This document shows positions 1-64,000 of a stretch of 64,000 bases of DNA, piece after piece. The stretch lies in the NCBI GenBank assembly GCA_044892505.1, contig CM097882.1, positions 460,660,001 through 460,724,000 of the forward strand. Direction: 5' to 3'. Positions within the stretch are counted from its first letter, which is position 1; every line of letters begins with the position of its first letter. A program made the position numbers and the translations under genes. Source of the DNA: Schmidtea nova (lineage: Eukaryota). The notes beneath the pieces were generated by a model. That model saw only the letters and a program-made list of their open reading frames with translations. It was not told where the DNA came from and ran no database searches.

Positions 1-693
1 AACCAAAACCCAAATTTTTCCACCTTTAATAAAAAAAAACTCTAAAAATATAAAAAATTTTCAATAATTCCAATATTAATTTAAAATTTAAGAATTCTAA
101 ATTAATCACAAATTTAATTTGTGCTTTCTCATTGATTATGTTCATATAAGATTTATATAGATTTCGATAAGTCCGTTTAACAGCTTCCAGACTCGCCCCA
201 CAATCTCTCACAGCGATCAAGCACCCAATAAATTATTTTAATTATTATTTAATTAATTTTAAAAATATTTTAAGAGAGGGCGCGACCAATTATTATGTCA
301 AAAAAGTAGTTGAAACCCCAAATGTATTAAAATAAAGTGTCTCCATTTCTACCTCAATATATAACGGTTATATCGAGAAATGCCTGAGATGTATGAAAAT
401 ACACATGATAACATTATTACGTATTTCAACAATATCTTCAAAGCATTGTCGAACTAGTAAAAAAGAATTGAAGTGCTAAGCACTGTTGAGGAATTTGAAA
501 AATCGTTTAAGAGTTATATATTTTGCAGTATATTAATTACATAAATTGTATAAAAATAAACTATAATTCAATTAACGTTCATGGAAATCATTTCCTAAAC
601 ATTACACATTTATTAAACCACGATAAAGTAACTTATTAGTTTTAGATTTAAATAATATTTTTAGAACTTAAATGATAACGATTTTTAACTAAC

Positions 694-844
694 CTAGACA
701 CTGCTAAACTTCCATTAATACGGTCACCTATTACTAAACCACCAGCTTGTTCAATGCGGTTCTTTTCTTCGACGTTTTTAGGTTTGTGGTCTACAGTAGA
801 AAAATAGACACTTTTATCTCGGATAAGTATACCTCTGGAATCAC
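694..844 (-). CDS. PP2C-family phosphatase (PPM1A/B-like), coding exon 3 (not in ORF track)
   Basis: Read manually on the minus strand: AG acceptor at 845-846, then (G)[49 protein letters not shown](R), with a GT donor at 692-693. Phase matches exon 2. Remaining exons were not found and presumably lie left of the window. Confidence 0.9.
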
Positions 845-1423
845 CTATCGAAAATATTTATTTTAATGTATTTGATTATTTAGTTCAAAAATGTAGTTAA
901 AAATTGTTGAATATTAAGATATTTAAATAACATAATTAATTAATTAAAAAATTAACGTACACGTGTTAAAATCCTTGAGGAATTACAAAATAATATAAGA
1001 TCAGGCGTCGTTATAAATGCAGATTCTGTAATTAATTTTCTGTAGACCTTTTGACAATATTTCAATAAAAATACTCTTAATGGATATAAAACTCTCACTG
1101 TGCTTTAAAAGTCAAAATGGCATTATTTTTTTATATATCGATGTAACGCTGTCTTTTTTTGTATGTACAAATCTGTGGCAGAATAAGTGTTAATAATATT
1201 AAGAATAATATTAAGTATAGATAGTTTTATATTATGGTAATAAGCTTGACTTTTTCGTTTTCACAATCTTCATCAAGTAATTGATCAGCATCAGCCAAAT
1301 CATCCTTTTCTTCAATAAATGGGCGTGTCAGAAGTCTAACCACTTAACTCCGTTTTTTAAAAAACTTAATTTCGATATTATTATTTATCATCTTTTCTAA
1401 ACTCCTGAAAATTTATTTATTTT

Positions 1424-1872
1424 TCCATGCTTTATATAAGGTTGCTTTCTATATATATGTGTGTGCCACAAAATTACAAATCAATTTTTTAGTGCTTTTC
1501 TCTCAACCGATTCACTTCAAATTTTGCACACTTGCTCACTTCCGGTGACAATACATGGAAATTGATAAATTTGACCAAAAAAAGTTAATTAAGTTAATTA
1601 AATTTTGCGTGTAAATGTAATATAAATTATTGTTCGAATCATCTCAAGTGAAATTTTTTTTTAATTTTTTTAATGCTTTTTTTTGCTTTTTTATTTAATT
1701 AATTTAACTTTTAATATAAAAATAAATGTTTTGAAAAAAAATTTGAAAACAAATTTTTTTTTAAAAATTTTTTTTGAGGACACACGAAAAATGTAATATA
1801 ATTTTCCCTTCTACAAAATATAACAAAAAAAATTTCTCAGCCAAGTGGAGTTCTGCTCGCATAAAGCATGGA
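1424..1872. mobile_element. MITE-like element with 12-bp terminal inverted repeats
   Basis: TCCATGCTTTAT at 1424-1435 and its exact reverse complement at 1861-1872. No coding capacity; superfamily not assignable. Confidence 0.45.
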
Positions 1873-3436
1873 TTTGAAAAAAGAATTTTTTTTTGATTTA
1901 CTAGTTATTATTAAAATTTTATTTACGCGAAAAATGTTAAAATATATGGCTTTCGAAATTTTTAGTAGGTCATTTCAGAAGCAATTCCGATTAACTCCAC
2001 TAGGCGATTTCCATAATTTGTTTAAATTAATCAGTATTTTTTCAAATAACGGTTTATATAACAATAATTATTTTTAAAATTGAATGTGTTGTGCAAATCT
2101 AAATCATTTTTAAAAGGTCACAATTTCGTGTTAGAAAACTAAAAGTATAACCTTATCTGTTTTGTTAAAAAAGTGTGGATATCTTTAAAAACTGATAGTG
2201 ATTCTGCAATCGTTAGTAGTACAAAATATATTTTCGTATATATTTGAATACATCGCCAGACTCGGATAAAGAAAATTATATTTAGTACTAAATTTGAAAC
2301 TATATAATTTATGTATATAAAGTCACATTTATTCTTCTAAATGATGAATCGAACTTTTTTCAACATTTTTAATTTGATTATATAGAAAACTTTAGCAGAT
2401 GATCAAATTTCATTAACAAGATAAAGTTTAATCTTCTTACCTTTATGATAACCTTAGTACAATTAAAGATAAAACTGACAATATTTTTCATCGAGAGCTC
2501 ATATATGTCCCAGCAGAAGTTTAAAAACGGTTAAATTTAAAAGTTTCCATATAATACGATGTCCTAAATCGTCTTCTGAAATCATATCTAACGGTATTTA
2601 GCTTTATGGGCGTCTCTTTAAAATTATTCATGTTTAGTCTTGCAGTTATAATTTGTGAAAAACTTTTGTTTCACCAAAATAAATATAATATTTTTTAAAT
2701 AGAGGTGTTTTATAATACAATTAGTGAAAAACGTAATTATTGGGAGTATTTTATATAAGGTAAGTACAATATTTATTTATATTTTATAAATATTAAAAAG
2801 GTTTATTTGCTGCGGGACATATTTGTCCCACGCGTCCTTTTTGGTGACACATATTTGTCCCAATAGTCTGTAGTGTTTTTAATTTTTAATTTTGTTTTTT
2901 ATATATAGTAATAAAAACTAATGCAAAAGAAATATAAGAACATTTGTTGAACTTATTTGATAGCTCAGCCAGTAATGATCCTTAACATAATACATTTTTA
3001 AAAAATCGTTTAAAACCTAAAGCGAAAGCCGCTGCGAAAGGGTTAAATACAATTCACATATAACAAATCTAACAAATTTGAAACATATGCAGAAATTGTT
3101 GAAAAATATTTTATTATCAATAAATTTCTTTGAAATATGAAAATAAGTTTTTAATTGCGTTGATCCTGAAACATCATATATATTCATAACCCAAGGTTAA
3201 TTGTTAATATATAAATCTAATACGACAAGAATAGATGATTAAAAATTAATTATGAAATTTTGTGTAAGTAAAATACCAAAATACTTTTATTAATATCAGC
3301 ATCAATTTGTTTTCCAGAATCCTAATGTTTCCACTCTTAAATTTAAGAGTTTTTAAGATCAATATTGGATGATTATTTTAACACAATATTTCTGACTTCA
3401 TATATAAATATAAATAAGTGAGTGAAAAATTTCATT

Positions 3437-3860
3437 CTAAAAGTTTGGACACACTAACTTGGACAGGGGGAACTGACGATGAGCCACCACAAGTCGTTTC
3501 AGCTGCCGTTGTGTACGGATGCTCAGAAGTTTAGGGAGACATGAACGTTGCTTGTTGACATGTGTTTGCTCCTGGCGGTACTTCCTCAGGAAGTAGTTAA
3601 TAGTTCCTTTGGGATAGCCAGTCAATGCAGCAGTTTCACTCTGACTTTTTCCACAAAGGTAACTCCCGTAAATAATGCCTTTCTGAAAGTCTGTAAGCTC
3701 TCTCCGAGTAGATATATTCTAAGAAAATGGCAATCCTTCATTAACATGAATCCCTGTTGTGTCTGGTGTGAGTAATCATATTCTGTGTGTGAGTGAGTGT
3801 GTACATGTGTGCATGCAGCATGCAGCATGTTGAAGGTGTTAGTGACCTTTTTTCTCATTG
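3437..3860 (-). pseudogene. Tc1/mariner transposase N-terminal (HTH) remnant
   Basis: PKGTINYFLRKYRQEQTHVNKQRSCLPKLLSIRTQRQLKRLV resembles the Tc1 paired-like HTH region (P.STV..I.KKY......N.PRSGRP..LS.R..R.L.R). Disrupted. Confidence 0.6.
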
Positions 3861-4826
3861 CTGTTCATATTTGCACTGCAGACGCTCATATAAACTGCAA
3901 TATGTAAATAACTGCCTGACTGGAGACTTTTGGTAGGCCAGGGTATGTAATGCTACGGTCTGTCGGTTCGTCTCTACCCACATCATATAAATTCACAAAA
4001 TGCGACTCTCATTTAAAGAACCTTATATGCAGCTAGTTTAGACAATTTTTATATTTGGTTATAAATGGTTATAATTAGTGTTTTTTGTAAAACGCTATTT
4101 TTAATTTTATAGAAGAAATTTGTAAAATTATATAGAAACTGAATTTAATTTATTGAATAATCAAAACTTATTATAAATTTAAATAAATTAAAATTATATT
4201 GAGTAATCATAGTAATTCATTACGAAATTAGAAAATCTCTAAAAAATTAAGTAAAAAATAAAAATTTGATTTTTTCAATTTAATAAAAATTTGATTTTTC
4301 AATTTACATATTTAATTTACGTTTCTTGGATCTACGCTCCAGTATAGAAAAGTAGTGATCGTAATTAATTTATTATTTAATTTTTATAGTTTAATATTGC
4401 TGATAATTTATAATTAGCTAATTTAAGTAATTTATCGTTCCAATTTTTTGAAAATATTATTATTTATTCCAATTATTTTATAAAGGCAAATGGCCTATCC
4501 TTAACAAGGGTTATTTAAAATGTTAATTGGCGGTTGTAATTTGTAGCTAATGAACTCTATAACACACAAAGTTCTGATAAACTGCTTAACCGTCCTATGG
4601 TACTTAATGAATTCTTAATTATGTAAGCTGTTTTGAAATAGAAATAACTATTTCTTTGTTTAAAATTTGCCTTGTTTAGAGTAAATCAGTCAACCGTTCA
4701 AATGTCTCAATCCTTTGCTTCTGTGGACACTTTAAGAATACTGTGAACAAAATTTTAATCTTATTCCTTTTTGGGAAAAACTCTAATAATGATGAAGTAA
4801 ATTCGTTCCATAATTTAATCAAATTA

Positions 4827-5534
4827 CAGTCAAACACGCTTATAACGAACTGATAACAACTTTGATTTTGTTTGAGTTAGTTTATAGATACCTTTTTTTC
4901 GGTTAAAGCGAACAGAAAATCGGTTATAATTCTTTAATTTTTATTATTTAATATTGATTAATTAATTGATTAATTCGCCATTTATATCGTTGTTCGAATA
5001 ATACAAATTATTACATAAAAATAATTATTTAACACGTTAATCGCCACGATAATATCAGACACATATAAGCGTCAGACACATATGACTGACATGGTGATTA
5101 ACGTGTTAAATTTTTATTGAAATTAAATTTTTCTGTTATTCTCGAATAAACCCTTATTGAAATGGAAACAAACAAAAGGAGGATCATCTCAATTCGTGAA
5201 AAGGTTAAAATTATCCGTGAATTGGAAAGAGGGAAAACAAATTCACAGGTTTGTAAGAAATATAATCTTCCAAAGTCAACAGTTTCAACTTTTTGGAAGA
5301 ACAAAAAACTGATTCTATCATCATTAGATAGCAATGCTCCAAAACAACACACCCGAATCTGTTTTTATGACAATCACCGTCATCAGAAGAAATATAAGAG
5401 ACTTTAAGTTGAAGTCTATGAAGCAAAAATCCATTTTAAGTTATTTAAATAAATGAATGATTAAAGATGCGTCGTATTTTTTATTTTTTGAATTTAATTT
5501 TGAATTGCTATAACGAACAAAATATACTTGACTG
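4827..5534 (+). mobile_element. Internally deleted pogo/Tigger-like DNA transposon with a CENP-B/psq-type HTH fragment (5162-5407)
   Basis: TA|CAGTCAA...TTGACTG|TA termini. The fragment METNKRRIISIREKVKIIRELERGKTNSQVCKKYNLPKSTVSTFWKNK matches the Tigger/Jerky N-terminus. Confidence 0.75.
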
Positions 5535-5796
5535 TATTTTTATCGTAGAAATTCCATTTAATATTCATTCCTTTGTTTGTTTTCTCATAGTGGCAACAAT
5601 AAATCGTGTACAAAATCCAATATTGTTTGAGTTAGAGCACAGATACATTATATGATATTAAATTTTGTTGTTGTACAGACAGAACTAATTATAGACAAAT
5701 TTCCTTTAATTACATATATTAAATTTAATTCTATTAAAATTCTATCAAATTCTTTCATAATTTTATTTATAATCGTTTACAAATCAAACAGATATA

Positions 5797-6591
5797 CAGT
5801 GGAACCTCGGTATACGTCTGCTTTGGAATAAGTCAAACTTGGTATACGTCCTGTTTGGACGCGAAACATTTTGCTTGGTATACGAACTTCATTTGGAATA
5901 CGACTTGCGTACGTGTAAGAACTTGTTAGTTAAAATGAGCCACACCACCGCGCGATACTCTTGTTTACTTTTCATGTGTGTCAGTATTGTAGTTAATATC
6001 CTACAGTGAACGACTCGCGCAATAACTGTGAATTTTTACATGATTTTGTAATTTTTCTCGTAAATTTTTATTAATTAATAAAAATTTATTTTAAGTAATA
6101 ATAGGAGCCGAACAAAGAAGAAAATGGTTAGGATCACCACATAGGTGAAAAAAGAGATGGTTCATTTATTTCACCTAAGTTCTTTTTTATTTATGTAGGC
6201 TGTGACAACCCTGTGGCTGTGAGTCTGACATCCTACTGTACAAGGCTATGCTTGTCGCCAGAGCGCGTATGACAGTGAAACGATAAAGACGTCATGTTAT
6301 CTTTATTTCGTTATATGTATTCAATTATGTATTATGTATTATAAATTTAGTTAAACTTTTTGTTTAAATTTATTATTGTTTTAATCTAAATTAAAACTAA
6401 GCAGTGTTTAAATTATTTTATACAACCACGTTAATGTATAATATGCCAATAAAAATATGATTTTTTTTCGTAGGAACAGATTAATCATTTTCCCTTTATT
6501 TCTTATGGAAAAAATACGTTTGGTATACGTCCTATTTGATATAATTCTAATGATTTGGAACGGATTAAGGACGTATACCGAGGTTCCACTA
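5797..6591. mobile_element. pogo/Tigger-type MITE
   Basis: 22-bp TIR CAGTGGAACCTCGGTATACGTC (one terminal mismatch on the right), flanked by TA; non-coding interior. Confidence 0.8.
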
Positions 6592-7404
6592 TATACAGTA
6601 TTTATGTAGTTAAAAAGTTGTGAATTCGACAATAAAATTTTATTATTTTAATAAAATAATTTGTTTTAAACTATATTTTAACAATTTTCAAGTTATATTT
6701 TGAGGAAAATCAATACAGATTCGAAAAACTTAGAAATTGCACGTTCTTTTATTGTGTTGTATATGTTCCAGACGAATAATGATTTTGTGTATGCTAAATG
6801 TAGTCTAGTCTAGCGTTGTAGATGCCATGGTACTCCAACATATTAAATGCTACTGGAAAGTTATAAATAAATAATTGTTACTATTGTATTTTTTAAAAAA
6901 TTATCTAATGCTTTTTAAACAAGCAACTATTGTAAATATTTTGTTGAATACGGCTCTAATGATTTTGATGAAATTTTGTATATTTATAGGCATTTTTAGA
7001 TGCGAAAAAGTGATTTAGCAAGGTCTGTGGCAAATAAAGCAAAATGCCGACTTAACTGAAGTAGACTGTATATTATACATCAACAACAGAAATGCAATAT
7101 TATAAACAATTCTCGGTAATATATGAAAAATATATTTATTTACTTTACAAAATACTAGTTTTACTACTCAGGATTTTACAAAAGATTTTATTTCTAGTTT
7201 ATAATGATTTGAAGATACAAATACATTTTACTGAAAAACGCTGAAAAATATGTAATACTTAAAAAAAAAAAGTTAAAATAATTCAAGCTATGGAAATTAT
7301 TTATCAATCCTGTGACGATATTTTGCAACCACAACAATGTATAAATCACCGTCAAATCATTTCTAGTAATCATGATGACTATCTCACTGACTACCCATAC
7401 ATTG

Positions 7405-7900
7405 CTATATACCAATTGGAATAAATAATATGGTTTTTTCAAAATTACACATCTTGTGGAAATGACTTTGCAAGCTGAAAATAGTTATTTTTGAACCTAA
7501 AAATTCCCGATAAAAAACTGCAAAATTAATGACGTCAAATTCTGCTCCATTATGTGGTCTAGATTGTCTGAATAAACTGGATTGCAAATCTGCCCAAACG
7601 TGTTTAATTGAATTTAGGCCTAAAGAATTGCCTGGCAAATTCTTCTAAATTTTAGGAAACAAGTCCGCAATTTGAGAAATGATGACTTGAGATTTATGAT
7701 CAGGTGATCCCTTTTGTAAGAGTATTATTTCTCATGCTTTACAAACTGATTACGATGGGTTACCGCGAATAATCAACATTTATTGAGGTGTTTACAAAAA
7801 CAACAACAAGGCCAGTTTTCCCATATGCATGATGACCCCATTTTTTCAAAAGAATCTTTAAAATAAAATTTGCTTTTTTGTATTCTTCAAAGAAATTCAA
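7405..7900 (-). pseudogene. Degenerate IS630-Tc1-type transposase DDE-domain remnant
   Basis: PGNSLGLNSIKHVWADLQSSL resembles the Tc1 WP..SPDLNPIE.VW..LK motif. Heavily decayed. Confidence 0.45.
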
Positions 7901-9708
7901 GAACTCAAATCTTGTTTTCAATGTATTTTCTGGTCTTATCTTTGTTTAAGTGATATTTTTAAAGGTCTTGCACTTTTTTGGATATTTTATTTCTCAAACA
8001 TGTTGATTTACTTATTTTCTCAGTTTTTCTGTTAATTTTAAACAACTTTAAAATGTAAGAAATTGTTTTATATTATACTTCATAGAGCCTGAATCACGAG
8101 AGACTTATTTCCCGTTTAGCTCGACATGTACAATGGAACAACTTGTTTTATTGAATATATAATAGTCATTAATGTGCATTGAAAACACATCCAGAAATTG
8201 CATATATGTAAAAAAGACTTATAATTAAATACTATTTATGAATAAGTGATAAATAATTTTTAAATTTAAAAAATAGTCGTAAATTATGATAAACATTTAG
8301 AGATGGAATTTTTTATCTAAATTTAAAATTTTGCAAGTTAAAACCAAGATTTTCATCACTTTTATGTTATAAAACGTTAGCATTTTATATAATTTGAATC
8401 TACTAGCATACTTTATATTGTAATTATTAGCATTTTTCATTTTAGAGTACAATTTTTGCGAGTGCGAAATTTATATATATTATATCTCTGGAGGCCGCTT
8501 GCAACATTTCGAAATGGGGTCCCTCGAGTGAAAGTTATGCAAAGTCAGTTCTTGCTCATACTTTTCATAAAAAATAAAATGGTGTCAAAGGTGATATAGA
8601 TATATTCAGTAAATTAAAATTTCTTGAAATTCATTGTTGATTTATTTAAAATGTCTTTGATTTCTACCACTTGTTTTTTTAGATTAGATAGAATTTCGAA
8701 TTCTTGTCACCTGGTATACCAATTGTATTCACTGCTACCATTAATCTGAAAATTTTGTGGTCTCCTTTTATTCAATAATTGACTTACATTTAACATCGCT
8801 GCTTTTGCATAATTTTTCAGTACATGTTGAATAGCAGAGATATTTTTATTTTTATTTTCTATTTCTTTTTTATTTTGTCTAATTTAATTATTCGATCCTT
8901 CATTTTCAATAGCATTTTGGATTAAAATATCTTCAGATTATCTTTTGTTAAGTTTTGTCGCACGATGATTTTGCTAATTTTTTAATTTTCTATAGAAAAC
9001 CTGTAATCAAATCACTTTCCCTTTGATATGATAAAGCAGCATTAGGATCTGTTGCTAAATTTGATAGTTTTGTAAGAGCATCTTGAATTCTCTTTTTGTA
9101 ATTTATCTTCACATCTATTAGATCGAATTTTCCAGTTGCTTCCATTAACAGAAACACTTTAATAAATATTCCTCGGTGGTCTTCTAAAGTTTAAGTGAGT
9201 CTTAAAAATGTGTCGGTTTCTTCGATAATTTTTTCTACATCATCGCCAATTTCAAATATTTCAGGTGTTCAAATAAATTGAAGCATAGCCATTGAAGCAT
9301 TTTATTTTTTTCATATTAATAATTTAAATAACACGTTGATTATAAAAATTTATATAATTAAAATTCTCCATAGATGTTATGAAGAAATAAAATTGTTTTA
9401 ATAATACTTTTTACGTGTTGCCTAATCACCCTAAACCTTATTTAATTAATAACTCGGTAAAGGAATGATGAATAGACCCGAAAAATTGTGTTGACTTAGA
9501 AATTCCAGCATAAAAATTTTATGATTTCAAAGTTAAGTGATTGTTAATCTCCCTGTTCCAGACAATCAAACAAACAGTAATTTTCTGTTTTAAAGTTAAA
9601 ATATATTTAGATCATATTTAAAATTAAAATATGGTAATAGTAAACTAAGAAATTTAAATATGATGAAAATATCTGTAGTCACCCTAGCAAAATAAATTAA
9701 ATATTTAC

Positions 9709-9925
9709 CACAATTCACGAACACGTAATATCTTGGAGTGATAAAAGCACATGTAGCTGTTGAACCAGACCGGTCAATACCTGAAAATACATCGGGCAAT
9801 GACCTAAGAAATTCATCAAATTGCAAGAATCCTTGTCGAATGCCATTTCTTAGAATATTTATATTCTTAGGATTACCGAGATCATCAAATTTCATTGTTT
9901 GGAATTCAGAAGTTTGAAGAATAAT
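9709..9925 (-). CDS. PP2C-family phosphatase (PPM1A/B-like), coding exon 2
   Basis: AG acceptor at 9926-9927, then IILQTSEFQTMKFDD...NGIRQGFLQFDE...DRSGSTATCAFIT...FVNCG. Phase-1 GT donor at 9707-9708. Continues in frame from exon 1. Confidence 0.88.
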
Positions 9926-10383
9926 CTATGTTAGTATAATTAGATATAAAATATTGAAATCTAGAATGTCTTCAATCAGTGATTAATAACATTTTATATA
10001 GATAAGGCCCATCTAAAAACCATTAAAGATTTTCGGCACTAAATCTTTCATTACTTATAATTTTTTTATAAAATATCTAGCTTTGATCACTTTAATATTA
10101 CAAATAAATTCATTTAAAATATAACATAAATTTATTTATTTATTAAATAAACATAAAAATTAATATTCATTGAGACATGAAAAAAAATTTAAAATAAAGA
10201 ATTTCATTATTTATTTTTCAAATCCTATAATATATTTTGATTTAACATTTTGATTTAACATCCTATAATATATTTTGATTAAAATTTTTAGGTGCAATTA
10301 GCGATGAATTATAAAATATTTTTAATGTAATTTTTTTCACATAATTACTAGTAATATTAAAAAAAAATATTATTATTATTATT

Positions 10384-10386
<3 letters not shown>

Positions 10387-10437
<51 letters not shown>
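10387..10437. repeat. (AAT)n microsatellite flanking the Penelope-like insertion
   Basis: Directly visible AAT tandem run. Confidence 0.95.
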
Positions 10438-10438
<1 letters not shown>

Positions 10439-13283
10439 TCATAATTATCTTTTTTCACCTTTGATCTTTTTTATTATTATTATCAATAATTCTCATAATG
10501 ACTATAGATCAAAATTTTTTTTTATAAACAATAACACAATATTTCGGCACAGCCTTTATCAAGTGTGTATTTCTATCGTTATATTTACTTAATCCTAAAT
10601 AGTAGCCTTAATTATTTTTTTAATATTTTATAATGATTTTATTGGATGAAAAAATTTATTTTATTTTAATTTTTTTGTGCGAATTGAATGTTGATGGACG
10701 GTGGGCCTGACTGTTACCAACAAACTGGAATCAACCTATCCATCTTTACAAGCATTGAAGCTTAAAGAAAAACAGGAAAAAGAATGGCTTAAGCTTAGCA
10801 TTTCAGCTTGTTACAAAAAGCTAAACGAATTTACTAGTTTTCCTTGTGCTCCTCTTACTTGTGAAGATAATACTTGTTGCCAGAATTTCTCCAAAAATCT
10901 CGACATTCGCAAGCATAAAAAATTAGAAAAGCTACTTTCAACAAATTCAAACAACACTAAAGACACTAACTCACACTCAAATTCAATTCTTCCATTTACA
11001 AACAAATCTAATCACATTTTTTCAAAAACACAAGAAAACATCCTCGCTCTAGGACCATCTTTTGTTCCTCCACCTAACCAGAAAGATTTAGAAAAAGCCG
11101 AAATCATCACTAACGCCTCTCTTATAAGCCTAAGAAGACAAATAGGATACCATCTAAAACCAATTTCATCCACCAAATCTTCAAGTTTAGCTGAAAAGCA
11201 CAATCATCTTCTGGATCCAAATCGTAGAACATATCCAAATATGCCTGTCTTTTCGACTGAACTTGAAGAAAAACTCAGCTGTTTAGAAACTAAAGTCAAA
11301 ACTTTAGTCAGAGAACAAATTATCTTTCTTGAAAAACATTGCTCAACACAAAATTCTTTCACTTCAAACATAAAGAAAATTAAGAATTCCAAAGACTTCA
11401 CAATTCTTCCATCAGATAAAACAAATCGACTAATTGCTCTTGACACAGAACAATACAATACTCTATTTGAAGAACATCTCTCGAACTATGAACCGATAAA
11501 CAAAATAATCTTACCTGCATCGACTCAGATTTTATACAATAAGAAACTTTCAACACTTGCAAATAAACAAATTAACCTTCAAATCAAAGATTTACTTTTA
11601 AAATGCAACTGCAGTGAGCCTTTACCTAGTAATATGACTATGTTACCTAAAGATCACAAAAGTCCTTTAAAAGGTAGACCTCTTGTATCTGCAGTTGACA
11701 CTCCTTCCACAACACTTTCTAAAGTTCTTTCAGAAATTCTAAAAACACTTTTGCCTTTGGTTCCTTCTCATCTTAAAAACACAACTGAATTCGTCTCCGA
11801 AATTACAAATACGTCTCTTCCGTTAAACTCAGGACAACAGTACTTCTGGGGATCTCTTGACGTTTCCAATCTTTACGGATCTATTCCTCTTCACGGAGAG
11901 AATAACATTTTCGATATCGCAGCTTCTTTCTTTGAAACTCATAAAGCCAATACTGACCTCGCAGACTTAACTAAACAAGACTTTATAGAACTTCTAAAAT
12001 TAGCAATAAATTCAGATACTGTCATAATTAAAGAAAAACCATTCAAACAAATTCATGGATTAGCCATGGGTAATAACCTTTCTCCCATCTTAGCCATCTT
12101 CTACATGAACTTTATAGAATCTAAGATCATATCTTTTTTTGGGGACAAAATACTTTTCTGGAAACGATACATCGACGACATCTTCATAGTCTCCACAATC
12201 CCTCTCAATCAAATCCTATCACACGCAAATTCTACTAACACCAACATACAATTTACTTTTGAAACACCGAACACAGAAGGTAAAATACCGTTTTTAGATA
12301 CCATGGTAAGTTTCACAAAAGGCCAAGATACACTAAATGCAAACACCGAGCTATATTCTAAAGGTTTACATAGCGGTCATATCCTCCCATGGAAAAGCCA
12401 CGTTCCACTTCAACGCAAAATCGCATTACTAATAGGAGAAAGAAAAAGAGCCATAAGAAACTGTTCAGACGCAAACAAAATACAAGAAACATTAGAAAAC
12501 TTCAAAATACGATTCCTCCAAAATGGATACCCTGAAGACTTTGTAAAGAAACACTTCCTTAACGAACCATACCACAATAAACGCAACAATAGAAAACGCC
12601 AGAAACACAATAACAATAACAAACACACAACATATCTAAGATTACCTTTCCTAAATGACACTACAGCCAACAAAATCACCAACATTTTTAATCAAACAGA
12701 TTTGCCTATCCACATCCGTCCAACGTTCATAACCTCCGCACCGTTAAAATCACAACTCCGAAAGCCACCAATTTCCAACATCTCCAAACATAAATGTCTT
12801 TGTCGTTCCACAACCCGATGCTTTTGCTTTTCCAAAAATATAGTATATAAACTTTCTTGTCAAAAATGTGACGCTACTTACATAGGAGAAACACATAGAA
12901 CTTTTCGCACCCGACTTAATGAACATACTAAAATCAAAACCAGTAATTATTACGAACACTGGGAAAAAGTACATAAAACAACTCCATCTATAGAAGAAAC
13001 AAAATGCCAGATCCTACAAGAGGGATTCAAAAATTCATTACAAAGATTAGCTTCCGAGACTTTTTTCATAAAAAAATACAAACCGTCCATCAACATTCAA
13101 TTCGCACAAAAAAATTAAAATAAAATAAATTTTTTCATCCAATAAAATCATTATAAAATATTAAAAAAATAATTAAGGCTACTATTTAGGATTAAGTAAA
13201 TATAACGATAGAAATACACACTTGATAAAGGCTGTGCCGAAATATTGTGTTATTGTTTATAAAAAAAAATTTTGATCTATAGT
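10437..13283 (+). mobile_element. Penelope-like retroelement, 5-prime truncated, with an inverted copy of its 3-prime end (pLTR) at the 5-prime side; lies in PP2C intron 1, antisense to the gene
   Basis: 10501-10702 is the reverse complement of 13082-13283 (right end runs into the N-gap). RT plus GIY-YIG ORF lies between the arms. Confidence 0.88.
10701..13118 (+). CDS. Penelope-like reverse transcriptase plus GIY-YIG endonuclease (true start probably lost; ORF begins at the inversion junction)
   Basis: RT motifs GRPLVS, SLDVSNLYGSIP, GLAMGNNLSP, RYIDDIF, IPFLD. Endonuclease motif NIVYKLSCQKCDATYIGETHRTFRTRLNEH. Confidence 0.92.
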   Translation: MGLTVTNKLESTYPSLQALKLKEKQEKEWLKLSISACYKKLNEFTSFPCAPLTCEDNTCCQNFSKNLDIRKHKKLEKLLSTNSNNTKDTNSHSNSILPFTNKSNHIFSKTQENILALGPSFVPPPNQKDLEKAEIITNASLISLRRQIGYHLKPISSTKSSSLAEKHNHLLDPNRRTYPNMPVFSTELEEKLSCLETKVKTLVREQIIFLEKHCSTQNSFTSNIKKIKNSKDFTILPSDKTNRLIALDTEQYNTLFEEHLSNYEPINKIILPASTQILYNKKLSTLANKQINLQIKDLLLKCNCSEPLPSNMTMLPKDHKSPLKGRPLVSAVDTPSTTLSKVLSEILKTLLPLVPSHLKNTTEFVSEITNTSLPLNSGQQYFWGSLDVSNLYGSIPLHGENNIFDIAASFFETHKANTDLADLTKQDFIELLKLAINSDTVIIKEKPFKQIHGLAMGNNLSPILAIFYMNFIESKIISFFGDKILFWKRYIDDIFIVSTIPLNQILSHANSTNTNIQFTFETPNTEGKIPFLDTMVSFTKGQDTLNANTELYSKGLHSGHILPWKSHVPLQRKIALLIGERKRAIRNCSDANKIQETLENFKIRFLQNGYPEDFVKKHFLNEPYHNKRNNRKRQKHNNNNKHTTYLRLPFLNDTTANKITNIFNQTDLPIHIRPTFITSAPLKSQLRKPPISNISKHKCLCRSTTRCFCFSKNIVYKLSCQKCDATYIGETHRTFRTRLNEHTKIKTSNYYEHWEKVHKTTPSIEETKCQILQEGFKNSLQRLASETFFIKKYKPSINIQFAQKN

Positions 13284-13613
13284 NNNNNNNNNNNNNNNNN
13301 NNNNNNNNNNNNNNNNNNNNNNNNNNNNNNNNNNNNNNNNNNNNNNNNNNNNNNNNNNNNNNNNNNNNNNNNNNNNNNNNNNNNNNNNNNNNNNNNNNNN
13401 NNNNNNNNNNNNNNNNNNNNNNNNNNNNNNNNNNNNNNNNNNNNNNNNNNNNNNNNNNNNNNNNNNNNNNNNNNNGAAAGTTCTTTTTGCAAATTTAATC
13501 ATTATATTAACAAATAATATAACTAATAAAATCTTTTTGGTCAAATAAGATCGTAATTTATAATAATTAAAATTAATAACGTCCAAAACTTCATAAAAAG
13601 TCATGAGTATTAC

Positions 13614-13844
13614 TTGCAACAAAAATTTACTACAGTTCAATGCTGTATTTCCTCCATTATGTCCATCATATACTCCGAAAAATGACCATTTATGAAAAGG
13701 GTATTCCATGTTCGTAATAGCAGAATGTGAATCCTCCATTTCTACACGCCATCCTTGCATAGAACTTAATCCAATTAGTAAGTTTTCGTTTTTATAGCCT
13801 ATTGTAGATTTTTCAACTTTTGGCTTAGCTAATAAAGCCCCCAT
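13614..13844 (-). CDS. PP2C-family phosphatase (PPM1A/B-like), coding exon 1
   Basis: Translation MGALLAKPK...GLSSMQGWRVEMEDSH...SFFGVYDGHNG matches the PPM1A/B N-terminus. A GT donor (GTAATA on the minus strand) follows ...FLLQ at 13613. The ORF-track extension into the N-gap is intronic. Confidence 0.9.
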
Positions 13845-16759
13845 TTTTTATCTAAATTTTTTACGTTAGATTATAAGTGTATATATATATATATATATAT
13901 ATATAATGATTTTATTAAAAATATTTCAACTAAAATTATCGTATTACAGTATAATACAAGAAATTTAGAAAAATTCAAATTCAAAAGGTATTCCTTATTG
14001 TATTTTAAGTTGTATCAATAACTAAATTATTTACAAATAATGAGTTCGAATCTCAACTAAAATAACTAAAGCAATTACTTATCCTAAGAATAATTTTTTT
14101 TTAAGTACACGAATTCTTGGCTGAAATTTTTCAAGTGTAAATAAACACTTCATAAATGCTGTGTCGAAAATTCATGTACATATAAAAAAATATTACATCT
14201 TGTCAAAAAAAAGATATTAATTTCTGAAAAAGATAAGACTAAAGGTGAAAAACACGAGATATTAATAAAATAATTAGAGTAACTAAATGTCGATACTTTG
14301 CATAATTGCATAAATAATTGCATAATTGCATAAATAATTGCATAATTGAAAATATTAAAAAAATTAAATATTTTTAAAATCTATTTTATCAAAGATTAAC
14401 GCTCAAAAAGTATAATTATTGAAATATCTATTTCGTATAATGTATTAAAAGTATTTGCGAATTTCAGCCTAGTGAATTAAAACACTTTATACATAATTCT
14501 TGAAGTTTAATGACAAATATTAGAATTAATAATTAAATTTTAAAAAATTACTTACTATAATTTAAAATCATTTTTATTGATAATTTTAAACAAACGTCAT
14601 AATTTCTAATTTCATTATTTTTTTAAATTAAATGTTAAACAATTTTTTATGTGTTTTTTTCAATAATTTAATTTTTAATTATTTAACAAATGACAAATGT
14701 ATTATGAATTTTTGCAAGAAATTAGACTTTTTTTTGCAATATTTTAATTTTACATTTGAGACAAGAAAATATTGATATTGGTGGGTTGTTGATCGTCAAT
14801 ATGACCTTGACGTTGCTATGGCTCGTATCAACAACTCAACATACAAAACATTGAAATAACCATATTGTTACCCGTCACTATGTAACGTTGGTACTGTAAC
14901 AAGTGGGTGGGTATTCGCAATCAGTGAGCGTCGTCAATACGAAACTATGATTGACCGAATATCTCCTGGGTCCAAGAGCTACCGATAGAAGGTTTAATGC
15001 ACATTTTGTCCTTCCTATGCATTATTTGACTGCAGATATATATTTTAAATTAACCAAAAATGAAGTAATTTCGTCAATTGAAATTTATTAATTTGTCCCA
15101 ATCAATCATTATGCACGGTATTATCTAAATTCTCGGGAACTTTTGCACATTTACTCTATTCGTAAGCTCGTACTCAAACATATCATCGCCAACTCAATTC
15201 GGGGATCAATTATTCCTTCAGAAAATGCATATATATTTGGGAATATACAAATTTACCCTTATTTAGACCCAAGATTTTATTATTCTTGCGATTTTCTTAA
15301 ATTATTATGTCTTTTATATTTAAAATTCAAGTAAACTTTATTTATATCTTAATCCTATTGTCTATCTTGCTCTAAATTTATGATAGAATATTTATTAAAA
15401 TTTCAACATTTTAATTTTGAAATTTTGCCGAGGCCTTGGTAACGAAATTGATTTAGTAAAACTTCTCTAATTTGGTTTTAAGTCAAAATATTATAAAATT
15501 TCTCCTGAAATATCTTAATTAGTTTATAAAAATTATTGATCTTAAATGCAAAATTTTTAAACTGATTCTATTTATATAAATTCCTAGTATTTAGTCTTTT
15601 TTCTTTTCTCTTTTATTTTGTTTAAAAGAAAACATTAATCAACCTGATTGGTTGATTTCTTATATTATGGAATGACTTCATATAATAAGGATATTGATCG
15701 ATTATTTTCAAAAAAAGAAAAATTTGAATTTCTTTAATTTACATGTTCAAGTAAGAATTTTATTTCATTAATAATTTTCGTGAGTTACCGTTGTATTTTT
15801 AGGAAAAATCTAGCCTTTGGAATCAGTCCTTCTACCAACCTTTACATAACTGGAATTATTTATTTGCCAAACCTTGGAATTTTATATTTGATATTTTCGA
15901 TTGTTTCTTCTCTCTAATGGACTGCCAAATAAATTTTCAGTGTTACATTTTCCTCTTTTATTTTAGTGATTAAAGAATACGTGTCACCGATTCGTTTTTC
16001 AGATTTTAAGGCATTTTCATTATACATTAGGCGTTTCCCTCAATATGGGTTAAATTTTATGAATAATCTAATTAAAAAAAATATCGATTATCCATAATTT
16101 AAGAATCTAACGTGAAATTTGACTCATGAAGGGCTTTACGATATAGGCACCAAAGTGACAAACTGAGTTTTCATGAACAAGGTTTACAGTAATGTAGAAA
16201 ACTAGGAACAATGTGTTGCTAAATTTCTTTTAAAATTTTACTTGACGTTTAAATATTTCGGGTATCTCAGATATCAATTTTTTGCAATTTGTACTGTTAA
16301 AGTTGTCCGGTGATGTAAATTGATGATTGCATGAGATGGTTGGGAGTTATTCAGGACGTTGAGAGTATTGTGTTGAATGAGATGAGTTTGTTGGGCCAGC
16401 CAAATCGAGCAGCATCTGAAAATAATACACAATCAATAAAATAAATTAAATACAGAATAACAACAAAATAAATTACCAACACCAAAGCGTAACAAAATAG
16501 GCGGCAACATCTAAAAGAAATAAAATATTTTTCAAAACAACAAAAATCTTCAAAACTCACTCATGCGAAGCAGATAAAATTGGAATATGACAGCGCGTGG
16601 GCGGATGTCACCGAAGACCTAAAGCAAAATCAAATAAAAATTAAATCATACAAAAAATAAACTTACCGCATGATTAACCAAACAAATCGGCAAGTTAAGT
16701 TAGGCAGCAAAAAGCCGACAACATGAAAAATGAAGCAAACATACACACATACTCGATGC

Positions 16760-16900
16760 TGATTGGCTAACCAACAACACCGGTTGAGTATAAATACTGA
16801 AGTCAAATCAGTATTTGACAATGTTATTTTTACCAAGTGTAACTTGCAGTTGAGCACTGAGAACATTGTAAATCCAACTTGAAGGAGAAATAAAAGGTAA
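16760..16900 (+). promoter_or_regulatory. Candidate LTR promoter (ATTGG box, TATAAATA, Inr-like TCAGTA) followed by AATAAA and a 5-prime splice donor
   Basis: GATTGG at about 16761, TATAAATA at 16789-16796, TCAGTA at 16808-16813, AATAAA at about 16889-16894, AG|GTAATT with GT at 16897. Other TATA-like sites exist at 17836 and about 19629, so U3/R/U5 limits are not established. Confidence 0.4.
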
Positions 16901-17900
16901 TTGTTGTGTGTTAGATTTTTACTTTAAACCCTCATAATTATAATGGTTAACCATATTAAAATCCATAAGGTTTCCGGAGGCCTAACAGCCTGACGGATTC
17001 TCTGGCCTCTCAGCGCAACACAATCTTTCGGTTGTGAGGTGCTGATGCGGCGGGACCATAGGTGTATTAAATATTTGGAAAGCGGAAGGGGTTAAATGCA
17101 CATAGGGTATCGAGTAAGACCTAATGAACATGAACGAAATCAAGGTGGAAATGATCTAATATAAACGTTATGCATCACGATGATAGGGTATCGAGTATAA
17201 ACTGGTAGTCGTAAACGAGCGTAAAGTGAAGCCCGTTTTGTAGGGAGGATATATATCGTGGCGAAGTCTAGGCGAGGGATAGACGTGTAGAAAATAAAAT
17301 TGGTGTAGATGAATTAGATGACGACAAGGGTAGGTATATGTCGACATTAGCGCGTACGAGTTCGGGCATAGTGAACCTAGTATCAAGGGTTAAGTCAGTT
17401 GTGTTTAGTCGCCAGGATAGATGATAAATAAACTACAGGCATTGAGAACCGATAAAATGATGAACCCCAGTGAGTAAGGACCCCAGGAACTTGCAAGAAT
17501 TACCCGACATGGTATGATCATTACTAGTTAAATGAGGAAGTAATCGAAAACGACTGATGAGATTGGATGTGATTAAATAGCATTATCGATAAATAAAAAC
17601 TGTTAAAGTTGAGTGATTGAACCTGATTGTTGAAAATTAAGTATAATAGTGATCTGATTTATAAATGCAACCAATCGTGCGTAGCGGAATCGTCGAAAAT
17701 AAAACGCGTAGCACATTAACTTCAAGCTACCATCTAACACGACCCACGTCAAGTCCACAATGATTCCGGCAACAATCTAGAAGGTACCCCTCGGACCTAC
17801 AGACCTTAAAAATTTAAGACGGGTGGGTTGACTAATATAAATAGGCCCGTTATACCATAGAATCCATAGTTAACAAACAACCATCTTCTTTAGAAATACT

Positions 17901-18536
17901 ATGGTGAAACTAGAGAATCTCCAAAGGAAGTCGATGATCGCGCACCCGATAAAGATAGAGGACACCATCCTTCGTAAGAAACGGCGCACCCGCTCCGTCA
18001 TCCGACCAAATACGAACCCAAACATCAGAGGAGAGAACGAAGCACCTCGAAAGGTTGCAGAAGTATCACGTCGCCACCTACGACGGTGGATGAGGGCGCA
18101 CATGAGCTCGGCAGCTAGTACCCCAGCTTGTGCGTTCGGACTACAGTTGCGGTGGGAAGGAGACACCGATTGGGTACCCTCCTCGGATCATAGCAAGCCG
18201 GAGAATCCCCGATGGTTCTATCAATTCTGCGATGAGTTACAGCAACCCCGCTGGCTGCTAAGCACCGGAATGATGTCCGGAAAAGAGCTACATCAACTCG
18301 GATACACGCTGCTAGACAGGCCTCGGTGTGGCGACACTGGGGAAGTCTTCGTTTATTCAAACGCGCCAGGAAGCGTGTCCTTGGACCAACACCCCGAGCC
18401 CAAAGACCATCGTCTCTGGGAGGTATTCATCTTTCGGGACAAGTTAAGTTGGAGCCCCGCCCCGGAGTTCTATTACGAAAGTGGAATCCGTCGTGATGAG
18501 AACACGGCCGACCAGGAATTGCGACCCTTCATCTAA
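17901..18536 (+). CDS. LTR-encoded ORF-A, 211 aa, unknown function
   Basis: Intact ATG-to-stop ORF, identical in the other LTR. CTTTAG acceptor-like site 7 nt before the ATG and AATAAA at about 18585. Confidence 0.65.
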   Translation: MVKLENLQRKSMIAHPIKIEDTILRKKRRTRSVIRPNTNPNIRGENEAPRKVAEVSRRHLRRWMRAHMSSAASTPACAFGLQLRWEGDTDWVPSSDHSKPENPRWFYQFCDELQQPRWLLSTGMMSGKELHQLGYTLLDRPRCGDTGEVFVYSNAPGSVSLDQHPEPKDHRLWEVFIFRDKLSWSPAPEFYYESGIRRDENTADQELRPFI

Positions 18537-18728
18537 ATCGCAAGGAAATCGATCACTCGAAGGAATATTTGATGTGTATTAAAAATAAATGTATTCATTT
18601 TTTGGGTTTTGTTATGTCTTTGAATGTATGGAGCGATCTGAGAGCGAAACACCTGTTTGATAATAAAGATAGTGACTGGGAGAACAGACAAACCATACAT
18701 AACCCGATTAATTGTACATTTTACAGAT

Positions 18729-19292
18729 ATGAGTGAACACCCAACTAGGAACTACAAACAAGAGGCTAAAGAGCACAAAGTACGATCGCAAGTCCTAGAA
18801 AACCGCTTGCGACAGCTAAACGAAGAGCACCAGCGGATTAAAGACACGTGGTTCAACCCAGAGAGGGTTAAAACCATCCTGCAAGCCAGATACAGGGCGG
18901 AACGAACAATCGACGAGCAAGCTAGGGAGGTAGCAGCACTAAAGATGGAGCTGTCGAATTACTTGAGGGCATCAACCCAGGAATTTATCAACGAGCAATT
19001 ACGCCCAGTGATCAGGGCTAGCACTTTTAACCGATGGGTGAACTCAATATCGATGACAACAAGTACCCAAACGGAAATAGAAACCATCCCAATCACAACT
19101 ACCCCAACATCCCCAATAATTCAGGAAGGCTCGAAACGAACAAAGAGACGGAATCGCTTGGGAGCGAAAAAGCGTAGGGAGAGACGCGCGTATGCAGATC
19201 GCGTAGGAATAGAGGTAGACTTGCTCAGTGGTCTATCTGAGCAAGAACTACTAAATGTAATCCGACCCTCTGTATTATTAAACTATAAATAA
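18729..19292 (+). CDS. LTR-encoded ORF-B, 187 aa from the first ATG; coiled coil plus basic NLS-like C-terminus
   Basis: TTTTACAG acceptor 2 nt before ATG 18729. A diverged homologue at 59490-59630 is 28/46 aa identical over the C-terminus. Confidence 0.75.
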   Translation: MSEHPTRNYKQEAKEHKVRSQVLENRLRQLNEEHQRIKDTWFNPERVKTILQARYRAERTIDEQAREVAALKMELSNYLRASTQEFINEQLRPVIRASTFNRWVNSISMTTSTQTEIETIPITTTPTSPIIQEGSKRTKRRNRLGAKKRRERRAYADRVGIEVDLLSGLSEQELLNVIRPSVLLNYK

Positions 19293-19682
19293 ATGTATAA
19301 AATGAATGACTTGACTCGTCTTGTCTGTGTGTAGAATGTCTGAAAATTGAATGGGACTAAAACCCGGATTCGTTTAAACTGCAGATATCTAAAAAGTAAA
19401 TTACCCTAGGACAATAGAAAGGAGCATAAGTGGGACCGAAAGAAAGCCACAGACACCTTCTAACGGTAGTGGTGGACCCGTGAATAAACAAGGGAATAGT
19501 AGCCGAAAGGTTGCTCACCTGCCTTGTCATTTCACAACGTTGACACAGCACCAACATGATGAGTAGTTAGGGATACATCATGGGTGTCAGCGGGGAAATG
19601 TTTTTATGTTGGCGAGATCACCCTAACATATAAAATCCTAAGGATCTCAGTTGTCAATCCAACCAACACACCAGCATAAATT

Positions 19683-19700
19683 TGGGGGCTCAGCCGGGAT
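19683..19700 (+). promoter_or_regulatory. Primer-binding site complementary to the tRNA-Pro 3-prime end
   Basis: TGGGGGCTCAGCCGGGAT, 6 nt after the LTR end. 16/18 identical to the canonical tRNA-Pro PBS TGGGGGCTCGTCCGGGAT. Confidence 0.88.
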
Positions 19701-20230
19701 TAAATCGATCTTTGTGGGAAAAAGTGAATTCGATATCTGCGGACAGTTTAGAGCGCCTGAACCGGGATGAATTGAATTTAGCGAGGAAAGTAAAGTAAAT
19801 AATAGAGGGTTTGAGGGTCCTGAAGCAAAAATGAATCGGGTTGAAAAATAATAAATAAAAGTATGAGTGTAAAATAATGGGATTGATGAACGTAATGAAA
19901 ATATGCATGAGAATGAAAGTATGAATGATAATGGAATGAAGGTATGAGGATGAATGAAGCATGATGACTAGTATGTGGAGTAACAGTATGAAAAGTGATG
20001 AAAAGTATGCATGACGTAAGGTAAAAGTATGCGGAAAAGTGTGCATGAAAATGGTATGAGTGTGAACAACTAGCAATGATCATGTCGGGGCGACATTCAA
20101 GAACACGGGGGGACATACACGTAGTGACGCGAAACAGAACAACAGAAAGCGAACAGTAGGACTACCATAGAATAAGAATAAGAAATAATAAATAAAAATC
20201 GACAAAAATTAATGAGAATTCATTCAGGGG

Positions 20231-20689
20231 ATGGAGAACAAAATAAAAGAAATGCAAACGTTTTTCGAGACAAATAACGAGACAATGGAGATAACAATGA
20301 GAAAGTTAAGACGACTCGAGGCAGGAGGATATCACAAACCGACAAACAGCACAGAAAAAGCGGAAATGATGATGAGCATAAGTAAGAATAAGATAACAGT
20401 GGATACAGCAACACGATATCAGTGGTATAGAGAAAGATTAAACAACCCTGAGATGAATATCGAGTGCCACAGGCTAGAACAACAAATTGCAACCAGACAC
20501 GATGAGTGGATAAGAATAACAACCGAACATACGAGACAATATCTGACGTGGTACATCTGTGAAATGAATAAGATACAGATAATGTTGTTGCCGTGTGGGC
20601 ATTTCCGATTCTGTAATGAGTGTAAAATAAATGAACGATGTCCTATGTGCAACCTTCCCGTATCCGAGAAAATAACAGTGTACTTGTAA
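20231..20689 (+). CDS. Small protein with a C-terminal IAP-type RING finger (no BIR), upstream of gag
   Basis: WYICEMNKIQIMLLPCGHFRFCNECKINERCPMCNLPVSEKITVYL matches the C-terminal RING pattern C..C......F.PCGH...C..C.....CP.C plus hydrophobic tail. The first Cys is replaced by Trp. Confidence 0.75.
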   Translation: MENKIKEMQTFFETNNETMEITMRKLRRLEAGGYHKPTNSTEKAEMMMSISKNKITVDTATRYQWYRERLNNPEMNIECHRLEQQIATRHDEWIRITTEHTRQYLTWYICEMNKIQIMLLPCGHFRFCNECKINERCPMCNLPVSEKITVYL

Positions 20690-21390
20690 TAGAAATAAAG
20701 TTTTGAACAAGTGCAGTTGTTATTGAAATTATGAGGGTTTAATAAGGATTTGGTAAAAATGACCTAAGTAATAATGAGCTACTCACGAGTAGTCCGATAA
20801 GCACCCATTGGGGGGAACCAACTGATCAACTCACCCGAGATGTGTAGAAAGGGATCCAATCGCGGATATTGGAAAGCTCTTGTGATGTGATTGATCACCA
20901 CATCGTGCATCAGTGAACCAATGCGATCTTTTTATATATTTTGGTTGGGGTGAAAGGTAGGGACAACTCAACGAGGTTTAGGCGCGCGCAGAAAAAACTA
21001 TAAAAATAGGATGTTAAAACTGATCAGTAAGGAGAGAGAGAAAGCAATGAAATGAGTAAGATGAATAGCGAAACGTGGTATATGATGAAAGGCACGTAAT
21101 CAGCTCGCATAAGGTAAAATCAAGTAGAAAGGTTGACGAATCGATAATAGAATAAAGGGGTATAACAGAGGAACCGAGTAAATGGAAAACTCGAGGTTAA
21201 AGGAAATCCTTGAAAGAAAGGAAATGATAAAAGGGGTCCTGGAGAGAAAGGATTTGCCCATAGTTCTTGAAAGATAGAACTTAACGAAACGCGACAATAG
21301 ATTCTCCGAAGAAGCATAAGTGACCACTGGGAGGAACATCCCGAAGCAACACATGCAACCACTGAGAGATGATATTTCGAGTTTTCGTTC

Positions 21391-21932
21391 GTGAGCATAG
21401 GTCTCATAGTGAGCATAGGTCTCGTCATAAACATAACATCATAGTGAGCATAGGTCTCGTCGTAAACATAACACCCTAGTGAGCGTAGGTCTCGTCATAA
21501 AACACAACACCATAGTGAGCATAGTTCTCGTCCGTAAATATAAATCTTGTAGTGAGCAGAGTTCTCATCAATAAACGTAAGTTCTAACAGCGAACATAGT
21601 CCTCATCAGTGAGCGTAGTTCTCATCAATAAACATAGTCATCGTAGTGAGCGTAGTTCTCATCAGGAAGCATAATTCCTGTAGTCACCATCAGTGAGCAT
21701 AGTTCTCATCGGGGAACATAATCCCCGGAGCAAAGAGTTTCCATCAGTAAGCAAAACCCTCATAACAACCATGTTTTGCCAGTGAGCATAGTTCTCGTCA
21801 GTGAGCATAGTTCTCGTCAGTGAGCATAGTTCTCGTCAGTGAGCATAGTTCTCGTCATTGAGCATAGTTCTCGTCATTGAGCATAGTTCTCGTTAGTGAG
21901 CATAGTTCTCAGCGGTGAGCATAGTTCTCGTT
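21391..21932 (+). repeat. Tandem array of a 19-bp unit AGTGAGCATAGTTCTCGTC in the 5-prime leader
   Basis: Eight near-perfect copies at 21781-21932, preceded by many progressively degenerate copies. Confidence 0.9.
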
Positions 21933-22258
21933 CGAAATGGAATATTGAGTAAAAGCCCACGAGAAAGACGACGAAGTGAGGCAGATGAGGACTAAATTAC
22001 GTATAAAACTATCCGGATAGTGAAGATCAATAAGCGATAATGGAGATGAATAAGTGATAATGAGGATAAATGATGAATAGTGAAAATGAATAGCGAATAA
22101 TGAGGAATAAGGGTTGAAAGAAACCGAATTAATAACGAGAGAGTTGAAGGTGCGCACCTGGGTATTGATAAATGCGAGTAAGCTGATTATGTGGCCTAAC
22201 GACGTCAAAGTATGCATACAAGGAGGAGTAGAAAAGTAAAGTGAGTAAGTGAAGGGTG

Positions 22259-22720
22259 CTGACTGGAAAACCCAGCAGACCATGAGATTCGATGGGAATA
22301 AAATGAAACCGGTTTGTTAAGACGGGTAAAGTGGTAAAGACGCTAGCTGGAAAACACAGCAGGTCAATGATAACGATCAGGAAAGATCGAGATAACAAAA
22401 GTGAGTAATAATAAAGTGATAAAATTGAGGACGCTGACTGGAAGACCCAGCAGGTCAAAAGTGATGATCATCGGAGTAAAGAGCAGGTAAAAGTCGACAG
22501 TAAAGAGATAAAGGGTGGATAATAAGAGCGCTGACTGGAAAAACCCAGCAGGCTAATGAAACGACAAGTGAGGTCGAGAATAATGAAGCAGAAGTAAAAG
22601 GTGAGATTAAAAGCGCTGACTGGAAAACCCAGCAGGCTAATGAAATAATGAGTGAAGTTGAGAGAAACAGAGTTCGAGATAAAAGGTGAGATTAAGGGCG
22701 CTGATTGGAAAGCCCAACAG
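22259..22720 (+). repeat. Six spaced copies of a bulged-A hairpin (CTG-A-CTGG-loop-CCAG-CAG)
   Basis: Copies start at 22259, 22343, 22434, 22531, 22616 and 22701 (period about 85-97 bp). Variant copies keep base pairing. Confidence 0.85.
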
Positions 22721-23597
22721 GCCAACGAGAGACGTCAGTTGACTCAAAGGTGAGTAGAGATGAGAATTGAAATGAAGTAGTAAACGCAGTGTGAATAGGA
22801 AATAAAGCGAATAGTTGAGAAACAGAGTAGTCGACAGAAAAGGGGAAATTTGAACTCAGAGCCAGAGAAGCCTGAGAAAAGTAAAGGGGATAATAAGAGC
22901 GCTGAGCGACAAAGTAATTGGAGAACTGGGGAAAAGTAATTGGTGTATTTGATAATGAATAGATAATTGATGCGACTGCATAGATAATTTAAATAGACTT
23001 AAAATCAAGGGAAATGGGAAAAATGGGGATCTTCATGAATTATGACTACACCCGTGAGAGGGACGAGAAACACGATAACGGGGACGTATCGTGTAAGTGA
23101 TTATTTGTTTTAAGGAAACAAATCAATCAAGCAATTCAAAGCAATCTAGCAGTCAGAGCAATCAAAGGAAACAAATCAAAGAAGAAGCAAAGCAAAAGCG
23201 GAGTAGAAAATCAGTTGAGAATATAAGAAGTTGAGGAATAGACAAAATTGAGGGACGAGAAACAAGATCAGGTATAATACCAATCTTAACGGAAGCAGAA
23301 AGAAAAGCAGCAAAAAGGACAAGAACAGGTAATAAGCCTAAGCAACAAAAGAACAAACAAGTAGAGATCAGCGACAATTCGAGTAATAAAGAGAATCAAG
23401 AAGAAACCCCAGAGGATCCAGAAGTACGAAACGAAGTAGAAACGATAGACAGTGAACCAGTCAGTGAAAACATAACGAGAAGCGAATCAAGAGATAACGA
23501 AACAGAGAGTAGTGAAGAAGAAGAGTCGAATTCAGAAACAAGTGGTGAACTAGAAGCAAAGAAAACTAGTACAGTATTCCAAGACAGTGGAATCGGG

Positions 23598-26500
23598 ATG
23601 AGTGAACACAGAGAGGATCTGAGAGAAAAATTCAAGGGCGAACCATTTAATGGAGACGCCAGTAGATTAGACACGTTTCTAAAGGAATTTGGCATATTCG
23701 TGGATATATGCGGATGGAGTGCAGAAACGTTAGCGAATCGAATCCCGCTATACTTGAAAGATAGCGCGTTGGATCTGTATATCGAAAAGAGATCTGGAAG
23801 TAGTCCACCCAGAACGTGGGAAGCAATCAAGGAGTTCTTCCAACAGACGTTTGGGATAAATAAAGTGCTGAATGAAGCATTCGATGAGTTTTCAGCAAGA
23901 AAACAAAGGAGAAACGAGTCAAACGCGGTGTACGCAAGTGAATTAAGAAAGTTGGCGAAACTGGCGTTCAACAGAGGAAGCCCAGTAGACGAAGAATTGA
24001 TGACAGCGTTATTCGTACGAGGTCTCAGGAGACCTGACATCAGAGCACAAGTGGGATGCAAGGGATGTAAAACAGTAGATGAAGCGTTGGAAGCAGCCAA
24101 CCTATTCGAATTGCATATGGCAATGAACGACATGAGAATTACGGCGGTAATGGGAAAAACGACAGAAGATGAAGAACAAGGAAAAAGAAACATGAATCAG
24201 AGTATTCCCCATTCACAGAGATTGTTCAAAGAACCGCCAGCGCGGAAGAATAACGGATATATCACGGTGGACCCGAATGGAGGAAATAGCTACAATGACA
24301 GGCAGAATAGGCAATGTCAGACGTGTGGAAAAAACGGACATTGGCAACAAGAGTGTTTTCAGAATGTAGCCTGTAAACTGTGTGGACAAAAGGGTCACTC
24401 AGAAAATCGATGTTATGGGAAAACGTGTTACACATGTGGAAAAACCGGACACATGTCAAGAGACTGTAATCAACAGAGAAGTTGGTCAAACAGTGGAAAT
24501 AGACCGAATTACGGGAATCGACCAAGCTATGGGAATCAGGGTCAACAACGGAATAACCCAAACAGCAGTGCAAATGAAGCCAGTATGAAAGAAGCCAAGT
24601 TGAGACAGGAGGTATCCAGATTACACGAGATAATCGAAAGCATGGCAAAGGGAAGCCAGCAAGCGGCTCAACCAAAGATAAACATGATCCAGTTAATAGA
24701 AGCTGAGGCTGAAAGAGAAAATAGGGAGAGCCAACAGAAACATAATCAAGAATGGGCTAGAGTACGACGAGAAGAAGAACAAGTCAGGCAACAACGATTA
24801 CAACAGTTAAAAAAGGGAAATCCAAGGATCAACATGATGCGAGCAATGATGGAAGAGAAGCAGCAAGATGAGTCAGACGAGTTAGAAGTTAAAGAGAAAA
24901 GAAACGAAGAGCAGAAACAAGAAGAAGTGAATCAGGAAGTGGAAACTGCGGAACAGAGTAAAAAAGATGAAGAAGCAGAAAAAGAAACGAATCAAGAAGA
25001 AGAAGTGAGAATTAAACAAAGAGGAATGTTAGTGATCATGCCGAATGATCACGTGTGGCGATTCAAATACGATGTAAAAGAAGAAGTGGGAAGATTGTTC
25101 AATAAAGTAAATGAGATGATTCCGGGAGTAACGAAACTACCCAGAGAAGCATTCCTACAAACAGAGGATTTGCCAGAAGTGAAGTTAAAGATGACCGACA
25201 TATGGGAAGATATGGGAGTAACAGAGACGAAAATAAACGTGATGATCATCAGAGAGGTGGAACCGGAGAAAATCCCACCACCAGTGAAACATCAAACGCG
25301 TATCAGTAGAATATTTAAAGGAAAAATAAGACGAAGACGGATGGAAGAAATAGAAGAGTTAGAGAAAAGAATGGGAAAAGCTGAAATAACGGGAACCGAG
25401 AAGGAACTAATACAGGAAGTTAGCAAAAACGAAGCGAGACCAACCGCGCATATTGGGATGCTGAGATACCCAAGACAAGAGTTGTCAGATGAAGAAGACG
25501 ACAGCGAAGTTAGCAGTCTGGCAGGAAACATGCTAAAGGAACCGGAAAACGAGGATAAAAAGATGGAAGTAGTCGAGACGATAGAAACGATGTCAGTAAA
25601 GAAAGAGGAAATTCAGAAGCTGATGGATAACGCGTTGGAAGTAATCCATAACGAGGAGTTTATCGACGGGAAACGATACCGAAAGTTTATACGAGCAGTA
25701 TGGCAGATAAAGTATAAAGAGTGGTTACAAGAAAGAGAAGTGAGGGTAATACAAGAGTTCATAGAGAAGTTATTGAAAGAACCACTCAACGAATACGTAA
25801 TACAAATATGGATAAACGAGTGTTCACCGAGAATCTGGATAAGGAACCCAATGACGGATGGAATTTACAGATGGGTTGAGGACAGATTGGGAAGCTCGTA
25901 CAAAGACAAATTCATATATTCGGAAAACGGATTGGTGAGAAAAGGAACGCATATGATAGACACAGGCATATGGCCAGGAGAAATAACGACGTTATCAATA
26001 TGCAACACCAAAAAGGAAGAGAACTTACAAGGAATCGTCAAAGAAGCGAATACGTGTTACGAGATGAGAATAAAACCTCAGTTGATAGAGGCAAAAGAGA
26101 GAATCTTGGCGGAGAATTTGAATACGATGATAGAACAGATCATCCAACAAATCAAGAAACATCGAAAGGAATTGACGAAAAGCGAGTATGAGAATTTGAA
26201 GCAGTGTATCGAGAACATACGAGATACAAGTCAAACGAGACACTCAAATTTCAAAACGGACAAGCTAATTGCCAAGATGGGAAAAGAAATGTTTAAAAGA
26301 GGAGAGGTATCAGATCTGAAGATTACCGTGAGATTGCCGAACGAGGAGACAAGACAAATTGAAGTAATACCAGATAGTAAAGTGGGAGAAATAGTAGATG
26401 TCATCAATGAGACGATATTACAACGAGAACGGGAAGACGAATTCGAAGATGACATTGCGATAAAATACAAAGAACATATACTGAACGAACGTGACGAAAG

Positions 26501-29500
26501 ACGAGCGTACAAAATCGGCATATGGGATAATTATCAGACAATACATGTCATCAGAATGGATGACGTGCCAAGAGCAACACCAAGAGATGAGGAAAGGAAA
26601 AAGAAACGACAAGAGGACGTTATGCGCAAGTTGAGACAGATAGTGGAAATCTATCGGAACTGGCAGATGAAGCCAGAATGGGAGACAATATTGGGAGAAT
26701 TAGATCTTAACAGACGACGATTGACGCCAGTAGAGAAGCAATGGGATAACAAAGAGAAATGTTGGAAAGTGAAAAGAGGCGTGTATGAAGAAGATCCAGA
26801 AGAAGAAGACAGATATGAACTGAATACGAAACGGATATGTATGGTAACAAGGAGGTTATTACCAACGGACTTAGACGGACCAGAAACTGCAGTAATATGG
26901 GCAGAATTGGAGAAACAGAAAACGAGTGAATTAATCGAGCTGTTAAGAGGAAATACTCGGGGAAAAAGACAAACAATAAAAGGCTTAGCACAATTCATAA
27001 TCACAAATGGAGAAGACATAACGAACTTGAGAAAAGTAGCTAAAGCGATAGCAGAATACAAGAGAGTTAACGAGTGGTGTCCAGAGCAACTAGACGATGT
27101 AATAAAAAAGTGGAGAAACAAAGAGTTTGCGGAGGAAACGCCACAGAAAATACATTTGAGGATAATGTATCCGAATCAGAGAAAAGAAGAGTTTTGGGTG
27201 ATGCTAACAGAGAAAGTGAAAAGTATTAAAGAGAAACTGATGTATGAACTACCATTCCACCTGCAACATCAAGGACGATCGTTGGATAATAGTTTGGAAA
27301 TCTGGCTGACACCAGTACAATTGGATTTAATGAATACGCTAACAGTGGCACAGATAGTGGGTCAACCACTGAAGTTTAAAGAGGAAAAGAAAACGAAAGG
27401 AAGCATGAGTACACCGAGTCCGATGAAGTCAACAATGACCCCAGGAACAAGTTCGGGACAAGCAAGGACAACACCAATAAAAACGAGAGAGAGAACACCG
27501 CCAGAAGCGTATGACGTCGATGAGATACTAACAGATAGTGATGAGGCGATAGAAGAATTAACGAAGTTGACTCAAAAACCAACAGCGAACATTTTCGACA
27601 GAATAATAGAGATGCCAATAACGTCACCAGCAGAAATCGACGATCAAGGAGTGGAACAGGAGGTAGTCATAGAAATGGTAAACGAATCGGAAGACGAGCA
27701 AGAACAACCACAGTTTACTCAAGAAATGGAAAGATGGTTAGAACAGCGAGCGAACGAAGGAAGAGATGTTACGGAAGAAACAGGAAGAGCAACGAGATTT
27801 GTAGAAACCGGAACTGGAATGGAAAAACGACCAAGAGGAAGACCAAAGATAGATCCAACAACAGCAATTCCAAAGACAAGGGAAGAAAGGAGACAAGAGC
27901 AATGGGAGATTTGCTTGAAGAAACTGGATAAAATTGCAGAAATCAGAGGAAAAGAGGAGAATCAAGTTTGTCAAGGAGAAGAATGGCTCACCAAAACGAT
28001 AATGGATGTGTTAGCGATAATTGATCCAGAATTAAAGAATTTGTGGCGAATAAACGAACCTAGTACAAAGGCAAGGATGCTACACAATGCAATAGCACCA
28101 ATTATGCCAGAATTGATAAAGGCAAAAACAAAATCGAATCATCTAGATTGGCAAGGAACCACGATGTTAATAAAAAGGCTACTTAACGGAGCAGAAACGG
28201 ACAGCAAATATCTAGTAGCAATCTCGTATACGATATACAATTTGTTAACGCTAAGCCGAGGAAGTCCGAAGTCAAGTCCGATGGGAAGACATATCAAGAA
28301 CACGGCGATGATTATCGAGAAGGAAATTGAACCATATATCCTCAGAAAAGGAGGATGGGAAAAGTTCATAAAAGAGAACCAGACAAAAGAAGGGTCTAAC
28401 GTGATGAGAAAGAAACTCGAAGGAGTATTGAGGGAAATGGAGAATAGACAAACGATGCAAGGAAACGGAAGATCGACGTTGAATCTAAATTCGATAATCA
28501 TGATGATGTTAGTATGGTTGTTAAGCACGGAAGGTGTAACAACATTTGAAGTATTTGATTGTGATCAAATGAAGTTAGGAGAAAAGTACTCATTGAGAGG
28601 TACGGAGCAATGCAAAGATGCAACTCCAGTAGAGTTGAGAGAGATCAAAAAGGAACAATGGTATAACGTGTATCAAGAAGCAGAACTAATAAAGACAATG
28701 GTGAATGAATGCAAAGTGCAAAAGACGAGATTCGCATTCTATTGTGGGAGAGGACATTACTCAGCAATTGTCATGCCAGGAACGGAAAGAGAACCAATCG
28801 TGTTACAAGGAGAAGATTGTGAAGCATTGTTTAAACATGGAGAAGTAACAACAAGGGATAAAATCAAGATAAAAGGAAAACCAGGAATGATGTTACAGCA
28901 GACGTATTATGTAGCAGGACGAATTACGGGAGGAGAAGGGTATTGTCAAGGAGAAACCTACCCAATATTTGGAGTACCTGCGACCAACTTAGTGGTAATG
29001 GATACGTACATAGTCGAACTGAAAAGTTACGAAGCATTCTTCGAACCAACAACAGGAGAAATGAAAACGTTATCCATGTGTAAAATTGACAGAAGCATGT
29101 GTCAAACGGGAATGTCAACATTGGTGTATAAACCAAAAGTGAACGAATGTCAATTACAACTGCTACAAGGAGCAAAGTTCGACGAAATTCAAGGAAAAAC
29201 ATTCCAAGAAGAAGATGATGATGACAAAGCTAGAGCAAAACATCTCAAAGAGGCTTTAGAGAATAAAAGACAATTGAGACCAGATCATAAAGAAAAACGG
29301 ATAGAGATGAGAACCACACCAACAGTGTTGATAACCACAAATCAGGATGTGGGCATGAGATTCATAAAAGGGAAAGCAACCCTTAAGTGCAGTACAACAG
29401 TATACGAAACAAATTATCCAGGAATATACGTGTCAAAGCAGGAAGTGCCTAATGCGAAACCCAAGATCGACACAATGGATATCAAGCTACACTTGTATGT

Positions 29501-31823
29501 GAATAATAAAATGGATTTCTTATTCCATAGAGGACAAGCCTCATTACAAAAAGTGTACTATGATCTGATAAATAACGATTGTATACTGAATCGGGAAATA
29601 TTAAAGACAAAGTTGGCCGTAGCGATTACGAATCCAGATAGCGCGATGCCGTTATTACCACTGAGAGAAGGACATTTCGGAAGAGTGGTCGGAGAAGCAA
29701 TGTACGTATACATTTGCGAAAAAACACACGCATCGCTAGCAGCAACAACGCAGTTGAAACCTGGACAATGTACAAATGAATTAGAAATCGATTATAAAGG
29801 AAAAGTACGATACGTTCAACCGGTGACGAGAATCACCAATCCACCAGGGTTTGAACCAAATCCATTCAACTGTAGTAATGCGTACGGACCACTTTATCAG
29901 AAGCCAGATGGCAAATGGGTTATGTTCCCAGGAAGAACCGAAGTATTAGCACCAAGAGAATTCGAACTAATGCAGTTGTCAAAGGATAGACAGTTCAGCG
30001 ACGTAGATGTCTCAAACAACGGAATCTATAGTCCAAAGGATTTAGAAGCAGCAAGACAGAATATACTATTCCCGGCAAGAAGAGAAGCATTACTGTCAAA
30101 TATCGTAACGATAACGGGAGGAACGAATTATCGAGAAGGACCAAATTACGAACTGCTGTTGTCACCGGCACATTTCAAGAAAGCCACAGAAAATATGATG
30201 AAGGCAATGTGGGGGAGATTCCTGATATTCGGACAAATGATGGCTGGAATACTGGGTGTTATATTGATAATACAAATCGTCAGAGTGATAATAACGCAAA
30301 TGTTAGCGTGTTTCGATATCTACAAAAGAGAAAAGAAAGTGAATTGGAAGATGGTAGTAGGATTTTTACCATTCCTTGCGAAAACGATGGTGTTACACGG
30401 ACACTCAAAAGACATACATCGAATAAAGAGGTTGTTGAAGATACTTGCAAAAATGAGAGGAACAAACGAAGATGTCGGAAGGAAATTCAAAAAGATAATG
30501 CAAGACGAGCAAGCAAGGCGACAATTAAAGAAAGAAAGGAAAGGATTATGGGAAAGAGTGAGAGGATATCGAACGCAGGATGACTCAAGCAATGATGATG
30601 ATGATGATGACAATCGAGGAGGACAAGCGAATATAAACCAGATTCCACAATACACCGAAAAGAGTGCAGTTGAGAATTGGAGATACAGCGCTCCACCTCA
30701 GTCAATGTATAACGAACCGATATACAAAGCGAAGCCGAATATGATGCAGATGATGCCGATGACAAGTATATACCCGATAATTCCAGAAGGATGCAAAGTA
30801 AAACGATGCAGAAGTGTAGACCCGTTGGAAGACACGCACACGATAGCGGTTATGTCCACAAATATGGGACCGATTTTAACAACAACCGTAGAAATAAACG
30901 GAAGAGAAATTGAAGCTATGATCGATACAGGCGCGAATATTTCGGCGATCGACATCAACTATATACCAGAGAAAAGCCAAGGAGAAATTGAGAAAACGAA
31001 TGTACATGTAATCGCGTGCAGCCAAGAGACAGTAGAAGTAGCCGGAAGATGGTTCGTAAAAATTAAGCATCGAGGTGCAGAAATCAACACGTACATCGCT
31101 GTAATACCATCGCTGAGTGTACCATGTATTATTGGAACTGACCTGATGCCAGACCTGTTCAAGGAAATCGTAATTGATCTAGGAGCAATGAAACTAAAAG
31201 ATAGAACAGGAAAAATCTGCAGGATGAAAGTTAAAGTGGCAAGTGCGGAACAAATAGTAGTACCAGCGAGACACGAAATGATGTGCTATGTCAAGATCGA
31301 TTCAACAATAAAGGGAGATATGATATTCGAACCAAGTAAGAAGTTCGAAGCAAAGAAAGAATTACCAATGGCAAGAGAATTGGTTACGATAAACCAAGAA
31401 GGAGAGATACCAATTAATCTGGTAAACTTCGATGAAGAGGACAAGATAATATACGAGAATGAGAGATTGGGTAAATTGACACCCATGTCCGAAATCGAAA
31501 TACCAGACAAGAACGAGAAAAGCAAAGACGAATTACCATGGAAAATCGACAGTGTGTTGTTAGACGAACGACAAAAAGAACAGTTACAAAAACTGTTGAT
31601 GGAATATAAAGATATATTCGCAGCATCCGATTTAGATCTGGGAACATGTGATGTAACATTACACACGATACCGTTGACGGACGAAACGCCAATCGCATTA
31701 CGACCATACAAACTGGCAGAAGCTCAAAAAGCAGTGGCAGAAGAAGAGGTACAAAAGATGTTAGATGCAGAGGTCATCGAACCTAGTTGCTCACCCTGGC
31801 AATTCCCAGTGGTGATGGTGTAA
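23598..31823 (+). CDS. Polyprotein part 1: Gag (capsid, 3 CCHC knuckles), ubiquitin-like domains, AT-hook, Bcl-2-like domain, class III envelope, aspartic protease, start of RT
   Basis: Capsid-like FNGDASRLDTFLKEF. Knuckles CQTCGKNGHWQQEC, CKLCGQKGHSENRC, CYTCGKTGHMSRDC. AT-hook KRPRGRPK; BH2-like YILRKGGWEKF; protease MIDTGANISAI. Ends at a TAA inside the RT motif PVVMV*KKDG. Confidence 0.92.
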   Translation: MSEHREDLREKFKGEPFNGDASRLDTFLKEFGIFVDICGWSAETLANRIPLYLKDSALDLYIEKRSGSSPPRTWEAIKEFFQQTFGINKVLNEAFDEFSARKQRRNESNAVYASELRKLAKLAFNRGSPVDEELMTALFVRGLRRPDIRAQVGCKGCKTVDEALEAANLFELHMAMNDMRITAVMGKTTEDEEQGKRNMNQSIPHSQRLFKEPPARKNNGYITVDPNGGNSYNDRQNRQCQTCGKNGHWQQECFQNVACKLCGQKGHSENRCYGKTCYTCGKTGHMSRDCNQQRSWSNSGNRPNYGNRPSYGNQGQQRNNPNSSANEASMKEAKLRQEVSRLHEIIESMAKGSQQAAQPKINMIQLIEAEAERENRESQQKHNQEWARVRREEEQVRQQRLQQLKKGNPRINMMRAMMEEKQQDESDELEVKEKRNEEQKQEEVNQEVETAEQSKKDEEAEKETNQEEEVRIKQRGMLVIMPNDHVWRFKYDVKEEVGRLFNKVNEMIPGVTKLPREAFLQTEDLPEVKLKMTDIWEDMGVTETKINVMIIREVEPEKIPPPVKHQTRISRIFKGKIRRRRMEEIEELEKRMGKAEITGTEKELIQEVSKNEARPTAHIGMLRYPRQELSDEEDDSEVSSLAGNMLKEPENEDKKMEVVETIETMSVKKEEIQKLMDNALEVIHNEEFIDGKRYRKFIRAVWQIKYKEWLQEREVRVIQEFIEKLLKEPLNEYVIQIWINECSPRIWIRNPMTDGIYRWVEDRLGSSYKDKFIYSENGLVRKGTHMIDTGIWPGEITTLSICNTKKEENLQGIVKEANTCYEMRIKPQLIEAKERILAENLNTMIEQIIQQIKKHRKELTKSEYENLKQCIENIRDTSQTRHSNFKTDKLIAKMGKEMFKRGEVSDLKITVRLPNEETRQIEVIPDSKVGEIVDVINETILQREREDEFEDDIAIKYKEHILNERDERRAYKIGIWDNYQTIHVIRMDDVPRATPRDEERKKKRQEDVMRKLRQIVEIYRNWQMKPEWETILGELDLNRRRLTPVEKQWDNKEKCWKVKRGVYEEDPEEEDRYELNTKRICMVTRRLLPTDLDGPETAVIWAELEKQKTSELIELLRGNTRGKRQTIKGLAQFIITNGEDITNLRKVAKAIAEYKRVNEWCPEQLDDVIKKWRNKEFAEETPQKIHLRIMYPNQRKEEFWVMLTEKVKSIKEKLMYELPFHLQHQGRSLDNSLEIWLTPVQLDLMNTLTVAQIVGQPLKFKEEKKTKGSMSTPSPMKSTMTPGTSSGQARTTPIKTRERTPPEAYDVDEILTDSDEAIEELTKLTQKPTANIFDRIIEMPITSPAEIDDQGVEQEVVIEMVNESEDEQEQPQFTQEMERWLEQRANEGRDVTEETGRATRFVETGTGMEKRPRGRPKIDPTTAIPKTREERRQEQWEICLKKLDKIAEIRGKEENQVCQGEEWLTKTIMDVLAIIDPELKNLWRINEPSTKARMLHNAIAPIMPELIKAKTKSNHLDWQGTTMLIKRLLNGAETDSKYLVAISYTIYNLLTLSRGSPKSSPMGRHIKNTAMIIEKEIEPYILRKGGWEKFIKENQTKEGSNVMRKKLEGVLREMENRQTMQGNGRSTLNLNSIIMMMLVWLLSTEGVTTFEVFDCDQMKLGEKYSLRGTEQCKDATPVELREIKKEQWYNVYQEAELIKTMVNECKVQKTRFAFYCGRGHYSAIVMPGTEREPIVLQGEDCEALFKHGEVTTRDKIKIKGKPGMMLQQTYYVAGRITGGEGYCQGETYPIFGVPATNLVVMDTYIVELKSYEAFFEPTTGEMKTLSMCKIDRSMCQTGMSTLVYKPKVNECQLQLLQGAKFDEIQGKTFQEEDDDDKARAKHLKEALENKRQLRPDHKEKRIEMRTTPTVLITTNQDVGMRFIKGKATLKCSTTVYETNYPGIYVSKQEVPNAKPKIDTMDIKLHLYVNNKMDFLFHRGQASLQKVYYDLINNDCILNREILKTKLAVAITNPDSAMPLLPLREGHFGRVVGEAMYVYICEKTHASLAATTQLKPGQCTNELEIDYKGKVRYVQPVTRITNPPGFEPNPFNCSNAYGPLYQKPDGKWVMFPGRTEVLAPREFELMQLSKDRQFSDVDVSNNGIYSPKDLEAARQNILFPARREALLSNIVTITGGTNYREGPNYELLLSPAHFKKATENMMKAMWGRFLIFGQMMAGILGVILIIQIVRVIITQMLACFDIYKREKKVNWKMVVGFLPFLAKTMVLHGHSKDIHRIKRLLKILAKMRGTNEDVGRKFKKIMQDEQARRQLKKERKGLWERVRGYRTQDDSSNDDDDDDNRGGQANINQIPQYTEKSAVENWRYSAPPQSMYNEPIYKAKPNMMQMMPMTSIYPIIPEGCKVKRCRSVDPLEDTHTIAVMSTNMGPILTTTVEINGREIEAMIDTGANISAIDINYIPEKSQGEIEKTNVHVIACSQETVEVAGRWFVKIKHRGAEINTYIAVIPSLSVPCIIGTDLMPDLFKEIVIDLGAMKLKDRTGKICRMKVKVASAEQIVVPARHEMMCYVKIDSTIKGDMIFEPSKKFEAKKELPMARELVTINQEGEIPINLVNFDEEDKIIYENERLGKLTPMSEIEIPDKNEKSKDELPWKIDSVLLDERQKEQLQKLLMEYKDIFAASDLDLGTCDVTLHTIPLTDETPIALRPYKLAEAQKAVAEEEVQKMLDAEVIEPSCSPWQFPVVMV
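27960..28380 (+). other. Bcl-2-like domain within the polyprotein
   Basis: BH2-like EIEPYILRKGGWEKFIKE (compare W I xxx GGW xx F). Weaker BH1-like segment IKRLLNGAETDSKYLVAISYTI at the expected spacing. Boundaries approximate. Confidence 0.6.
28488..30320 (+). other. Envelope glycoprotein, chuvirus-G / herpes-gB-like class III fusogen
   Basis: Signal-like SIIMMMLVWLLSTEG, then FEVFDC...EQC and a Cys-rich ectodomain. CILNREILKTKLAVAITNPD...GHFGRVVGEAMYVYIC and GIYSPKDLEAARQNILFPARR resemble chuvirus-type G motifs. TM segment FLIFGQMMAGILGVILIIQIV. Boundaries approximate. Confidence 0.8.
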
Positions 31824-34376
31824 AAGAAGGATGGAACTCAAAGATTCTGTATCGATTACAGACGATTGAATGCAGTTACGAAAAGAGATACGTACCCATT
31901 GCCAGACATAAACGAAATGTTGTTGACGTTACAAGGAGCAGCTTATTTCACGTCACTGGATTTAAAGAGCGGATATTGGCAGATCAAAATGAAAGACGAA
32001 GATAAAGAAAAGACAGCATTTACAATCGGACGAGATCTGTACCAATTCAAGAAAATGCCGTTTGGGTTAACAAACGCGCCAGCATCATTCCAGAGATGCA
32101 TGAATTTCGTAACACATGGCATAAAACAATGCATGGTGTATATCGACGATCTATTGATCTACTCCGCAACATTCGAAGATCACTTGCAAGACATCAGAAA
32201 TGTGTTCGTGAAATTAAGACAATGGAAACTGAAATTAAAGCCGTCAAAGTGCGATTGGGCAAAAGAAAAAGTGACATTCTTAGGTCACATTGTCTCAGCA
32301 AAAGGAAAAGAACCAGATCCAAGGAATATCGAAAAGGTCAAAGAATGTCCACCACCAAAGACAGTGACTCAAATACAAGAATTTTTGGGATTGTGTGGAT
32401 ATTATCGAAAGTTCATCAAGGACTATGCAGGAATATCAAAGCCAATGCAAGAATTAGTAAGACAAGACGTGTCGTTTGTGTGGGGAGCAGAGCAACAAGC
32501 AGCATATGAAATATTGCGAGACAAACTGATTACAGCACCAATATTGGTCCATCCAGATTTTAAGAAGCCATTTTTGTTGGCAACAGATGCAAGTGGATAC
32601 GCAGCAGGAGCAGTACTAGGTCAATTTGACGAAGAAGGCAAGGAAAGAGTAATCGGATATTACAGTCGAACCTTCAGGAAGCATGAAAAGAATTACTCAG
32701 TCACGGAAAGAGAAGCCTATGCGATAATATTGGCAATCAAGCATTTCAAATACCTATTGTGGGGTCATGAGATATATATTACAACGGATCATCAACCATT
32801 GGTATGGTTAGGTCAACATAAAGAATCATCAAGTAGATTGATGCGTTGGGCGATGCAACTACAAGAATACTCGCCATTCATAAAGTTTAAAGCAGGAAAA
32901 GCAAATGCAAACGCGGATTGCATGTCAAGGTTTACATTTCCAGAATTGGTGAACCTGAATGCTCTAAAAATATGTGCATTAATAGCGGAAGATTTGGATT
33001 TCAGCGAATTAAGGAAAGATCAACTCGAAGATGAGGAGTTGGGATTGATCAGCAAGTATTTGAAAGAAAGGGAAATAGAAATATTCGGCAAGAACCAAGT
33101 GTTGCGCGAACATATGCAGAAATACCAACATAGATACGTGATGGAAAAAGGATGGTTATTGATACAAGATGGAGAACGGAGATTAATGTGCTTACCTGCG
33201 AATAGGCGAAAGGAAATCATGACTCAATATCATGACGGAAAATTAGGCGGACATATGTCAGCAAAAAAGACAAGCGGAAGACTGAGACAAAAGTATTTTT
33301 GGCCAACCATGGAAGATGATGTGAAAGAATGGATAAAGAACTGCTTAACCTGTGCGACAAGAAAGAACGTCGGAACGAAGTGGAAAACACCACTAAAACC
33401 AATGCCAATACCTGCAGAACCGATGGCGACGATAGCAATGGACGTAGTTGGGCCATTGCCGGAAAGTTTAAAAGGAAATCAGTACATATTAGTAGTCACG
33501 GACTATCTAACAAAGTTCCCAGAAGCGTTCGCAATACCAGATCAAAAAGCAAAAACAGTCGCGAGAATATTGGTGGAAGAGATATGCTGCAGATACGGAA
33601 CACCAAAGAAAATCCTAACGGATCAAGGAACAAATTTCATGAGTGAAATATTGGACGAAGTTACGAATTACTTCAGAATCGCGAAATTACGAACATCCCC
33701 ATACCATCCACAAACGAACGGTCAAACAGAAAGGTTCAATGGAACATTGATACGCATGTTGTCGAATTACGTCAGTAAACATCAAACTGACTGGGACGAA
33801 TATATCAACTTATGTTTGATGGCATACAGAATGTCAATTCATGCGGCAACAAAGCTAAGTCCATTTCAACTGATGTACGGAAGAGATTGCAACTTACCGA
33901 TCGATTTGGAATACCAACCACCATTATCACAGTACATGGAGGTTGACGATTACGTGACGAAGTTCAAAGAAAGAATGCAAGAAATCTGGAAAACGGCGGA
34001 ACTGAACATCAAGTTCTATCAAGAAAGTTATAAGGATCTCCATGATCAGAAAAAGAATGTGAAAGCACATGATTTAAAAGTTGGAGATTGGGTGATAATT
34101 GAGACACCAGAGATAATACCCGGTACGGTCAAGAAACTCCAACGACCAGGCAAGGGGCCATACGAAATAACAACCGTAAACGAAAACAATGTGCGAGTAC
34201 GATTGGTGAACAATCCATTGGTAAGACCAATATACGTGAATGCATGTCGATGCAGGAAAATACCAAAGACAGCAACTCTATTACCAGAGAAACGGGTAAT
34301 GACAAGATCACAGACGGCGAGAATTAATATGTTGCGAGTACAACAAAAGCCGCAAACAAGTCTAGAAGACAAGTGA
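31824..34376 (+). CDS. Polyprotein part 2: RT, RNase H, integrase (same frame as part 1)
   Basis: RT: RFCIDYRRLN, DLKSGYWQI, MPFGLTNAPASFQR, YIDD. RNase H: TDASG, TDHQPL. IN: H..H/C..C, DVVGP, TDQGTNF, ERFNGTL, GPY. Confidence 0.96.
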   Translation, partial: KKDGTQRFCIDYRRLNAVTKRDTYPLPDINEMLLTLQGAAYFTSLDLKSGYWQIKMKDEDKEKTAFTIGRDLYQFKKMPFGLTNAPASFQRCMNFVTHGIKQCMVYIDDLLIYSATFEDHLQDIRNVFVKLRQWKLKLKPSKCDWAKEKVTFLGHIVSAKGKEPDPRNIEKVKECPPPKTVTQIQEFLGLCGYYRKFIKDYAGISKPMQELVRQDVSFVWGAEQQAAYEILRDKLITAPILVHPDFKKPFLLATDASGYAAGAVLGQFDEEGKERVIGYYSRTFRKHEKNYSVTEREAYAIILAIKHFKYLLWGHEIYITTDHQPLVWLGQHKESSSRLMRWAMQLQEYSPFIKFKAGKANANADCMSRFTFPELVNLNALKICALIAEDLDFSELRKDQLEDEELGLISKYLKEREIEIFGKNQVLREHMQKYQHRYVMEKGWLLIQDGERRLMCLPANRRKEIMTQYHDGKLGGHMSAKKTSGRLRQKYFWPTMEDDVKEWIKNCLTCATRKNVGTKWKTPLKPMPIPAEPMATIAMDVVGPLPESLKGNQYILVVTDYLTKFPEAFAIPDQKAKTVARILVEEICCRYGTPKKILTDQGTNFMSEILDEVTNYFRIAKLRTSPYHPQTNGQTERFNGTLIRMLSNYVSKHQTDWDEYINLCLMAYRMSIHAATKLSPFQLMYGRDCNLPIDLEYQPPLSQYMEVDDYVTKFKERMQEIWKTAELNIKFYQESYKDLHDQKKNVKAHDLKVGDWVIIETPEIIPGTVKKLQRPGKGPYEITTVNENNVRVRLVNNPLVRPIYVNACRCRKIPKTATLLPEKRVMTRSQTARINMLRVQQKPQTSLEDK

Positions 34377-34484
34377 AGGGAGATAATAGACATCAAAGAA
34401 CTGGCAAAGAAAACCAGAGAAATTATACCAGAATGGAAATGGTGGCACGATTTCAATATACTGTCAGAAGTTCGAAAGAATGTA

Positions 34485-37400
34485 ATGGACTATGCGAAGG
34501 ATAGAACAGCACATCCAATAACAAGAACGCTGCTAGAGGAAATCCCTCAAACTTTGAATCTACAAGACAAAGACGGTAATACCGCGTTGCACAATGCAAT
34601 CAAGCACAGTGGAAACGAAAAAGTGAAGGAAATTGTAGAGATGATACTCGAAGGTGGAGGAGAAATTGACAAAGTGAATTGGGAAGGAATCACTCCACTT
34701 ATGATGATGACGATTCACGGAAGAAACGATGAAATAATCAAGCTATTCGGAAACACCAGATCGAATTGGATGGCAAAAGATAAAGAAGGACGAACATTCT
34801 TGAATCATGCAATTGACAGAGCAAATCACCGAATACTGAAGTATATTATGGAAAATGCCACGTGGGAAATCGATGAACTAACCAGAGGATCTATCATGAA
34901 ACAAGCAATCGGGGTAAAGAACAGTAAAACCTGGAGAATATTGCTAAAGTGGAAACGACCAGAAGGAGATTCGTGGGTCATAGATTGCAATGAAGTATTC
35001 ACAAGAGGAGAAAATGCGTTACTGAAACATCTATTAGAAGTAACATACGATCCAAAAACACTTGCAGTGTTGATAGCGAGAGATACGTTACGGGTTAGCG
35101 AAAACCCAAGAGAATACAAGTTGGAAGACAGAAAGAAAGAACTATTCGGATTAATCAAGAAATGGTGTGATAAACAATGGAATCCGGATATGAGCTTCGA
35201 ACATTTCTATGACATCCAAAAGCAGCACAAAGAAATAAGCAAGCGATATAAAGAGCTGATAGAAGCATTGAAATATGGACAGTTCTTCAGACAAGCAGTG
35301 TATCAAGACCAACGAATGAAACAGATGCAAACGCGAATAAGAAGCAAAGCAGTGTTGTTCAATGCAAAAGCTGATTATCAAGAGAGATTAGACGCAATCG
35401 TAGCAAAAGCACAGGAAAAATTATCGGAATTCAAAGAGAATAAAAACTCGTTGGAAATACTAGGAGCGATTACAGAGAAAGTGCACAGATATGCACAAGG
35501 GGATTATAACGAGATCGACATAGAAACGATCAAAAATCAAATGCCAGTGGCATTCCTATTATCAAAGGATGGGAGATTGCCGATACACTGGGCATTACGT
35601 CGAAAGAAAGAAAACGAAGTGCTGGAAATAACGAAAGCGATGGTCAAGTGCGAAGCAGACATGAATACGGTTGACGATAACGGAGATACAATCATGATAA
35701 TCGCAGCAAGAAAGAAGACGAAATGGAAAGTGCTAAATGAATTATACGAAGCAGGAGCAAAAATCGAAGGGAAAAATGGAAAGAATAATTCCATCATAGA
35801 TATCGCAATACAGTGGAACAACTTCGAGATGATCAAGTTCATAAAGTCCATCAAGAGACAAGAGGACATAGAATACCTGGCAAATAACGTAAAGAAGTTC
35901 AGCCTGACAGTAATGATACACGACATAGAGAAAACAAGAGCATTATTAACATGGGTGAATCCGAGCACCAAGGAACAGGCGTTCAAGGTCAATGACCATA
36001 TGGAACAGAATCAGAATTGGTGTATCAGAAGCGCGTTATTAAGACACAAAAAGCCAGAGATAGTAGAAGAATTCTTAAAGAGAAGAGATGTGAAGTTCAC
36101 GAACAATCCAAAGGAACCCGAACGAACGGGAAGATGGAAAGACTTGTTCAGGAAGTATGTGAATGAGTGGGCAAAAGCCAAAGAAACGATCAAGCAAAGT
36201 AGACTAAAAGACATAGAACCATCCAAAGATATGGAAATACGGGAATTCGAGTCTAGCACACTCGCGGTTCAAGCGTATGAAAGATTGATTGAAGAAATTA
36301 ATGTCGAGGACGACATTTTCAAAGGACCAGGGGGTGGTTACAGAGATTTCGACGACAAAAGCAACAACGAAGAGAACAACGAAGACAAGGACAACAAAAG
36401 AACGGAGGATAATGAGAAAGAAAGACAAGAAGAACCGAAGTCAACGAGAAACGACAAGAAAGGAGAAGCAGAAGAACGAGAAAACAGTGGAACAAAAGAC
36501 GAACATGCGAATTATGGAAAACGAACAGGAAGTCTACTTTTGAGACCAGAAATGTTGTGTATTGCGATATTGATAACAATCATCGGACAAGGAGAAGCCA
36601 AGAAACAATACGTCACGCTAGAGATAATCAGAGGAAATGAAGTATACGAAAGAATATGCTGGAAAGAAAACCTGAGGAAAAACGATACGCTGAAGTGTAT
36701 ATTGTCAGATTTGAAGCGAGACGTCATCCAAATCAAAGGATTGGAGAAAGAAAAGTCATACATAATATGCGCAATAAAGCAGAGAGGAGAACCAAAAGCA
36801 CCTCAAGTAACTGCATGCCAATTATACAAAGCAACGGAAGCGCTGAAGATACAGAAATGGATTGAGAAAAGAAGCGAAGAGACAACGAGAAGAACAGAAG
36901 TGGAATCAGAGAAAGGGAAGAATCAATCTGAAGCAGAAGAAGGAATCAGAAACCGAACAGAGAAAGAAAGAATAACCAAAAATCCAGCGGGCAAATTAAC
37001 ATTCCAACCAGAATTGATATGTGTAGCATTAATATTAATCCTCATTAAGAGAATCATGGAGGACATAGATATCAGCGTGATGACGTTAGTAAACATCCAA
37101 GATCAACGAACAACGAATGGAAGATGTTGGGGACGAAACAATGAGGTAATTGGAATCAGCGAAACAAGAGAAATAGTAGAGGCGGAGACAAATGAGGAAA
37201 TAGAGATAACTGAAATGGAGACAGATAGAAAATGTGAACTATGTCTCATGGAAAAGGCAGCAAACGGAAACAGACCAGGAACAAGCGAGTGTAAAGTGTT
37301 CCAAGCAAAGGAGATAATTGAATTCCCAAAAAGAAAGAAACAAGATCAAGAAACGATTGCGAATGAAGTAGTAACCGTGGAGATAAAAAACATTGGTCGG

Positions 37401-38465
37401 AGAACAATTGGGATGTGTTGGAGAAAATACATCGGAGTATCGACCAGTCACGTACTACCGCAATGCAGAACGAGAGAACGAGGAATCCCGTTTCAACTAA
37501 ATGGATTCGAAGTCGGACAAGCCTACGAAATTTGCGTAATTCGAAGAATAAGAGAAATAATACAAAGAAGCCTGGAGTGCAAACTGTACAAGACGCCAGA
37601 GCAAATTAACGGAACAAGAACGATCGAAATGGGAAGAAGTCGACAGAGGAAAAGAAAGTCAAGAAGAACCACGACAGCCAACAGTCAAGGAGTTCAACAG
37701 GTAACAACAGAAAGGATGACAATAGAAAACGAACCGGAATCAACAACGTTGATAATATGGAAGATCCATAAAAAGGTCCTAGAAATCTGTTGGACATTAA
37801 TGCCAAACAGTATGGGAAAGTCTCCACGAAACTGTCAAAAGACATCAAATGACAAAAAGGAAACAATCGAGGTAGAAATGAGGAAGTTGAAAACAAATGC
37901 AGAATATGTAGTGTGTGCAATTGAAGAAGTGGATACACAAGGAAATCCACAAGAAAGGTGCGAAACCTACTACACACCGATAAAGAGGAGAATCAAAAAG
38001 TTAGAATTCCGAGAATTGAGTCAGAAGAGAGAACAAAACGAGAAGGAAGAAACAATACCAAATCAACAAGAAAAATGGGAACCAGAGAAAGTGATCGAAG
38101 AAGTCAGACGGAGACAACAACAATATGAACAATGGGAAGCGGAATGGAAAGGTCAATATGGCGTGATGATAAACCAAAGTGAGACTCCAAGAAGGAGCAT
38201 TGGGAAAACAATAATGGGATTAATCAGCATGGGAGTATTCATAGCGTGTATACCGCTGATAACGATCATGATAGTATGTTGGAGATATGGCATGAGAAAT
38301 AAGACCATAGCAGTAAAATGGCCGGACGTAAAGGTCACGAATTACAACATAAAACTACCAAAAGAAGTACGAGAAGAGCTGAAAAGACGATCAAAACACG
38401 AAGAGATGTGGGTACAGATCGAGGACGAGGAACTGTACGAAGGAAAACCAGTGATAGTTGTATAG
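34485..38465 (+). CDS. Ankyrin-repeat plus FN3-like membrane protein (same frame as pol; only a TGA at 34374 separates them)
   Basis: Ankyrin motifs DKDGNTALHNAI, GITPLMMM, GRTFLNHAI, GRLPIHWAL, NGDTIMIIAA. Two signal/TM-like segments, three repeats of (ICW...I.GL.....Y.ICAI) resembling FN3 strands, and a C-terminal TM segment. Confidence 0.8.
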   Translation: MDYAKDRTAHPITRTLLEEIPQTLNLQDKDGNTALHNAIKHSGNEKVKEIVEMILEGGGEIDKVNWEGITPLMMMTIHGRNDEIIKLFGNTRSNWMAKDKEGRTFLNHAIDRANHRILKYIMENATWEIDELTRGSIMKQAIGVKNSKTWRILLKWKRPEGDSWVIDCNEVFTRGENALLKHLLEVTYDPKTLAVLIARDTLRVSENPREYKLEDRKKELFGLIKKWCDKQWNPDMSFEHFYDIQKQHKEISKRYKELIEALKYGQFFRQAVYQDQRMKQMQTRIRSKAVLFNAKADYQERLDAIVAKAQEKLSEFKENKNSLEILGAITEKVHRYAQGDYNEIDIETIKNQMPVAFLLSKDGRLPIHWALRRKKENEVLEITKAMVKCEADMNTVDDNGDTIMIIAARKKTKWKVLNELYEAGAKIEGKNGKNNSIIDIAIQWNNFEMIKFIKSIKRQEDIEYLANNVKKFSLTVMIHDIEKTRALLTWVNPSTKEQAFKVNDHMEQNQNWCIRSALLRHKKPEIVEEFLKRRDVKFTNNPKEPERTGRWKDLFRKYVNEWAKAKETIKQSRLKDIEPSKDMEIREFESSTLAVQAYERLIEEINVEDDIFKGPGGGYRDFDDKSNNEENNEDKDNKRTEDNEKERQEEPKSTRNDKKGEAEERENSGTKDEHANYGKRTGSLLLRPEMLCIAILITIIGQGEAKKQYVTLEIIRGNEVYERICWKENLRKNDTLKCILSDLKRDVIQIKGLEKEKSYIICAIKQRGEPKAPQVTACQLYKATEALKIQKWIEKRSEETTRRTEVESEKGKNQSEAEEGIRNRTEKERITKNPAGKLTFQPELICVALILILIKRIMEDIDISVMTLVNIQDQRTTNGRCWGRNNEVIGISETREIVEAETNEEIEITEMETDRKCELCLMEKAANGNRPGTSECKVFQAKEIIEFPKRKKQDQETIANEVVTVEIKNIGRRTIGMCWRKYIGVSTSHVLPQCRTRERGIPFQLNGFEVGQAYEICVIRRIREIIQRSLECKLYKTPEQINGTRTIEMGRSRQRKRKSRRTTTANSQGVQQVTTERMTIENEPESTTLIIWKIHKKVLEICWTLMPNSMGKSPRNCQKTSNDKKETIEVEMRKLKTNAEYVVCAIEEVDTQGNPQERCETYYTPIKRRIKKLEFRELSQKREQNEKEETIPNQQEKWEPEKVIEEVRRRQQQYEQWEAEWKGQYGVMINQSETPRRSIGKTIMGLISMGVFIACIPLITIMIVCWRYGMRNKTIAVKWPDVKVTNYNIKLPKEVREELKRRSKHEEMWVQIEDEELYEGKPVIVV

Positions 38466-38588
38466 AGGGTGGAATATGAGTGTAAATAATAGTGTAAAAA
38501 CCAATGCATAACCGTATACGTATGGGTATAAATATTATAAAACATAAAAACAGAAAAAGAGAATGATGTATATAATCTAGAAAAAACG

Positions 38589-38939
38589 ATGAACCAAGAA
38601 AATATCGAGATGTCAATGATGACAAGATGGAAAGTGCAATGTGACCTGCTAGCCAGAACAGTAAATGAATTACAGAGCCAGTTGACGGCCAAAACGCAAT
38701 TATTAACCGAGAGCTACAACTGTAATTTTGAAGCAATGAACAAAATCGAGACCCAACAAATGCAGATAAACGAATTACAGAACGAGAATCGAACATTAAA
38801 TGAAGTAAACAATTGGCAAGCAGAGGAAATTGACAGATTAGCGAGACATGAAGAGGAAGAGATACCAGATAGTTGGACGAGCTGGATTGTAAATGAGATA
38901 GACGTGTATCCAGAGCCAGATTCAACTGAGGATGTATAG
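38589..38939 (+). CDS. Small coiled-coil protein, unknown function
   Basis: Intact 116-aa ORF with heptad-like LARTVNELQSQL...QINELQNENRTL. Acceptor-like CTAG 8 nt before the ATG. Confidence 0.6.
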   Translation: MNQENIEMSMMTRWKVQCDLLARTVNELQSQLTAKTQLLTESYNCNFEAMNKIETQQMQINELQNENRTLNEVNNWQAEEIDRLARHEEEEIPDSWTSWIVNEIDVYPEPDSTEDV

Positions 38940-39031
38940 TGAATAAGCGGAAAACTGTGTAAATACGTGTAAATAAAGAACCAGAAAAAAAATCAAAAAT
39001 ATGGAGAAATTGATGTAAATATTGTTGTAGA

Positions 39032-40444
39032 ATGAGAGCAGAAAGTGAAGCAGACCACCAAGCAATCGAAATTCTAAGAAGAGAAAATCGACAATGGGGA
39101 GTAAATGTGACGTGTGTAAAGTGTAAAAATCTACTGTTAAAACCGAGGCAAACGGAATGTGGATGCAGGATGTGCACCAAGTGTATATTGCAAATAATCA
39201 GTGAAAGTGAGACAAGAAAGTGTCCAGAGTGTGACGATAAACTACTGATCAACGAGACGAAACCAGACAAAGCAATACAAAAGGAGATCTGGAAGATAAA
39301 AACAGAGTGTATAAACCAACCATGTGAATGGAAAGGACCAATAATTGAGTTAAGACAACATCTGGGAAAATGCGAAAACAAGAAAGCGATATGTGAAAAG
39401 TGTCAACAGACGATAACAATCAAGCAGTCGAAAAATCATAAGGATGAGTGCAAAGCAGAGATAATAGAGTGTCAATACTGCGAACAAAGAGAGACAAGAG
39501 AGATAATCGAAACAGAACATCTCAACGTAGCAGAAGAGAAAGTGTGCGGAAAATTCAGAGGAATTTGTCCAAGTAATTGCGGAGCCGGAGAAGAGATGAT
39601 GCTGAAAGAACATTGGGAACAATGCGAGTCAAGACCAAGAAAGTGCGTATGGAGTAAACAAGGATGTGCAGTAAAGAAAACGAGCAAAGAGATGAAAGAA
39701 CATTTAGAAACAGAGACGGTACAACACGCAGAGATGCTAACAGAAAATTTAAGCGGAATGGAGCAAACCATACAGAAACTGGGAAAGGAAATTGAATCTC
39801 AGAGGATAATGACGGAGTTATTACTGGGAACGAGAGAGCAATTCGAGCTCACCAGAGAGAAAATGATGGAGAAAATCAAGGTCATAGAGACGCTAGTAAG
39901 AGAAGTAAATGTACGACATCAAATGTGGGTACGAGATACAGAGGATATCGAGAATTTACCGGTCGCACCATACGTATGGAAAATCAAGAACTTCAACGAA
40001 AAGTTCGCAGCAGCAAAAGCAGGAAGTCAAGTGTCGGTAACAAGTCCACCATTCTATCTGTGGAAAAATGGATACAAAGTTCGAATGAGAATTTATCCAA
40101 ATGGAGATGGATCAGGAAAGGAAACGCATGTGTCATTATTCTTTGCGTTGTGTAAAGGTGGTTACGACGACATATTAGAATGGCCGCTAGAGACAAAGGC
40201 TATAATGAGAGTGAGAAACTCGAAAGAAACAATAGCGAGAGTATTCAAAATTGATGGTAAGCACGAAGCTTACAAAAGACCGACCACAGAATGTTCATTA
40301 GCGACTGGAGAACCAAAATTCATACCACACCAAACAATGTGGGAAATGTTGTACGACGACAACCTATACGTAGAGTTGGAGATCGAAAAGAAAACAAGTA
40401 CAACAGTGATGAACACGAAGTCAACGAAAGGATGGTTAGAGTAG
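39032..40444 (+). CDS. TRAF-family protein (RING, TRAF zinc fingers, coiled coil, MATH), intronless
   Basis: RING CVKC...CGCRMCTKC...CPEC; zinc fingers CINQPCEW...HLGKC. MATH domain YVWKIKNF...SPPFYLWKNGYKVRMRIYPNGDGSGKETHVSLFFALCKGGYDDILEWP. Confidence 0.92.
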   Translation: MRAESEADHQAIEILRRENRQWGVNVTCVKCKNLLLKPRQTECGCRMCTKCILQIISESETRKCPECDDKLLINETKPDKAIQKEIWKIKTECINQPCEWKGPIIELRQHLGKCENKKAICEKCQQTITIKQSKNHKDECKAEIIECQYCEQRETREIIETEHLNVAEEKVCGKFRGICPSNCGAGEEMMLKEHWEQCESRPRKCVWSKQGCAVKKTSKEMKEHLETETVQHAEMLTENLSGMEQTIQKLGKEIESQRIMTELLLGTREQFELTREKMMEKIKVIETLVREVNVRHQMWVRDTEDIENLPVAPYVWKIKNFNEKFAAAKAGSQVSVTSPPFYLWKNGYKVRMRIYPNGDGSGKETHVSLFFALCKGGYDDILEWPLETKAIMRVRNSKETIARVFKIDGKHEAYKRPTTECSLATGEPKFIPHQTMWEMLYDDNLYVELEIEKKTSTTVMNTKSTKGWLE

Positions 40445-40533
40445 TCAGAGTGAACGACCCTGTAAATAAAGTGTAAAAATTGACAACAACAATAAACGTA
40501 TAGTATAACAAGTGTAAATTTGTAAATTACAGA

Positions 40534-41694
40534 ATGGAAAACGCAAATGAACAGGTAATCGAAGATGAAACGAGAAACGAGATGGCGAACGAACGAGAAG
40601 CAATAAAAAGAGAAATCGAAAGAAGATGTAAAGAGAAAGTAGAACAAAGAACCAGGGAATTACACGAAGTGATGACAAACAATTTCTACGAGAAACTGAA
40701 ATGCGAAAGACAAATGGAGTTATATCAGCTAGAACTCGAGGAAGTGAATAAAGAGATAGTACAACTGACAACACAAATAGAGAAGCTAAAAGGAATAAAT
40801 GTACGAAGTCGACAAAAGATAGAAGAGGTCTATCAGTTGATGAGGAAACAAGCAGAACATTATAAAAATATGATGAAAACGCGAAGAGAAGAGAGGGAGA
40901 AACAAGAGGAAAAGATGGAGGTAAAAATACTAGCAATCAAGGCTCAAGCGAGACATTGGAAAATGGAGTCGAAACGAGTGTATAAAGAAGCCAAAGAGAT
41001 AATCAGAAAGACAGCATACAGCGAAGATTGGAAACTGTATCAAGAGATAGACGAGTTGAAAGAAGAATTGGAACAGAGAAAGCGACAAGAACAAGCAAAC
41101 AAAGAATGGAGTCGAAAACGACAGCGATTTATTCGAGAACAGGCAAAGGAACTAAAGAAAACGCAATGGCAAATACAGACGATAAACGGAGAAATGCGAG
41201 GCATTAGACAGAAAGAGGAAGCTGAAAGACAAAAGTTGATCAGGGAAAAAGAAAGTCTGGAAAGAGATGTAAATGGCTACCAAGGAGTAGTGACTCAAAA
41301 GAAAATGGAATTGAAAGCAGTGAAAGAAAGACATGCGGAATCAAACCGAGCGTATGAGGAAAATATAACGAATTTGACGAAAGAAAACGAAGAACTGAAA
41401 CAGCAGATAATAACCCTGAAAGCAGAGAAAGAAACCATAGAAGTAGAAACCGAACCAACAGAAACAGAAGCCCTGAAGAGAAAAGTGGAAGAAATGGAAA
41501 GACAAATCGAAACTCTGAGCGAACAATCAGACTACATGGAGTATCTGTTAGATGAAGAGATACAAATCTCTCGAACGTATCAAGATGAAATTGCAATGTG
41601 GCGAAGCAGAGTGGTGTGGTTACCGTTTATACCACCACCACCAATGGAGCTCCAAGATGAAGGGTTCCATGAACCAGAGGAAACAGATGTGTAA
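40534..41694 (+). CDS. Long coiled-coil protein with a Pro-rich/acidic tail ending ETDV
   Basis: Intact 386-aa E/K/R/Q-rich heptad ORF. TTACAG acceptor-like site 1 nt before the ATG. Confidence 0.7.
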   Translation: MENANEQVIEDETRNEMANEREAIKREIERRCKEKVEQRTRELHEVMTNNFYEKLKCERQMELYQLELEEVNKEIVQLTTQIEKLKGINVRSRQKIEEVYQLMRKQAEHYKNMMKTRREEREKQEEKMEVKILAIKAQARHWKMESKRVYKEAKEIIRKTAYSEDWKLYQEIDELKEELEQRKRQEQANKEWSRKRQRFIREQAKELKKTQWQIQTINGEMRGIRQKEEAERQKLIREKESLERDVNGYQGVVTQKKMELKAVKERHAESNRAYEENITNLTKENEELKQQIITLKAEKETIEVETEPTETEALKRKVEEMERQIETLSEQSDYMEYLLDEEIQISRTYQDEIAMWRSRVVWLPFIPPPPMELQDEGFHEPEETDV

Positions 41695-41767
41695 AAAGAG
41701 GCGAAAAATCCGTGTGTAAAAATGTACAAATCGATGTAACAGGTATTAATCAGTAGAATAATCAGAA

Positions 41768-42292
41768 ATGATCTGGCTCAAAACCCTACCAATCCTAACG
41801 ATTATGTTAACTACAACAATAATGAACTGCTCAACAACCGAAATCCAAAGAACCCTGTCAAATGAGATATCCCAGGAGATCGAAAAACAACTAAACGAAG
41901 TCAGAGGAGACTTGAAACAATTAATACGACAAATGCGAATCAGTCATGATCATCGCAAACCCTTACAAACCCTATTCAATCAAATCGAGAAGATCCGAGA
42001 AATCCATAAAACCTTTCAAGATCACCTAAAGCCAATCAAAGGGCAAACCCAAATCGAATCCGAAATCCGAAACAGATGGATCATCGTGGGAATAGTCACA
42101 ATGACAATACTGACAATCATCCTGATCATCGTGATTACGTATACCCTATATCGAATCAGAAGCCTCAAACAACAACAAACGATAATGTGTAGATGTGCTA
42201 AAAGAGAAGCAAAAACCCAACAAAGGATGAGAAGTCATCTACGACAAATCCAAGCCCGATACGAAATGCAGTCAACCAGTGAAAGGACCTGA
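41768..42292 (+). CDS. Small type-I membrane protein (signal peptide, coiled coil, TM, basic tail)
   Basis: N-terminal MIWLKTLPILTIMLTTTIMNCS; TM WIIVGIVTMTILTIILIIVITYTL followed by a basic tail. Confidence 0.7.
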   Translation: MIWLKTLPILTIMLTTTIMNCSTTEIQRTLSNEISQEIEKQLNEVRGDLKQLIRQMRISHDHRKPLQTLFNQIEKIREIHKTFQDHLKPIKGQTQIESEIRNRWIIVGIVTMTILTIILIIVITYTLYRIRSLKQQQTIMCRCAKREAKTQQRMRSHLRQIQARYEMQSTSERT

Positions 42293-42462
42293 AAATCAAC
42301 CCCTATGAGCCAGAAACATTGAACTGTGTATAAACAATAAAAACATGACAATGACAATGTGTGACTTTGTATAAATGAGTATGAAAGCTACCACCTTATG
42401 TGGTTTTGCATGTAAGTTCTGTCACGAACTTTTTATGTATGTTGATGTAGGTATATGCATGT

Positions 42463-42497
42463 AATTGCGGGACGCAATTTTAGGGGACCCCGAGTGA
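42463..42497 (+). promoter_or_regulatory. Pre-LTR hairpin plus polypurine-tract-like site
   Basis: AATTGCG-GGA-CGCAATT hairpin, then TTAGGGGACCCCGAGTGA directly abutting the 3-prime LTR TG. The purine tract is imperfect. Confidence 0.6.
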
Positions 42498-44009
42498 TGT
42501 TGGGCCAGCCAAATCGAGCAGCATCTGAAAATAATACACAATCAATAAAATAAATTAAATACAGAATAACAACAAAATAAATTACCAACACCAAAGCGTA
42601 ACAAAATAGGCGGCAACATCTAAAAGAAATAAAATATTAATCAAAACAACAAAAATCTTCAAAACTCACTCATGCGAAGCAGATAAAATTGGAATATGAC
42701 AGCGCGTGGGCGGATGTCACCGAAGACCTAAAGCAAAATCAAATAAAAATTAAATCATACAAAAAATAAACTTACCGCATGATTAACCAAACAAATCGGC
42801 AAGTTAAGTTAGGCAGCAAAAAGCCGACAACATGAAAAATGAAGCAAACATACACACATACTCGATGCTGATTGGCTAACCAACAACACCGGTTGAGTAT
42901 AAATACTGAAGTCAAATCAGTATTTGACAATGTTATTTTTACCAAGTGTAACTTGCAGTTGAGCACTGAGAACATTGTAAATCCAACTTGAAGGAGAAAT
43001 AAAAGGTAATTGTTGTGTGTTAGATTTTTACTTTAAACCCTCATAATTATAATGGTTAACCATATTAAAATCCATAAGGTTTCCGGAGGCCTAACAGCCT
43101 GACGGATTCTCTGGCCTCTCAGCGCAACACAATCTTTCGGTTGTGAGGTGCTGATGCGGCGGGACCATAGGTGTATTAAATATTTGGAAAGCGGAAGGGG
43201 TTAAATGCACATAGGGTATCGAGTAAGACCTAATGAACATGAACGAAATCAAGGTGGAAATGATCTAATATAAACGTTATGCATCACGATGATAGGGTAT
43301 CGAGTATAAACTGGTAGTCGTAAACGAGCGTAAAGTGAAGCCCGTTTTGTAGGGAGGATATATATCGTGGCGAAGTCTAGGCGAGGGATAGACGTGTAGA
43401 AAATAAAATTGGTGTAGATGAATTAGATGACGACAAGGGTAGGTATATGTCGACATTAGCGCGTACGAGTTCGGGCATAGTGAACCTAGTATCAAGGGTT
43501 AAGTCAGTTGTGTTTAGTCGCCAGGATAGATGATAAATAAACTACAGGCATTGAGAACCGATAAAATGATGAACCCCAGTGAGTAAGGACCCCAGGAACT
43601 TGCAAGAATTACCCGACATGGTATGATCATTACTAGTTAAATGAGGAAGTAATCGAAAACGACTGATGAGATTGGATGTGATTAAATAGCATTATCGATA
43701 AATAAAAACTGTTAAAGTTGAGTGATTGAACCTGATTGTTGAAAATTAAGTATAATAGTGATCTGATTTATAAATGCAACCAATCGTGCGTAGCGGAATC
43801 GTCGAAAATAAAACGCGTAGCACATTAACTTCAAGCTACCATCTAACACGACCCACGTCAAGTCCACAATGATTCCGGCAACAATCTAGAAGGTACCCCT
43901 CGGACCTACAGACCTTAAAAATTTAAGACGGGTGGGTTGACTAATATAAATAGGCCCGTTATACCATAGAATCCATAGTTAACAAACAACCATCTTCTTT
44001 AGAAATACT

Positions 44010-44645
44010 ATGGTGAAACTAGAGAATCTCCAAAGGAAGTCGATGATCGCGCACCCGATAAAGATAGAGGACACCATCCTTCGTAAGAAACGGCGCACCC
44101 GCTCCGTCATCCGACCAAATACGAACCCAAACATCAGAGGAGAGAACGAAGCACCTCGAAAGGTTGCAGAAGTATCACGTCGCCACCTACGACGGTGGAT
44201 GAGGGCGCACATGAGCTCGGCAGCTAGTACCCCAGCTTGTGCGTTCGGACTACAGTTGCGGTGGGAAGGAGACACCGATTGGGTACCCTCCTCGGATCAT
44301 AGCAAGCCGGAGAATCCCCGATGGTTCTATCAATTCTGCGATGAGTTACAGCAACCCCGCTGGCTGCTAAGCACCGGAATGATGTCCGGAAAAGAGCTAC
44401 ATCAACTCGGATACACGCTGCTAGACAGGCCTCGGTGTGGCGACACTGGGGAAGTCTTCGTTTATTCAAACGCGCCAGGAAGCGTGTCCTTGGACCAACA
44501 CCCCGAGCCCAAAGACCATCGTCTCTGGGAGGTATTCATCTTTCGGGACAAGTTAAGTTGGAGCCCCGCCCCGGAGTTCTATTACGAAAGTGGAATCCGT
44601 CGTGATGAGAACACGGCCGACCAGGAATTGCGACCCTTCATCTAA
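44010..44645 (+). CDS. LTR-encoded ORF-A (3-prime LTR copy)
   Basis: Protein identical to that of 17901-18536. Confidence 0.65.
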   Translation: MVKLENLQRKSMIAHPIKIEDTILRKKRRTRSVIRPNTNPNIRGENEAPRKVAEVSRRHLRRWMRAHMSSAASTPACAFGLQLRWEGDTDWVPSSDHSKPENPRWFYQFCDELQQPRWLLSTGMMSGKELHQLGYTLLDRPRCGDTGEVFVYSNAPGSVSLDQHPEPKDHRLWEVFIFRDKLSWSPAPEFYYESGIRRDENTADQELRPFI

Positions 44646-44837
44646 ATCGCAAGGAAATCGATCACTCGAAGGAATATTTGATGTGTATTAAAAATAAATG
44701 TATTCATTTTTTGGGTTTTGTTATGTCTTTGAATGTATGGAGCGATCTGAGAGCGAAACACCTGTTTGATAATAAAGATAGTGACTGGGAGAACAGACAA
44801 ACCATACATAACCCGATTAATTGTACATTTTACAGAT

Positions 44838-45401
44838 ATGAGTGAACACCCAACTAGGAACTACAAACAAGAGGCTAAAGAGCACAAAGTACGATCGCAA
44901 GTCCTAGAAAACCGCTTGCGACAGCTAAACGAAGAGCACCAGCGGATTAAAGCCACGTGGTTCAACCCAGAGAGGGTTAAAACCATCCTGCAAGCCAGAT
45001 ACAGGGCGGAACGAACAATCGACGAGCAAGCTAGGGAGGTAGCAGCACTAAAGATGGAGCTGTCGAATTACTTGAGGGCATCAACCCAGGAATTTATCAA
45101 CGAGCAATTACGCCCAGTGATCAGGGCTAGCACTTTTAACCGATGGGTGAACTCAATATCGATGACAACAAGTACCCAAACGGAAATAGAAACCATCCCA
45201 ATCACAACTACCCCAACATCCCCAATAATTCAGGAAGGCTCGAAACGAACAAAGAGACGGAATCGCTTGGGAGCGAAAAAGCGTAGGGAGAGACGCGCGT
45301 ATGCAGATCGCGTAGGAATAGAGGTAGACTTGCTCAGTGGTCTATCTGAGCAAGAACTACTAAATGTAATCCGACCCTCTGTATTATTAAACTATAAATA
45401 A
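44838..45401 (+). CDS. LTR-encoded ORF-B (3-prime LTR copy)
   Basis: One amino-acid difference from the 5-prime copy (IKDTW versus IKATW). Confidence 0.75.
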   Translation: MSEHPTRNYKQEAKEHKVRSQVLENRLRQLNEEHQRIKATWFNPERVKTILQARYRAERTIDEQAREVAALKMELSNYLRASTQEFINEQLRPVIRASTFNRWVNSISMTTSTQTEIETIPITTTPTSPIIQEGSKRTKRRNRLGAKKRRERRAYADRVGIEVDLLSGLSEQELLNVIRPSVLLNYK

Positions 45402-46361
45402 ATGTATAAAATGAATGACTTGACTCGTCTTGTCTGTGTGTAGAATGTCTGAAAATTGAATGGGACTAAAACCCGGATTCGTTTAAACTGCAGATATCTA
45501 AAAAGTAAATTACCCTAGGACAATAGAAAGGAGCATAAGTGGGACCGAAAGAAAGCCACAGACACCTTCTAACGGTAGTGGTGGACCCGTGAATAAACAA
45601 GGGAATAGTAGCCGAAAGGTTGCTCACCTGCCTTGTCATTTCACAACGTTGACACAGCACCAACATGATGAGTAGTTAGGGATACATCATGGGTGTCAGC
45701 GGGGAAATGTTTTTATGTTGGCGAGATCACCCTAACATATAAAATCCTAAGGATCTCAGTTGTACATCTAACCAACACACCAGCAAGTTGATGGAAATGT
45801 TATGGGTATCGGAGCTTCAGGAATGATGTAAGGAGTAAGGATAGTAAATCCGTTCGTGGTGTGCATGCGTATGATTGTATGTGATTACATGTAATTGTTT
45901 GTGTCTGTATGTTGACTTGAATGTTGGATGAAAATGAGTGAGATTTCTTTGGATGTATGATGTTAACTAACATGTCTGTGTGGAATTTTTGGTATGGTTT
46001 GCTTGTGTGTATATAATTGTTGTATGCTATTGAATGATACTGTGTATGTGTGTATATTGTATTTTATATGTATGTTGCTTGTGTATTAGTATGGAAGGTG
46101 CTATTGAATGAAATGGATGTAATTTTTTGCAAATAGGGATGCGTTATGATTTTGAGATATCGTGGGGGTAGTTATAGTATACTATATATAAATTATATAA
46201 AATATTTTTAGAATTAAAATAATAATAATAATTTTTATAATATCTTTTATAAATTTTAAATTTATAATTTTATGAAAGTAATATAATAATAAAATTTCTA
46301 ATTTTTATAATATTCATTTTTAAATTCAAATTTTTATATTTTAAGAATATATATATATATA

Positions 46362-46588
46362 TATTATTATTATCAATAATTCTCATAATGACTATAGATC
46401 AAATTTTTTTTATAAACAATAACACAATATTTCGGCACAGCCTTTATCAAGTGTGTATATACACACTTGATAAAGGCTGTGCGGAAATATTGTGTTATTG
46501 TTTATAAAAAAAATTTGATCTATAGTCATTATGAGAATTATTGATAATAATAATAAAAAAAGATCAAAGGTGAAAAAAGATAATTATG

Positions 46589-46593
<5 letters not shown>
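46362..46593. mobile_element. Minimal Penelope-like pLTR insertion forming a near-perfect palindrome
   Basis: Arms of about 97 bp centred at 46458/46459. Sequence nearly identical to the pLTR at 10437-10570; flanked by (TA)n. Confidence 0.85.
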
Positions 46594-46656
<63 letters not shown>

Positions 46657-49600
46657 TCGTAAAAATTTTTCTATAAAATTTCGAAATTTTAGATTTTATG
46701 AAATGATAAAAATTTTTAATATAATAATAATATTCTCGATTTAAAATTTTTATGGGTTTCAATATAAGTTTTGATTTATAAATTCTTTGGGATTTTATAA
46801 AATGATAAAATCTCTTATACAATAACAATATTAGGAAAATTTTTGGTTTACAATTTTTCATTATAAAATTTTTGCAATAAAATAAAAAGTCAATTTTTTA
46901 TTTTTTGATCAAAACGAATTCCACATAATAATAAAAATTTTTATCCATAAATTTCGAAATCCAAATAAGCATTCAACCTAAAAAGTTTTATATACTGAAT
47001 AAAATAAAATAAAATAAGTTATAAATTTTTCAATGAATATTTTTCGACATCGATTAAAGTGAATTTCGGTTTCGTTCGAGCATGAATTTCCCAACCAAAG
47101 TGCGCACGAATTTTTCGGGACACTCTACTTAGGAACTTCAGGCTCCCGAAAACAAGGTTCACCAGAAAATTATTTAGATGATGAATGAGGTTCAATTCAG
47201 ATCGATCAATACTTATCTTAATAATTCATTTCATTTCGTTATCATTATATCAGTTTTGAGCATTATTTCATATGATTCTTTTTTCAACATTAGCTTCCAT
47301 TTACTTGCGTTTTCGGATAAGATGACAGTTGTTGCGAGAGTGAAGGCGAAAGACGAATAAAATATTCTTGCACAAATTATTTTTCATAATGGAAAAGACA
47401 TTACTGGAGAAAATCATCTTTACGTTTACATGTGGTATTGATTTTTAAATGATGAATATGTCAGAAATTATAAATTCAGATAAACTACATTTATTATAAA
47501 TCAAATATCATTAATATAACAACTTGCCTTTGGCCAAGCCACTGTTCCCCAGTTGGGATGAAGTGATCATGGATGTTTAGGCTATTCACCTGGACTCGGA
47601 AATATGGGCTTATCGATTAACGAATCGAACCAGCGATCCGCTCAGGCTACTTCCACCCGATCGGCACAAGGCCAGAAACAGGCTTCAGGGGGTACGGAAG
47701 TAAAAAATTTATTTATTTATTTAATAATTTGTACTTGGATTACTAGAATTTTTTAATTATGAGAATTCGTGATATAAAAAAATAATAAAATAAAAAAAAA
47801 ATTCATTAGATGCAATCATATATTATTAGTATACAAATTATGACATAATAAAAATAAAAAGAATATAACTAAATGAATTAAATAAAAATAAATAAAGACG
47901 GTGTAGACATGGGATGTCCATTGGGCATGACTTTTTGGACCTCCCATGCCAATAACGCATATATAATGAGATAAAAATAAAATGAAAAAAATCCTTACGC
48001 TCAGTGTGGCTCTCCTGGTCTTCTCAAAAATTTTCTAAATTCTTTTAACAAAATTTTATCGCAAAATTCTTGAACAAAACAGAAAAATATTCACAAATTT
48101 TGATAAATTCTATTTTGATGGCGGTATATATATCATCGATTTTGCGTTACCTTCAGTAGTGTAATAAAACAAATTGTTCTAGAATTTTCCTTATAATTTT
48201 TCTAAATTTATTCTAAAGATTTTCCGAAAATTAAATCCATATTTTTGTGTAATAGTTTTTTATAAAACACAAATAATTTATTTTAATTCAAAATATTTAT
48301 TTTTGAATCGAAATTTGTTCGATTTGATTTAATTTACGATATTTCGATCAATATTAGTTCTTTTTGTTGTTAATGTGAAATATTTTGATACAATCACAAT
48401 TTTCGGCTAAAATTTTGTTAATTCTTTTTGCATTGAAGGTTTTATAACACAATTCCGTTTTTTATGGGTATTTTCAATGGGTTTTCCGCCTATTCTAACT
48501 TTTAAACGTTCTTCTTTTGATGGCATTTGATTTTTCTCGAGGTTTCAATGTAAGGGCTTTCAGACTCACAGCTAGCGCGTTCTCTACTGGTTGATGTGTT
48601 TTGAGTTCACTTCACCTTTTGGTGTTCTCCACTGAATCGTTTGTATTTTTAATGGATGTTTGGGTTAAAACTGAATCTTGCGCGCTCTCTACCTATGGGA
48701 TTATTGCTTTATTAAAACAATTTGTGGTTTTTGCCCAACAATATAAAGTTTCTTTTTTTATAGTCTACCATTTGCATTTAATAGTATTAACACTTCATTT
48801 AAATTATTGAATTTTCAATTTATAGTGTTCTTTATTTACTTTCAAATATACTTTATTTATAATTATATTTTTTCGATAAACGGCATTGTTGTGTTCCGTT
48901 CTAGTGTAACCGGGATTGTCCTTTAACCTAATTGAGTTACCAATGGATCTTAATTCTTGTTGTCGCTACTGACCATCACATAAACATTTTATGACTATAT
49001 GTTATCCTTCACGAAGCGACTTTGGTACTGTAACAAATGGGTGGAATTTTCTTAAAGTTAGAGCTATTTTTAAATAAGGGCATTTTATGGAACTAAATTT
49101 TTATAAAATAATAGTTAAATTTGGATTTTAAAATTTTTCGAAATAATTATGCTAAATTTAATCTTATGTAGTAGGAATTCTATAAAGTAATTACTAAATT
49201 TTAATTTATGGTTTTATAATAATGTGAGTTTGTTGAGGTTGAAACTTAGAATTTTAAAAGTAATGTTTGATCTTGGGGTGATTATGAATAGATGAATTCG
49301 CCTTGGGTAAGTAGGACGTTATAAATTGCAAATGGGATAAATTAACGCTGTAGGATGTTGTGAGTTGCAAGCAATATGTGTTATAGGATGTTGTGAACTG
49401 CAAATTAACTAGATATATTTTTATTAACTAAAATAGTGAATTTTTAGAGTGGTGGTTGACTGTAGGTGATGTTGTTAGATGAAATGGGTAGCTTACCGAT
49501 GAATATAAATAAATAGATTTTGTATAGATTCTTTGGATGCAGAACGTTGTGTATGAGATGTTAATGAGTGAAACGATATAATTTAGATCTATTTATAGAT

Positions 49601-51816
49601 GAATAAANNNNNNNNNNNNNNNNNNNNNNNNNNNNNNNNNNNNNNNNNNNNNNNNNNNNNNNNNNNNNNNNNNNNNNNNNNNNNNNNNNNNNNNNNNNNN
49701 NNNNNNNNNNNNNNNNNNNNNNNNNNNNNNNNNNNNNNNNNNNNNNNNNNNNNNNNNNNNNAATGTATTAATCTGCAAATAAAGTTTTATGAGTTATTTT
49801 GTAATTTTAGGAGGGGTATTTTGTAAAACAATATATATGCAAAAAATATGATCGGTAATAGTGAAAGTACAAAAACAATTGACTGCTATATAAAAACCAG
49901 AACTAATAATTAAAAATGATCACCAAATTTGTTATCAGCGTCAAAGATTTAAGGGGTTTATGCGAAAATTTATTTTGTAACAAAGTCTTTGTTGAGCAGT
50001 GTTATTTTAACCATTAAACAAAAAATTTTATTTTTTCTTGTTTAAAATAAGTTGTCAGTATTTTTTCAAGTGTTTATTTCCTGAAATTAAAGAAAACTTT
50101 GAATTATCTTCTAAAAAATAAAAATAGATCAAATTAAACAAAGATCATTTACATCTTTAATTTTGATCTTTTTATGAATTTCAGATATCACCTTAAAAAT
50201 GAAAATTTTCTTTTTTTGAAAAATAAACAAATAAATAGAAATAAAAAAATTAAAATAAAGGATATTGACAAAAAGATTTTTGACATTTAAAATTTAAAAT
50301 TTATGGTTGTTTTAATTGGTTAACTATCTAAATTTAGAAATATTAGAAAATTGAAGTATAAATAGATTAAATTTTAAATTAAAATATTATTAAAATTCTT
50401 GAAATGAGCTGCTCAAGTGAGATATATTTTATTTAATAATTTATATTACAGTCACTATTTCAGAGAAAGATGAAAACAAAATGGAAATAAAAACCTACAA
50501 AATTATTGGTTTACAAAAGTCATTCAGTGGAAACAAAGCAAAAAATGCTACAGTTGATTTGAAAATTGAATGCTCGTAAAATTATTTTATTTGTTAAAAT
50601 TATATTTTTTTAAATTTAAATTTAGAAAATATTATTTGACCGTGACCCTGTCCGATCAGACCGAGGTATCAACAACTTACGAATTTGAAACCGGATTCCA
50701 TCTGACTAAATGCTTCTTCAAAGTTCGCAGTGGGGCAATTGATGTTTACTATTATTAAATGTCAATAAAATATCTTTATTCTTAAATATATCTATTTTCT
50801 CATAGCATTTTTTTTAAATTTCTTATAATAATCTATGACACATTCTTTATTTTTTAAATATTTTATCCAAATATTTTTTTTAATTTAAAAAATTTTATGC
50901 AATAAAATTTATACTTAAAAAGATAAATAAAAAAAATATTTTTAATTTTATTATAATTTAAAATTTATAAAATTTATTGAAATTCATATTGAAATTTGTG
51001 AAATAATAAAATTGGATTTGTTGACTAAAACATTCTCGTCATAACTTAATTAATTTTTTTGCAAATTTCACACTGATTTTGTTATTCTTGTTTAGTGAAC
51101 AAAATTTGGATTTATTTGTGTGAAACAATTGAGAAATCAATTTCTATTTGTTTTTACATAATCGTGAAAAGCTAACAATTATTTATGTCAATAATAATCT
51201 ATGTTCCAACAATTTTTTTTATTTGTTCTCATTTATTAAATATGTAGCAATAAAATTTCACTACATCTACAACGTTGTCTGTAAATGTGCTAATTAATAT
51301 AACTTAATCTGACATCTCTTTTATAGCTTCCTTCAGTCTTCTTGGATTGTTAAATGCCATTCAGATAGTTTATTCAGAATTAAATTTCAAACAATTAAAC
51401 GGAAAACTTTCATTTGCAAAACATGTAAAAATTGACTTTACAAAACTAAATTATTTCTGAATTTATAATGCGCGATATATTAGTTTTATATAGAAGCAAA
51501 TAAATTTTGATTGGATCTGCATTTCAAGAAGAGCCATTATAATTAGATAAAAACGATATTTGATATTTGAATTATAAAATCAATAAAGATTAGTAATCTA
51601 CAATTTACAGTTAGAGCTCGGTTTTCCATTGCCAAGGCAAGTTTTATAGGCGGATTATTGGGTCGGACATTATCATACTCTTTTCTAATGTCATGGCGAA
51701 TATTATAAGCCATCTTTTCGGTAAAGAACAGAGACAGAATTGATTTATGAGTCACTTTTAGAATAATTAGCAATGGTAAGAAAGGGGTGACAGTGACGCT
51801 TGGCATGCGTCTAATG

Positions 51817-52737
51817 CAGTGGTTCTTAACCTTTTGATAGTGAAGGAGCACTTTGATATCTCAAAAATTTTGTCGGAACTACTGGGGCCCTTTTAACTGG
51901 GTACAGTTATAATTTCCTTTAAATAAACACAAAGAGAGATGTTTCTCTAAGTGTTTATTTAAAGTAAATGATACTTTATTTTATAAAAATATTACTAAAA
52001 GAATATTACCCATGAATATAATTACCCATGAAATTATTAAAATTAAATAGGATTTTTAAATCTGGTGTATTCAACATAGAGATTACAATATAAATTATTT
52101 TAAAGGGATTGAAACAGTGTAATGTATAGAGAAATTTTATTTATTTTACAAAAATAACCACACCCAAACAATCTAACGCTGCTGTAGTATCATACTTTTA
52201 TGTACTGAAAGGCATTTTTGTCATATAATATTAGCAATATGTAGTGTTCTTTAAATTTTATTATTTATATTTTATTTTGGAGTGTTGTTACAACACTGTT
52301 GTAGTACAACGTTATTTGCAATGTAATTAATNNNNNNNNNNNNNNNNNNNNNNNNNNNNNNNNNNNNNNNNNNNNNNNNNNNNNNNNNNNNNNNNNNNNN
52401 NNNNNNNNNNNNNNNNNNNNNNNNNNNNNNNNNNNNNNNNNNNNNNNNNNNNNNNNNNNNNNNNNNNNNNNNNNNNNNNNNNNNNNNNNNNNNNNNNNNN
52501 NNNNNNNNNNNNNNNNNNNNNNNNNNNNNNNNNNNNNNNNNNNNNNNNNNNNNNNNNNNNNNNNNNNNNNNNNNNNNNNNNNNNNNNNNNNNNNNNNNNN
52601 NNNNNNNNNNNNNNNNNNNNNNNNNNNNNNNNNNNNNNNNNNNNNNNNNNNNNNNNNNNNNNNNNNNNNNNNNNNGAATTTCTAAGTTTGGCGGAACACT
52701 TCACCTAATTTCACGGGACACCGTTTAAGAACCACTG
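51817..52737. mobile_element. hAT-superfamily non-autonomous element (spans an N-gap)
   Basis: TIRs CAGTGGTTCTTAA / TTAAGAACCACTG and an exact 8-bp TSD GTCTAATG at 51809-51816 and 52738-52745. Confidence 0.88.
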
Positions 52738-53541
52738 GTCTAATGAGTCCCGGACAGCGAGGTACAAGGGACGTCGGAAAACCCCTCGTATGTCAAATGG
52801 TGAGCCACATTTTTCACAGATTTTGTCGGAGGAAAACTGAAGTTATACTACAACTCAATTTGACAATATTTAAAACAAATAAAACAATAAACTCGTAATT
52901 ATTAATTTTAATTCTGATTTTTCTGAAATTTTTGAATGAATTTTGGAATGAACTTTTAGTTGTCATTTCTTGATAAATCAGCTTTGTTTCTTTCTTTCAG
53001 AGATTTTATTTTAGTTAAAATTGACTTTTCAAAAATTTTACCATTAAAGCAATAAATATTTAGTTTAAGGTTTATTACTTAATTTTAATTTAGTAGGCAG
53101 TTGTAGGATTATTTTATTTAAACACTAGATAGGTGCAACCTCTGACTCCTCGTGTCCTTTTATCTATCAAAATCAATACCCCACACAGAATAATTTTATT
53201 TTGACTGTCACAATAAATTACAATTTGTCTTAACTTTCAATTTATTGAATCGATACAATTTACAATTTTACAATAATTTGCACTTTCTTTCGTTTATTAA
53301 TCTGACTCAACGTTAAGGCAGATGACTCAAGGGGCAATCGCCTTTTCTGGTACGTTTAATTGAGTAAAGTTTTATTATAATCGCTTCTTTCTTCCCTCTA
53401 TTAACTTTCCTAAAGTTTTTCACATAGAATTTTGACGAAAATATTTTCGACAATCTGGTGTTTTATCTTTATTCGGGTCTCTCTTTTTATACTCGTTTGA
53501 GAGGGCATTTATCTAATTTTTTGTAAATATTATCTAAAATA

Positions 53542-54840
53542 CAGTAAACCCTCCAACTGCGTGGTAGATACGTTCCACAAAAACAACGCGCAAACCGAAA
53601 CCGCGCACTGTGAACCCGATTTTATATGTAATTATGGGGTTAGGTTCCAGATATTACAAAAATATTAAAAAATATAATAAAAAGTCTTTATTCAACCACT
53701 AATATACATATTTACATTTATATAAACATAAAAACTAATAAAAACAGTCTCAATTCATTGCTTTTACATAATTAATATTACTATTATAAAAATTAATAAA
53801 AATTTAACATAAATAAAAATTATAAAAAACAATACAAGAACTAAAAAACAGTTTCAATTCAACGACTAAACATAAATAAAAATTAACATAAGTAACGTTA
53901 TATTAATCACTGCTACATGCTGATGAGCTTGATTATATTGGCTGTGATTGTATATTTTTTGGAAAAAAGCTTGTTAACACTGATTGCTTACCAGCTTTTT
54001 GTTTTTCTTTATAAATTTCAGCATATGGTGTTAAAGCTGTTGTCAGATTTCTCCGAAATTTTAAGGCACGCTCCATATCAGGGTCCATATTAAGAGCTTG
54101 CTGTTCAAGTTGACTACCAAGTTTTAAAAAACTTGATAGTTTTTCGGTAGTAAACTTTTTCTCTTCTGTAATCTGTACATCTTCTTCACTTTCATCATTT
54201 TCATCATTATTACCGCCGAACTGTGTCAAAATATCGTCAACAGTATTATTTTCTTCATTTGACACAAGGACTTCCGTGATATCTTCTGATTCTAAATTTT
54301 GAAAACCGTCCCACCAATTGTTCTACCTAAAGTCACAATTTCCACAATTTCTGGCATTTCAACAACAAATTTTATTTATACTTACTTTATAACACTCTTT
54401 AATTGATGTAATAATTTTTTATTACGGTTATATCTAATGCACACGAATAAGATTTTTTTGAATTTAATATGTACTAATATATTTTTAATTAAATAAACAC
54501 TTGTATAAATATCTATTAATTAAAACTATGTAATTTTACATCCTAATCCTAACCACACCACTAGAAAAATGAAACTGCCTTTATTATTTTTATATAAAAA
54601 ATACAGTGCATCGAAATACGATGAATCACTATTTTCACTACCATATGTATTCGTAGTTTTACGGGATTCACCATAAAAAATTAAATTGACATGATTTTTT
54701 TTGTTGAAATAGACAAAAACAAAAAAGAACCGCGCAGCTACGAAATTTTTAGCGCGCAGATCGAAATTTTGGTATTAAAGGTTTGGCCGCGCAATTGCGA
54801 AACCGCGCAATGAAAAACTGCGCAGTTGGAGGGTTTACTG
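53542..54840 (-). mobile_element. Tigger/pogo-like element with a transposase C-terminal fragment (53933-54265)
   Basis: Perfect 20-bp TIR CAGTAAACCCTCCAACTGCG with TA flanks. The fragment ending DPDMERALKFRR...YKEKQKAGKQSVLTSFF is typical of Tigger C-termini. Confidence 0.85.
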
Positions 54841-56320
54841 TATATTGGGTTAATGATGATAATAACAGATTAATTTGTTTATCCGTCCGGGTGGGCTCAT
54901 CTAACTTTGCCGTGATAATTACCAGCCTTTGATCTCTCAGGTCTTCTTGCGCTCCGGGCTTTCCTCATCGCTAAGGCTTCGCATTGTCTCAGGCTTCACA
55001 TTGAGCAATTAATTAATTTTTAATTAATTTGTTTTTTTCTCAATAACTTTTTCTAGGAACCTTTACTAAGTTTTTATAACTATTTTTGAGTTTGTCTTAT
55101 GATTTGGCGTTCAACCATACCCATTTCCGCAATCAATGTTAATTTTTAACTTTTGAAAAATTTTAATTAATTTTTGCACTTTTAATTATTTTGATATTTA
55201 CTTTGATTTTATCCATATTTATCGTGCTTGGATTTTTATTTTATGGTTTTAACTCTTTTCGATCTTTATCTTTTACTAATCACTATAAAACAATATGAAA
55301 AAGGTCTTTTTTCGCCAAAATGTATTTTTTTTAAATTGAGTTGCGAGAGATTTTAAAATATCTGTGCTGGAGCCGGCTCAGTCAAGCTCACGCAGGCCGT
55401 TTGATGGCAATAAAGATTGGTGTGTCGGTTGGTAAATTACCATATTACGAAGTAATAATTCAAAAATTAACCAAATTTAGAAATAGGCTATGCATTTTTG
55501 AATTTTTCTACACATAGTTATGCATAAATTTATATTGATGTGACAATTTTCATAATAATAGAATATTATGCAGTCATGGGAGGAATTTTCATTATATTTA
55601 AATATTATGTAGTTTTTCGTTTTGAATTATGTTTTTACCTACCCTGGTTATATGTGAGTCTAATTTTACCGACTGGTTATATGTGAGTCAAATTTTACCG
55701 ACTTACCAGCACATCCCTGGAAACTGATATGAGGGGATGGCAAATAGTGAGACGAATACGAAAATAATAATAAAAAAATAAATGGGGATGCCCAGAAAAA
55801 GATTTTTAAAAAATATAAAATAATTAAAAGTAACATAAACTTAATTGGCTAATGGAAACCCCGAGCAGAAAATGAAATAAATAATTAATTATTTCCTAAG
55901 ACCAGACAATAGCTGGACGAGATGTCGATTAACTAATTGTTTTCATATTGCGAGATGTCGCCAGGCTGGTCAATATTTTGTTTTTGCTTTTGAATAATTT
56001 ATTACTATTATTAATTTATTGAGAAAGAGAGAGAGATCTATATAGGGTATTCTAATATTTGTCATTTTGCCAGTTGGTTGAAATACATGTGAAAGAATCG
56101 ATTATATGAAAGAGGAGTCAGAGAAAAAAATGAAGTTTAAGCAAAAAGGTGATTTTCCGTTGGAAATACCTACCTTGTCGCTTTTAAATAAAAAGTACAG
56201 ATAAAAGTAAAAGTGTTCATGACAATATAATAAATTGTATGGTGAGGTAAATGATGTTAGCCAGACCTTCTATAGTCGAAGCATGGTGAGTCAAAAACCT
56301 TCAAAAGGTTGAAATATTTC

Positions 56321-56324
<4 letters not shown>

Positions 56325-56406
<82 letters not shown>
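56325..56406. repeat. (TA)n microsatellite
   Basis: Directly visible. Similar runs occur at about 13883-13903 and 46592-46653. Confidence 0.95.
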
Positions 56407-56408
<2 letters not shown>

Positions 56409-56727
56409 GAAGGTAAGTCCATCAATACATTTATACTTTCAAAGGACTTAAAAACAGGGCTCAATAGATACAGACTAAATTCATATGCAGTAGCTCAATC
56501 TAAGAATCCCATCTGTACAATCAACCCAAAATATATTAAATGACATCAATCAAGACTACTCATCAAACTCAGTCAAACCAAATCTCAACAACCAAAGATC
56601 CCCAACAATACCTAAACGCAGAATCAATCACACCATTATCGAACACTAACAATTATATTATCAATCTGTTTAATCACCCCTTTCTTTTATTGAAACTTAT
56701 TTTACTTTTGAATGTAGTTATATGTAA

Positions 56728-57395
56728 GGGGCCGTTCATAAAGTATGTACGCACTTAGGGGGTAGGGGGGTGTCAGGCCAAAAGCGTATTGGTATGTATG
56801 GGGGTAAAACACGGTAAATAAATACAAAACTAGTAAAAAAAAACTAGTAAAAATTAAAATGAAATATTATTAAAATGACTTTCCCGAAACGTCATATTAT
56901 TAATTTAAAGAAAAATGTTTTAGTGCGTGGATATTGTAAGAACCTACAGGTGTGCATGGTAAATTTAAAGTTGGCGTTGTAGCATGGCAAATTTTCTTTA
57001 TATTCCGTTTCACTTCTCTCATCGTGCAATAGGTTGTTTAAAACAGTCGCATTGATAATTGTAGTTTATAGTTTTATATTTTGCTATTCTATTTCGGTAT
57101 TATTTGGAAATTCATTTGAATATAATGTTAAATGCGGCCGAATTCCTGGGATTAAGTAAGTTCGCTGGCGATAATAAGAAGATTCTTATCGTTAGGACAT
57201 GGTTTTAAAAAACTGAAACAAACGACCCATGACATTCATAGAAGTCCATCTTTGTCTAAAGATTAATCATTCTTTTCCGGGGTGTAAAGTGTATGTACCG
57301 GGGGGGTAGGGGCCGAAAAAGTACACACTGCAACATGGGGAGGGAGGGGGGTAGCATTTACGATTTTTTGGCATACGTACTTTATGGACGATCCC
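56728..57395. mobile_element. PIF/Harbinger-like MITE
   Basis: Imperfect 25-bp TIRs (GGGGCCGTTCATAAAGTATGTACGC versus reverse complement GGGATCGTCCATAAAGTACGTATGC) with TAA on both flanks. Confidence 0.7.
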
Positions 57396-58014
57396 TAATA
57401 AGTAATTGTTATATTTAATAATATTAANNNNNNNNNNNNNNNNNNNNNNNNNNNNNNNNNNNNNNNNNNNNNNNNNNNNNNNNNNNNNNNNNNNNNNNNN
57501 NNNNNNNNNNNNNNNNNNNNNNNNNNNNNNNNNNNNNNNNNNNNNNNNNNNNNNNNNCTAGCATAAGCCGATTATCCCTAAACTGTATATGTTATTAATT
57601 ATTATTAATGTTATTAATCAATTATTACGTAGTCAGGGCGTAAACCTTTAAGTGTTACGCAACAAAACGCAATAATGACATAATTCTCTATATGTTTCGT
57701 AATAATACTGTAATAATGACATACCACTTTATAAATTATGTAATTCAACATTTACTATATAATTCTTACATAATACTTTAAAAAATTAAATGATAGCAAA
57801 TCCATTACGTAACTAATTATGCAATACTGAAATTTATTAATTTTTATTTATTTTTTCATCAATTTTACAAAAAATATAAAATTAATTAATTTTTTCAACA
57901 TTTTTTCCAAAATTTCCAAAGATGCTCAGAATCAAATAATTATTATACCAATCTGCTAAAAATTGAATGGTGAAAAAAAGGGTCAAAAGTAAAAAAAATT
58001 GTAAAAAAAGTAAA

Positions 58015-58520
58015 AATTAAACTCATCCGATCAAATTTACGCGTAAAAAAGGTCAACTCGGGGAAATTCCAAAAATTAAAAAGGCTCAGATTTCAATAAT
58101 TTTTATTTCAATTTACTGAGAATAAAACGGGAACAAAAAATAGTAAAAATGAAAGCATGAAAAATTGGTCTCATCCGACCAAATTTTACACATAAAAAGG
58201 GTCGACTCGGAAAATATCCAAAAATAAAAACTTCCTCAGAAATCAATCATTTTTATACCTATCTACTGAGAATTGAATGATATACAAAAAAGGGGTCATG
58301 AAAAAACATGAAAAATTAAACTCATCCGGTAAAATTTTACACGTAAAAAGGGTCGACTCGGAGAATTTCCAGAAATCAATAATTTGTATACCAATCTATT
58401 GAGAATTGAAAGGCAAATAATAATGATCAAAAAGTAAAAAACATGACAAAACTGACTAATCCGACCAAATTTTACACATAAAAAGAGTTGACTCTCACAA
58501 TTTCCCAAAATTTTAAAAAT
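58015..58520. repeat. Four degenerate tandem units of about 140-150 bp
   Basis: Core TCATCCGA.CAAATTTTAC.C.TAAAAAGGGTC.ACTCGG recurs near 58022, 58170, 58321 and 58457. Confidence 0.75.
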
Positions 58521-59389
58521 TGTCAGAACTCAATAATTTATATACCAAAATACTGACAATTTAACAACCAACAATGAAAAATTCATAAAAATAAAAAAGC
58601 TATAAAAACAACAAAAGTATTTTAAAAATAAATCTTGATTCAAGAAAATCTTCGACAATTACGTTGTATTGTAATGGTCATTATAGTATGCCTTTCGCAT
58701 TTCGGTAACCAAAATATATACTGATTGTTGCCATTTAAAGTCATGGCAGTAAGCCCATTCATTAGTACATGAAACTCGCATTGGTACTTTATATGTAATG
58801 CAATTTTCGACACACTTGACGTTAGCCCCAAAAACCATATCATAATGCATTTCGAGAAACTTCTCGATGTTGATCCCCGTGTTTTGGTATATTTTAGGTA
58901 CCAAAGAGATTATAATCGAGATTAATTTTAATCTTCGGGTAAAGATCTTGAATCTTCTTAAAAATTACTTCGAAAAAAAAACTAAAAGAATAAATTATAA
59001 TAAAAATTACTTCGAGCATATAAACTAAAAGAATAAATTAATATAAAAGTTTAAAGAAAAATACTCTTACTTTTAGACATTTTCAAATTTTCACAATCAA
59101 GGACTAACAATTAATACCAACGAAATTTATTTAATTAATTATTGTATTTATTTCATTATTAATATTTTCCACATAATTTTTATAATACAAAGTTTAAATT
59201 ACAAGCATAACACATTTGCCGCTTGAAATATTTGGATACACGCGGGAATAAATTTTTGTCGATGTAATGCTGGTAATATTTTTGGATTAAACTGTCAAAC
59301 TAATAGCTCTAAATCAGTTAACCAATAAATCAAGTAACAAGTTCTTCACATTAATCTGCTACAATCAACTATCGATTTACTAAATACAC

Positions 59390-59979
59390 ATAAACTTACC
59401 TTCAAAAACTAACAAATAGATTTACACAATCCCTAACCTTCAACCATCTATGAAGTGCCTGTAACAACGCGACACTTGGGAAGACAGAGAAGAGAAATAG
59501 ATTAGGCCCAAAGAGACGCCGAGAAAGAAGGGCCTTCGCCGAACGAATAAATATCGAAGTCGATGTTCTAAGCGGCCTATTCAAAAGGCAACTAATAAAC
59601 GTAATTAATACGAAGGTGTTCTTAGGTTGAATAAATGTATTGGTGTATTAATGAGTTTGTTCTTTTTGAATGTTGAGAATATATGTAAAATTTGATGAAT
59701 ATCAAAACATAAGGAAAGTAAAATATAAGGTGACATAGAAAAATTGCTTAGACCTTCTATCTGTCCGAATGAACCCATAGGGATAATAGGAACATAGTTA
59801 TCACGAGATAGCTCACCTGCCATATTAACCTTCACGGGCTAGTACACTACCAACGTTAGAAGCAATTAGAAGCAAATAACGGGTACTCGCTCTGGGTATA
59901 CGTTTTTATGTCAGCGGAATTACTCTAATTGTATATCAAGTAAATCCTCTGTTGACGAACACCAGACAGCACACCAACA
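59390..59979 (+). mobile_element. Diverged relic of a related LTR (3-prime part, including the ORF-B C-terminus)
   Basis: 59490-59630 translates KRNRLGPKRRRERRAFAERINIEVDVLSGLFKRQLINVINTKVFLG*. Shares AATAAATGTAT after the stop, GCTCACCTGCC, GTTTTTATGT and an ending CACACCAACA (compare CACACCAGCA). Left boundary uncertain. Confidence 0.75.
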
Positions 59980-61652
59980 CATACACACATTTATATATAT
60001 ACTGAATTTGCATTTTATTTAAATAATAAATATATAGAGACTCCGCGATATAATATCCAATCGGGAACCACTTATTTTTGTTTATTGTTAGAAGTAAACA
60101 AAAATATGGCTACCATGATAACAATCAAAAGCAAAATAAGAATTAACATACAACAGATTAAACCAAATCACGAAAACAAACCATTCCTATATCACCAAAA
60201 TCAAAATCTCCCGAGTAATTTTACACACAACGAAACCCAAACAAAGAGAAATTACATCACATTCAACACCATAAACATGGTCAAAGAATTCGACAAAATT
60301 GCAATTATCACCATATAAAAAAACAATACAAAGACTGTTTCAAATGAAACAACACAATAAGACATTTAATAGAAAACATCAAGTACAAACAATTAAATGT
60401 TGTACATTTTTATATATTTATTGTGATCTGTAAAACACAACACATAAATCAAACATACTTAACACAACCAAAAAAAATAAAGAGAAATATCTAAATACAA
60501 ATTGTTTTTTATAACAATTGTAACTTCCGTTTTTAAAATGGGGAAGTTATGTTAGGGCTGCATTCTTATTCTTATTCTTGTTATTATAAAATGGTGATTT
60601 CTTTTAAGTAGCATTAAGTATTAAATAAATACATAAATAAGTAACAAAATAACTCTTTGCTGCAATAACAATTTTCTCACTTATTAAAAAGGTTATTGCA
60701 GCAAAGGCTTATTTTCTTATTTATTTATTAATTTATTATTCTTATTCTTATTTTTATTATTACAGTAATTTAAAAAAAGACTGATTTGTCATTGCGCTTG
60801 TTGTTAAAGTGGGCGTCCTGTCAGACACAGGGTTTCCCCCTTTAATTGTATGATTTCTTATTTATATTGTTTTGATAATCAAGAAATAATAATAATAAAA
60901 GTATTAAAAAAACTCGAAAAATAATTCGATGGAAAATGACAAATTATTACTATAGAAAAATTATTTAGAGAAAAAAGCCAATAAATAAAAATTTGAAAAT
61001 TAACTAAAGAAGCGATAACAAACAGAAAATAGAAAATAACAAGAGAAATAGAAAATGCTAAAGCCGCTTTGGTTATCTGGGTTGGAAATAAAAAACGGAA
61101 AAAAGTAAATTTAACAATAAATGGCAGATGCCCGAAGTGAAAAGAAAAGCTCTAGATAACGCGAAAAACTTTGAATTGTATGAAACAAAATATTTTTGAA
61201 AAAAACATTATTATTCCAAAATTTACTTGAGTACGCATTTCATTTTTTAGTGTTTCAATAAATAGATGTTGTTAAAATTTGTTCTTTAATTTATTTAATA
61301 CTGTAATAATATACGCACCCACACATACACACAAGGCCATAATCAACTCAACATTCAACCCAGTTGTCCTGATATTTTATGAAGGAGACTCTGCTGGGCT
61401 CAACAGTTCTACTTACGTAGATTACAAATACATTACATGTATGGTTGAACGCCAAATCAAAAAACAAATCCAGTAATAATAATAATAATTAAGTAAGAGT
61501 CCCTGATAGAAAGTTATCGCGATCAATGGGTCACCCGTGCCATTGGAAAACCCGAGATAATGCGAAACCCAAGCCATGACGAAATCTCGGAGTGCAAGAA
61601 GACCTGAGAATTGAAAAGCGGGTGATTACGCGAACTAATAAGTGATAAAATC

Positions 61653-62038
61653 CACCTGGAAGAAGAACAACTTAATTTGTTTTTGAGCCAGTTATGCCAG
61701 AGACTTTCAGTAAAATTGATCGAGATTTAGATAACTATCTTCACAATAAGAGTATTGAAAGAGAACGGAAAGGAAACGAACCACTAGTTGGTCGAAAATG
61801 AAAATCTTAAAATACTACATAAAGTGGTCGAAAACTATTAAAAGAAAAAGAAATTATTAAAAGGCAGAGCCACGAAGAAGAAAAAAGGAAGTGAGAAAAT
61901 ATTTTAATAAATCTTGTTCAAATAGAAAGTGCAGAAAAAGCTGTTATCTCTTAGATTATACTCTTTTACGTAAATCAAATCTAGAAAAAAACGAGAAAAA
62001 GTGCAAATTATTGCAAATTGTACTGAGTAAACAAGTTT
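61653..62038. repeat. Left arm of a long inverted repeat (at least 386 bp)
   Basis: Reverse complement of 63615-64000 with only a few mismatches. The true outer limit lies beyond the window edge. Confidence 0.92.
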
Positions 62039-63474
62039 GCCCAATTTGCTATGATTCAATGTCAGATCATAATTATGTTGTGTTGGCCGACTGCCATCAC
62101 CGGACTTGTAAAAGGTGTGCCAAAGAAATCATGTTCAAATCGTCTTCTAAATGCCAACTTGACAATGAGGAAATAGAAACGATCATCAATTGCTCTAGCA
62201 ATCCTCATCAAGGTGATGAAGTGACATTTGAAAGTCAAACTGTTAAAGAATATCGGGATAATATATTATCTAAGGAGCCGCGATCAATTATGGAGGACAT
62301 CGAGAATACTTGGATGGAAAGAACATTACATATCATATGCATTTTAGATAAAACTGAGGAAATGTTGAATACTTTAGGAGATAAATTTACAAAATGGTAC
62401 AATATAGACGAGTCTATTGAAAAGGAAGAACTTTTAGATTTCATCGACATTTTCTATGGCACAATTGAAGAAATTGATTTATTGCAAGAAGCAGAAATTC
62501 TTTTTCTTTCTGACAAGGAAAGATTTTATCAAACTTATATTGATAGTTTATCAGATGAAAAGAATCTATCTTTAGATTTGATGAATATTTCGAATTTGGA
62601 GTTCTTCCAAAGGTTTTTTGACTTAAAATTTCCATTTTTTTATTGTCTAATAGATCCAATGATCGACCAGAAAAAGTATCTTTGCAAATTAATTAAAATA
62701 GTTGATCAACAATTGAACGATTTGAAATTTTTTTCTAAAATTCAAATTTGTTTCATTTTATCGTTTTTAAGGAATAATAAAGAAATATATGAAAAGTTGC
62801 AGATAAATGTCGATAAAATGAATTTTGATAATTGTTTGATTTGTGCTGATAAAATCGATTTTCATCGATACGCCAAACTATGGAATTGCTCACACAAAAT
62901 ATGCCAATCATGCATATATCGATTCATGATTACCCATGCTTGTTGTCCGTTTGATGATGGGGAAGAAATAAATGATTTGATTATGATTATCGGTGATGAT
63001 TTCGGTGACAATGTTGAAGAAAACAAAGAAAATGAAAACGTTATGAATTACTTAGAAAACAATGTTGAAAATATTTACAATGCAATTATTGATGAAATCA
63101 AAAAATTTATTAAAACATTTTCAGATATTTTCAATAACAAAACAGAGGAATATTCAATCTTCATGAAAAAAGTCAGTTCCTTGCTTGACATATTTACCTC
63201 TAAATCAGTCAAACCTAAGATCAAAATAAAATTCATCAAAGAACTCAGACAAGAATATGCTAAACTTGTCAATGATGGGCTCATAATATTCCCGCCTTCA
63301 GCTGGAAAGATAATTTGTATGGAAAACTCTTTCAATCTGAAGCTAAGCGAATTTTTGAATGTCGAAAACGTTTTAAATTCGATATTTTTCGACGCTATCA
63401 GATATCTTAAATTTTTTCATTACAATATCTTTATGATAATATCGAGTTGTCAGATAAACTGCAAGACGTGTTAG
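61891..63474 (+). CDS. Intronless protein with two RING-like fingers, each followed by a helical region (start uncertain; first about 49 codons lie in the repeat arm)
   Basis: CPICYDS...LADCHHRTCKRC...KCQLD and CLICADK...LWNCSHKICQSC...CCPFDD. Long open frame in very AT-rich DNA. Confidence 0.7.
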   Translation: MRKYFNKSCSNRKCRKSCYLLDYTLLRKSNLEKNEKKCKLLQIVLSKQVCPICYDSMSDHNYVVLADCHHRTCKRCAKEIMFKSSSKCQLDNEEIETIINCSSNPHQGDEVTFESQTVKEYRDNILSKEPRSIMEDIENTWMERTLHIICILDKTEEMLNTLGDKFTKWYNIDESIEKEELLDFIDIFYGTIEEIDLLQEAEILFLSDKERFYQTYIDSLSDEKNLSLDLMNISNLEFFQRFFDLKFPFFYCLIDPMIDQKKYLCKLIKIVDQQLNDLKFFSKIQICFILSFLRNNKEIYEKLQINVDKMNFDNCLICADKIDFHRYAKLWNCSHKICQSCIYRFMITHACCPFDDGEEINDLIMIIGDDFGDNVEENKENENVMNYLENNVENIYNAIIDEIKKFIKTFSDIFNNKTEEYSIFMKKVSSLLDIFTSKSVKPKIKIKFIKELRQEYAKLVNDGLIIFPPSAGKIICMENSFNLKLSEFLNVENVLNSIFFDAIRYLKFFHYNIFMIISSCQINCKTC

Positions 63475-63614
63475 AAGTGTTGGGTTATTTAAATTTGTTT
63501 TAAAATCGGTTCAAATATCTAACTCCTTGTGTCCTTTTAATAATCAAAAACCAATAAACCCAACACAGAATAATTTATTTGATTGTCACTATAAATACAA
63601 CTTGTCTTTGATAT

Positions 63615-64000
63615 AAACTTGTTTACTCAATACAATTTACAATAATTTGCACTTTTTCTCGTTTTTTTCTAGATTTGATTTACGTAAAAGAGTATAATCT
63701 AAGAGATAACAGCTTTTTCTGCACTTTCTATTTGAACAAGTTTTATTAAAATATTTTCTCACTTCCTTTTTTCTTCTTCGTGGCTCTGCCCTTTAATAAT
63801 TTCTTTTTCTTTTAATAGTTTTCGACCACTTTATGTAGTATTTTAAGATTTTCATTTTCGACCAACTAGTGGTTCGTTTCCTTTCCGTTCTCTTTCAATA
63901 CTCTTATTGTGAAGATAGTTATCTAAATCTCGATCAATTTTACTGAAAGTCTCTGGCCTAACTGGCTCAAAAACAAATTAAGTTGTTCTTCTTCCAGGTG
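63615..64000. repeat. Right arm of the long inverted repeat (runs off the window)
   Basis: Pairs with 61653-62038 (coordinate sum 125653 at both ends). Confidence 0.92.

What the first reader, a model, noticed from the sequence alone, without database searches (positions are those of the whole stretch)
16389..45785. A 29.4-kb, recently inserted, enveloped Ty3/Gypsy element with a virus-like accessory genome
Seen: TG..CA LTRs of 3,288 bp differing at about six sites spotted by eye, an AGTT TSD, a tRNA-Pro PBS, a 22.8-kb interior and at least eight non-gag/pol ORFs or modules. Established: typical Ty3/Gypsy elements are about 5-10 kb; only a few giants (plant Ogre, planarian Burro) approach this size. 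Inference: this is a complex, virus-like retroelement that combines an envelope with a large set of captured cell-death and immune-signalling modules, and it may be an undescribed lineage.
Basis: partly seen in the sequence, partly recalled or inferred. Interest (0 to 1): 0.95.

Follow-up and report, generated by a model that had tools for sequence, protein, structure and literature searches.

The report
Giant enveloped Burro-type gypsy provirus
This is a real, almost intact 29.4-kb retrovirus-like element whose envelope gene is fused into its gag-pol polyprotein and which carries TRAF-, IAP-RING-, ankyrin- and probably Bcl-2-like accessory modules, but it matches the already described 'Burro' giant gypsy elements of planarian flatworms and is not a new kind of element.

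Summary
Two 3,288-bp TG..CA LTRs differ at exactly 6 sites, an AGTT duplication flanks them, and the 22.8-kb interior is 80% covered by same-strand ORFs.

- **Polyprotein:** one reading frame of 3,592 codons encodes gag (three CCHC knuckles), a 1,300-residue region of unknown function, a probable Bcl-2-like domain, env, PR, RT, RNase H and IN. It is interrupted once, by an in-frame stop.
- **Envelope:** the protein has an internal signal sequence and a membrane anchor. It matches Pfam Monjiviricetes_fusion (E 2e-67). Its model (pLDDT 87) resembles chuvirus glycoproteins and herpesvirus gB, so it is a class III fusogen.
- **Polymerase:** RT-RH-IN is closest to Ty3.
- **Accessory ORFs:** an IAP-type RING, an ankyrin protein, a full TRAF (RING, zinc fingers, MATH), three ORFs with no homologue found, and two ORFs inside each LTR.
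- **Relatives:** at least 17 database polyproteins share the gag-env-PR order.

The literature already describes this layout for Burro/GYPSM1 elements of Schmidtea and related planarians. The flanks (about 74% A+T) fit such a host. "Undescribed lineage" is therefore not supported as a kind. I could not test whether this is a new family or one already named. A six-copy hairpin array in the leader is the main extra observation.

The parts
16385..16388 (.). 5' copy of the 4-bp target-site duplication (AGTT)
   Evidence: Read directly.
16389..19676 (+). 5' LTR, 3,288 bp, TG..CA. Inferred layout: long U3, TATA-like box at 19284, last AATAAA at 19483, short R and U5.
   Evidence: The U3/R/U5 split is inferred from motif positions only.
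17901..18536 (+). LTR ORF a, 211 aa. Repeated at 44010-44645 in the 3' LTR. G+C 54%, basic N-terminus, no family match.
   Evidence: The product is identical in both LTRs.
18657..19292 (+). LTR ORF b, 211 codons. Repeated at 44766-45401. Coiled-coil-like with an arginine/lysine-rich stretch, no family match.
   Evidence: One amino-acid difference between the two LTR copies.
19683..19701 (+). Primer-binding-site-like stretch beginning TGG, 6 nt after the LTR
   Evidence: tRNA identity not tested.
19677..23597 (+). 3.9-kb leader between the 5' LTR and gag
20231..20689 (+). 152-aa ORF with a C-terminal IAP-type RING finger and no BIR domain
   Evidence: Pfam zf-C3HC4_3 E 5.6e-8. Best PDB matches are the RINGs of cIAP2, XIAP, cIAP1 and livin, E about 1e-4.
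21391..21931 (+). Tandem arrays in the leader (35-bp units, then 8-11 copies of a 19-bp unit)
22255..22724 (+). Array of six similar hairpins spaced 84-97 nt. Each has 10 bp, two bulges and an A-rich loop.
   Evidence: 96.7% of cells pair, and 4 of 10 pairs show compensatory changes.
23598..34376 (+). Polyprotein gene gag-X-(Bcl-2-like)-env-PR-RT-RNase H-IN. One frame of 3,592 codons, broken once by an in-frame stop in the pol part. No frameshift.
   Evidence: Relatives read through collinearly in one ORF.
24315..24467 (+). Three CCHC zinc knuckles at the end of gag
   Evidence: Pfam zf-CCHC E 4e-11. A pattern search found three CX2CX4HX4C motifs.
24498..28064 (+). Region X, about 1,190 residues. 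Charged and partly coiled-coil, with no detectable homology.
   Evidence: all negative.
28065..28457 (+). Probable Bcl-2-like helical domain directly upstream of the env signal sequence
   Evidence: Weak chain of evidence. Not significant by any single test.
28485..30323 (+). env: internal signal-like hydrophobic stretch, a 560-residue class III ectodomain and a membrane anchor
   Evidence: Pfam PF24664 E 2e-67. Model pLDDT 86.6. Foldseek: gB E 7e-14 and chuvirus glycoproteins E 4e-38. TM segment.
30882..31154 (+). Retroviral-type aspartic protease
   Evidence: Pfam RVP E 5e-9.
31760..32870 (+). Reverse transcriptase and RNase H (approximate start)
   Evidence: Pfam RVT_1 E 2e-32 and RT_RNaseH E 9e-39. 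Ty3 RT 4ol8 E 3e-69.
33195..33767 (+). Integrase: H2C2 zinc domain and catalytic core
   Evidence: Pfam Integrase_H2C2 E 2e-21 and rve E 2e-11. Ty3 Gag-Pol 7q5b E 1e-98.
34485..38465 (+). 1,326-aa ORF. N-terminal ankyrin repeats (about 34506-34943). The rest is unknown, with three hydrophobic segments, one near the C-terminus.
38589..38939 (+). 116-aa coiled-coil-like ORF. Coding status uncertain.
39032..40444 (+). 470-aa TRAF-like protein: RING, TRAF zinc fingers, coiled coil, MATH/TRAF-C
   Evidence: Pfam MATH_2 E 6.5e-27. PDB TRAF5/3/1/2 MATH E 4e-27 and TRAF6 RING-zinc fingers E 1e-12. Named TRAF2/TRAF4 hits at 24-26% identity.
40534..41694 (+). 386-aa coiled-coil ORF with no family match
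41768..42292 (+). 174-aa ORF with a hydrophobic N-terminus and one membrane-spanning segment. No family match.
42482..42497 (+). Short, weak polypurine-like stretch abutting the 3' LTR
   Evidence: Read directly, weak.
42498..45785 (+). 3' LTR, 3,288 bp
45786..45789 (.). 3' copy of the target-site duplication (AGTT)

Best explanation
This is a young, nearly intact endogenous provirus of the Burro type. Burro elements are giant Ty3/gypsy-like (errantivirus-like) LTR elements described from dugesiid planarians. The host here is an AT-rich animal genome, most likely a planarian.

Shown:
- It has LTR-retroelement anatomy.
- One 3,592-codon frame carries gag, a class III chuvirus/gB-type envelope protein with its own internal signal sequence and membrane anchor, PR, RT, RNase H and IN.
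- It also has separate ORFs for an IAP-type RING protein, an ankyrin protein and a TRAF homologue.

Inferred:
- Transcription starts near the end of a long U3.
- The full-length RNA is translated into the polyprotein. The internal signal sequence puts the env ectodomain into the ER lumen, while gag and PR-pol stay on the cytosolic side. Signal peptidase and the element's protease then separate the parts.
- The env trimer lets particles enter other cells.
- The ORFs downstream of pol, and those in U3, are made from spliced RNAs.
- The TRAF-, RING-, ankyrin- and Bcl-2-like proteins tamper with the host's ubiquitin, NF-kB-type and cell-death signalling to keep the producing cell alive.
- The hairpin array in the leader is a cis-acting RNA signal.
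For: - Anatomy and age: (99.8% LTR identity, TSD). Composition is uniform and A-rich across the whole interior, accessory ORFs included, and unlike the host exons.
- Ty3/gypsy identity: the order is PR-RT-RH-IN. The best solved relative is Ty3 Gag-Pol (E 1e-98), far ahead of the retroviral enzymes.
- Envelope.
- Embedding of env is a family trait. Every long relative scanned has env upstream of PR in one ORF. Of 17 long relatives, 16 keep a signal-like stretch before the ectodomain and 15 keep an anchor after it.
- Match to the published Burro description (PMC6431247): three CCHC knuckles; in-frame env with mononegavirus-type hits; a Bcl-2-like segment next to env; MATH/TRAF, ankyrin and RING motifs; tandem repeats; interior up to 25 kb.
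- Host fit: planarian genomes are more than 70% A+T and carry Burro elements over 30 kb (PMC11410931). The flanks here are about 74% A+T.
- Decay: about one new stop is expected in the ORFs since insertion, and one is seen.
Against: - No Burro reference sequence could be compared, so family membership rests on architecture and literature.
- The host species was not identified.
- The nearest database proteins are unnamed and only 32-50% identical.
- Three motifs reported for Burro1 were not detected: BIR, SUMO-like and dUTPase-like.
- TRAF is an ORF downstream of pol here. In Burro1 it lies inside the polyprotein, and in the Dugesia tigrina element it is an upstream ORF.
- The polyprotein has 3,592 codons, against the reported 4,873 and 5,140.
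- The Bcl-2-like call is weak (model pLDDT 55, Foldseek E 0.2).
- Expression, splicing, processing and every accessory function are inferred.
Confidence: 0.78

Rival explanations
1. It is a distinct, undescribed lineage of giant enveloped gypsy-like proviruses. On this reading it resembles Burro only in general plan and may live in a different host group.
For: - Its env and PR are at most 42% identical, and RT-RH-IN at most 50% identical, to anything in two very large protein collections.
- Gene layout differs from the two Burro elements described in text. The accessory cassette lies 3' of pol, there are ORFs in U3, and the polyprotein is shorter (against PMC6431247).
- GAG-ENV-POL elements are polyphyletic and also occur in nematodes and bryozoans (PMC13524379).
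Against: - The specific combination matches Burro closely: three CCHC knuckles, a Bcl-2-like segment abutting env, TRAF, ankyrin and IAP-type RING, tandem repeats, about 30 kb, and a very AT-rich host.
- Burro-2, -3 and -4 are named but not described in the text available, so the layout differences may be differences between families.
- The protein collections appear to lack this genome altogether. There were no self-hits. Low identity therefore says little.
Confidence: 0.17
2. The 22.8-kb interior is a composite: nested independent insertions, host genes trapped between two LTRs, or an assembly mis-join.
For: - The size is unusual.
- The accessory ORFs have no counterpart in the relatives' polyproteins.
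- Copies elsewhere in the genome were not examined.
Against: - There are no N runs in the element.
- The interior has no further long direct repeats and no inverted repeats.
- All ORFs of 150 aa or more with any family match lie on one strand and are tightly packed. Gaps between ORFs downstream of pol are 74-109 nt, apart from one 566-nt gap that holds the 116-aa ORF.
- The long antisense ORFs have no family match, as expected on a T-rich antisense strand.
- G+C, A-richness and third-position usage are uniform from the leader to the 3' LTR and unlike the host exons.
- A relative carries ankyrin repeats inside its polyprotein. The literature reports the same modules either as ORFs or as polyprotein subdomains in Burro.
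Confidence: 0.04

Closest known systems
Burro elements (Burro-1 to -4; Burro1 = GYPSM1) of Schmidtea mediterranea and Burro-like elements of other Dugesiidae (Jurka 2007; Grohme et al. 2018; Arkhipova & Yushenova 2019, PMC6431247)
   Same: - Giant gypsy-like LTR element of about 30 kb.
- Gag with three CCHC knuckles.
- env in frame between gag and pol, with mononegavirus-type glycoprotein similarity.
- Bcl-2-like motif next to env.
- MATH/TRAF, ankyrin, RING and coiled-coil motifs.
- Tandem repeats.
- Very AT-rich host genome.
   Different: - TRAF is a separate ORF downstream of pol.
- No BIR, SUMO-like or dUTPase-like motif was detected.
- The polyprotein has 3,592 codons, against 4,873 and 5,140.
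- There are two ORFs inside the LTR.
GAG-ENV-POL 'ancient errantiviruses' with HSV/gB-type ENV in Platyhelminthes, Nematoda and Bryozoa (Chary & Hayashi 2026, PMC13524379)
   Same: - Ty3/gypsy pol.
- Class III gB-type env placed between gag and pol.
- Multiple conserved cysteines.
- Evidence of recent insertion.
   Different: - Those elements were annotated as three ORFs of ordinary size.
- Here env is fused into one polyprotein frame, and the element carries about 10 kb of accessory coding sequence.
Insect errantiviruses (gypsy, ZAM, Idefix)
   Same: Ty3/gypsy-type LTR elements with an envelope gene. They spread between cells of the host.
   Different: - Their env is a separate ORF downstream of pol and is of the baculovirus/paramyxovirus F type, not class III.
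- They are 7-9 kb with no accessory cassette (figures from general knowledge and PMC13524379).
Mosquito BEL/Pao elements with chuvirus-like glycoproteins (Dezordi et al. 2020, as cited in PMC13524379)
   Same: An LTR retroelement that carries a Jingchuvirales-type class III glycoprotein.
   Different: - They belong to a different retroelement superfamily (BEL/Pao).
- Their env is not embedded in the polyprotein.
- They are of ordinary size.
Complex retroviruses and foamy-like fish ERVs with accessory ORFs (up to 17 kb; PMC6431247)
   Same: Accessory genes lie downstream of pol/env and reach into U3. Expression is presumably by splicing.
   Different: They belong to the Retroviridae and have retroviral env. 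This element's RT-RH-IN is far closer to Ty3 than to retroviral enzymes.

Membership tests
Ty3/gypsy (Metaviridae) LTR retroelements | Direct LTRs ending TG..CA, flanked by a short (4-6 bp) target-site duplication | tested here: met
Ty3/gypsy (Metaviridae) LTR retroelements | pol domain order PR-RT-RNase H-IN | tested here: met
   (domain coordinates along one frame).
Ty3/gypsy (Metaviridae) LTR retroelements | RT-RH-IN closer to Ty3/gypsy than to Retroviridae, Caulimoviridae or others | tested here: met
   Ty3 Gag-Pol E 1e-98, caulimovirus polyprotein E 5e-48, retroviral RT/IN E 1e-27 or weaker. No tree was built.
Ty3/gypsy (Metaviridae) LTR retroelements | tRNA primer-binding site next to the 5' LTR and a polypurine tract next to the 3' LTR | tested here: inconclusive
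   A stretch beginning TGG lies 6 nt after the LTR. tRNA identity could not be tested. The polypurine stretch is short and weak.
Burro-type giant gypsy elements of planarians | Interior of about 20-25 kb and total of about 30 kb or more | tested here: met
   22,821-bp interior and 29,397 bp in total. This is just under the published '>30 kb'.
Burro-type giant gypsy elements of planarians | [quoted passage not shown] | tested here: met
   Three knuckles. The Retrotrans_gag Pfam model itself did not match.
Burro-type giant gypsy elements of planarians | env in frame between gag and PR, similar to mononegavirus-type fusion glycoproteins | tested here: met
Burro-type giant gypsy elements of planarians | Bcl-2-like motif immediately upstream of env | tested here: inconclusive
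   - No Pfam match in this element.
- The segment aligns (E 4e-4 and 9e-5) to the pre-env segments of two relatives. One of these has a sub-threshold Pfam Bcl-2 match.
- The model is low-confidence (pLDDT 55). All listed PDB matches are Bcl-2-family proteins, but at E 0.2-0.7.
Burro-type giant gypsy elements of planarians | MATH/TRAF, ankyrin and RING motifs, in the polyprotein or in accessory ORFs | tested here: met
Burro-type giant gypsy elements of planarians | BIR, SUMO-like and dUTPase-like motifs (reported for Burro1) | tested here: not met
   None found at E up to 1 in any ORF or polyprotein segment. The literature does not state that these are required in all Burro families.
Burro-type giant gypsy elements of planarians | Host is a dugesiid planarian | not testable with these tools
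   Flank composition fits. A look-up of a flanking host ORF found nothing on record.
Burro-type giant gypsy elements of planarians | Sequence similarity to, or phylogenetic nesting with, the Burro-1 to -4/GYPSM1 references | not tested
   No reference sequence was available through the tools.
GAG-ENV-POL errantivirus-like elements with gB-type ENV | Class III (gB-like) fold of ENV with conserved cysteines | tested here: met
   Thirteen cysteine columns are at least 90% conserved across 70 relatives and all are present here.
Retroviridae | Retroviral-type RT/IN and env | tested here: not met
   Retroviral enzymes are distant matches only. The env is class III and of negative-strand-RNA-virus type.

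The most novel reading that the evidence does not exclude
This copy may represent a Burro-like family that has not been described. Its layout resembles a complex retrovirus:
- an accessory-gene cassette 3' of pol that runs into a 2.9-kb U3;
- an upstream IAP-RING ORF;
- a six-hairpin cis element in the leader.

It is so little decayed (one stop, 0.18% LTR divergence) that sister copies in the same genome may still be complete. It would then belong to a much wider, unnamed clade of elements with env embedded in the polyprotein. That clade shows up as at least 17 representative clusters in environmental assemblies.
Probability: 0.25. Interest if true: 0.6.

Novelty: new member of a known kind. 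Interest (0 to 1): 0.4.

Why it matters
Burro-type elements are the largest LTR retroelements known. They are the only group reported to translate a viral fusion protein from inside the gag-pol polyprotein.

- **A clean specimen.** A nearly intact, gap-free copy is useful for working out how one polyprotein can feed both the secretory pathway and the cytosol.
- **Which modules travel with the element.** It helps show which cell-death and signalling modules are carried along.
- **Source of the envelope.** It bears on whether the envelope came from chuvirus-like RNA viruses. The structural comparison here supports a class III chuvirus/gB-type envelope. It does not support the F-type (gypsy Env) homology suggested in 2019.
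- **A wider clade.** The same gag-env-PR fusion occurs in many unnamed environmental sequences.

None of this changes the basic picture already in the literature.

Tried and rejected
**Searches that found nothing**
- tRNA search of the window, to check the tRNA-Pro primer claim: no tRNA genes.
- Rfam at gathering threshold on the whole window, and at E up to 1 on 8000-23600: no matches.
- Host identification by exact look-up of the flanking RING ORF: not on record.
- Names or sources for the closest relatives: all are unnamed ENA proteins.
- Region X (about 1,190 residues): no Pfam, PDB or relative match.
- The ankyrin ORF beyond its first 150 residues, the 386-aa and 174-aa ORFs and both LTR ORFs: no family, and no similarity to any fetched relative.
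- The env piece against PDB by sequence: nothing. Only the fold comparison worked.
- Supplementary tables that might list Burro primers or element coordinates: not held. The Grohme et al. 2018 paper is not held either.

**Other**
- My first structure string for the leader hairpin was off by one column and gave 42% pairing. The corrected register gave 96.7%.

**Readings rejected**
- Long antisense ORFs (38335-39381 and 23396-24193, minus strand) as genes: they have no family match and lie on the T-rich antisense strand.
- A class I (F-type) envelope: rejected.

Full report
**1. Observation**

The two LTRs are at 16389-19676 and 42498-45785. Each is 3,288 bp, and they align without gaps with 6 mismatches: 1 transition and 5 transversions. 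Both begin TG and end CA, and AGTT flanks both ends. The interior is 22,821 bp and contains no N run. The four N runs of the window all lie in the flanks and were left untouched.

The element stands out from its surroundings. It is about 40% G+C with 40% A on the + strand. The flanks are about 25-27% G+C with no strand skew.

A stretch beginning TGG lies 6 nt after the 5' LTR. Its assignment to tRNA-Pro could not be tested, because the window has no tRNA gene and no eukaryotic tRNA set was to hand. The polypurine stretch before the 3' LTR is short.

**2. Coding content**

ORFs of 150 aa or more on the + strand cover 80% of the interior.

*Polyprotein.* The main gene is a single frame from 23598 to 34376, 3,592 codons long. 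In order it carries:
- a gag region, distantly similar to the gag of relatives (about 25% identity);
- three CCHC knuckles;
- about 1,190 residues with no detectable homology;
- a helical segment that is probably Bcl-2-like;
- an envelope protein;
- a retroviral aspartic protease, RT, RNase H and integrase.

The frame is interrupted once by an in-frame stop in the pol part, and there is no frameshift. In four relatives the polyprotein reads collinearly through the corresponding point in one ORF. I therefore count this as one break, or possibly a read-through site, and I give no position.

From the LTR divergence I expect about 21 substitutions in the interior since insertion, and about one new stop across all ORFs. 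One is seen. The inserted copy was therefore probably complete.

*Other ORFs.*
- A 152-aa ORF in the leader has an IAP-type RING.
- A 1,326-aa ORF has N-terminal ankyrin repeats and three hydrophobic segments.
- A 116-aa ORF is coiled-coil-like.
- A 470-aa ORF is a complete TRAF homologue with RING, TRAF zinc fingers, coiled coil and MATH. Its PDB matches are TRAF5/3/1/2 at E 4e-27 and the TRAF6 RING-zinc fingers at E 1e-12.
- A 386-aa ORF is coiled-coil.
- A 174-aa ORF has a hydrophobic N-terminus and one membrane span.
- Two 211-codon ORFs lie in each LTR and are intact in both.

**3. The envelope**

The env segment matches Pfam PF24664 (Monjiviricetes_fusion) over nearly the whole model, E 2e-67. 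An alignment with 69 relatives shows 13 cysteine columns conserved in at least 90% of sequences, all present here.

An AlphaFold2 model built on that alignment has mean pLDDT 86.6. Against the PDB, its best matches are herpesvirus glycoprotein B structures (E 7e-14, probability 1.0). Against predicted viral structures, the best are glycoproteins of chuviruses and chu-like viruses, for example Tacheng tick virus 4 at E 4e-38 and TM 0.61. It is therefore a class III fusion protein of the negative-strand-RNA-virus type.

This agrees with the 'HSV/gB-type' label that PMC13524379 uses for flatworm elements. It does not agree with the gypsy-Env (F-type) homology suggested from HHpred in PMC6431247.

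A hydrophobic, signal-like stretch directly precedes the ectodomain, and a strong membrane anchor follows it.

**4. Relatives**

Two very large protein collections contain no copy of this protein. The closest matches are unnamed ENA proteins: 32-42% identical in env and PR, and 46-50% identical in RT-RH-IN.

Seventeen long relatives (1,251-4,844 aa) align to env. Every one that I scanned has env upstream of PR, and of RT-RH-IN where those are present, in a single ORF. Sixteen of the 17 keep the signal-like stretch and 15 keep the anchor. One relative of 4,844 aa has ankyrin repeats inside the polyprotein. Another has a sub-threshold Pfam Bcl-2 match immediately upstream of env.

After these come about a hundred stand-alone glycoproteins of 640-700 aa at 20-28% identity. 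These are the free viral type.

The fusion of env into gag-pol is thus an inherited family trait. It is not an accident of this copy.

**5. The Bcl-2-like segment**

- Pfam finds nothing in this element's pre-env segment.
- About 65-75 residues of it align to the pre-env segments of two relatives (E 4e-4 and 9e-5). In one of these, that same stretch carries the weak Bcl-2 match.
- A model of the segment is all-helical but of low confidence (pLDDT 55).
- All of the roughly 40 PDB matches listed are Bcl-2-family proteins (Bcl-xL, Bak, Bcl-2, A1, BFL1), but at E 0.2-0.7.

I rate the call probable, not shown.

**6. Classification**

The domain order PR-RT-RH-IN, the 4-bp duplication and the match to Ty3 Gag-Pol place the element in Ty3/gypsy. 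That match is E 1e-98 and collinear over 780 residues, far ahead of retroviral enzymes.

The specific architecture is the one published for Burro/GYPSM1 elements of Schmidtea mediterranea and other Dugesiidae (PMC6431247):
- interior up to 25 kb;
- gag with three CCHC knuckles;
- env in frame between gag and pol, next to a BCL2-like motif;
- MATH_TRAF, ankyrin, RING and coiled-coil (Smc) motifs;
- tandem repeats;
- accessory modules that occur either as ORFs or as polyprotein subdomains.

PMC13524379 reports the GAG-ENV-POL order with gB-type ENV in flatworms, nematodes and bryozoans. Planarian genomes are more than 70% A+T and carry Burro elements over 30 kb (PMC11410931), which matches the flanks here.

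There are differences from the two elements described in text:
- TRAF lies downstream of pol.
- BIR, SUMO-like and dUTPase-like motifs were not detected.
- The polyprotein is shorter.

Burro-2 to -4 are named but not described in what I could read.

I could not compare sequences with any Burro reference, and I could not identify the host. I therefore file the element as a new member of a known kind. It may well simply be a copy of a family that is already catalogued.

**7. How it most likely works**

Shown:
- the LTR anatomy, the domain set, the env fold and the conserved embedding of env.

Inferred:
- The LTR has three TATAAATA motifs. The last is at 19284, just after the second LTR ORF. The last AATAAA is at 19483. 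This suggests a U3 of about 2.9 kb that contains both LTR ORFs, and short R and U5 regions. The LTR ORFs would then be 3'-terminal genes of the transcripts.
- The full-length RNA would give the polyprotein. The internal signal sequence would send the ectodomain into the ER lumen, with gag and PR-pol on the cytosolic side. Signal peptidase and the protease would separate them.
- The ORFs downstream of pol, tightly packed and on one strand, would need spliced RNAs.
- By analogy with viral Bcl-2, IAP and ankyrin proteins, the TRAF-like, IAP-RING, ankyrin and Bcl-2-like products would interfere with host ubiquitin, TRAF/NF-kB-type and cell-death signalling.
- All accessory ORFs share the element's codon composition (third-position A 0.38-0.52, T 0.11-0.19). 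Host exons have third-position T of 0.39-0.50. The modules are therefore long-resident, not recent captures. LTR ORF a is the one outlier, at 54% G+C.
- BURRO1 RNA rises in differentiated cells when the PIWI protein SMEDWI-2 is depleted (PMC8532177). This fits an element that uses an envelope to pass between cells. That link is inference.

**8. Leader**

The 3.9-kb leader holds 35-bp and 19-bp tandem arrays. It also holds six copies of a small hairpin at 22255-22724. A search with the 22-nt motif found 5 of the 6 at up to 3 mismatches, against 0 expected by chance. The region folds better than all 100 shuffles, with a z-score of -4.0.

On the six aligned copies, 96.7% of cells pair and 4 of 10 pairs carry compensatory double changes. 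At most 2 of 500 shuffles reach those values, and shifted registers fall to 13-45% pairing. I read this as a cis-acting RNA signal for packaging, export or protein binding. Its function is unknown.

**9. Age**

LTR divergence is 0.18%. If I assume 1e-9 to 1e-8 substitutions per site per year, the insertion is roughly 0.1-0.9 million years old. That range is an assumption, since no rate is known for this host. Five of the six differences are transversions, so some may be assembly errors and the copy may be younger.

Noticed in passing
window 22255-22724 (+), in the element's leader: Six copies of a small hairpin (10 bp, two bulges, A-rich loop), spaced 84-97 nt. Four of the ten pairs show compensatory changes. 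Probably a cis-acting RNA element; function unknown.
   Followed up: yes
window 21391-21931 (+), in the element's leader: 35-bp tandem units, followed by 8-11 copies of a 19-bp tandem unit. No function assigned.
   Followed up: partly
window 17901-18536 and 18657-19292 (repeated at 44010-44645 and 44766-45401): Two 211-codon ORFs inside each LTR, intact in both LTRs. The first has 54% G+C, the highest of any ORF in the element. The second has an arginine/lysine-rich stretch. Neither matches any family.
   Followed up: partly
window 16389-19676 against 42498-45785: Five of the six LTR differences are transversions. That is unusual for point mutation, so some may be assembly errors.
   Followed up: no
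window 13479-13844 (-) and 9596-9895 (-): Exons of a host PP2C-type phosphatase gene, about 2.5 kb from the element. The first matches Pfam PP2C and starts with MG. An N run (13284-13475) interrupts the region. The exons were scanned separately and not joined.
   Followed up: partly
window 10701-13118 (+): An 805-codon ORF with a reverse-transcriptase domain (Pfam RVT_1, E 1e-7). By eye it also has a C-terminal GIY-YIG-like motif, which would make it a Penelope-like retroelement. It lies between the two PP2C exons.
   Followed up: partly
window 5162-5407 (+) and 7405-7638 (-): A fragment with a CENP-B/pogo-type DNA-binding domain (Pfam E 2e-11). Nearby is a short ORF that looks like the end of a Tc1/mariner transposase; that ORF had no family match.
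   Followed up: partly
window 61891-63474 (+): A 527-codon AT-rich ORF with RING-finger matches, presumably a host gene. An exact look-up found nothing on record.
   Followed up: partly
window 58012-58376: A 151-bp tandem repeat, 2.4 copies, in the right flank.
   Followed up: no
proteins P0003, P0004, P0006, P0007 (relatives): Their polyproteins continue for 600-900 residues beyond the integrase. This extension is cysteine-rich and ends in a membrane span. Several relatives also carry two to four protease-like domains. This element has neither feature.
   Followed up: no

Follow-up and report, generated by a model that had tools for sequence, protein, structure and literature searches.

In lentiviruses, nef only overlaps U3, and Rev and Tat are spliced regulators. 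Genes lying wholly within an LTR are known mainly from MMTV, whose sag gene is placed entirely within U3 of the 3' LTR in the relevant part of PMC3621094. In foamy viruses, a major splice donor in the R region controls the choice of poly(A) site, as described in the corresponding portion of PMC3694450. The giant Gypsy-like elements of planarians, Burro and GYPSM1, are set out in section 7 of PMC6431247, which mentions accessory ORFs, none of them inside the LTRs. Passages of PMC8532177 and PMC13465017 deal with the expression of Burro1 and its role in regeneration.

The window analyzed here (the whole stretch of DNA, 64,000 nucleotides) contains at 16389-45785 an element which, judged from its sequence organization, is a Burro-like giant Gypsy retrotransposon. 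Its features are distributed as follows:

16385..16388, plus strand: 4-bp target-site duplication AGTT, with its partner at 45786-45789
16389..19676, plus strand: 5' LTR, 3,288 bp, TG...CA
17901..18536, plus strand: ORF-A, 211 aa, wholly inside the 5' LTR
18729..19292, plus strand: ORF-B, 187 aa, wholly inside the 5' LTR
19677..19700, plus strand: PBS-like motif directly after the 5' LTR
20231..20689, plus strand: internal accessory ORF for a RING finger, provided with an acceptor-like AG and a poly(A) signal of its own
23598..38465, plus strand: coding region for Gag, fusion glycoprotein, protease, RT/RNase H, integrase and ankyrin, broken into three pieces in the window copy
38589..42292, plus strand: four internal accessory ORFs in a row (coiled coil, TRAF, coiled coil, predicted transmembrane), with a YAG just 5' of each ATG
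42498..45785, plus strand: 3' LTR, 3,288 bp, 99.8% identical to the 5' LTR
44010..44645, plus strand: ORF-A copy in the 3' LTR
44838..45401, plus strand: ORF-B copy in the 3' LTR

With a total length of 29.4 kb and an internal region of 22.8 kb, the element has the size by which Burro-like elements were recognized (about 30 kb or more in total, internal region up to 25 kb), and its anatomy suggests a planarian host. The PBS-like motif is one that we take to be tRNA-Pro-like. The polyprotein region is broken in the window copy; sibling elements have open frames of about 5,090-5,140 codons across it, and through these frames the Burro-like polyprotein (about 4,900-5,100 aa, with Gag, PR, RT, RNase H and IN in Gypsy order) is recovered. 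Pfam domains of the element are Gag knuckles, protease, RT, RNase H, integrase, ankyrin repeats, a RING ORF and a TRAF ORF, the MATH/TRAF, ankyrin and RING cargo of Burro-like elements being all present, and BIR and BCL2 gave no match in the element (Pfam, E 0.1). An env-like component, a Monjiviricetes-type fusion glycoprotein, lies in frame between Gag and PR (PF24664, E 1.9e-67). Self-comparison of the LTR pair revealed 6 mismatches over 3,288 bp, one of them inside ORF-B, and the insertion is very young. Five of the six differences fall in two clusters (19655-19660 and 16530-16531), which suggests template switches during replication, not point mutations. Among 150 scored RNase H matches, 116 had at least 92% identity and 34 corresponded to a sister family at 89%. 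Degenerate tandem repeats occupy 21400-22720, within the long non-coding stretch 5' of gag.

Other features were observed in the window. At 10501-13283, inverted repeats of 202 nt surround a 625-aa RT ORF (11241-13118); this unit is presumably Penelope-like, and next to it a minus-strand ORF (13257-13844) looks to us like a PP2C phosphatase exon. Inverted repeats of 386 nt (99%) at 61653-64000 enclose a 471-aa ORF with weak RING-finger matches below the Pfam cut-off. A short repeat at 14775-15011 has extreme read depth in all four DNA runs, far above the LTR, and is probably a very high-copy small element. The four sequencing runs carry the marks of DNA libraries, with transposase adapter ends and coverage of non-coding DNA; the lack of splice joints in them is therefore uninformative, and their depth ratios, which tracked GC content, were not used as evidence.

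The initial annotation had described ORF-A and ORF-B as intact in both LTRs, each preceded by an acceptor-like AG and followed by the same signal. All of this is borne out: both frames are open at 17901-18536/18729-19292 and at 44010-44645/44838-45401, a YAG precedes the ATG by 7 nt in ORF-A and by 2 nt in ORF-B, and AATAAATGTAT is found at 18584 and again at 19288, where it overlaps the ORF-B stop. Intactness in two near-identical LTRs is little proof alone, and the genome-wide comparison is decisive. Searches of the source genome yielded 3,019 candidates for ORF-A, 9,177 for ORF-B and 2,900 for a diverged ORF-A; among the 150 scored from each, nearly all were stop-free. At 83 non-redundant loci (90 minus 7 duplicates), chosen from the best ORF-A matches and thus biased towards intact copies, ORF-A is open in 77 and ORF-B in 69, with an amino-acid identity among open copies of 68-100% and about 75-100%, respectively. 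A dN/dS near 1 across diverged LTR copies had been named as the result that would speak against the genes; the values are 0.19 for ORF-A and about 0.1 for ORF-B. More precisely, pairwise NG86 dN/dS is 0.19 for ORF-A (69 unique copies, 3 saturated pairs dropped) and, for ORF-B (60 unique copies; 115 of 1,770 pairs dropped as saturated), 0.064 overall and 0.095-0.114 at dS 0.1-1.2. Shifted frames gave 1.1-3.0, the exception being the antisense frame that shares third positions (0.36 for A, 0.21 for B). Branch-wise dN/dS was replaced by these pairwise values and by counts of private versus shared variants; variants shared by at least three copies show a pN/pS of 0.22 (A) and 0.09 (B). The choice of loci favours intact copies, yet a low dN at dS >1 is not producible by such a choice. 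On this comparative evidence, ORF-A and ORF-B are real LTR-resident accessory genes under purifying selection. The base composition of ORF-A (17901-18536) is distinctive, with a GC of 0.54 versus 0.39-0.41 in all internal genes and less A-biased third positions, hinting at a separate origin.

Counterparts of both genes were identified in other LTR families. The sister family has LTRs of 3.24 kb (5' and 3' copies 99.9% identical in 3/3 elements), which give no blastn alignment with the window LTRs and carry ORFs of 158 and 194 aa at the positions of ORF-A and ORF-B. The 194-aa ORF is a clear ORF-B homologue (probability 98%, E 2.8e-14), and the 158-aa ORF a weak ORF-A homologue (E 3.3e-4, probability 38%). 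Locus L167 contains homologues of both genes (profile E 5e-9 for A and 2.6e-36 for B) and L168 a homologue of ORF-B (profile E 2.6e-29), the LTR extent of these two being judged by terminal motifs with no second LTR. The ORF-A proteins of the sister family and L167 match each other (E 1e-17); across families ORF-A homology is weak (hhalign probability 38% and 8%). By profile comparison, ORF-B homologues are found at the same LTR position in three further families, and ORF-A homologues, more weakly, in two. The PBS-like 18-mer occurs 2,964 times in the source genome; in a sample of 30, it is shared by seven or more LTR sequence groups. In the commonest PBS-sharing group (19/30 sampled loci), neither ORF-A nor ORF-B had a match in 5/5 loci tested, so the LTR cassette is not universal. 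A 190-aa coiled-coil ORF at L179:4925-5494, whose basic motif is faintly ORF-B-like (E 0.002), sits in a 2.5-kb insertion within another family's LTR and was not counted as a relative; one ORF-B PDB sequence search used a multi-family alignment still containing it. At L169:3496-3975, beside a truncated Burro-like LTR, a 160-aa ORF has a TATA-binding-protein domain (Pfam E 5.6e-17); it lies outside the L168-aligning part and probably belongs to a neighbouring or inserted element.

To the source genome as a whole, exact-pattern counts assign 809 LTR-end motifs and 136 internal-to-3'-LTR junctions, and solo LTRs of the window family are estimated at about 500. We identified 43 true solo LTRs among 60 loci (mostly singletons), each flanked by matching 4-bp duplications and lacking a PBS; two of them share flanks. 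ORF-A is kept in 39, ORF-B in 34 and both in 30. Their private changes (56 silent, 126 replacement and 8 stop) fit the neutral expectation taken from non-coding LTR blocks (chi-square p 0.64). Since private changes are neutral and shared variants constrained, selection works in replicating lineages and not in the typical solo LTR. The initial annotation had seen in solo LTRs self-contained gene cassettes spread through the genome. As to content this stands, promoter, acceptors, both ORFs and poly(A) signals being present in true solos; a network maintained by the host does not fit, private changes being neutral. Solo LTRs would keep the cassette as by-products and then decay neutrally, and a few copies may be domesticated.

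Two other explanations of the open frames were considered. If ORF-A and ORF-B were chance open frames within young, GC-richer LTR DNA, one would understand why neither homologue nor fold was found outside the source genome and why Atlas recognition is low; but a dN/dS of 0.1-0.2 with dS >1, the excess at third positions and the conservation at protein level between families whose LTRs do not align by blastn leave this reading with practically no weight, and dN/dS together with the cross-family homologues refutes it. Solo LTRs could also be gene cassettes maintained by the host, whose selection would keep the ORFs open. Both ORFs and all signals are indeed retained in 30/43 solos, and regeneration is reportedly aided by a Burro1-encoded protein, according to work cited in part of PMC13465017. 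Private mutations of the solos, stops included, nevertheless match neutrality, the sample is biased towards intact copies, and we regard host maintenance as very improbable. Purifying selection acting on replicating elements is the reading retained below.

Neither protein had been assigned to a family from the window sequence, and this holds after homology searches and, for ORF-A, fold searches. No homologues were found in protein-database searches (near-length proteins only) or in the Atlas, nor any match in PDB sequences, Pfam or PHROGs; the large-database searches used window-family sequences. P0001, the lone match among 1.84 billion representatives, is a tandem-repeat protein that owes its score to the summation of weak repeats, and it was rejected. 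ORF-A has a basic N-terminal stretch followed by a Trp-rich alpha/beta domain (helix and beta-sheet core; model pLDDT 50, low confidence). Fold searches with this low-confidence model gave no match (best Z 3.5), by which a new fold is neither shown nor excluded. That ORF-A is a small host-interfering interaction domain is our best guess, though one of low probability. The ORF-B model (pLDDT 68) consists of long coiled-coil-like helices, a disordered linker and a near-invariant Arg/Lys-rich helix; dN/dS of its C-terminal segment is 0.018, and all four families retain the basic motif. An STQT motif, present in 69/69 intact copies, stands at the start of the low-confidence linker, and the other families have CGT, IGT or KGT in place of TQT. 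LC8 sites have a TQT anchor in a disordered stretch beside a coiled coil, and we take the STQT of ORF-B to resemble such a site, through which ORF-B may be dimerised by the dynein light chain LC8. Dynein light chains (PF01221) have 61 matches in the source genome, about 20 of them full-length, clustered on one contig. By analogy with Rev, Tat or Tas, we favour for ORF-B the role of a dimeric nuclear regulator that would bind nucleic acid via its basic helix, at less than an even chance. These functional proposals are built on motifs. In bZIP proteins, a basic region N-x7-R precedes a leucine zipper; ORF-B of the window family has such a basic motif, but it was rejected as a bZIP, no zipper following the motif, the Asn not being kept in all families and FosB giving E 0.34 only.

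We then considered the signals through which the two genes could be expressed. Counts refer to 57 aligned LTRs, except those of YAG, which refer to intact copies (77 for A, 69 for B):

16762..16796, plus strand: promoter P1, inverted CCAAT box (57/57 LTRs) and TATA box (exact in 53/57)
16889..16915, plus strand: AATAAA abutting a donor-like AG/GTA (GT at 16897), then a GU/U-rich tract
16969..17054, plus strand: two predicted, conserved RNA hairpins, in which 6/57 copies have compensatory changes at two pairs
17836..17843, plus strand: second TATA box, 65 nt 5' of ORF-A, TATA-like in 55/57
17880..17893, plus strand: acceptor-like pyrimidine tract and YAG 5' of ORF-A, 76/77 intact copies, spacer 1-9 nt
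18584..18594, plus strand: poly(A) signal 3' of ORF-A, 52/57
18705..18726, plus strand: branch-point-like motif and YAG 5' of ORF-B, 68/69 intact copies
19288..19298, plus strand: poly(A) signal overlapping the ORF-B stop, 57/57
19454..19676, plus strand: near-invariant terminal block, two long hairpins covarying across families, third AATAAA at 19483

The CCAAT-TATA pair of P1, about 400 nt into the LTR with a predicted transcription start near 16815, recurs at that position in two other families (three in all). About 100 nt 3' of P1, inside a hypervariable stretch of 30-50% identity, the donor-like AG/GTA is present in 57/57 copies and the adjoining hexamer is AATAAA in 53/57, AATACA in 3 and AATAGA in 1; a covarying plus-strand hairpin sits just 3' of the donor. 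The segment 16889..16915 is predicted to be the donor of a leader exon and a possible end of R. A YAG is found 5' of 7/7 accessory ATGs versus 27% of the element's 697 ATGs (p about 1e-4), and that of ORF-A is retained while spacer length changes; the L167 homologue of ORF-A has no AG near its ATG. The arrangement suggests, as the simplest reading, one leader exon joined to alternative last exons. A short leader exon transcribed from the LTR promoter would probably be alternatively spliced onto the acceptor of ORF-A or ORF-B, each transcript ending at its own poly(A) signal, and this leader would also serve the five short internal accessory ORFs. Where it overlaps the donor, the AATAAA could act as a splice-or-stop switch of foamy-virus type, against which it must be said that the sister family lacks this hexamer at its donor. 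P1 may also start the genomic RNA, which would place both genes in R/U5, in the 5' leader copied first in reverse transcription. Taken as a whole, the model that combines selected accessory genes, leader splicing, an R/U5 position and an ORF-B regulator appears to us somewhat probable.

According to the part of PMC3601003 that concerns them, U3/R/U5 borders require RNA data. The comparison with sag and nef made in the initial annotation is right in that whole genes lie inside the LTR, and is less secure in the U3 position it implied: as the conserved promoter is upstream of both genes, R or U5 is at least as likely as U3. Several observations favour R/U5: no promoter other than P1 is kept across families, a conserved TATA is missing ahead of the terminal block in the window family, the AATAAA-donor-GU block resembles an R end with a foamy-virus-like switch, and at the predicted start site diversity rises from 0.07 to 0.25. 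We give this placement slightly better than even chances. The third hexamer (19483) is NATAAA in 9/9 aligned sequences, canonical in 4/9 and CATAAA or GATAAA in 5/9. A two-hairpin structure beside the PBS, seen at 19454-19600 of the window and in L133, L167-L172 and L175, covaries across several families. The RNA hairpins have no real match in Rfam, so the LTR hairpins are no known ribozyme.

Both the splicing and the placement admit another account. Cis-splicing from a P1 leader would not be needed if ORF-A were transcribed from the TATA box at 17836, and ORF-B and the internal ORFs were released from an operon-like transcript by spliced-leader trans-splicing, which flatworms are reported to use. 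The second TATA box is present in 55/57 LTRs and in the sister family, and the distance from a poly(A) signal to the next acceptor is about 55-140 nt; the donor-like site 3' of P1, unneeded for trans-splicing, is however present in 57/57 copies, and we consider this account improbable. The genes may otherwise be real and spliced from P1 but contained, like MMTV sag, in a 3-kb U3, the genomic RNA running from about 19430 to the hexamer at 19483 of the 3' LTR. Conservation climbs to 95-100% at 19430, the terminal block has a covarying leader-like structure adjoining the PBS (19/37 pairs), and NATAAA, partly buried in a stem, is kept in 9/9. The sister family, without AATAAA beside the donor, has a TATA-like motif about 50 nt before its terminal block. 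Moreover, a short strong-stop DNA is the usual case, and one of about 2.9 kb would be unusually long. The NATAAA in the terminal hairpin and the sister TATA-like motif both fit a classical short R-U5. Upstream of the block, however, a conserved TATA/CCAAT is absent in the window family, L167 and L168, and the hexamer, canonical in just 4/9, may be kept for structure. Linkage tests between the U3 and U5 models gave p 0.15-0.24, with no separation, and a Mantel test likewise placed no border. A U3 position is possible, and we rate it clearly below the R/U5 position, which we retain as the working placement.

The divergence of the cassette is particularly striking. Among 16 full-length elements, nine of which were picked for a diverged ORF-A, mean dS is 0.91 for ORF-A and 0.94 for ORF-B, compared with 0.17-0.21 for the internal genes: RING (12 elements), pol (16), TRAF and two other internal genes (15 each). 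At silent sites the LTR cassette is therefore about five times more diverged than pol. Divergence of pol from the window copy is 0.15-0.23 whichever cassette the element carries, and the cassette behaves as a single linkage block, with no coupling to the beginning of the LTR or to the internal region, the deeply diverged region spanning from the predicted start site to the terminal block. One could imagine that the two spliced genes lie in a 2.8-kb U5 leader copied as giant strong-stop DNA, and that co-packaged transcripts of old solo LTRs recycle alleles. This recycling, a speculation that we hold rather doubtful, would explain a cassette dS of up to 1.2-1.8 versus about 0.19 for pol in the same full-length elements. 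Whichever LTR model holds, such borders would result if template switching took place onto co-packaged transcripts of solo LTRs; the divergence might alternatively reflect balancing selection or exchange with unsampled families. If recycling is true, solo LTRs, which are old and number in the hundreds, constitute an allele reservoir for the active element, and recycling can be tested directly on the deep, modular diversity of the cassette.

Two conserved LTR genes in a Gypsy-type clade, possibly 3' of the main promoter, would alter our idea of what constitutes an LTR, and genes in R/U5 would test the possible length of first-strand DNA. Each solo LTR leaves a potential two-gene expression unit, several hundred of them from the window family. 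A Burro-encoded protein reportedly influences regeneration in planarians, so these two further orphan proteins under selection are tractable targets for RNAi.

Genes inside Burro LTRs are not reported in the literature searched, although the primary Burro papers may already show them; nor are LTR genes described in the consulted portions of PMC11410931, PMC13238120 and PMC3485330. The element is like Burro/GYPSM1, as these are presented in section 7 of PMC6431247, in its length of about 29 kb, its LTRs, its Gag CCHC knuckles, its mononegavirus-like fusion glycoprotein between Gag and protease, its RT/RNase H/integrase and its ankyrin, TRAF/MATH and RING cargo; it differs in that TRAF is here a separate ORF 3' of pol, and Pfam gave no match to BIR or BCL2. 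With plant Ogre and Retrosat2 (LTRs >3 kb) it has in common very long LTRs and extra orphan ORFs, which in those elements are situated in the internal region or upstream of gag-pol and not within the LTR, in the sections of PMC6431247 and PMC3485330 concerned. As with nef, Rev and Tat, the accessory genes are (predicted) spliced and near or in the LTR, and ORF-B has an Arg-rich helix; ORF-B gave no match with Rev/Tat-type regulators in PDB sequence searches. As in foamy viruses, a donor adjoins a poly(A) signal in both LTRs, but in the portion of PMC3694450 describing it the foamy virus donor is 5' of the signal, whereas here AATAAA comes first and abuts the predicted donor. ORF-A and ORF-B have no Pfam homology with Sag. 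Like MMTV sag, they represent whole coding genes in a long LTR, duplicated in both LTRs; unlike sag, they form a pair, belong to a Metaviridae-type element, have an acceptor and a poly(A) signal apiece, and lie 3' of a conserved promoter.

Follow-up and report, generated by a model that had tools for sequence, protein, structure and literature searches.

Introduction

Giant LTR retroelements of the Burro/GYPSM1 type are known from planarians (PMC6431247). According to the available sections of that account, they are about 30 kb long, with long LTRs, tandem repeats, a Gag with three CCHC knuckles, a mononegavirus-like envelope in frame between gag and pol, and cargo genes of the ankyrin, MATH/TRAF and RING types, all of which recur in the element described here; the same sections describe no leader RNA structure, splicing or non-AUG start.

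Complex retroviruses export their unspliced RNA by means of arginine-rich proteins (PMC3856414, in the portion available), and arginine-rich peptides of this kind read RNA stems in the major groove (PMC9062085, abridged text). As far as the accessible parts of these two sources go, the Rev/RRE, Rex/RxRE, Rem, Rej and Rec systems share with the present locus an arginine-rich helical protein (here a candidate) made from a spliced message (here predicted) and a structured RNA with several binding sites in an intron (here also predicted). They differ in that the RNA is one large branched structure there and a set of independent 27-nt hairpins here, that the candidate protein of the planarian element has no sequence or fold match to known proteins and that the hairpin is not essential in one related lineage, E. 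The Psi and dimer-linkage regions of retroviruses and retrotransposons, as excerpted from three sources (PMC5035971; PMC7828637; PMC3735527), likewise lie between the primer-binding site (PBS) and gag, near palindromes, and confinement to unspliced RNA is common to them and, by prediction, to the hairpins; the array described here is placed 2.6 kb from the PBS and has variable A-rich loops, and its hairpin was lost in a Gag-bearing family that spreads.

This article describes an array of six bulged-A hairpins in the leader of a Burro-type element of Schmidtea nova and its possible function. The window, that is, the whole stretch of DNA analyzed, comprises 64,000 nt. Its study yielded an RNA motif that is small and covaries, together with two named candidate ligands. 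The papers searched describe no replication signals for this family of giant retroelements. If the arginine-rich protein binds the hairpin, this would be a Rev/RRE-like switch outside the vertebrate retroviruses. The motif is likewise undescribed in the literature searched on Burro transcripts and splicing, non-AUG gag, bulged-A stem-loops and invertebrate Rev-like proteins; the primary genome paper, which lay outside that search, may matter in this respect.

The Host Element

The array resides in an LTR element of 29.4 kb (16389-45785) with a 4-bp target-site duplication. The Pfam domains follow the order PF00098, PF24664, PF00077, PF00078, PF17917 and PF00665 (Gag CCHC, envelope-like, then PR-RT-RH-IN), the glycoprotein, a Monjiviricetes-type fusion protein, lies in frame between Gag and protease, and the cargo ORFs encode ankyrin, TRAF-MATH and RING proteins; a BIR domain was not found in this element. 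By its size, LTRs, Gag/envelope/pol order and cargo it is a Burro-type giant Ty3/gypsy element, and in this copy an in-frame stop (31821-31823) interrupts RT. The features used below are as follows.

16389-19676, plus strand: 5' LTR, 3288 bp, with six differences from the 3' LTR
16788-16902, plus strand: predicted start and first exon within the LTR, with a TATA-like box at 16788-16799 and a donor-like site at about 16897
18729-19292, plus strand: LTR ORF2, 187 aa, candidate ligand of the hairpins
19683-19700, plus strand: primer-binding site, which we take to be of the tRNA-Pro type
20231-20689, plus strand: RING-finger ORF with an acceptor-like site directly before its ATG
21392-21931, plus strand: second array, 19-nt unit, 17 copies by strict pattern
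22009-22219, plus strand: three palindromes of 10-12 nt (at 22009, 22148 and 22210), candidate dimerisation sites
23104-23114, plus strand: T-rich acceptor-like site that opens an ATG-free stretch, conserved in all lineages examined
23247-23249, plus strand: predicted non-AUG start codon of Gag, an ATT conserved in the gag frame
23235-31823, plus strand: frame for gag (three CCHC knuckles), the envelope-like glycoprotein and protease
42498-45785, plus strand: 3' LTR

The window's element belongs to family A. Its three palindromes have counterparts in the same order in sister lineages, and the 19-nt array differs in sequence from the arrays found there at the same position. Beyond this genome only distant relatives of Gag were found (one protein at 27% and one metagenome locus at 22%, none below E 1e-30).

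Structure of the Hairpin Array

The six bulged-A hairpins proposed by the sequence-only reading are all present between 22255 and 22723, the limits given at that time having enclosed the 7-bp core.

22255-22281, plus strand: hairpin 1, with a 3-bp basal stem, a bulged G, a 3-bp stem, a bulged A, a 4-bp stem and a 5-nt loop
22339-22365, plus strand: hairpin 2, bulged A one pair lower and top pair missing
22430-22456, plus strand: hairpin 3
22527-22554, plus strand: hairpin 4, with a 6-nt loop
22612-22638, plus strand: hairpin 5
22697-22723, plus strand: hairpin 6, with a paired C-G to T-A change

All six hairpins also have, below the core, a bulged G and a basal stem of 3 bp, neither of which was in the first description. 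The basal stem exists in four versions (GGT/ACC, GAC/GTC twice, AGC/GCT twice and GGC/GCC), every one of which pairs. A strict two-bulge Watson-Crick descriptor matched six times between 21951 and 23235, compared with a mean of 0.005 (maximum 1) in 200 dinucleotide shuffles. Folded singly, the hairpins reach -10.1 to -13.0 kcal/mol (z -2.4 to -4.3), and in its own 37-38 nt each one dominates the ensemble (frequency 0.77-0.90); all six also form within the 501-nt array, for which z is -3.2 and equal stability was attained by none of 100 shuffles. The spacers are purine-rich (68-77%), as had been stated, and their supposed lack of structure does not extend to the first two, which hold small hairpins (-9.1 and -5.5 kcal/mol). 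The array was also placed "just upstream of gag"; it does precede gag, at some distance, for from its end it is about 520 nt to the likely Gag start and 875 nt to the first in-frame ATG.

No long ORF starts within the array, and the window's LTR contains no copy of the hairpin. Rfam covariance models gave no family match over 19600-23700, the one chance-level match (E 0.56) being outside the array, and likenesses to the K-turn, SECIS and boxB were considered and dropped as their partner motifs are not conserved in the hairpin alignments. The hairpin would act like the known cis-acting hairpins of retroviral genomic RNA and is a member of no described family.

A resemblance to MS2-type bulged-A operators had also been suggested. 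The MS2 operator has a fixed 4-nt loop, conserved A residues, a bulged A two pairs from the loop and a stem of free sequence, and reading by the MS2 coat protein, like that by zinc knuckles, depends on loop bases. What the present hairpins have in common with the MS2 TR and PP7 operators is their small size and a single bulged A on the 5' strand, the 4-bp upper stem being nearer to PP7 than to MS2. The likeness fails beyond this point: the loops vary in sequence and in length (4-7 nt), the bulge is 4-5 pairs from the loop, the stem bases are the conserved part, a second bulge is present and no start codon is covered. A levivirus coat protein was not found among the 11 ORFs scanned.

Minus-strand folding is almost as good in the two minus-strand versions tested, so that energy alone cannot fix the strand, which was taken from the sense of the element. 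This near-equality would also suit a site that works at the DNA level, or a formerly useful motif multiplied in tandem without function, a reading with which two further facts agree: every lineage expanded a different short unit in this leader, and the copy number varies (five in some copies). It is nevertheless the least probable of the explanations considered here, given that the two arms, which an unpaired base makes unequal, change together, that four different basal stems all pair and that the variants shared among copies avoid the stems, as detailed below.

Covariation and Selection Within Family A

A search for the array produced 163 candidates, of which 40 were scored and 30 copies, including the window's own locus, were compared; the core pattern had 636 matches, against 0 for a reversed control. 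Six hairpins were counted in 29 of the 30 copies and five (by pattern) in the remaining one. The paired C-G to T-A change of copy 6, already pointed out from the window alone, was confirmed: both changes occur in 11 of the 30 genomic copies, neither in 19 and a one-sided change in 0, probably as the result of one event inherited by a sublineage. The re-registration of copy 2 with its bulged A kept was equally confirmed, stems of 2 bp and 5 bp being found in 29/30 copies, and the top pair of this hairpin is lost only in the window's copy (1/30). Other departures from pairing are the loss of the top pair of copy 4 in two copies and a mismatched outermost basal pair of copy 6 in 15/30.

Variants common to at least two of the 30 copies are found in 6 of 118 stem columns and in 46 of 306 spacer columns (p=0.005), in 0/12 bulge columns and in 1/33 loop columns. 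Singleton variants show no significant depletion in the stems (9/118, against 40/306 in the spacers, p=0.13). Depletion of shared variants from the stems that is not seen among singletons points to selection in replicating elements; the variant pattern as a whole, judged from the copies' sequences, points to selection during replication followed by neutral decay after insertion. Across copies, pairing is kept by paired changes, and this covariation supports a conserved RNA hairpin. A protein-binding RNA hairpin, as was first suggested, is likely, with the covariation and the selection on stems in its support.

A Single Hairpin in Sister Lineages

Related elements were sampled by means of a PBS pattern with 2945 matches, 80 of the first 100 listed being read downstream, a non-random sample from which known family-A sites are mostly omitted. 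In lineages B, C and D, whose Gag capsid region is 60-63% identical, one hairpin occupies the same place in the leader, where conserved palindromes and small hairpins follow one another in a fixed order. Its upper stem has a C-G pair where family A has U-A, and it has no basal stem. The sister-type hairpin pattern matched 306 times (12 for the control); 28 of 30 loci with this pattern lie in a homologous context and two are unrelated. Where B-D loci were chosen by the PBS alone (n=7), all seven core pairs are present in five and one mismatch in two; among those chosen by an upstream anchor (n=10), the hairpin is intact in six and has private mismatches in four. The two-bulge hairpin was absent from the smaller env-bearing families (10 elements, 20 stretches).

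The hairpin is present in single copy in 28/28 of the homologous sister loci, so the "multivalent" character once attributed to it applies to family A only. Because the sisters carry one copy at the same leader position, the sixfold array represents a lineage-specific expansion; on these sequence comparisons, the hairpin unit is old, and the sixfold array and the second bulge are particular to family A.

An alignment of 20 rows from family A and its sisters shows paired changes on both sides at 5 of 10 base pairs, and slid registers score worse; as the rows are related and were preselected for at least 6/7 core pairs and a 5-nt loop, the test is partly circular and its shuffle counts cannot be read as probabilities. 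In the sister rows the basal positions do not pair. Little or no variation across the 20 rows is seen in the bulged A, the two pairs beneath it and the top two G-C pairs, and the loops vary. The A of lineage D is predicted to pair and not to bulge (unpaired probability 0.11-0.12). G-U pairs in D were considered as evidence for the strand and rejected, since D prefers another register.

Loss or Absence of the Hairpin in Other Lineages

Lineage E consists of elements with a 1.43-kb LTR devoid of ORFs and a single Gag frame of 1025 aa, with no pol, env or cargo. Its Gag keeps the three knuckles, and part of the capsid/knuckle region is repeated within it. The young elements are the following.

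L282:6880-9954, minus strand, together with L279, L091 and L092: lineage E elements, roughly 11-12 kb

The LTR pairs of two of the E elements are 99.6 and 99.9% alike. With locus ages inferred from divergence, the 7-bp fold is lost in 15/15 young E loci, five of them retaining a 5-bp remnant (-1.3 to -2.2 kcal/mol), and the full fold is present in 6 of 14 older, more diverged loci. The latter were already Gag-only: a gag match was found in 6/12, and sense-strand env, protease, RT and integrase in 0/12 within 10 kb. One older copy carries an independent double change in the hairpin. On the record of the sequences, the hairpin persisted for a while in a Gag-only parasite, which then lost it and went on spreading.

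These observations bear directly on a packaging function, which the sequence-only reading had put forward as a Psi signal. A Psi would be needed in cis by every mobilised relative, and young E spreads without the fold; the hairpin is therefore auxiliary, and its role as an essential packaging signal is unlikely, an accessory role being possible. In such a role the knuckles or the basic N-terminal extension of Gag would bind the hairpins on unspliced RNA as one of several redundant packaging or dimerisation sites and contribute to selection of the genome. The position of the array between the PBS and the gag acceptor (19700 < 22255-22723 < 23114), among conserved palindromes, fits this reading, as does the retention of the hairpin by older Gag-only E copies, one with its independent double change. 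Psi is usually upstream of gag (PMC7828637), MS2 has redundant packaging signals whose single loss is harmless (PMC4751978) and the BARE retrotransposon has separate pools of translated and packaged RNA (PMC3735527), each according to the sections available of these papers. Young E, on the other side, retains Gag and spreads with nearly identical LTR pairs although the fold is lost, and the parasite of clade F shares with its helper the upstream modules and a tandem array, not the hairpin zone of A-E. Zinc knuckles, moreover, usually read a conserved loop G, and the loops here are A-rich and variable and have none. All considered, accessory packaging is rather unlikely to be the main function of the hairpins.

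The parasite in question is a Gag-less family whose elements begin with a protease-ankyrin frame and which is the most abundant PBS-bearing family in the sample (45/80 loci: L099, L104 and 43 others; L083). It has the LTR end and the upstream leader (81% identity) in common with the autonomous lineage F. The array-type hairpin was found in 0/45 loci of the Gag-less family and in 0/9 loci of lineage F; the absence from the former was rejected as evidence against Psi, its helper being also without the hairpin. The Gag-less family has a conserved hairpin of its own (4-bp stem, 5-nt loop, U-rich bulge) at the place where A-E have the bulged-A hairpin.

Expression of Gag

A stop at 23232 precedes the gag frame, in which no Met occurs for 121 codons in 28 of the 30 family-A copies, those that could be traced. 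In the window, the conserved ATT at 23247 lies 117 codons upstream of the first ATG (23598). Its AAA-ATT-G context is found in frame, 3-5 codons after the stop, in family A and in 28/28 sister loci, in 25 of which the ATT precedes the first Met by 148-194 codons; lineage F has the same arrangement in 8/9 loci. Shared synonymous and non-synonymous variants of the family-A extension stand at 15:15 in frame, compared with 3:27 and 8:21 out of frame and with 29:5 downstream of the Gag ATG, and the only length variant of the extension is in frame. The extension appears, from these ratios, to be under moderate coding constraint in family A. The smaller env-bearing families have 34-38 codons of open frame upstream of the first Met.

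No ATG occurs between the acceptor-like site and the first in-frame Met in 29 family-A copies (14,229 nt), and three occur in 25 sister loci (14,296 nt). The 400 nt upstream of the site contain, by contrast, 216 ATGs in 11,600 nt and 222 in 10,000 nt, respectively (18.6 and 22.2 per kb); the copies being related, this evidence amounts to about four lineages. The ATG-free stretch of the window measures about 483 nt, where about seven ATGs are expected from composition. From the LTR end to the gag frame there are 91 ATGs, eight of them between the array and the acceptor-like site. Acceptor-like AG sites also occur upstream of the accessory ATGs of this element.

The conserved acceptor, the ATG-free stretch and the conserved ATT together predict a spliced, non-AUG-initiated Gag message. 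Gag is thus likely, from sequence conservation, to be made from a spliced message with an ATT start, in B-D and F as in family A. A single donor would serve many acceptors; the gag mRNA would begin at 23115, with the donor in the LTR or on a trans-spliced leader, and ribosomes would start at the ATT and then reach the ATG by leaky scanning. If true, a spliced, ATT-started Gag would help explain the abundant Gag-less and Gag-only parasites of this genome. Since the array stands upstream of the acceptor-like site at 23114, the hairpins would be absent from gag mRNA, and array, PBS and palindromes would be limited to unspliced RNA and to messages spliced further upstream, for instance that of the RING gene.

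No RNA record was listed for 19600-24200. In four runs (contigs of unknown kind, short pieces) no joint at 23114 appeared among the 15 of 49 joints listed, a result that carries no information on splicing. Genomic copies in which the exon start is preceded by sequence that is not T-rich were sought with two patterns, which gave 0 matches; this is uninformative, as spliced RNA would lack the PBS. The AUG of a flatworm spliced leader, considered as a possible Gag start, was rejected because the acceptor-to-ATT distance occurs in all three phases and an in-frame stop stands 3-5 codons before the ATT.

The hairpins had also been proposed as a translation element, which in the form of an IRES or enhancer would start Gag at the ATT on unspliced RNA. 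The lack of an AUG for 117 codons and the 91 ATGs ahead of the gag frame would call for such a device; eight ATGs between array and acceptor-like site and none after it fit splicing and scanning instead, and the ATT-type start is also found in lineage F and young E, where the hairpin is missing. A translation role for gag is unlikely if gag is read from RNA spliced at 23114, and as an explanation of the hairpins it is very improbable.

A splicing regulator acting through host factors would use the bulged A as a branch A, hide a decoy 3' splice site within the hairpin or recruit proteins that tune the gag acceptor. The branch-point consensus is yUnAy, and this word in the 5' arm, with YAG at the end of the 3' arm, is present in 5/6 window copies and all sister variants, short words whose presence may in part reflect chance. 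Donor-like GT(A/G)AG words precede four of the six copies by 12-30 nt, and the array lies 390-860 nt upstream of the gag acceptor. There is, however, no pyrimidine tract, the YAG is a mere consequence of pairing with the 5' arm, and copy 2 breaks the consensus, yet keeps its fold in 29/30 copies. Splice control of this kind is considered improbable.

A Rev/RRE-Like Reading and Its Candidate Ligand

Export control, splice control and accessory packaging are all possible functions of the hairpins. The reading tentatively preferred here, as the best of those at hand and still short of an even chance, is that they form a Rev/RRE-like binding site on unspliced RNA. The hairpins are a conserved leader stem-loop of Burro-type elements, sixfold in this family; placed, as is likely, within the intron of the gag message, they would be a mark of unspliced RNA only. 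The candidate ligand that would bind them is ORF2, the arginine-rich protein from the element's own LTR, and binding would help unspliced RNA to evade splicing or to exit the nucleus in the fashion of Rev and RRE. More copies of the hairpin would tune the amount of RNA left unspliced.

ORF2 (187 aa) is composed of long helices, a linker, an arginine-rich helix and a leucine-rich tail. The arginine-rich motif is present in six aligned homologues as one predicted helix (residues 146-167), and the hydrophobic, leucine-rich tail, an export-signal candidate, is present and poorly conserved. By motif and model, the element thus encodes the combination of arginine-rich helix and oligomerisation helices that characterizes Rev. 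No Pfam match below E 0.07 was obtained for ORF2, comparison with known proteins gave Atlas scores below 0.8, and no viral fold matched at E 0.001.

TAR exemplifies groove reading of RNA by arginine-rich peptides. The arginine-rich helix of ORF2 would similarly read the stem bases beside the bulge in a widened major groove, and conserved stem bases with variable loops are the pattern expected for this type of reading. Against a reading of the bulge stands the A of lineage D, which is predicted to be paired.

Homologues of ORF2 with the arginine-rich motif occur in lineages B and C and in 2/3 D LTRs, all of which keep the hairpin. No homologue was found in 5/5 LTRs of lineage E, nor elsewhere in two E elements; as E lost ORF2 and the fold and retained Gag, the balance tips toward ORF2 as the ligand. 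This co-loss counts as one event. Other points speak against ORF2 in this role. The older E elements, Gag-only at that stage, kept the hairpin (full fold in 6/14 loci). With a helper's protein able to act in trans, loss of the target by E would not be a necessary outcome. In lineage F, one of the two LTRs examined has an ORF2-like gene, and the hairpin is absent (0/9). In the Gag-less family, ORF2 is absent from one LTR read whole and present in another (L063).

A wider extension of the Rev/RRE-like reading is doubtful, if conceivable: that an invertebrate LTR element runs a complex-retrovirus programme in which all proteins come from spliced messages (Gag at AUU), a separate pool of RNA serves as untranslated genome, the arginine-rich LTR protein rescues this pool via the hairpin, the copy number, from 1 to 6, is the dial, and both parts were lost in the parasite.

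Additional Features of the Window

The 3' end of the LTR (19300-19676) forms several long hairpins, and lineage E retains the final 300 nt at 70-83% to B-D; this region is a better candidate for an essential cis signal than the array hairpin. Within LTR ORF1, a segment of 156 nt bounded by GT..AG (18345-18500) is missing from contigs of three runs, which could reflect a spliced RNA or a copy made from one.

The 19-nt unit of the second array (21392-21931) may form a weak hairpin of 3-4 bp with an AUAG-containing loop, a word that we presume to be of the Musashi/hnRNP A1 type; two units fold like shuffles (z -1.0). Sister lineages carry other tandem units there, and AUAG or GAAA loops occur in several of these.

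A single TGA (34374-34376) separates integrase from the ankyrin frame, which continues in the same reading frame and whose first ATG (34485), unlike those of the other accessory genes, has no obvious acceptor-like site directly before it; expression by readthrough or from an upstream acceptor is possible.

Outside the host element, a separate RT-bearing element with inverted-repeat ends occupies 10433-13283 (ORF 10695-13118, PF00078), and a short palindromic stub near 46400 (46391-46595) has the same ends; both presumably resemble Penelope-like insertions. A further RING-finger ORF (61861-63474) lies within a 386-bp inverted repeat pair (61653-64000).

Follow-up and report, generated by a model that had tools for sequence, protein, structure and literature searches.

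The window analysed here, 64,000 nt of the Schmidtea nova genome, very probably contains a recently inserted, locally broken member of a multi-copy family of giant Ty3/gypsy elements, likely of the Burro kind. The family has one unbroken gene of ~5,000 codons, and the two stops that interrupt it here, at 31821 and 34374, would accordingly be private defects of this copy. The anatomy of the element, the single frame of its sister copies and the privacy of both stops are directly visible in the data (Table 1).

The initial annotation had described one frame running from 23097 to 38465 with three interruptions, and we found the frame and its stops exactly as described: TGA at 23232, TAA at 31821 within the RT domain, TGA at 34374 and the terminal TAG at 38463 are its only stops, the motif ARINML precedes the last TGA (34317-34334), and 36 open codons separate that TGA from an ATG at 34485. 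Since the other two forward frames hold 488 and 233 stops over 23000-38600, as opposed to 12 in this one, the frame is open far beyond chance, comprising 4,955 codons from its first ATG (23598) and 5,076 from 23235. Two of the three proposed interruptions stood up. The first did not, because the sequence ahead of the TGA at 23232 (23097-23231) lacks an ATG and shows the variation of neutral DNA (30 copies gave 3 synonymous, 13 non-synonymous and 2 stop variants, a ratio of 0.92), placing this stop upstream of the coding region; readthrough at 23232 was ruled out on the same grounds.

Table 1. Features of the element in window coordinates
Feature	Position	Strand	Basis or remark
Target-site duplication AGTT	16385..16388, repeated 45786-45789	+	Flanks both element ends
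5′ LTR, 3,288 bp, TG...CA ends	16389..19676	+	6 differences from 3′ LTR
ORFs in 5′ LTR, no clear Pfam family	17901-18536 (211 aa); 18729-19292 (187 aa)	+	
Primer-binding-site-like stretch	19683..19700	+	From sequence
Upstream ORF, 152 aa, C-terminal C3HC4 RING	20231..20689	+	Pfam zf-C3HC4_3, E 6e-8
Non-coding element, nearly invariant, with a short uORF, a hairpin, donor-like GTAAGT (23093) and acceptor-like TTTTAAG (ends 23114)	23035..23114	+	
Fixed TGA just 5′ of coding region	23232..23234	+	29/29 close copies, 18/20 diverged copies
AUG-free N-terminal extension; candidate near-cognate AUU start at 23247	23247..23597	+	Purifying selection
Gag: first in-frame ATG, capsid (Retrotrans_gag), three CCHC knuckles	23598..24470	+	Pfam
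Long spacer	24471..28370	+	Purifying selection
Env: Monjiviricetes-type fusion glycoprotein, transmembrane segment near 30243	28371..30330	+	Pfam PF24664, E 2e-67
Aspartic protease	30882..31154	+	Pfam RVP
TAA within RT, private to this copy	31821..31823	+	Absent in 29/29 other and 20/20 fetched copies
RT, RNase H, integrase zinc finger and core	31824..33710	+	Pfam
Candidate protease site ARINML, separating integrase from ankyrin part	34317..34334	+	
TGA behind integrase, private to this copy	34374..34376	+	Copy comparison
Two ankyrin-repeat blocks	34458..36107	+	Pfam Ank_2, E 6e-20
C-terminal region: hydrophobic segments, FN3-like repeats, transmembrane segment	36534..38290	+	
Natural terminal stop of polyprotein	38463..38465	+	Stop at same codon in 20/20 copies
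Downstream accessory ORFs	39032..42292	+	Pfam, ORF scan
TRAF-like RING-zinc finger-MATH ORF	39032-40444	+	MATH_2, E 6e-27
Coiled-coil-like ORF	40534-41694	+	
Small membrane protein ORF	41768-42292	+	
3′ LTR	42498..45785	+	Sequence repeat

The frame belongs to a Ty3/gypsy element of 29,397 bp in total, as seen from its 3,288-bp LTRs with TG...CA ends, the AGTT on both sides and the Pfam domain order protease-RT-RNase H-integrase. PF24664 (E 2e-67) lies in the same frame, between the zinc knuckles and RVP, and the stretch behind the 5′ LTR resembles a primer-binding site, possibly of the tRNA-Pro type. The LTRs are 99.8% alike and the insertion is therefore young; their divergence of 6/3,288 corresponds to ~0.8 new stops expected in this copy, with a probability of 0.20 for two or more. 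The flanks of the element are AT-rich. Within the long spacer, ubiquitin-like and BCL2-like stretches were suspected by eye only: the BCL2-like stretch found no support in Pfam, PDB sequences or Atlas, and ubiquitin/SUMO-like and dUTPase-like motifs gave no Pfam matches, published calls of this type in Burro-like elements having come from HHpred.

The sister copies, whose comparison at the three codons had been proposed in the initial annotation, were decisive. We surveyed the best 30 loci of 40 scored matches per search, that is, the window copy and 29 others, together with 20 fetched copies that were picked for their full-length look and are partly the same as the 29. Among the 29 best-scoring other loci, the stop at 31821 and the stop at 34374 each occur in none, while the TGA at 23232 is present in all; the TGA at 34374 is also missing from 20/20 fetched copies and one further copy, and at both private positions the fetched copies agree on one single residue each. 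Six of these 20 are open from ATG to end (4,961-4,970 codons), a share biased upward because best-scoring, full-length-looking copies were chosen; the other 14 carry private breaks, including nine stops that all lie at different positions. Similarly, stop-free frames of at least 5,000 codons are present in 26 of 149 other genomic matches (26 rather than 27 because one match holds a TAA) and frames of >1,400 codons in 87, with no match showing the 1,355-1,370 codons expected from a stop at 34374. Because many sister copies hold the gene unbroken, the two internal stops are this copy's own defects. This bears out the proposal of a ~5,000-codon polyprotein gene joining pol to the ankyrin/FN3 region, as well as a copy-specific RT stop and, of the two options raised for the TGA at 34374, another mutation. 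From the single-frame sister copies and the absence of a fixed stop, it follows that the family encodes one Gag-Env-protease-RT-RNaseH-integrase-ankyrin-FN3-membrane polyprotein.

The whole frame is under purifying selection, with a ratio of shared non-synonymous to synonymous variants of 0.01-0.20 in all 15 of its segments; this ratio ignores transition bias and took values of 0.92 and 0.36 in two non-coding controls. In the 36 codons between the TGA at 34374 and the ankyrin ATG, it was 0.20 (12 versus 10, p 2e-4).

Might one or both stops be base-calling errors of the assembly, the copy being open in the animal? Both occur solely in this assembled copy, and the insertion is young by its LTRs. 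However, both are substitutions, found among 70 codons (42 synonymous changes, 26 non-synonymous, 2 stops) at which none of the 20 other copies agrees with this one, private breaks also affect the 14 fetched copies mentioned above, and two stops are compatible with the age of the LTRs. Contigs from four sequencing runs of one study are compatible with mutation and with error at the two positions. We thus regard assembly error as unlikely; it fits the single-ORF model of the family and would alter only the state of this copy.

The other option in the initial annotation, in which programmed readthrough of the TGA at 34374 would fix how much Pol is made relative to a Pol-ankyrin-FN3 fusion, did not survive the comparison, and we give it next to no credence. 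In-frame stop readthrough is used by gammaretroviruses at gag-pol and by some LTR elements at pol-env, and to our knowledge such stops are fixed in all active copies. The present case resembles them in appearance only, as two long frames parted by an in-frame stop, and here one copy alone has that stop. While the frame does go on into 36 open codons under selection, such selection is expected of any open frame; moreover, the stop is missing from every other copy compared, no other match has the frame length it would give, and no stable structure follows it (z = 0.03 for 34374-34474, pseudoknots being outside the model). At 31821, readthrough was ruled out by the lack of the stop in the other copies. 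The two private stops are thus defects of this copy, probably by mutation, and not sites of programmed readthrough; as a readthrough case the element is of no consequence.

How the ankyrin-FN3 part is produced can be considered from the junction itself. ARINML is a plausible candidate cleavage site: ARINMLR is retained in 23/29 copies, and five similar motifs occur elsewhere in the polyprotein, making six in total versus 0.2 in shuffles, although the pattern was written after the sequence had been seen and has one match in only 3/21 relatives. Alternatively, the frame may be fused and the ankyrin-FN3 part nevertheless come mainly from its own spliced mRNA starting at the ATG at 34485. This ATG is retained in 29/29 copies, with an AG ~20 nt upstream, and the ATGs at 39032, 40534, 41768 and 18729 sit 1-2 nt after an AG; the accessory ORFs are probably expressed from spliced mRNAs of their own. 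The ATG at 34485, however, is not so tightly spaced from its AG and is immediately preceded by an out-of-frame ATG, codons upstream are selected in frame, and the frame is closed after the integrase in no copy, leaving a separate mRNA as the main source with a small share of our confidence. A separate ankyrin product, made by splicing or re-initiation beside the polyprotein, is possible given the conservation of this ATG.

In the preferred reading, the gene would be translated as one polyprotein without recoding. Host signal peptidase would cut at hydrophobic segments within the chain, so that Env and the FN3 membrane protein(s) of the C-terminus enter the secretory pathway; the cytosolic parts would be processed by the protease of the element itself, possibly at the recurring motifs of I-N-M type, and a cut at ARINML would free the integrase from the ankyrin part. 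In the window copy, translation would stop inside RT, yielding no RT or integrase of its own. Both the single-chain translation and every cleavage are predictions from sequence; among the sequencing runs listed as containing this DNA, none is an RNA run.

Four FN3-like repeats (36600-36851, 37062-37322, 37359-37604 and 37728-37985) lie in the C-terminal region, which also has signal-like hydrophobic segments near 36534 and 36996 and a transmembrane segment near 38229. The FN3 label held when one repeat was modelled (pLDDT 76.5): its best VIA-align matches were FN3 domains (rmsd 2.5 over 77 residues) at a Z of 8.6, which barely exceeds the level reached by common beta-sandwiches. Foldseek also ranked FN3 on top, yet with no E below 0.001, and Atlas scores of 0.77-0.82 for the region serve as a lead only. 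Pfam and PDB sequence searches did not detect FN3, a single-sequence fold of the whole region reached a pLDDT of 36, and a homologue search with the ankyrin-FN3 part returned generic ankyrin proteins only (42 matches).

At the opposite end, ~115 codons under selection precede the first AUG (13 synonymous versus 2 non-synonymous variants in 23274-23400), in a stretch of 483 nt (23115-23597) with an ATG in no frame, which suggests leaky initiation at the AUU codon at 23247. A spliced leader, running from the donor-like site at 23093 to an AG at either 23241 or 23271, is a possible alternative. Its phase fits, but the AG at 23241 is lost in the two most diverged copies, in which residues upstream of 23271 are still similar. 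Contigs of the four runs, which can show presence and not absence, contained no GT..AG joint in 22700-23800. For the hairpin, a hammerhead was rejected because its core does not fit the hammerhead consensus, and an Rfam search over 19600-23700 gave only one match, at chance level. The stem (23071-23093) has 3,095 genomic matches, but all 15 that were examined belong to an unrelated repeat and so offer no covariation.

Taken jointly, these features allow a tentative reading, to which we assign somewhat less than even chances, that recoding sits at the start of the gene. Ribosomes would enter after the conserved element at 23035-23114, a splice acceptor or internal entry site, scan the ATG-free 483 nt and start leakily at AUU 23247, yielding, beside a 4,955-aa AUG form, a polyprotein of 5,072 aa whose N-terminal extension is basic. 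The chain would end in a second, FN3-repeat membrane protein, so that the capsid, the fusogen, the enzymes and a protein that may serve in attachment or as an immune decoy would all come from one ORF, a layout shared in outline by the wider gag-env-pol clade. Two points, should they be confirmed, would be useful to specialists: initiation at a non-AUG codon that gives a gypsy element two Gag isoforms, and the presence of another membrane protein downstream of the integrase within one polyprotein. The latter bears on cell-to-cell movement of envelope-carrying elements, an open question for Burro. Neither the AUG-free N-terminus nor the FN3 repeats and post-integrase membrane protein are named in section 7 of PMC6431247; other Burro descriptions may already cover the start site or include the FN3 part.

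We place the element beside Burro by published description, as likely of that kind and a further member with a different cargo order. Section 7 of PMC6431247 describes the giant gypsy-like Burro/GYPSM1 elements of Schmidtea mediterranea and a Burro-like element of Dugesia tigrina: ~30 kb long, with LTRs and many copies, they have one ORF of ~5,000 aa (4,873 and 5,140 aa for published Burro ORF1s), a Gag with three CCHC knuckles, ankyrin repeats, MATH/TRAF and an env of mononegavirus type that sits in frame after gag and before pol. The present element matches in length (~30 kb), in its single ORF of ~4,900-5,100 aa, where env is flanked in frame by gag and protease, and in cargo (Ank_2, E 6e-20; MATH_2, E 6e-27, the latter in an ORF of its own further downstream). 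In contrast, TRAF lies inside ORF1 in S. mediterranea and upstream in D. tigrina according to the same section. Burro1 of S. mediterranea carries IAP-like BIR + RING cargo; here a RING ORF starts at 20231, and the 12 ORFs scanned gave no BIR match.

GAG-ENV-POL errantiviruses with an HSV gB-type env from Platyhelminthes, Nematoda and Bryozoa are alike in Ty3/gypsy pol, env before pol and several intact copies per genome; the relevant passages of PMC13524379 give gene order alone, and its main text contains no occurrence of 'polyprotein', 'ankyrin', 'fibronectin' or 'Burro'. Relatives also came from public assemblies, where gag-env-pol polyproteins (P0079, P0086, P0087, P0093, P0094, P0095, P0104, P0107 and others) share 47-50% identity over RT-integrase and join the window element in one RT clade (support 99/99). 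Their env and pol lie in one ORF; in 16/17 the chain goes on for 357-1,401 residues beyond the integrase and includes one or more hydrophobic segments there (two or more in 11/17). They are shorter than the window element, the longest one retrieved having 4,057 aa in a search range ending at 4,250, and differ in cargo, with extra protease domains, ankyrins before or after pol (after the integrase in P0093 and P0104) and, behind the integrase of P0107, an Ig domain.

A single long frame runs through the 29-kb Ty3/gypsy element as a real feature. Translation of the window gave, in the frame of 23097, stops at 23232 (TGA), 31821 (TAA) and 34374 (TGA) and a terminal TAG at 38463, with no more, and a three-frame stop count found 488 and 233 stops in the other two plus-strand frames between 23000 and 38600, so that the frame and stop positions of the initial annotation are exact. 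The surrounding element (GC ~40%; flanks 23-30%) has 3,288-bp LTRs with TG...CA ends, six positions different between them, and a 4-bp target-site duplication.

Features of the element and its surroundings (window coordinates)
Feature	Position	Strand	Remark
Separate element	10501-13283		202-bp perfect inverted ends around 807-codon frame; weak RT match, E 1e-7
LTR retrotransposon	16389-45785		29,397 bp, long frame inside
LTR ORF, 211 aa	17901-18536, 44010-44645		no clear Pfam family
LTR ORF, 187 aa	18729-19292, 44838-45401		no clear Pfam family
RING protein ORF	upstream of long frame		separate
Leader	21400-21950, 22238-22728		19-bp tandem array; small hairpin motif in at least 4 spaced copies (two of them at z -2.4 and -2.9)
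Retrotrans_gag	in long frame	+	Pfam
CCHC knuckles	in long frame	+	three, by eye
Monjiviricetes-type fusion glycoprotein	in long frame	+	Pfam, E 2e-67
Aspartic protease, RT, RNase H, integrase, ankyrin repeats	same single frame	+	Pfam
Hydrophobic segments	near 36534, 36996, 38229		3' of two ankyrin blocks, which follow integrase
Open frame, 266 codons	23396-24196	-	antisense
Open frame, 355 codons	38335-39402	-	antisense; no clear family
TRAF-like, coiled-coil-like, small membrane protein ORFs	downstream of long frame		separate
Palindromic piece	46310-46607		related to 10501-13283 element
Inverted repeats, 386 bp	61653-64000		flank 537-codon frame with two RING matches

The initial annotation had proposed inspecting other copies at all three internal codons. 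Three DNA searches of the species' own genome, each scoring 40 matches (of 294, 693 and 156 candidates), each gave 30 loci including the window's own; in these best-scoring loci, positions 31821 and 34374 are sense codons in 29/29 other copies. Both are likewise sense, with one identical residue per site, in 20/20 copies fetched by a full-length look, a set overlapping the former. In all 20, both ATG 23598 and the terminal stop are conserved; six are open from one to the other (4,961-4,970 codons), and the remaining 14 carry stops or frameshifts, the nine stops each at a different place. Of 1,848 candidates from a protein search, the 150 that were scored include 149 other than the window: 87 of these have frames above 1,400 codons and 27 frames of at least 5,000 (26 without one that has a TAA inside the match), and none has the 1,355-1,370-codon frame expected from a stop at 34374. 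Both internal stops are therefore private to the window copy. The suggestion that the RT TAA is copy-specific thus holds, and programmed readthrough at 34374, which was to link pol to the ankyrin/FN3 protein, is refuted. The option of a mutation at this TGA fits its privacy; an assembly error may, less probably, lie behind one or both stops. LTR divergence predicts ~0.8 new stops (P of two or more, 0.20).

The TGA at 23232, by comparison, is fixed (29/29 close copies, 18/20 diverged copies). Contrary to the initial annotation it does not interrupt the frame, because the frame before it lacks an ATG and is neutral (variant ratio 0.92, with 2 stop variants).

In the element family, one open frame is under selection. 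Shared variants in 21 copies give non-synonymous-to-synonymous ratios of 0.01-0.20 for all 15 segments (env 0.01, RT 0.01, integrase 0.03, ankyrin 0.08, FN3 region 0.13, tail 0.20), and 0.20 for the 36 codons from TGA 34374 to the ankyrin ATG. Since transition bias is uncorrected and the non-coding controls came out at 0.92 and 0.36, ratios close to 0.2 make a less strong case for selection than those below 0.1. An additional, separate ankyrin mRNA is possible: its ATG at 34485 is kept in 29/29 copies, yet lacks the AG-ATG spacing typical of the accessory ORFs. At ATGs 39032, 40534, 41768 and 18729 of the latter, an AG lies 1-2 nt before, resembling individual splice acceptors.

Selection extends 5' of the first in-frame ATG, with 13 synonymous versus 2 non-synonymous variants in 23274-23400 (p 3e-8) and a weaker signal in 23400-23598 (ratio 0.50, p 0.07). 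No indels were seen in 23019-23900 among 29 copies, and 10/20 diverged copies (a subfamily, L178-L187) have an in-frame 28-codon duplication of a basic segment, 23277-23360. Between a conserved acceptor-like TTTTAAG (ending at 23114) and ATG 23598, a stretch of 483 nt contains zero ATGs in any frame, against ~7 expected from shuffles (P 0.0006) and 8-20 in 30/30 like-sized ORF blocks; this absence is conserved in 28/28 scorable close copies and 17/20 diverged ones. The best reading is leaky AUU initiation at 23247, a candidate start whose ATT (context AAAATTG) is kept in 29/29 and 20/20 copies, with the full context in 19/20. The rival is a spliced first exon. With initiation at 23247, an RSG-type motif would sit close to the N-terminus, a position that it also has in several relatives. 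The segment 23035-23114, without a shared variant among 20 diverged copies and without an Rfam match, contains a donor-like and an acceptor-like site separated by 22 nt, besides a short uORF and a hairpin (z -2.2) with a loop that might base-pair with a CCCGT further upstream.

Past the ankyrin blocks lie four ~85-residue repeats with invariant T, CW, C and C. A model of the fourth, built from the four-repeat alignment (pLDDT 76.5), has FN3 domains as top structural matches (Foldseek best E 0.03; VIA-align Z 8.6, rmsd 2.5, 77 residues), and an Atlas search likewise indicated FN3 at lead level. The FN3 label of the initial annotation is thus likely right, not proven. Motifs like ARINML, which lies between integrase and ankyrin part, occur six times in the polyprotein, often between domains; they are candidate protease sites by inference, because the pattern was composed after the sequence had been inspected and is rare among relatives (3/21).

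We propose that the frame is translated as a single polyprotein with several ER-membrane crossings. Signal peptidase would free Env as well as the FN3 membrane protein(s), and Gag, Pol and the ankyrin part would be separated by the element's own protease. In the window copy, translation would terminate within RT.

Such a giant polyprotein is already known, since published Burro elements (>30 kb) have an ORF1 that is 4,873 or 5,140 aa long, an in-frame env placed after gag and before pol, and ankyrin, MATH/TRAF, BIR and BCL2-like motifs (PMC6431247). GAG-ENV-POL elements are reported from flatworms, nematodes and bryozoans (PMC13524379), Burro expression and size are mentioned in PMC8532177 and PMC11410931, and PMC13465017 cites a 2026 study on Burro1's IAP-like cargo. 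Neither the FN3 tail nor the AUG-free N-terminus was found in the published passages that the literature search covered. In an RT-RNase H tree of 21 env-bearing relative polyproteins, 11 other gypsy matches and the window, the latter groups with 17/21 env-bearing relatives (support 99/99), four falling outside. Beyond integrase, 16/17 clade members have 357-1,401 residues with a hydrophobic segment, the cargo including ankyrins in two and an Ig domain in one; a fused post-integrase tail is therefore a clade trait, with no stop involved in making it.

Among the relatives, an aspartic-protease-like domain occurs two or three times in P0086, P0087, P0091, P0093 and P0095, in some cases downstream of integrase, and P0106, filed under a bacterial metagenome bin, is probably mis-binned. 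The 7-bp hairpin stem of 23035-23114 has 3,095 genome matches, most of those listed belonging to an unrelated repeat family (L190-L204).

Follow-up and report, generated by a model that had tools for sequence, protein, structure and literature searches.

A young Burro-type Ty3/gypsy element of Schmidtea nova with a class III fusogen-like Env in frame between Gag and protease

The window, a stretch of 64,000 nucleotides of Schmidtea nova contig CM097882.1 (assembly GCA_044892505.1), contains a giant LTR retrotransposon whose main open reading frame (ORF1) carries an envelope glycoprotein (Env) between Gag and the protease (PR). The features are listed below, counted from the first letter of the window.

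16389-45785, + strand: whole element, 29,397 nt
16389-19676, + strand: 5' LTR, 3,288 nt, TG...CA
17874-18536 and 18642-19292, + strand: LTR-internal ORFs, no function assigned
19683-19700, + strand: putative primer-binding site, 6 nt past the 5' LTR, same in 6/6 copies
20216-20689, + strand: upstream accessory ORF with C-terminal RING finger (zf-C3HC4_3, E 6e-8), in 6/6 copies
21393-22730, + strand: tandem and dispersed leader repeats (19-nt unit at about 21400-21950, more repeats at 22227-22730)
23598-38465, + strand: family ORF1, 4,955 codons, interrupted twice in the window copy
23598-24467, + strand: Gag, capsid-like region and three CCHC knuckles (zf-CCHC, E 1.6e-9)
27960-28380, + strand: Bcl-2-like domain, weak call, GGW at 28350, directly before the Env signal
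28485-28547, + strand: predicted internal signal peptide, within a hydrophobic stretch at 28485-28556 (hydropathy 2.2)
28545-30209, + strand: class III fusion glycoprotein ectodomain, chuvirus G / herpesvirus gB-like (PF24664, E 1.1e-72)
30210-30326, + strand: Env transmembrane (TM) anchor, stop-transfer (hydropathy 2.55), conserved in relatives
30327-30850, + strand: cytosolic tail, IYPxI motif at about 30768
30861-31160, + strand: aspartic protease, DTGA at 30924 (RVP, E 1.6e-9)
31218-31500, + strand: dUTPase-like segment, lying between PR and RT, with homologs at this position in relatives
31821-31823, + strand: in-frame TAA at the start of RT, private to the window copy (0/16 other copies)
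31824-34373, + strand: RT, RNase H and integrase (IN) in Ty3/gypsy order (Pfam matches)
34374-34376, + strand: in-frame TGA, private to the window copy (0/16 other copies)
34545-35849, + strand: two ankyrin-repeat clusters, in frame past integrase (Ank_2, E 6e-20 and 8e-8)
36525-38297, + strand: second membrane module (hydropathy, repeat alignment)
39014-40444, + strand: separate TRAF-like gene with RING, zf-TRAF and MATH (MATH_2, E 6e-27)
40504-41694, + strand: coiled-coil-like accessory ORF, conserved stop
41762-42292, + strand: ORF for a small protein with one hydrophobic stretch, conserved stop
42498-45785, + strand: 3' LTR

A 4-nt target-site duplication, AGTT, is found at both flanks of the element, which are AT-rich, and its two LTRs are 99.82% identical (6 mismatches over 3,288 nt). 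In all seven copies examined the LTR pairs are 99.8-100% identical, and 40 of 40 scored genome matches, drawn from 847 candidates, are full length at no less than 96%. The insertions are very recent and the copy at 16389-45785 is young. Each of the two LTR-internal ORFs is present in 5 of 6 other copies, and the primer-binding site is one which we take to be tRNA-Pro-like. The enzymes are arranged PR-RT-RNase H-IN as in Ty3/gypsy, with Pfam matches to RVT_1 (E 2e-36), RT_RNaseH (E 9e-39), Integrase_H2C2 (E 2.5e-21) and rve (E 1.8e-11), and the RT is 46-57% identical to those of env-bearing relatives.

ORF1 encodes in order Gag, a linker, the Bcl-2-like domain, the signal, Env with its TM and tail, PR, the dUTPase-like segment, RT, RNase H, IN, ankyrin repeats and membrane repeats. 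From the ATG at 23598 to the DTGA at 30924 the window copy is a single frame without stop or frameshift, and the three CCHC knuckles (24315, 24372 and 24426), the signal-like stretch, the ectodomain, the TM and the DTGA all lie in it, as a sequence-only reading of this DNA had proposed for the parts from the signal to the DTGA. The same reading had taken 23598-34376 for one ORF and has to be corrected there, as it overlooked the stop at 31821 that interrupts the window copy, the C-terminal 1,362 codons by which the family ORF is longer, and the limits of the 29.4-kb element. None of 16 other copies stops at 34374, and the ORF1 stop at 38463 is common to all 16. As no other copy has either stop, programmed readthrough at 31821 or 34374 was discarded. 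Judged by its reading frame, this copy would be unable to make RT and would depend on enzymes from another copy. Among other copies, 11 of 18 keep the span from nucleocapsid (NC) to protease open, and 14 of 16 the Env-to-RT span; the lesions across the NC-to-RT spans are private, each copy's lying at a different position. Since the frame is open in most copies and the lesions all fall at different places, the open gag-env-pol frame is not due to chance.

No 2A-like motif was found in the element, and slippery-type heptamers are present, though gag-env-pol needs no frameshift. As there is no family-wide stop or frameshift among gag, env and pol, synthesis from a full-length unspliced mRNA would be equimolar. 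It is quite possible, if short of probable, that the genes are fused in the DNA and that spliced, early-terminated or internally started messages provide extra Gag or separate Env, as happens in other LTR elements, so that the ratio is not 1:1:1. The downstream accessory ORFs must use some subgenomic route, one GT..AG-ended joint occurs in the leader (19994-20074, from runs of uncertain kind), and in-frame ATGs at 28404 and 28437 lie just upstream of the signal in 19 of 19 copies, although these carry little weight where nearly every codon is conserved. Copia-type elements make spliced gag messages. Among 15 of the 43 joints listed from four runs there is no leader-to-env joint; the runs are contigs of uncertain kind and are not taken as evidence on splicing or level. 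Reverse-transcribed spliced RNA was rejected as the origin of a pol deletion, whose junction is a 7-nt microhomology without a GT donor and not a GT-AG joint. Against separate messages there is also the signal, which remains fused behind a long upstream sequence in many divergent relatives, and such messages would be compatible with the polyprotein being made as well.

The Env ectodomain has 561 amino acids with 14 cysteines, and its structure was modelled with a pLDDT of 89.4. In Foldseek the model matched gB (E 3.7e-14) and chuvirus G (E 3.4e-37, TM up to 0.72). A single-sequence PDB search with Env gave no match; the profile and fold searches did. The PF24664 match, the confident model and the Foldseek matches together show a predicted class III fusogen fold, as the sequence-only reading had expected. 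Its topology of signal, luminal Env and stop-transfer is likewise supported by hydropathy and conserved in relatives. A signal-like stretch (13-residue score of at least 1.9) stands ahead of Env in 14 of the 16 sequences examined, with a small-residue c-region and [YF]DC after it. In all 13 sequences that extend far enough, a D[ST]G motif comes after Env in frame. A hydrophobic-YP motif is found in 11 of 13 Env tails (shuffle mean 0.9), but stand-alone glycoprotein tails have it too (41 of 86), and it thus does not set the gag-env-pol fusion apart.

Env is under purifying selection as strong as that on RT, with pN/pS of 0.026-0.029 for Env and 0.025-0.028 for RT at a synonymous divergence of 0.16 among copies. 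Because the LTR pairs are 99.8-100% identical, this selection is older than the insertions and took place in the lineage that was replicating. The gag-env-pol layout is retained at 30-41% Env identity. A second lineage in the same genome, with Env 36% and RT 46-48% identical to the window family, is represented by four elements, each with one gag-env-pol ORF of about 3,400 amino acids. Env is joined to PR or RT in one chain in 10 of 21 database relatives scanned. The relatives were found by a full HMMER search; word-indexed protein searches returned none. One relative, P0062, has a Pao-type DUF5641 upstream of its glycoprotein.

A position upstream of pol purges stops and frameshifts whether or not Env has a function, and Env might be a captured passenger, kept open only since any stop there would deprive the element of pol. 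This is highly improbable, being already refuted by the Env pN/pS of about 0.03: selection removes amino-acid changes from Env no less strongly than from RT, and fourfold more strongly than from the linker (pN/pS 0.12), and the layout has persisted at the Env divergence given above. That Env is under selection is not in itself proof of infection. Env could be needed within the cell only, tethering and organising Gag and Pol on ER membranes or serving intracellular particle assembly for an element that moves only inside its cell. The fusion does make Env a structural part of Pol synthesis, and the relevant passages of the Burro-type literature hold no particle or infection evidence, but a mere anchor needs no whole class III ectodomain with conserved cysteines and a pN/pS of 0.03, and we consider a purely intracellular role unlikely.

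The regions upstream of Env differ in how well they can be assigned. The capsid-like region of Gag (pN/pS 0.03) has no Pfam match, but it aligns with the N-termini of related polyproteins. For the Bcl-2-like region (pN/pS 0.02-0.04) the window sequence alone gave no match in domain and profile searches and no usable match in an atlas search; a three-sequence profile weakly matched Bax (E 0.002) and Bcl-xL (E about 0.02), and the homolog in the second lineage matched PF00452 under the cut-off (E 0.0025). GGW is found upstream of Env in only 6 of 16 sequences. Ubiquitin-like stretches suspected by eye in the linker have no Pfam support, and no ubiquitin- or SUMO-like segment, of the sort described for Burro, matched Pfam in the ORF1 regions scanned.

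Downstream of PR, the segment at 31218-31500 has no Pfam match, and its dUTPase-like label is borrowed from the description of Burro (PMC6431247). The ankyrin clusters have a pN/pS of 0.12. The second membrane module contains a signal-like stretch (36525-36596), a second hydrophobic stretch (36987-37091) and a final TM (38196-38297), as well as four cysteine-bearing repeats of about 80 amino acids at 36600, 37068, 37359 and 37731. As two hydrophobic stretches precede the last TM, its topology is ambiguous. A low-confidence model (pLDDT 53) gave fibronectin type III matches at Z 5-6, a likeness to be taken as a lead only; a profile PDB sequence search with the repeat found no match and an atlas search no usable one. 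The stop of the TRAF-like gene is identical in all 15 copies covering it (pN/pS 0.11), and the two ORFs that follow (pN/pS 0.11-0.15) have no Pfam family above the cut-off. No BIR domain was found among the 11 element segments scanned or in a second Pfam scan.

We put at roughly 70% the probability that the window holds a Burro-type giant Ty3/gypsy element (gB-type errantivirus), in a copy that inserted recently and is now broken, and that the products of its family arise as follows. The single ORF of about 4,955 codons would yield Gag, Env, the enzymes and a second membrane protein. Gag and the linker would be synthesized in the cytosol, after which the internal signal, in the topology suggested by hydropathy, would direct Env into the ER. 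Signal peptidase may then free the Env N-terminus, so that the signal stays behind on the Bcl-2-like domain and serves as its tail anchor. The Env TM would halt transfer, keeping PR-RT-RH-IN cytosolic and at first tethered to the Env tail, until the element protease cuts at recurring sites of the K/R-I-N/C-M/A type at domain borders. This motif lies past NC (aa 360), at the RNase H-IN border (3124) and past IN (3575); six were seen against 0.13 expected from shuffling, a ratio inflated by the motif having been defined after viewing the sequence. The second lineage has no similar pattern, and relatives rarely have one. Finally, ESCRT may be brought in for budding by the YPxL-like motif of the tail, and Env would serve cell-to-cell passage in enveloped particles. 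Now that the signal, the tail motif and candidate cut sites have been mapped, this processing model is open to testing.

A further and, taken as a whole, doubtful reading is that the family behaves like a retrovirus, still spreading in its host, and is not a purely intracellular transposon. A single polyprotein, threaded through the ER membrane several times, would be the source of Gag, of a working class III fusogen, of the enzymes, of a Bcl-2 mimic whose tail anchor is the Env signal, and of a second surface protein that bears fibronectin-like repeats; the budding signal would lie in the Env tail instead of in Gag. The copies are mosaic and differ by 16% at silent sites even though their insertions are fresh (LTRs 99.8-100% identical), as might be expected of a circulating virus population. 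Should particles exist, the element would be an enveloped agent that uses reverse transcription, has the plan of a flavivirus polyprotein and carries mimics of the apoptosis and NF-kB pathways.

The layout, implied to be new by the sequence-only reading, is already published: an in-frame env between gag and pol was reported for the planarian Burro in 2019 by Arkhipova and Yushenova (PMC6431247), and gag-env-pol elements are listed in flatworms, nematodes and bryozoans by an eLife 2026 survey (PMC13524379). The element is an additional Burro-type family, not a new element type; what is added here is the selection evidence for Env, the conserved internal signal, the YPxL-like tail motif and a different order of accessory genes. 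Likeness to Burro1-4 was judged by the published description. In the passages describing them, Burro1-4/GYPSM1 of dugesiid planarians are about 30 kb with long LTRs and tandem repeats, as is the window element, and have an ORF1 of 4,873-5,140 aa, against 4,955 codons here (PMC6431247). They share the three CCHC knuckles of Gag, the order of a BCL2-like domain (weakly matched here), an Env related to mononegavirus glycoproteins and PR (PMC6431247). Burro also has a dUTPase-like segment between PR and RT (PMC6431247); the window element has a segment there with homologs in relatives and no Pfam match. Ankyrin, MATH-TRAF and RING domains all recur in a different order: in the window element MATH-TRAF has an ORF of its own, downstream of pol, whereas in Burro it lies inside ORF1 (S. 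mediterranea) or in an upstream ORF (D. tigrina) (PMC6431247). BIR, reported for Burro1-4 (PMC6431247), was not found here, which argues against Burro1-4 itself, not against the Burro group, as accessory domains vary among published Burro-like elements. The post-integrase membrane module with four fibronectin-III-like repeats is present here and goes without mention in the text consulted on Burro (PMC6431247). HSV/gB-type errantiviruses of the GAG-ENV-POL order likewise have a class III gB-like Env upstream of a gypsy pol; the passages on them treat ORF order, with no mention there of in-frame fusion or processing (PMC13524379).

Chuvirus and other Monjiviricetes glycoproteins and the chuvirus-G-bearing BEL/Pao elements share the Env family and fold, but there Env stands alone or after integrase, whereas in this Ty3/gypsy element it precedes the protease. 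The structural polyproteins of flaviviruses, hepaciviruses and alphaviruses have a similar layout, in RNA viruses with class II fusogens, and are not homologous to the window element. In its predicted topology the window polyprotein resembles HCV core-E1 (PMC5402940), where the capsid is cytosolic, an internal signal peptide comes next, and the envelope protein after it is luminal.

Translation of 23598-34376 places three CCHC knuckles in one frame with the Env and protease features, namely a hydrophobic stretch (28485-28556), a TM segment (30210-30326), a 561-aa region with 14 cysteines between the two, and the protease motif DTGA (30924). The sequence-only reading had described a signal-like stretch, a Cys-rich ectodomain and a TM segment upstream of DTGA with no stop between them, and all of these do share one frame uninterrupted by a stop. 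It overlooked a TAA lying in frame at 31821, where the RT begins. PF24664 (Monjiviricetes fusion glycoprotein) matches the middle part of this frame (E 1.1e-72), with protease, RT, RNase H and integrase coming after it. The whole element has 29,397 nt and a target duplication of 4 nt.

Parts of the element outside the main ORF (window coordinates)
16389-19676: 5' LTR, 3,288 nt, from self-comparison, TG...CA ends
42498-45785: 3' LTR, 3,288 nt, from self-comparison; 6 mismatches between the LTR pair
17874-18536 and 18642-19292: two conserved ORFs within the LTR, repeated at 43983-45401; no Pfam family matched
Upstream of the family ORF: RING protein, separate ORF
Downstream of the family ORF: TRAF-like protein, separate ORF
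Downstream of the family ORF: coiled-coil-like protein, separate ORF
Downstream of the family ORF: small hydrophobic protein, separate ORF

The genome was searched with the env-protease region, and 40 of 847 candidates were scored, all of them essentially full length; the 39 other copies among them are 96-97% identical to the window copy. Nineteen of these 39, taken from both ends of the scored list, were fetched for comparison. The stop at 31821 occurs in none of the 16 other copies covering that position and the stop at 34374 in none of 16; the stop at 38463 is present in 16 of 16. The first two are lesions private to the window copy, and the family ORF is 23598-38465, with 4,955 codons. The window copy is also without an in-frame insertion of 18-30 nt in the acidic linker (24976-25000), which 14 of the 19 other copies carry. 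Eleven of 18 copies keep the span from zinc knuckles to protease open, and 14 of 16 the span from Env to RT; in copies with a broken frame every lesion has its own distinct position. The in-frame env fusion is a family trait.

Searching the genome with PF24664 brought up a second lineage, whose Env is 36% identical and whose env region shows no match at the nucleotide level.

Second lineage of gag-env-pol elements
Loci L037-L077: ORF of about 3,400 aa; Bcl-2-like domain ahead of the signal; Env tail with both PTAP and IYP

The protease motif is in the Env frame at 29 of the 30 loci fetched, and 18 of the 30 are stop-free over 4.9 kb. Four of the elements were read in overlapping pieces, and in every one a single ORF of 3,393-3,401 aa extends from capsid to integrase. 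The first LTR ORF (17874-18536) has a weak homolog near this lineage.

The database holds 773 matches with E no higher than 0.001; among the 150 listed, 12 exceed 1,000 aa. Env is joined to protease or RT in a single chain in 10 of 21 relatives scanned, in one with a zinc knuckle upstream too. In several relatives (P0001-P0004, P0009, P0015, P0152) Env is followed by at least two tandem aspartic-protease domains, interspersed with ankyrin and C2H2 domains; P0152 has up to 7 matched protease stretches and the window element has one. HBK71150.1 (P0007), an env-PR-RT-IN polyprotein annotated as a hypothetical protein of a Flavobacteriaceae MAG, is probably contamination, with animal DNA in a bacterial bin.

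An Env profile of 102 sequences matched herpesvirus gB in 37 of 37 PDB matches (best E 7e-4). The Env model (mean pLDDT 89.4) has a 48-residue central helix, and fold search aligned it with gB (E 3.7e-14, TM about 0.4) and with chuvirus-type glycoproteins (E 3.4e-37, TM up to 0.72). A class III fusogen had been proposed from sequence alone; matches to both groups uphold it, and by its modelled fold Env is a class III fusion glycoprotein.

Between copies, uncorrected pairwise counts on these related sequences gave for Env a pN of about 0.004, a pS of about 0.16 and a ratio of 0.026-0.029, compared with 0.025-0.028 for RT, 0.03 for capsid, 0.12 for the linker and 0.21-0.24 for the C-terminal module. 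In six other copies the two LTRs, compared across 0.8-2.6 kb, are 99.88-100% identical, so the silent divergence is older than insertion and Env was under purifying selection in the replicating lineage.

Of 16 sequences, 14 have a signal-like stretch ahead of Env, which ends in small residues followed by a conserved [YF]DC; of the two exceptions, one scored 1.67 and the other was mis-anchored. D[ST]G follows the TM segment in all 13 sequences of sufficient length, the remaining 5 of 18 ending sooner. Gag would be made in the cytosol, the internal signal would direct the polyprotein into the ER for signal peptidase cleavage, and a stop-transfer at the Env TM would keep the enzymes cytosolic, to be freed by the element's own protease. 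Equimolar synthesis is predicted only for unspliced RNA. There are six occurrences of a K/R-I-N/C-M/A/V-hydrophobic motif, among them one after NC, one between RNase H and integrase and one after integrase; it was picked after inspecting the sequence and does not recur in the second lineage, and is therefore only a candidate cut site. Directly ahead of the Env signal is a weakly matched Bcl-2-like domain (GGW in 6 of 16 sequences), for which signal cleavage would leave the Env signal as a tail anchor. Of 13 Env tails, 11 carry a hydrophobic-YP motif, against a shuffle mean of 0.9, and 2 carry PTAP/PSAP, which we take to recall ESCRT late domains. Since hydrophobic-YP is also found in 41 of 86 stand-alone glycoproteins, the motif arrived with the captured gene.

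Three of the 19 copies are missing RT to integrase, through two different in-frame deletions (4,650 and 4,818 nt), each of which fuses the PR region with the C-terminal membrane module.

Deletions of pol (window coordinates of the junctions)
31517/36161: first deletion, at loci L001, L019, L078, L079 and L080
31469/36277: second deletion, at locus L012

The first junction is found in 5 of the 40 scored matches (847 candidates), on three chromosomes. It consists of a 7-nt microhomology and is no splice junction. The five copies differ from one another by 4.4%, the same distance that separates them from full-length copies, and two poorly resolved trees do not bring them together. This fits either a single deletion, mobilised in trans and accompanied by recombination, or template switching on several occasions. 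With stops in 3 of the 5, a helper role for pol-less copies is conjectural.

Inside the family ORF, ankyrin repeats downstream of integrase are followed by a second membrane module; it contains four Cys-bearing repeats. A low-confidence model of a single repeat (pLDDT 53) had mostly fibronectin type III matches (Z 5-6), a likeness we treat as a lead only.

Elsewhere in the window, at 10501-13283, perfect inverted repeats of 202 nt flank an 807-aa RT ORF, presumably Penelope-like, whose C-terminus has a GIY-YIG-like motif; a palindrome of 194 nt at 46362-46555 consists of related sequence. An intronless 537-aa ORF (61861-63474) with two RING fingers lies between 386-nt inverted repeats 99% identical, and this region (61653-64000) may be a mobile element that has captured a gene. 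A degenerate tandem repeat (unit about 150 nt) occupies 57905-58598.

Arkhipova and Yushenova (PMC6431247) give planarian Burro ORF1 as 4,873 or 5,140 aa, with CCHC Gag, BCL2-like, Env, PR, dUTPase-like, RT-RH-IN, ankyrin and MATH-TRAF domains. GAG-ENV-POL order with a gB-type Env is reported from nematodes, bryozoans and flatworms (PMC13524379), and a further paper shows BURRO1 to be transcribed and PIWI-silenced (PMC8532177). A literature search, thin on subscription journals, found no report on the selection or processing of Env, or on particles, in Burro, and the domain order found here may already stand in figures or supplements of published work. Judged by the element and by its AT-rich flanks, the host is probably a dugesiid planarian. 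The in-frame gag-env-pol feature is real and of a kind already published; a more interesting question than the layout is whether such elements make infectious particles. Compared with Burro, no BIR domain was found in the window element, and its accessory genes are ordered differently, with TRAF downstream and the ankyrin repeats and membrane module after integrase.

Follow-up and report, generated by a model that had tools for sequence, protein, structure and literature searches.

A Burro-type giant Gypsy element of Schmidtea nova: splice-acceptor-like sites before its accessory genes and a candidate common LTR leader

A 29.4-kb element of the planarian Schmidtea nova, by its features a Burro-type giant Gypsy/env retrotransposon, carries a splice-acceptor-like site within 8 nt of every accessory start codon and, inside its LTR, a leader donor whose joins to the first accessory gene (O1) in other integrated copies show fossils, as preserved in genomic DNA, of cis-splicing. 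We lean, without great firmness, towards the reading that the same leader is cis-spliced onto the other acceptors, including those of a four-gene 3' cassette, so that each gene has an mRNA of its own. In the window, that is, the whole stretch of 64,000 nt that was analysed, the element occupies 16389..45785 (+), or 29,397 bp, with TG..CA ends, a 4-bp target duplication, LTRs of 3,288 bp each and an internal region of 22.8 kb (Table 1); its cassette is present in at least 36 copies at 95-100% identity, the window's own included. The primer-binding site is presumably tRNA-Pro-like, and a second tandem element beginning at 42498 is ruled out, the sequence there being the 3,288-bp LTR.

Table 1. 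Features of the element, in window coordinates; distances run from the end of the acceptor to the ATG.
Feature	Position	Strand	Remarks
5' LTR	16389..19676	+	promoter, leader exon, intron, O1 and O2 inside
LTR promoter-like module	16762..16796	+	ATTGG box 16762, TATAAATA 16789; 20/20 copies
AATAAA, then leader donor AAG/GT	16889..16902	+	intron from 16897 (43006 in 3' LTR)
LTR intron, 997 nt	16897..17893	+	missing from 4 LTRs of 3 other elements
Second TATA-like box	17836..17843	+	~50 nt 5' of O1 acceptor; kept across LTR haplotypes
O1, 211 aa	17901..18536	+	no Pfam match; acceptor end 17893 (7 nt), in LTR
O2, 187 aa	18729..19292	+	no Pfam match; acceptor end 18726 (2 nt), in LTR
Primer-binding site	19683..19700	+	3' of O1 and O2 acceptors
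O3, RING protein	20231..20689	+	acceptor end 20227 (3 nt); CAG in 12/12 stretches
Candidate T-rich AAG acceptor for polyprotein mRNA	23100..23114	+	inferred; identical in 15/15 stretches
Polyprotein frame	23598..38465	+	Gag-Env(Monjiviricetes-type fusion)-PR-RT-RH-IN-ankyrin, ~4,950 codons
Spacer 1	38466..38588	+	TGTA motifs 38481, 38493; CCAAT 38501; TATAAATA 38527
O7, 116 aa	38589..38939	+	coiled-coil-like; acceptor end 38580 (8 nt)
Spacer 2	38940..39031	+	TGTAAATA at 38958, 38968, 39014
TRAF-like protein	39032..40444	+	RING, zf-TRAF, MATH; acceptor end 39030 (1 nt)
Spacer 3	40445..40533	+	TGTA motifs 40461, 40472
O9, 386 aa	40534..41694	+	no Pfam match, coiled-coil-like by eye; acceptor end 40532 (1 nt)
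Spacer 4	41695..41767	+	TGTA motifs 41715, 41723
O10, 174 aa	41768..42292	+	two hydrophobic segments by eye; acceptor end 41765 (2 nt)
3' LTR	42498..45785	+	ungapped match to 5' LTR, 99.8% identity

In size the element fits the Burro pattern, some 30 kb in all with at most 25 kb between the LTRs, and it shares the placement of env, in frame, after gag and ahead of protease, the PR-RT-RH-IN order and the single polyprotein of about 4,900-5,100 aa that includes ankyrin repeats; among the Burro-type MATH/TRAF, RING and BIR domains, TRAF and RING are found in the window and BIR in the related family D only. Segments resembling BCL2, SUMO or dUTPase gave no Pfam match at E<=0.05 in the element (the SUMO-like and dUTPase-like motifs in the Burro section of PMC6431247 came from HHpred), and an Rfam search of 15500-24000 returned 0 matches. 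Pfam places zf-CCHC, Monjiviricetes_fusion, RVP, RVT_1, RNase H and rve, in this order, in one frame, which in the window copy is broken by two private stops (31821 and 34374): the stop before the ankyrin region is a sense codon in 14/14 other stretches, and that within RT in 7/7. Where the initial annotation had an ankyrin ORF in frame with pol and devoid of an acceptor, the missing close site stands (the nearest YAG is 17 nt off) and the separate ORF does not; an accessory ORF or programmed read-through is out, the preceding stop being private to the window copy. Judged from the copies, the Gag-Env-Pol polyprotein ends C-terminally in the ankyrin region, which therefore serves as a built-in negative control for the acceptor pattern. 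The candidate acceptor of the polyprotein mRNA sits near the beginning of a 553-nt ATG-free stretch; in family D, TTTATTTAG is similarly found close to where a 320-nt stretch devoid of ATGs begins.

All seven YAG sites that had been marked before accessory starts are present at the distances listed in Table 1, and O1 and O2 hold as accessory ORFs with acceptors, with the correction that both lie inside the LTR. A YAG within 8 nt before the ATG is commoner than when the upstream sequence itself is dinucleotide-shuffled (7/7, P=1.6e-5), and in the cassette alone such a YAG precedes 4/4 ATGs (P=1.1e-3 against such shuffles), the background being 23% of 631 other sense ATGs in the element. Conservation of the acceptors across copies is real, in that the four cassette YAGs are kept in 20/20, and not significant, in that only 48 of the 365 other spacer columns vary; the AG-to-ATG distance of O7 ranges from 6 to 8 nt among copies. 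T occupies position -5 in 16/19 acceptors versus 133/789 background YAGs, with -4 unconstrained, a profile showing the flatworm-type TTNYAG bias (UUNYAG in the acceptor consensus given in part of PMC12582326), and the O10 acceptor has T at neither -5 nor -6. The layout recurs in 11/12 ORFs of other far-diverged families, two of whose starts were chosen post hoc: the acceptor ends 5 nt 5' of the ATG in the family E homolog of O2 (28.7% identity), and 2 nt and 1 nt 5' of it in the family D homologs of O7 (38%) and O9 (28.6%); family D also has a homolog of the TRAF-like protein (35.5%), and the layout stands before non-homologous ORFs of other families as well. The statistics, the cross-family conservation and the TTNYAG profile thus support well the proposal that these sites are acceptors giving monocistronic mRNAs. 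Cis-splicing from 16897 is borne out for O1 only, and the polyA-signal argument fails in the form in which it was put, AATAAA being unenriched.

From the promoter-like module of the LTR, which recurs as ATTGG plus TATA in family E and as a TATA-like box only in family D, we infer that transcription would begin near 16820. The candidate donor GT at 16897 is indeed there, in the context AAG/GTAATT, and is kept in 259/263 anchored LTRs, with no point changes and with flanks that turn over; the remaining four all join the leader directly to O1. One element has both LTRs joined in this way (2,285 bp each, 2 mismatches between them, target duplication), and another joined copy, a solo LTR, is likewise flanked by a target duplication. 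A common-leader unit is thereby matched in its conserved 5' donor after a short leader, and in its cis leader join for O1 only.

No leader fossil joined to the O2, O3 or cassette acceptors was found in the genome matches, one cassette fossil-junction search giving 0 matches and the other 2 known joins plus 2 unrelated sequences. Such an absence is expected for O3 and the cassette because these RNAs lose the primer-binding site, an excuse that is not valid for O2. Among ten shortened copies chosen by eye (nine of them among the 100 matches that head a listing of 259, and one from elsewhere; one of the ten has no matching interior), 0/11 internal deletion junctions, as read from BLAST blocks, coincide with an acceptor. 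Both absences count against the leader reading. Among the contig joints (4 runs, contigs of undefined kind, coverage in all 30 bins), 15 of which were listed and 32 were not, 0/15 meet a predicted acceptor, which we count neither way.

According to the reading that we prefer, the leader would be cis-spliced from 16897 to O1-O3, to the polyprotein and to each of the four genes of the cassette, everything beyond O1 being predicted. Between the presumed start and the polyprotein acceptor there are 143 ATGs, and scanning on unspliced RNA therefore could not reach the genes. U1 binding beside the LTR AATAAA would, on the foamy-virus analogy, suppress premature 3'-end formation, and a stop-locked TGTA motif would act in the RNA, as a leaky 3'-end signal or a PUF-type site, to shorten or control the individual mRNAs. 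The introns of the cassette genes would have to span 21-25 kb and cross several competing acceptors, which tells against this scheme. Short relatives of the element, which have one accessory ORF with an internal promoter-like module and an intron of its own, bear on it in two ways: their accessory acceptor is paired with a cis donor 116-121 nt upstream and kept at 55% spacer identity, which favours the leader reading, and they use an internal promoter rather than an LTR leader for the same problem, which does not.

The cassette spacers are as short as had been reported (123, 92, 89 and 73 nt) and contain no strong donor. AATAAA is found in 2/4 of them, and its enrichment failed to materialise, either here (3 seen versus 2.1 expected, P=0.35) or in a second family (12 versus 14.8). 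A TGTA[ACT]A[AT]A motif lies 15-22 nt past the stop in 4/4 window spacers and 5/7 family D spacers, with 10 occurrences versus 0.24 expected and 14 versus 1.0, respectively, and 0 in antisense; its position follows the upstream stop and not the ATG that comes after, and it is typical of spacers with a gene downstream, being weak or absent behind last or isolated genes, a preference that suits an operon signal and to that extent speaks against the leader reading. Its interpretation as a CFIm signal is doubtful, since planarian 3P-seq (PMC5068929) found neither UGUA ahead of the polyA signal nor CFIm59/68.

These spacers are central to the strongest alternative, which we regard as possible, though distinctly less probable: two routes would coexist, with LTR-leader cis-splicing serving O1-O3 and the polyprotein, and with the 3' cassette of apoptosis/immune-modulator-like genes forming an operon, possibly transcribed from an internal promoter in spacer 1, that is cut after its stops at the TGTA (UGUA) motif and rescued by the host SL at the next acceptor. 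If true, an env-bearing virus-like element would have recruited the SL trans-splicing of its host as a means of resolving a polycistron. That the host has an SL was confirmed, a Schmidtea-type SL exon giving 1,671 genome matches; the 30 examined, the SL RNA gene not among them, are followed by diverse mRNA-like sequence, mostly retrocopied mRNAs, and 3/12 ORFs behind such matches exceed the Pfam cut-off, from which we take S. nova to have SL trans-splicing. The two-route reading also gains from the TGTA motif, from the acceptor-bearing, donor-free spacers of 73-123 nt (S. mansoni operon spacers have a median of 99 bp in the relevant part of PMC12582326) and from the CCAAT and TATAAATA of spacer 1, which occupy the place of the short relatives' internal promoter. 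Flatworm acceptors are, moreover, often common to cis- and trans-splicing, and 12/26 host SL fossils likewise have an ATG within 8 nt of the junction; this likeness and that of the spacer lengths to flatworm operons both count against the leader reading. The SL itself is 42 nt long and ends in ATG, which is in frame with the ORF ATG in 6/19 cases, as expected by chance, and does not discriminate. What favours the leader is that no SL fossil was found at O3, O7, TRAF, O9 and O10 (three matches, all one unrelated sequence) or at five of the eight family D starts, despite the 1,671 matches, in a search that covered these ten accessory starts, an argument that loses force if the cells that make fossils contain little element RNA. 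Every acceptor in the clade with fossil or paired evidence has a cis donor, and an AATAAA-type signal is missing from half of the spacers, although a non-canonical signal is possible. According to PMC4558846, which gives an example from a flatworm LTR, the SL loses out in competition with a cis donor.

That compact internal promoters drive each gene or the whole cassette, with mRNAs unspliced or spliced via cryptic internal donors and the acceptors secondary, seems to us improbable. The second TATA-like box before O1, the CCAAT and TATAAATA of spacer 1, TATAAAAG in the first spacer of family D and the module of the short families would all suit it; TATAAATA, however, occurs once in the four spacers and not in spacers 2-4, the TGTA motif is sense-only and tied to the upstream stop rather than the downstream ATG, and promoters leave the TTNYAG bias unexplained. 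The donor-like site at 37146 is unsupported as an internal leader donor, its -1 G being lost in 2/7 stretches. Very improbable, finally, is a reading in which the cassette YAGs are chance or gene-capture relics and ribosomes reach the ORFs by reinitiation or internal entry. It agrees with the O10 site and with the non-significance of YAG invariance in 20 close copies taken alone, and conflicts with the cassette statistics, with the recurrence of the layout both in front of homologs that share 28-38% protein identity and in front of non-homologous ORFs, and with the fossil splice junctions at O1, where the layout is identical.

Few known LTR retrotransposons reach the size of Burro elements, for which a role as planarian proviruses interfering with apoptosis and ubiquitin signalling has been proposed. 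Our literature search, to which the original Burro description and its supplement were external, found no account of the expression of their accessory genes. According to its Burro section, which is silent on splicing and accessory ORF expression, PMC6431247 describes Burro/GYPSM1 as giant Gypsy-like elements of dugesiid planarians of about 30 kb, and the present element resembles them in its env, which has mononegavirus-like fusion homology and lies in frame after gag and before protease, its ankyrin-containing polyprotein of some 5,000 codons, its TRAF/MATH, RING and (in family D) BIR genes and its accessory ORFs; it differs in that TRAF is a separate ORF 3' of the polyprotein, as opposed to inside ORF1 in S. 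mediterranea and upstream in D. tigrina, and in that its LTR houses two genes as well as an intron. With foamy viruses, as treated in part of PMC3694450, it shares a major splice donor and polyA signal that are both in the LTR, hence in both LTRs, internal genes served by spliced mRNAs, as predicted here, and, in the short relatives, something like the internal promoter for 3' accessory genes, whereas it is a Gypsy element and not a member of the Retroviridae, its donor lies 2 nt 3' of AATAAA rather than upstream, and it has at least 7 acceptors, LTR-encoded genes and an env within the polyprotein. The SL operons of nematodes and flatworms, as described in PMC12582326, are similar in their spacers of about 100 nt, UUNYAG near the ATG and a host SL ending in ATG, and differ from the cassette with its working cis donor upstream, unenriched AATAAA and 0 SL junctions at 10 starts. 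Cis-splicing and SL trans-splicing are here set against each other at the same acceptor type in one transcription unit. In the adenovirus major late unit and in complex retroviruses, a single non-coding leader serves numerous acceptors that lie close upstream of start codons, and the adenovirus unit also combines leader splicing with internal 3' ends; the difference is the retroelement context here, in which use of the leader at the cassette is predicted. The element contributes a base-exact, testable transcript map of one leader, 7 or 8 acceptors, genes and an intron in the LTR, and splicing fossils.

In the window element, both LTRs end in TG..CA, match each other at 99.8% identity, and are bordered by a 4-bp target duplication; between them, a single frame encodes Gag zinc knuckles, a Monjiviricetes-type fusion protein, protease, RT, RNase H, integrase, and ankyrin repeats. 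This gene architecture has been described for the Burro elements of planarians (PMC6431247, in part), and by its size, env position, polyprotein, and accessory domains the element can be assigned to the Burro type. The two internal stops of the polyprotein are private to the window copy, being sense codons in 7/7 and 14/14 other aligned stretches, and its terminal stop at 38463 is kept in 27/27, counts in which some stretches represent the same element. Variation of the ORFs among copies falls mostly at third codon positions.

Features of the window and observations at each
Feature	Position	Observation
LTR element	16389-45785 (+)	Sole LTR element of the window; LTRs 3,288 bp
Accessory ORFs		O1 and O2 inside the LTR; O3 (RING) before gag; O7, TRAF, O9, and O10 after the polyprotein
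LTR interior with O1/O2	16389-19676	Hypervariable, ~77% between haplotypes (cassette region ~95% identical); diversifying selection or the swapping of modules may be the cause
5' untranslated repeats	21380-21950, 22238-22728	Tandem repeats of 19 nt, plus GCTGACTGGAAAACCCAGCAGG repeats in dispersed positions; a role in packaging or as enhancers is possible
Donor-like sites	22750, 23093	Identical in 14/14 and 15/15 stretches, respectively
Paired ATAGATAATT motifs	22960-23010	Upstream of gag, common to the window family and family D; taken by us to be GATA-like
ATG-free stretch	23045-23597	553 nt ahead of the gag ATG (about 13 ATGs expected); with gag's frame open from 23235 on, a non-ATG start is possible
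ATG-TAA	34480-34487	Overlaps the ankyrin-region ATG (TAATG); YAG 17 nt upstream kept in 13/14 stretches; probably incidental because the region is mid-polyprotein
RT ORF (11241-13118)	10501-13283	Flanked by 202-nt inverted repeats
RING ORF (62059-63474)	61653-64000	Flanked by 386-nt inverted repeats
SL exon copy	142-296 (-)	

On re-checking, every coordinate in the initial annotation was correct: a YAG lies no more than 8 nt before the ATG in 7/7 accessory ORFs (P=1.6e-5 against dinucleotide shuffles), the background being 23% of 631 other ATGs. The four YAGs of the cassette (O7, TRAF, O9, and O10) are kept in 20 copies, with 0/12 YAG columns varying versus 48/365 other spacer columns, but this is not significant alone. 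In spacer 1 the AG-to-ATG distance ranges from 6 to 8 nt, so no frame constraint acts on the upstream exon. The reported flatworm acceptor is UUNYAG (PMC12582326, in part); across 19 pooled sites T occupies -5 in 16 and -6 in 12, with -4 free, and T at -5 is found in 133/789 background YAGs, the spacers being T-richer than the element overall. Relatives retrieved through an env-family search comprise five shorter elements (two subfamilies, about 48% pol identity), the giant family D, and one LTR of a third family, E. With each subfamily counted once, 11/12 of their accessory ORFs have a YAG within 8 nt of the ATG (P=2.3e-9), and in the remaining one the acceptor, which is pyrimidine-rich, is 17 nt away; two starts were picked post hoc (in D's TRAF the second Met, and in E the broken O1-like ORF), and a stricter count, scoring the former as a miss and dropping the latter, gives 9/11. 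On these sequence comparisons, the acceptor-like layout is a real, conserved feature.

The donor proposed at GT 16897 also proved real: AATAAAAG followed directly by GTAAT or GTATG is kept in 18/20 copies, although LTR interior haplotypes are only about 77% alike. One of the two non-conforming copies has a different LTR, and the other (L005) has the leader, the LTR segment ending at this donor, fused to the O1 exon in an LTR of 2,307 bp. Three genome-wide patterns that together span all dinucleotides after the leader, with exact-match anchors biased toward young copies, found GT in 259 LTRs, a non-T second base in 4, and a non-G followed by T in 0. All four non-GT LTRs are leader-to-O1 joins; for three, L007, which shares their O1 haplotype but retains the intron, has TTTCAG exactly at the join, and the fourth has 9 nt to the ATG, as in a similar haplotype, a close unspliced haplotype not being among the sequences compared. 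One element is joined in both LTRs (2,285 bp each, 2 mismatches between them, target duplication present), and another joined copy survives as a solo LTR, likewise flanked by a target duplication. The simplest reading is that the joined LTRs arose, at least twice, by reverse transcription of cis-spliced RNA, a route that is open since the primer-binding site comes downstream of the O1 acceptor. Cis-splicing is thus evidenced by genomic copies for one gene, O1, and we infer it for the cassette.

Donor-like sites also lie downstream of the LTR TATA boxes in families D and E (one copy each). Family D (L041-L043 with L025) is young and abundant, one of its ORFs occurring in at least 84 copies that are 98-100% identical; the copy examined has an internal deletion and a 3' cassette of seven genes, including TRAF and a BIR-RING protein. 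The compact relatives, or short families (L021-L040, 15-16 kb), encode a Gag-Env-Pol of 3,360 aa and one 3' accessory gene. Ahead of this sole accessory ORF come, in order, ATTGG, TATA, a leader free of ATGs, GTAATT, an intron of 116-121 nt that holds a conserved hairpin-like palindrome, and TTTTAG. The arrangement is conserved at a spacer identity of 55% and amounts to an internal promoter-like module that includes a cis intron.

For the cassette, service by the LTR leader in cis is the reading we mildly favor. According to PMC4558846 (in part), the spliced leader, SL, loses out to a cis donor. The genome held no fossils joining the leader to O2, O3, or cassette acceptors, and 0/11 internal deletion junctions fell on acceptors; leader-to-O3 or leader-to-cassette RNAs would lack the primer site.

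The host carries an SL exon, a point raised in the initial annotation, and this sequence marks it as a planarian: a motif taken from aligned Schmidtea SL1 sequences (PMC10899757, in part) matches 1,671 genome places and a control 0, and flatworm SLs end in ATG (PMC3795323, PMC7346339, both in part). A shared upstream element occurs by pattern in 28/30 matches (the first 30 among the matches listed); in the 30 read, it is conserved over about 125 nt and often follows a microsatellite, and the stretches downstream of the SL exon represent 23 different sequences. Host Pfam families passed the cut-off in 3/12 downstream ORFs tested (UFM1 ligase, WD40, IMD), and the matches look like retrocopied SL-capped mRNAs. 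Taken together, the dispersed copies (including 142-296 of the window and L096-L128), some as direct pairs 3-5 kb apart, look like a large retrocopy family generated by some element; such a genome-encoded catalogue of trans-spliced genes merits separate study.

Resolution of the cassette as an operon by host SL trans-splicing is a distinctly less probable account. It agrees with the size of the spacers and their lack of any strong donor, with the CCAAT and TATA of spacer 1, an ATG within 8 nt in 12/26 SL fossils, and a stop-locked motif. The AATAAA signals formerly noted in spacers are not enriched, and it is TGTA[ACT]A[AT]A that is (10 vs 0.24 expected in the window; 14 vs 1.0 in family D, the fair test because the motif was defined after the window spacers were seen). 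It lies 15-22 nt downstream of the stop in 4/4 window and 5/7 family D spacers, is often doubled after 10-12 nt, and has no antisense copies; variants follow O2 and O10, and it is absent behind O1 and O3, behind the final ORF and the 5' RING of D, and behind short-family ORFs. Being anchored to the stop, it points to an RNA-level signal, and we take it to resemble the Pumilio element UGUANAUA; UGUA upstream of polyA signals was not found in planarian 3P-seq (PMC5068929, in part). Against the operon, the genome has no match to SL joined to O3, O7, TRAF, O9, or O10, or to five family D starts, which counts only modestly because there may be little element RNA in the places where fossils form; in stem cells, PIWI proteins silence Burro1 (PMC8532177, in part). 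Spacer cleavage would detach the donor from the cassette, and mixed cis and SL use is therefore possible.

Internal promoters driving the cassette are improbable. That the cassette YAGs are chance (4/4, P=1.1e-3 against the shuffles) is very improbable. Diverse MATH/TRAF-domain matches, densely clustered in the host assembly (G000:C2:405-455 Mb), probably belong to the host and may have supplied the element with its TRAF gene.

Leader-based cis-splicing of the window element would follow a logic similar to that of adenovirus late genes, in which one leader is joined to many acceptors. No account of how Burro RNAs are spliced, of genes inside the LTRs, or of LTRs lacking an intron came up in the literature search, whose coverage did not extend to the genome paper of 2018 that named Burro, the SL3 paper, or the PMC12582326 supplement. 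Foamy viruses are alike in that their LTRs, as do those of the window element, hold both a donor and a polyA signal (PMC3694450, in part).
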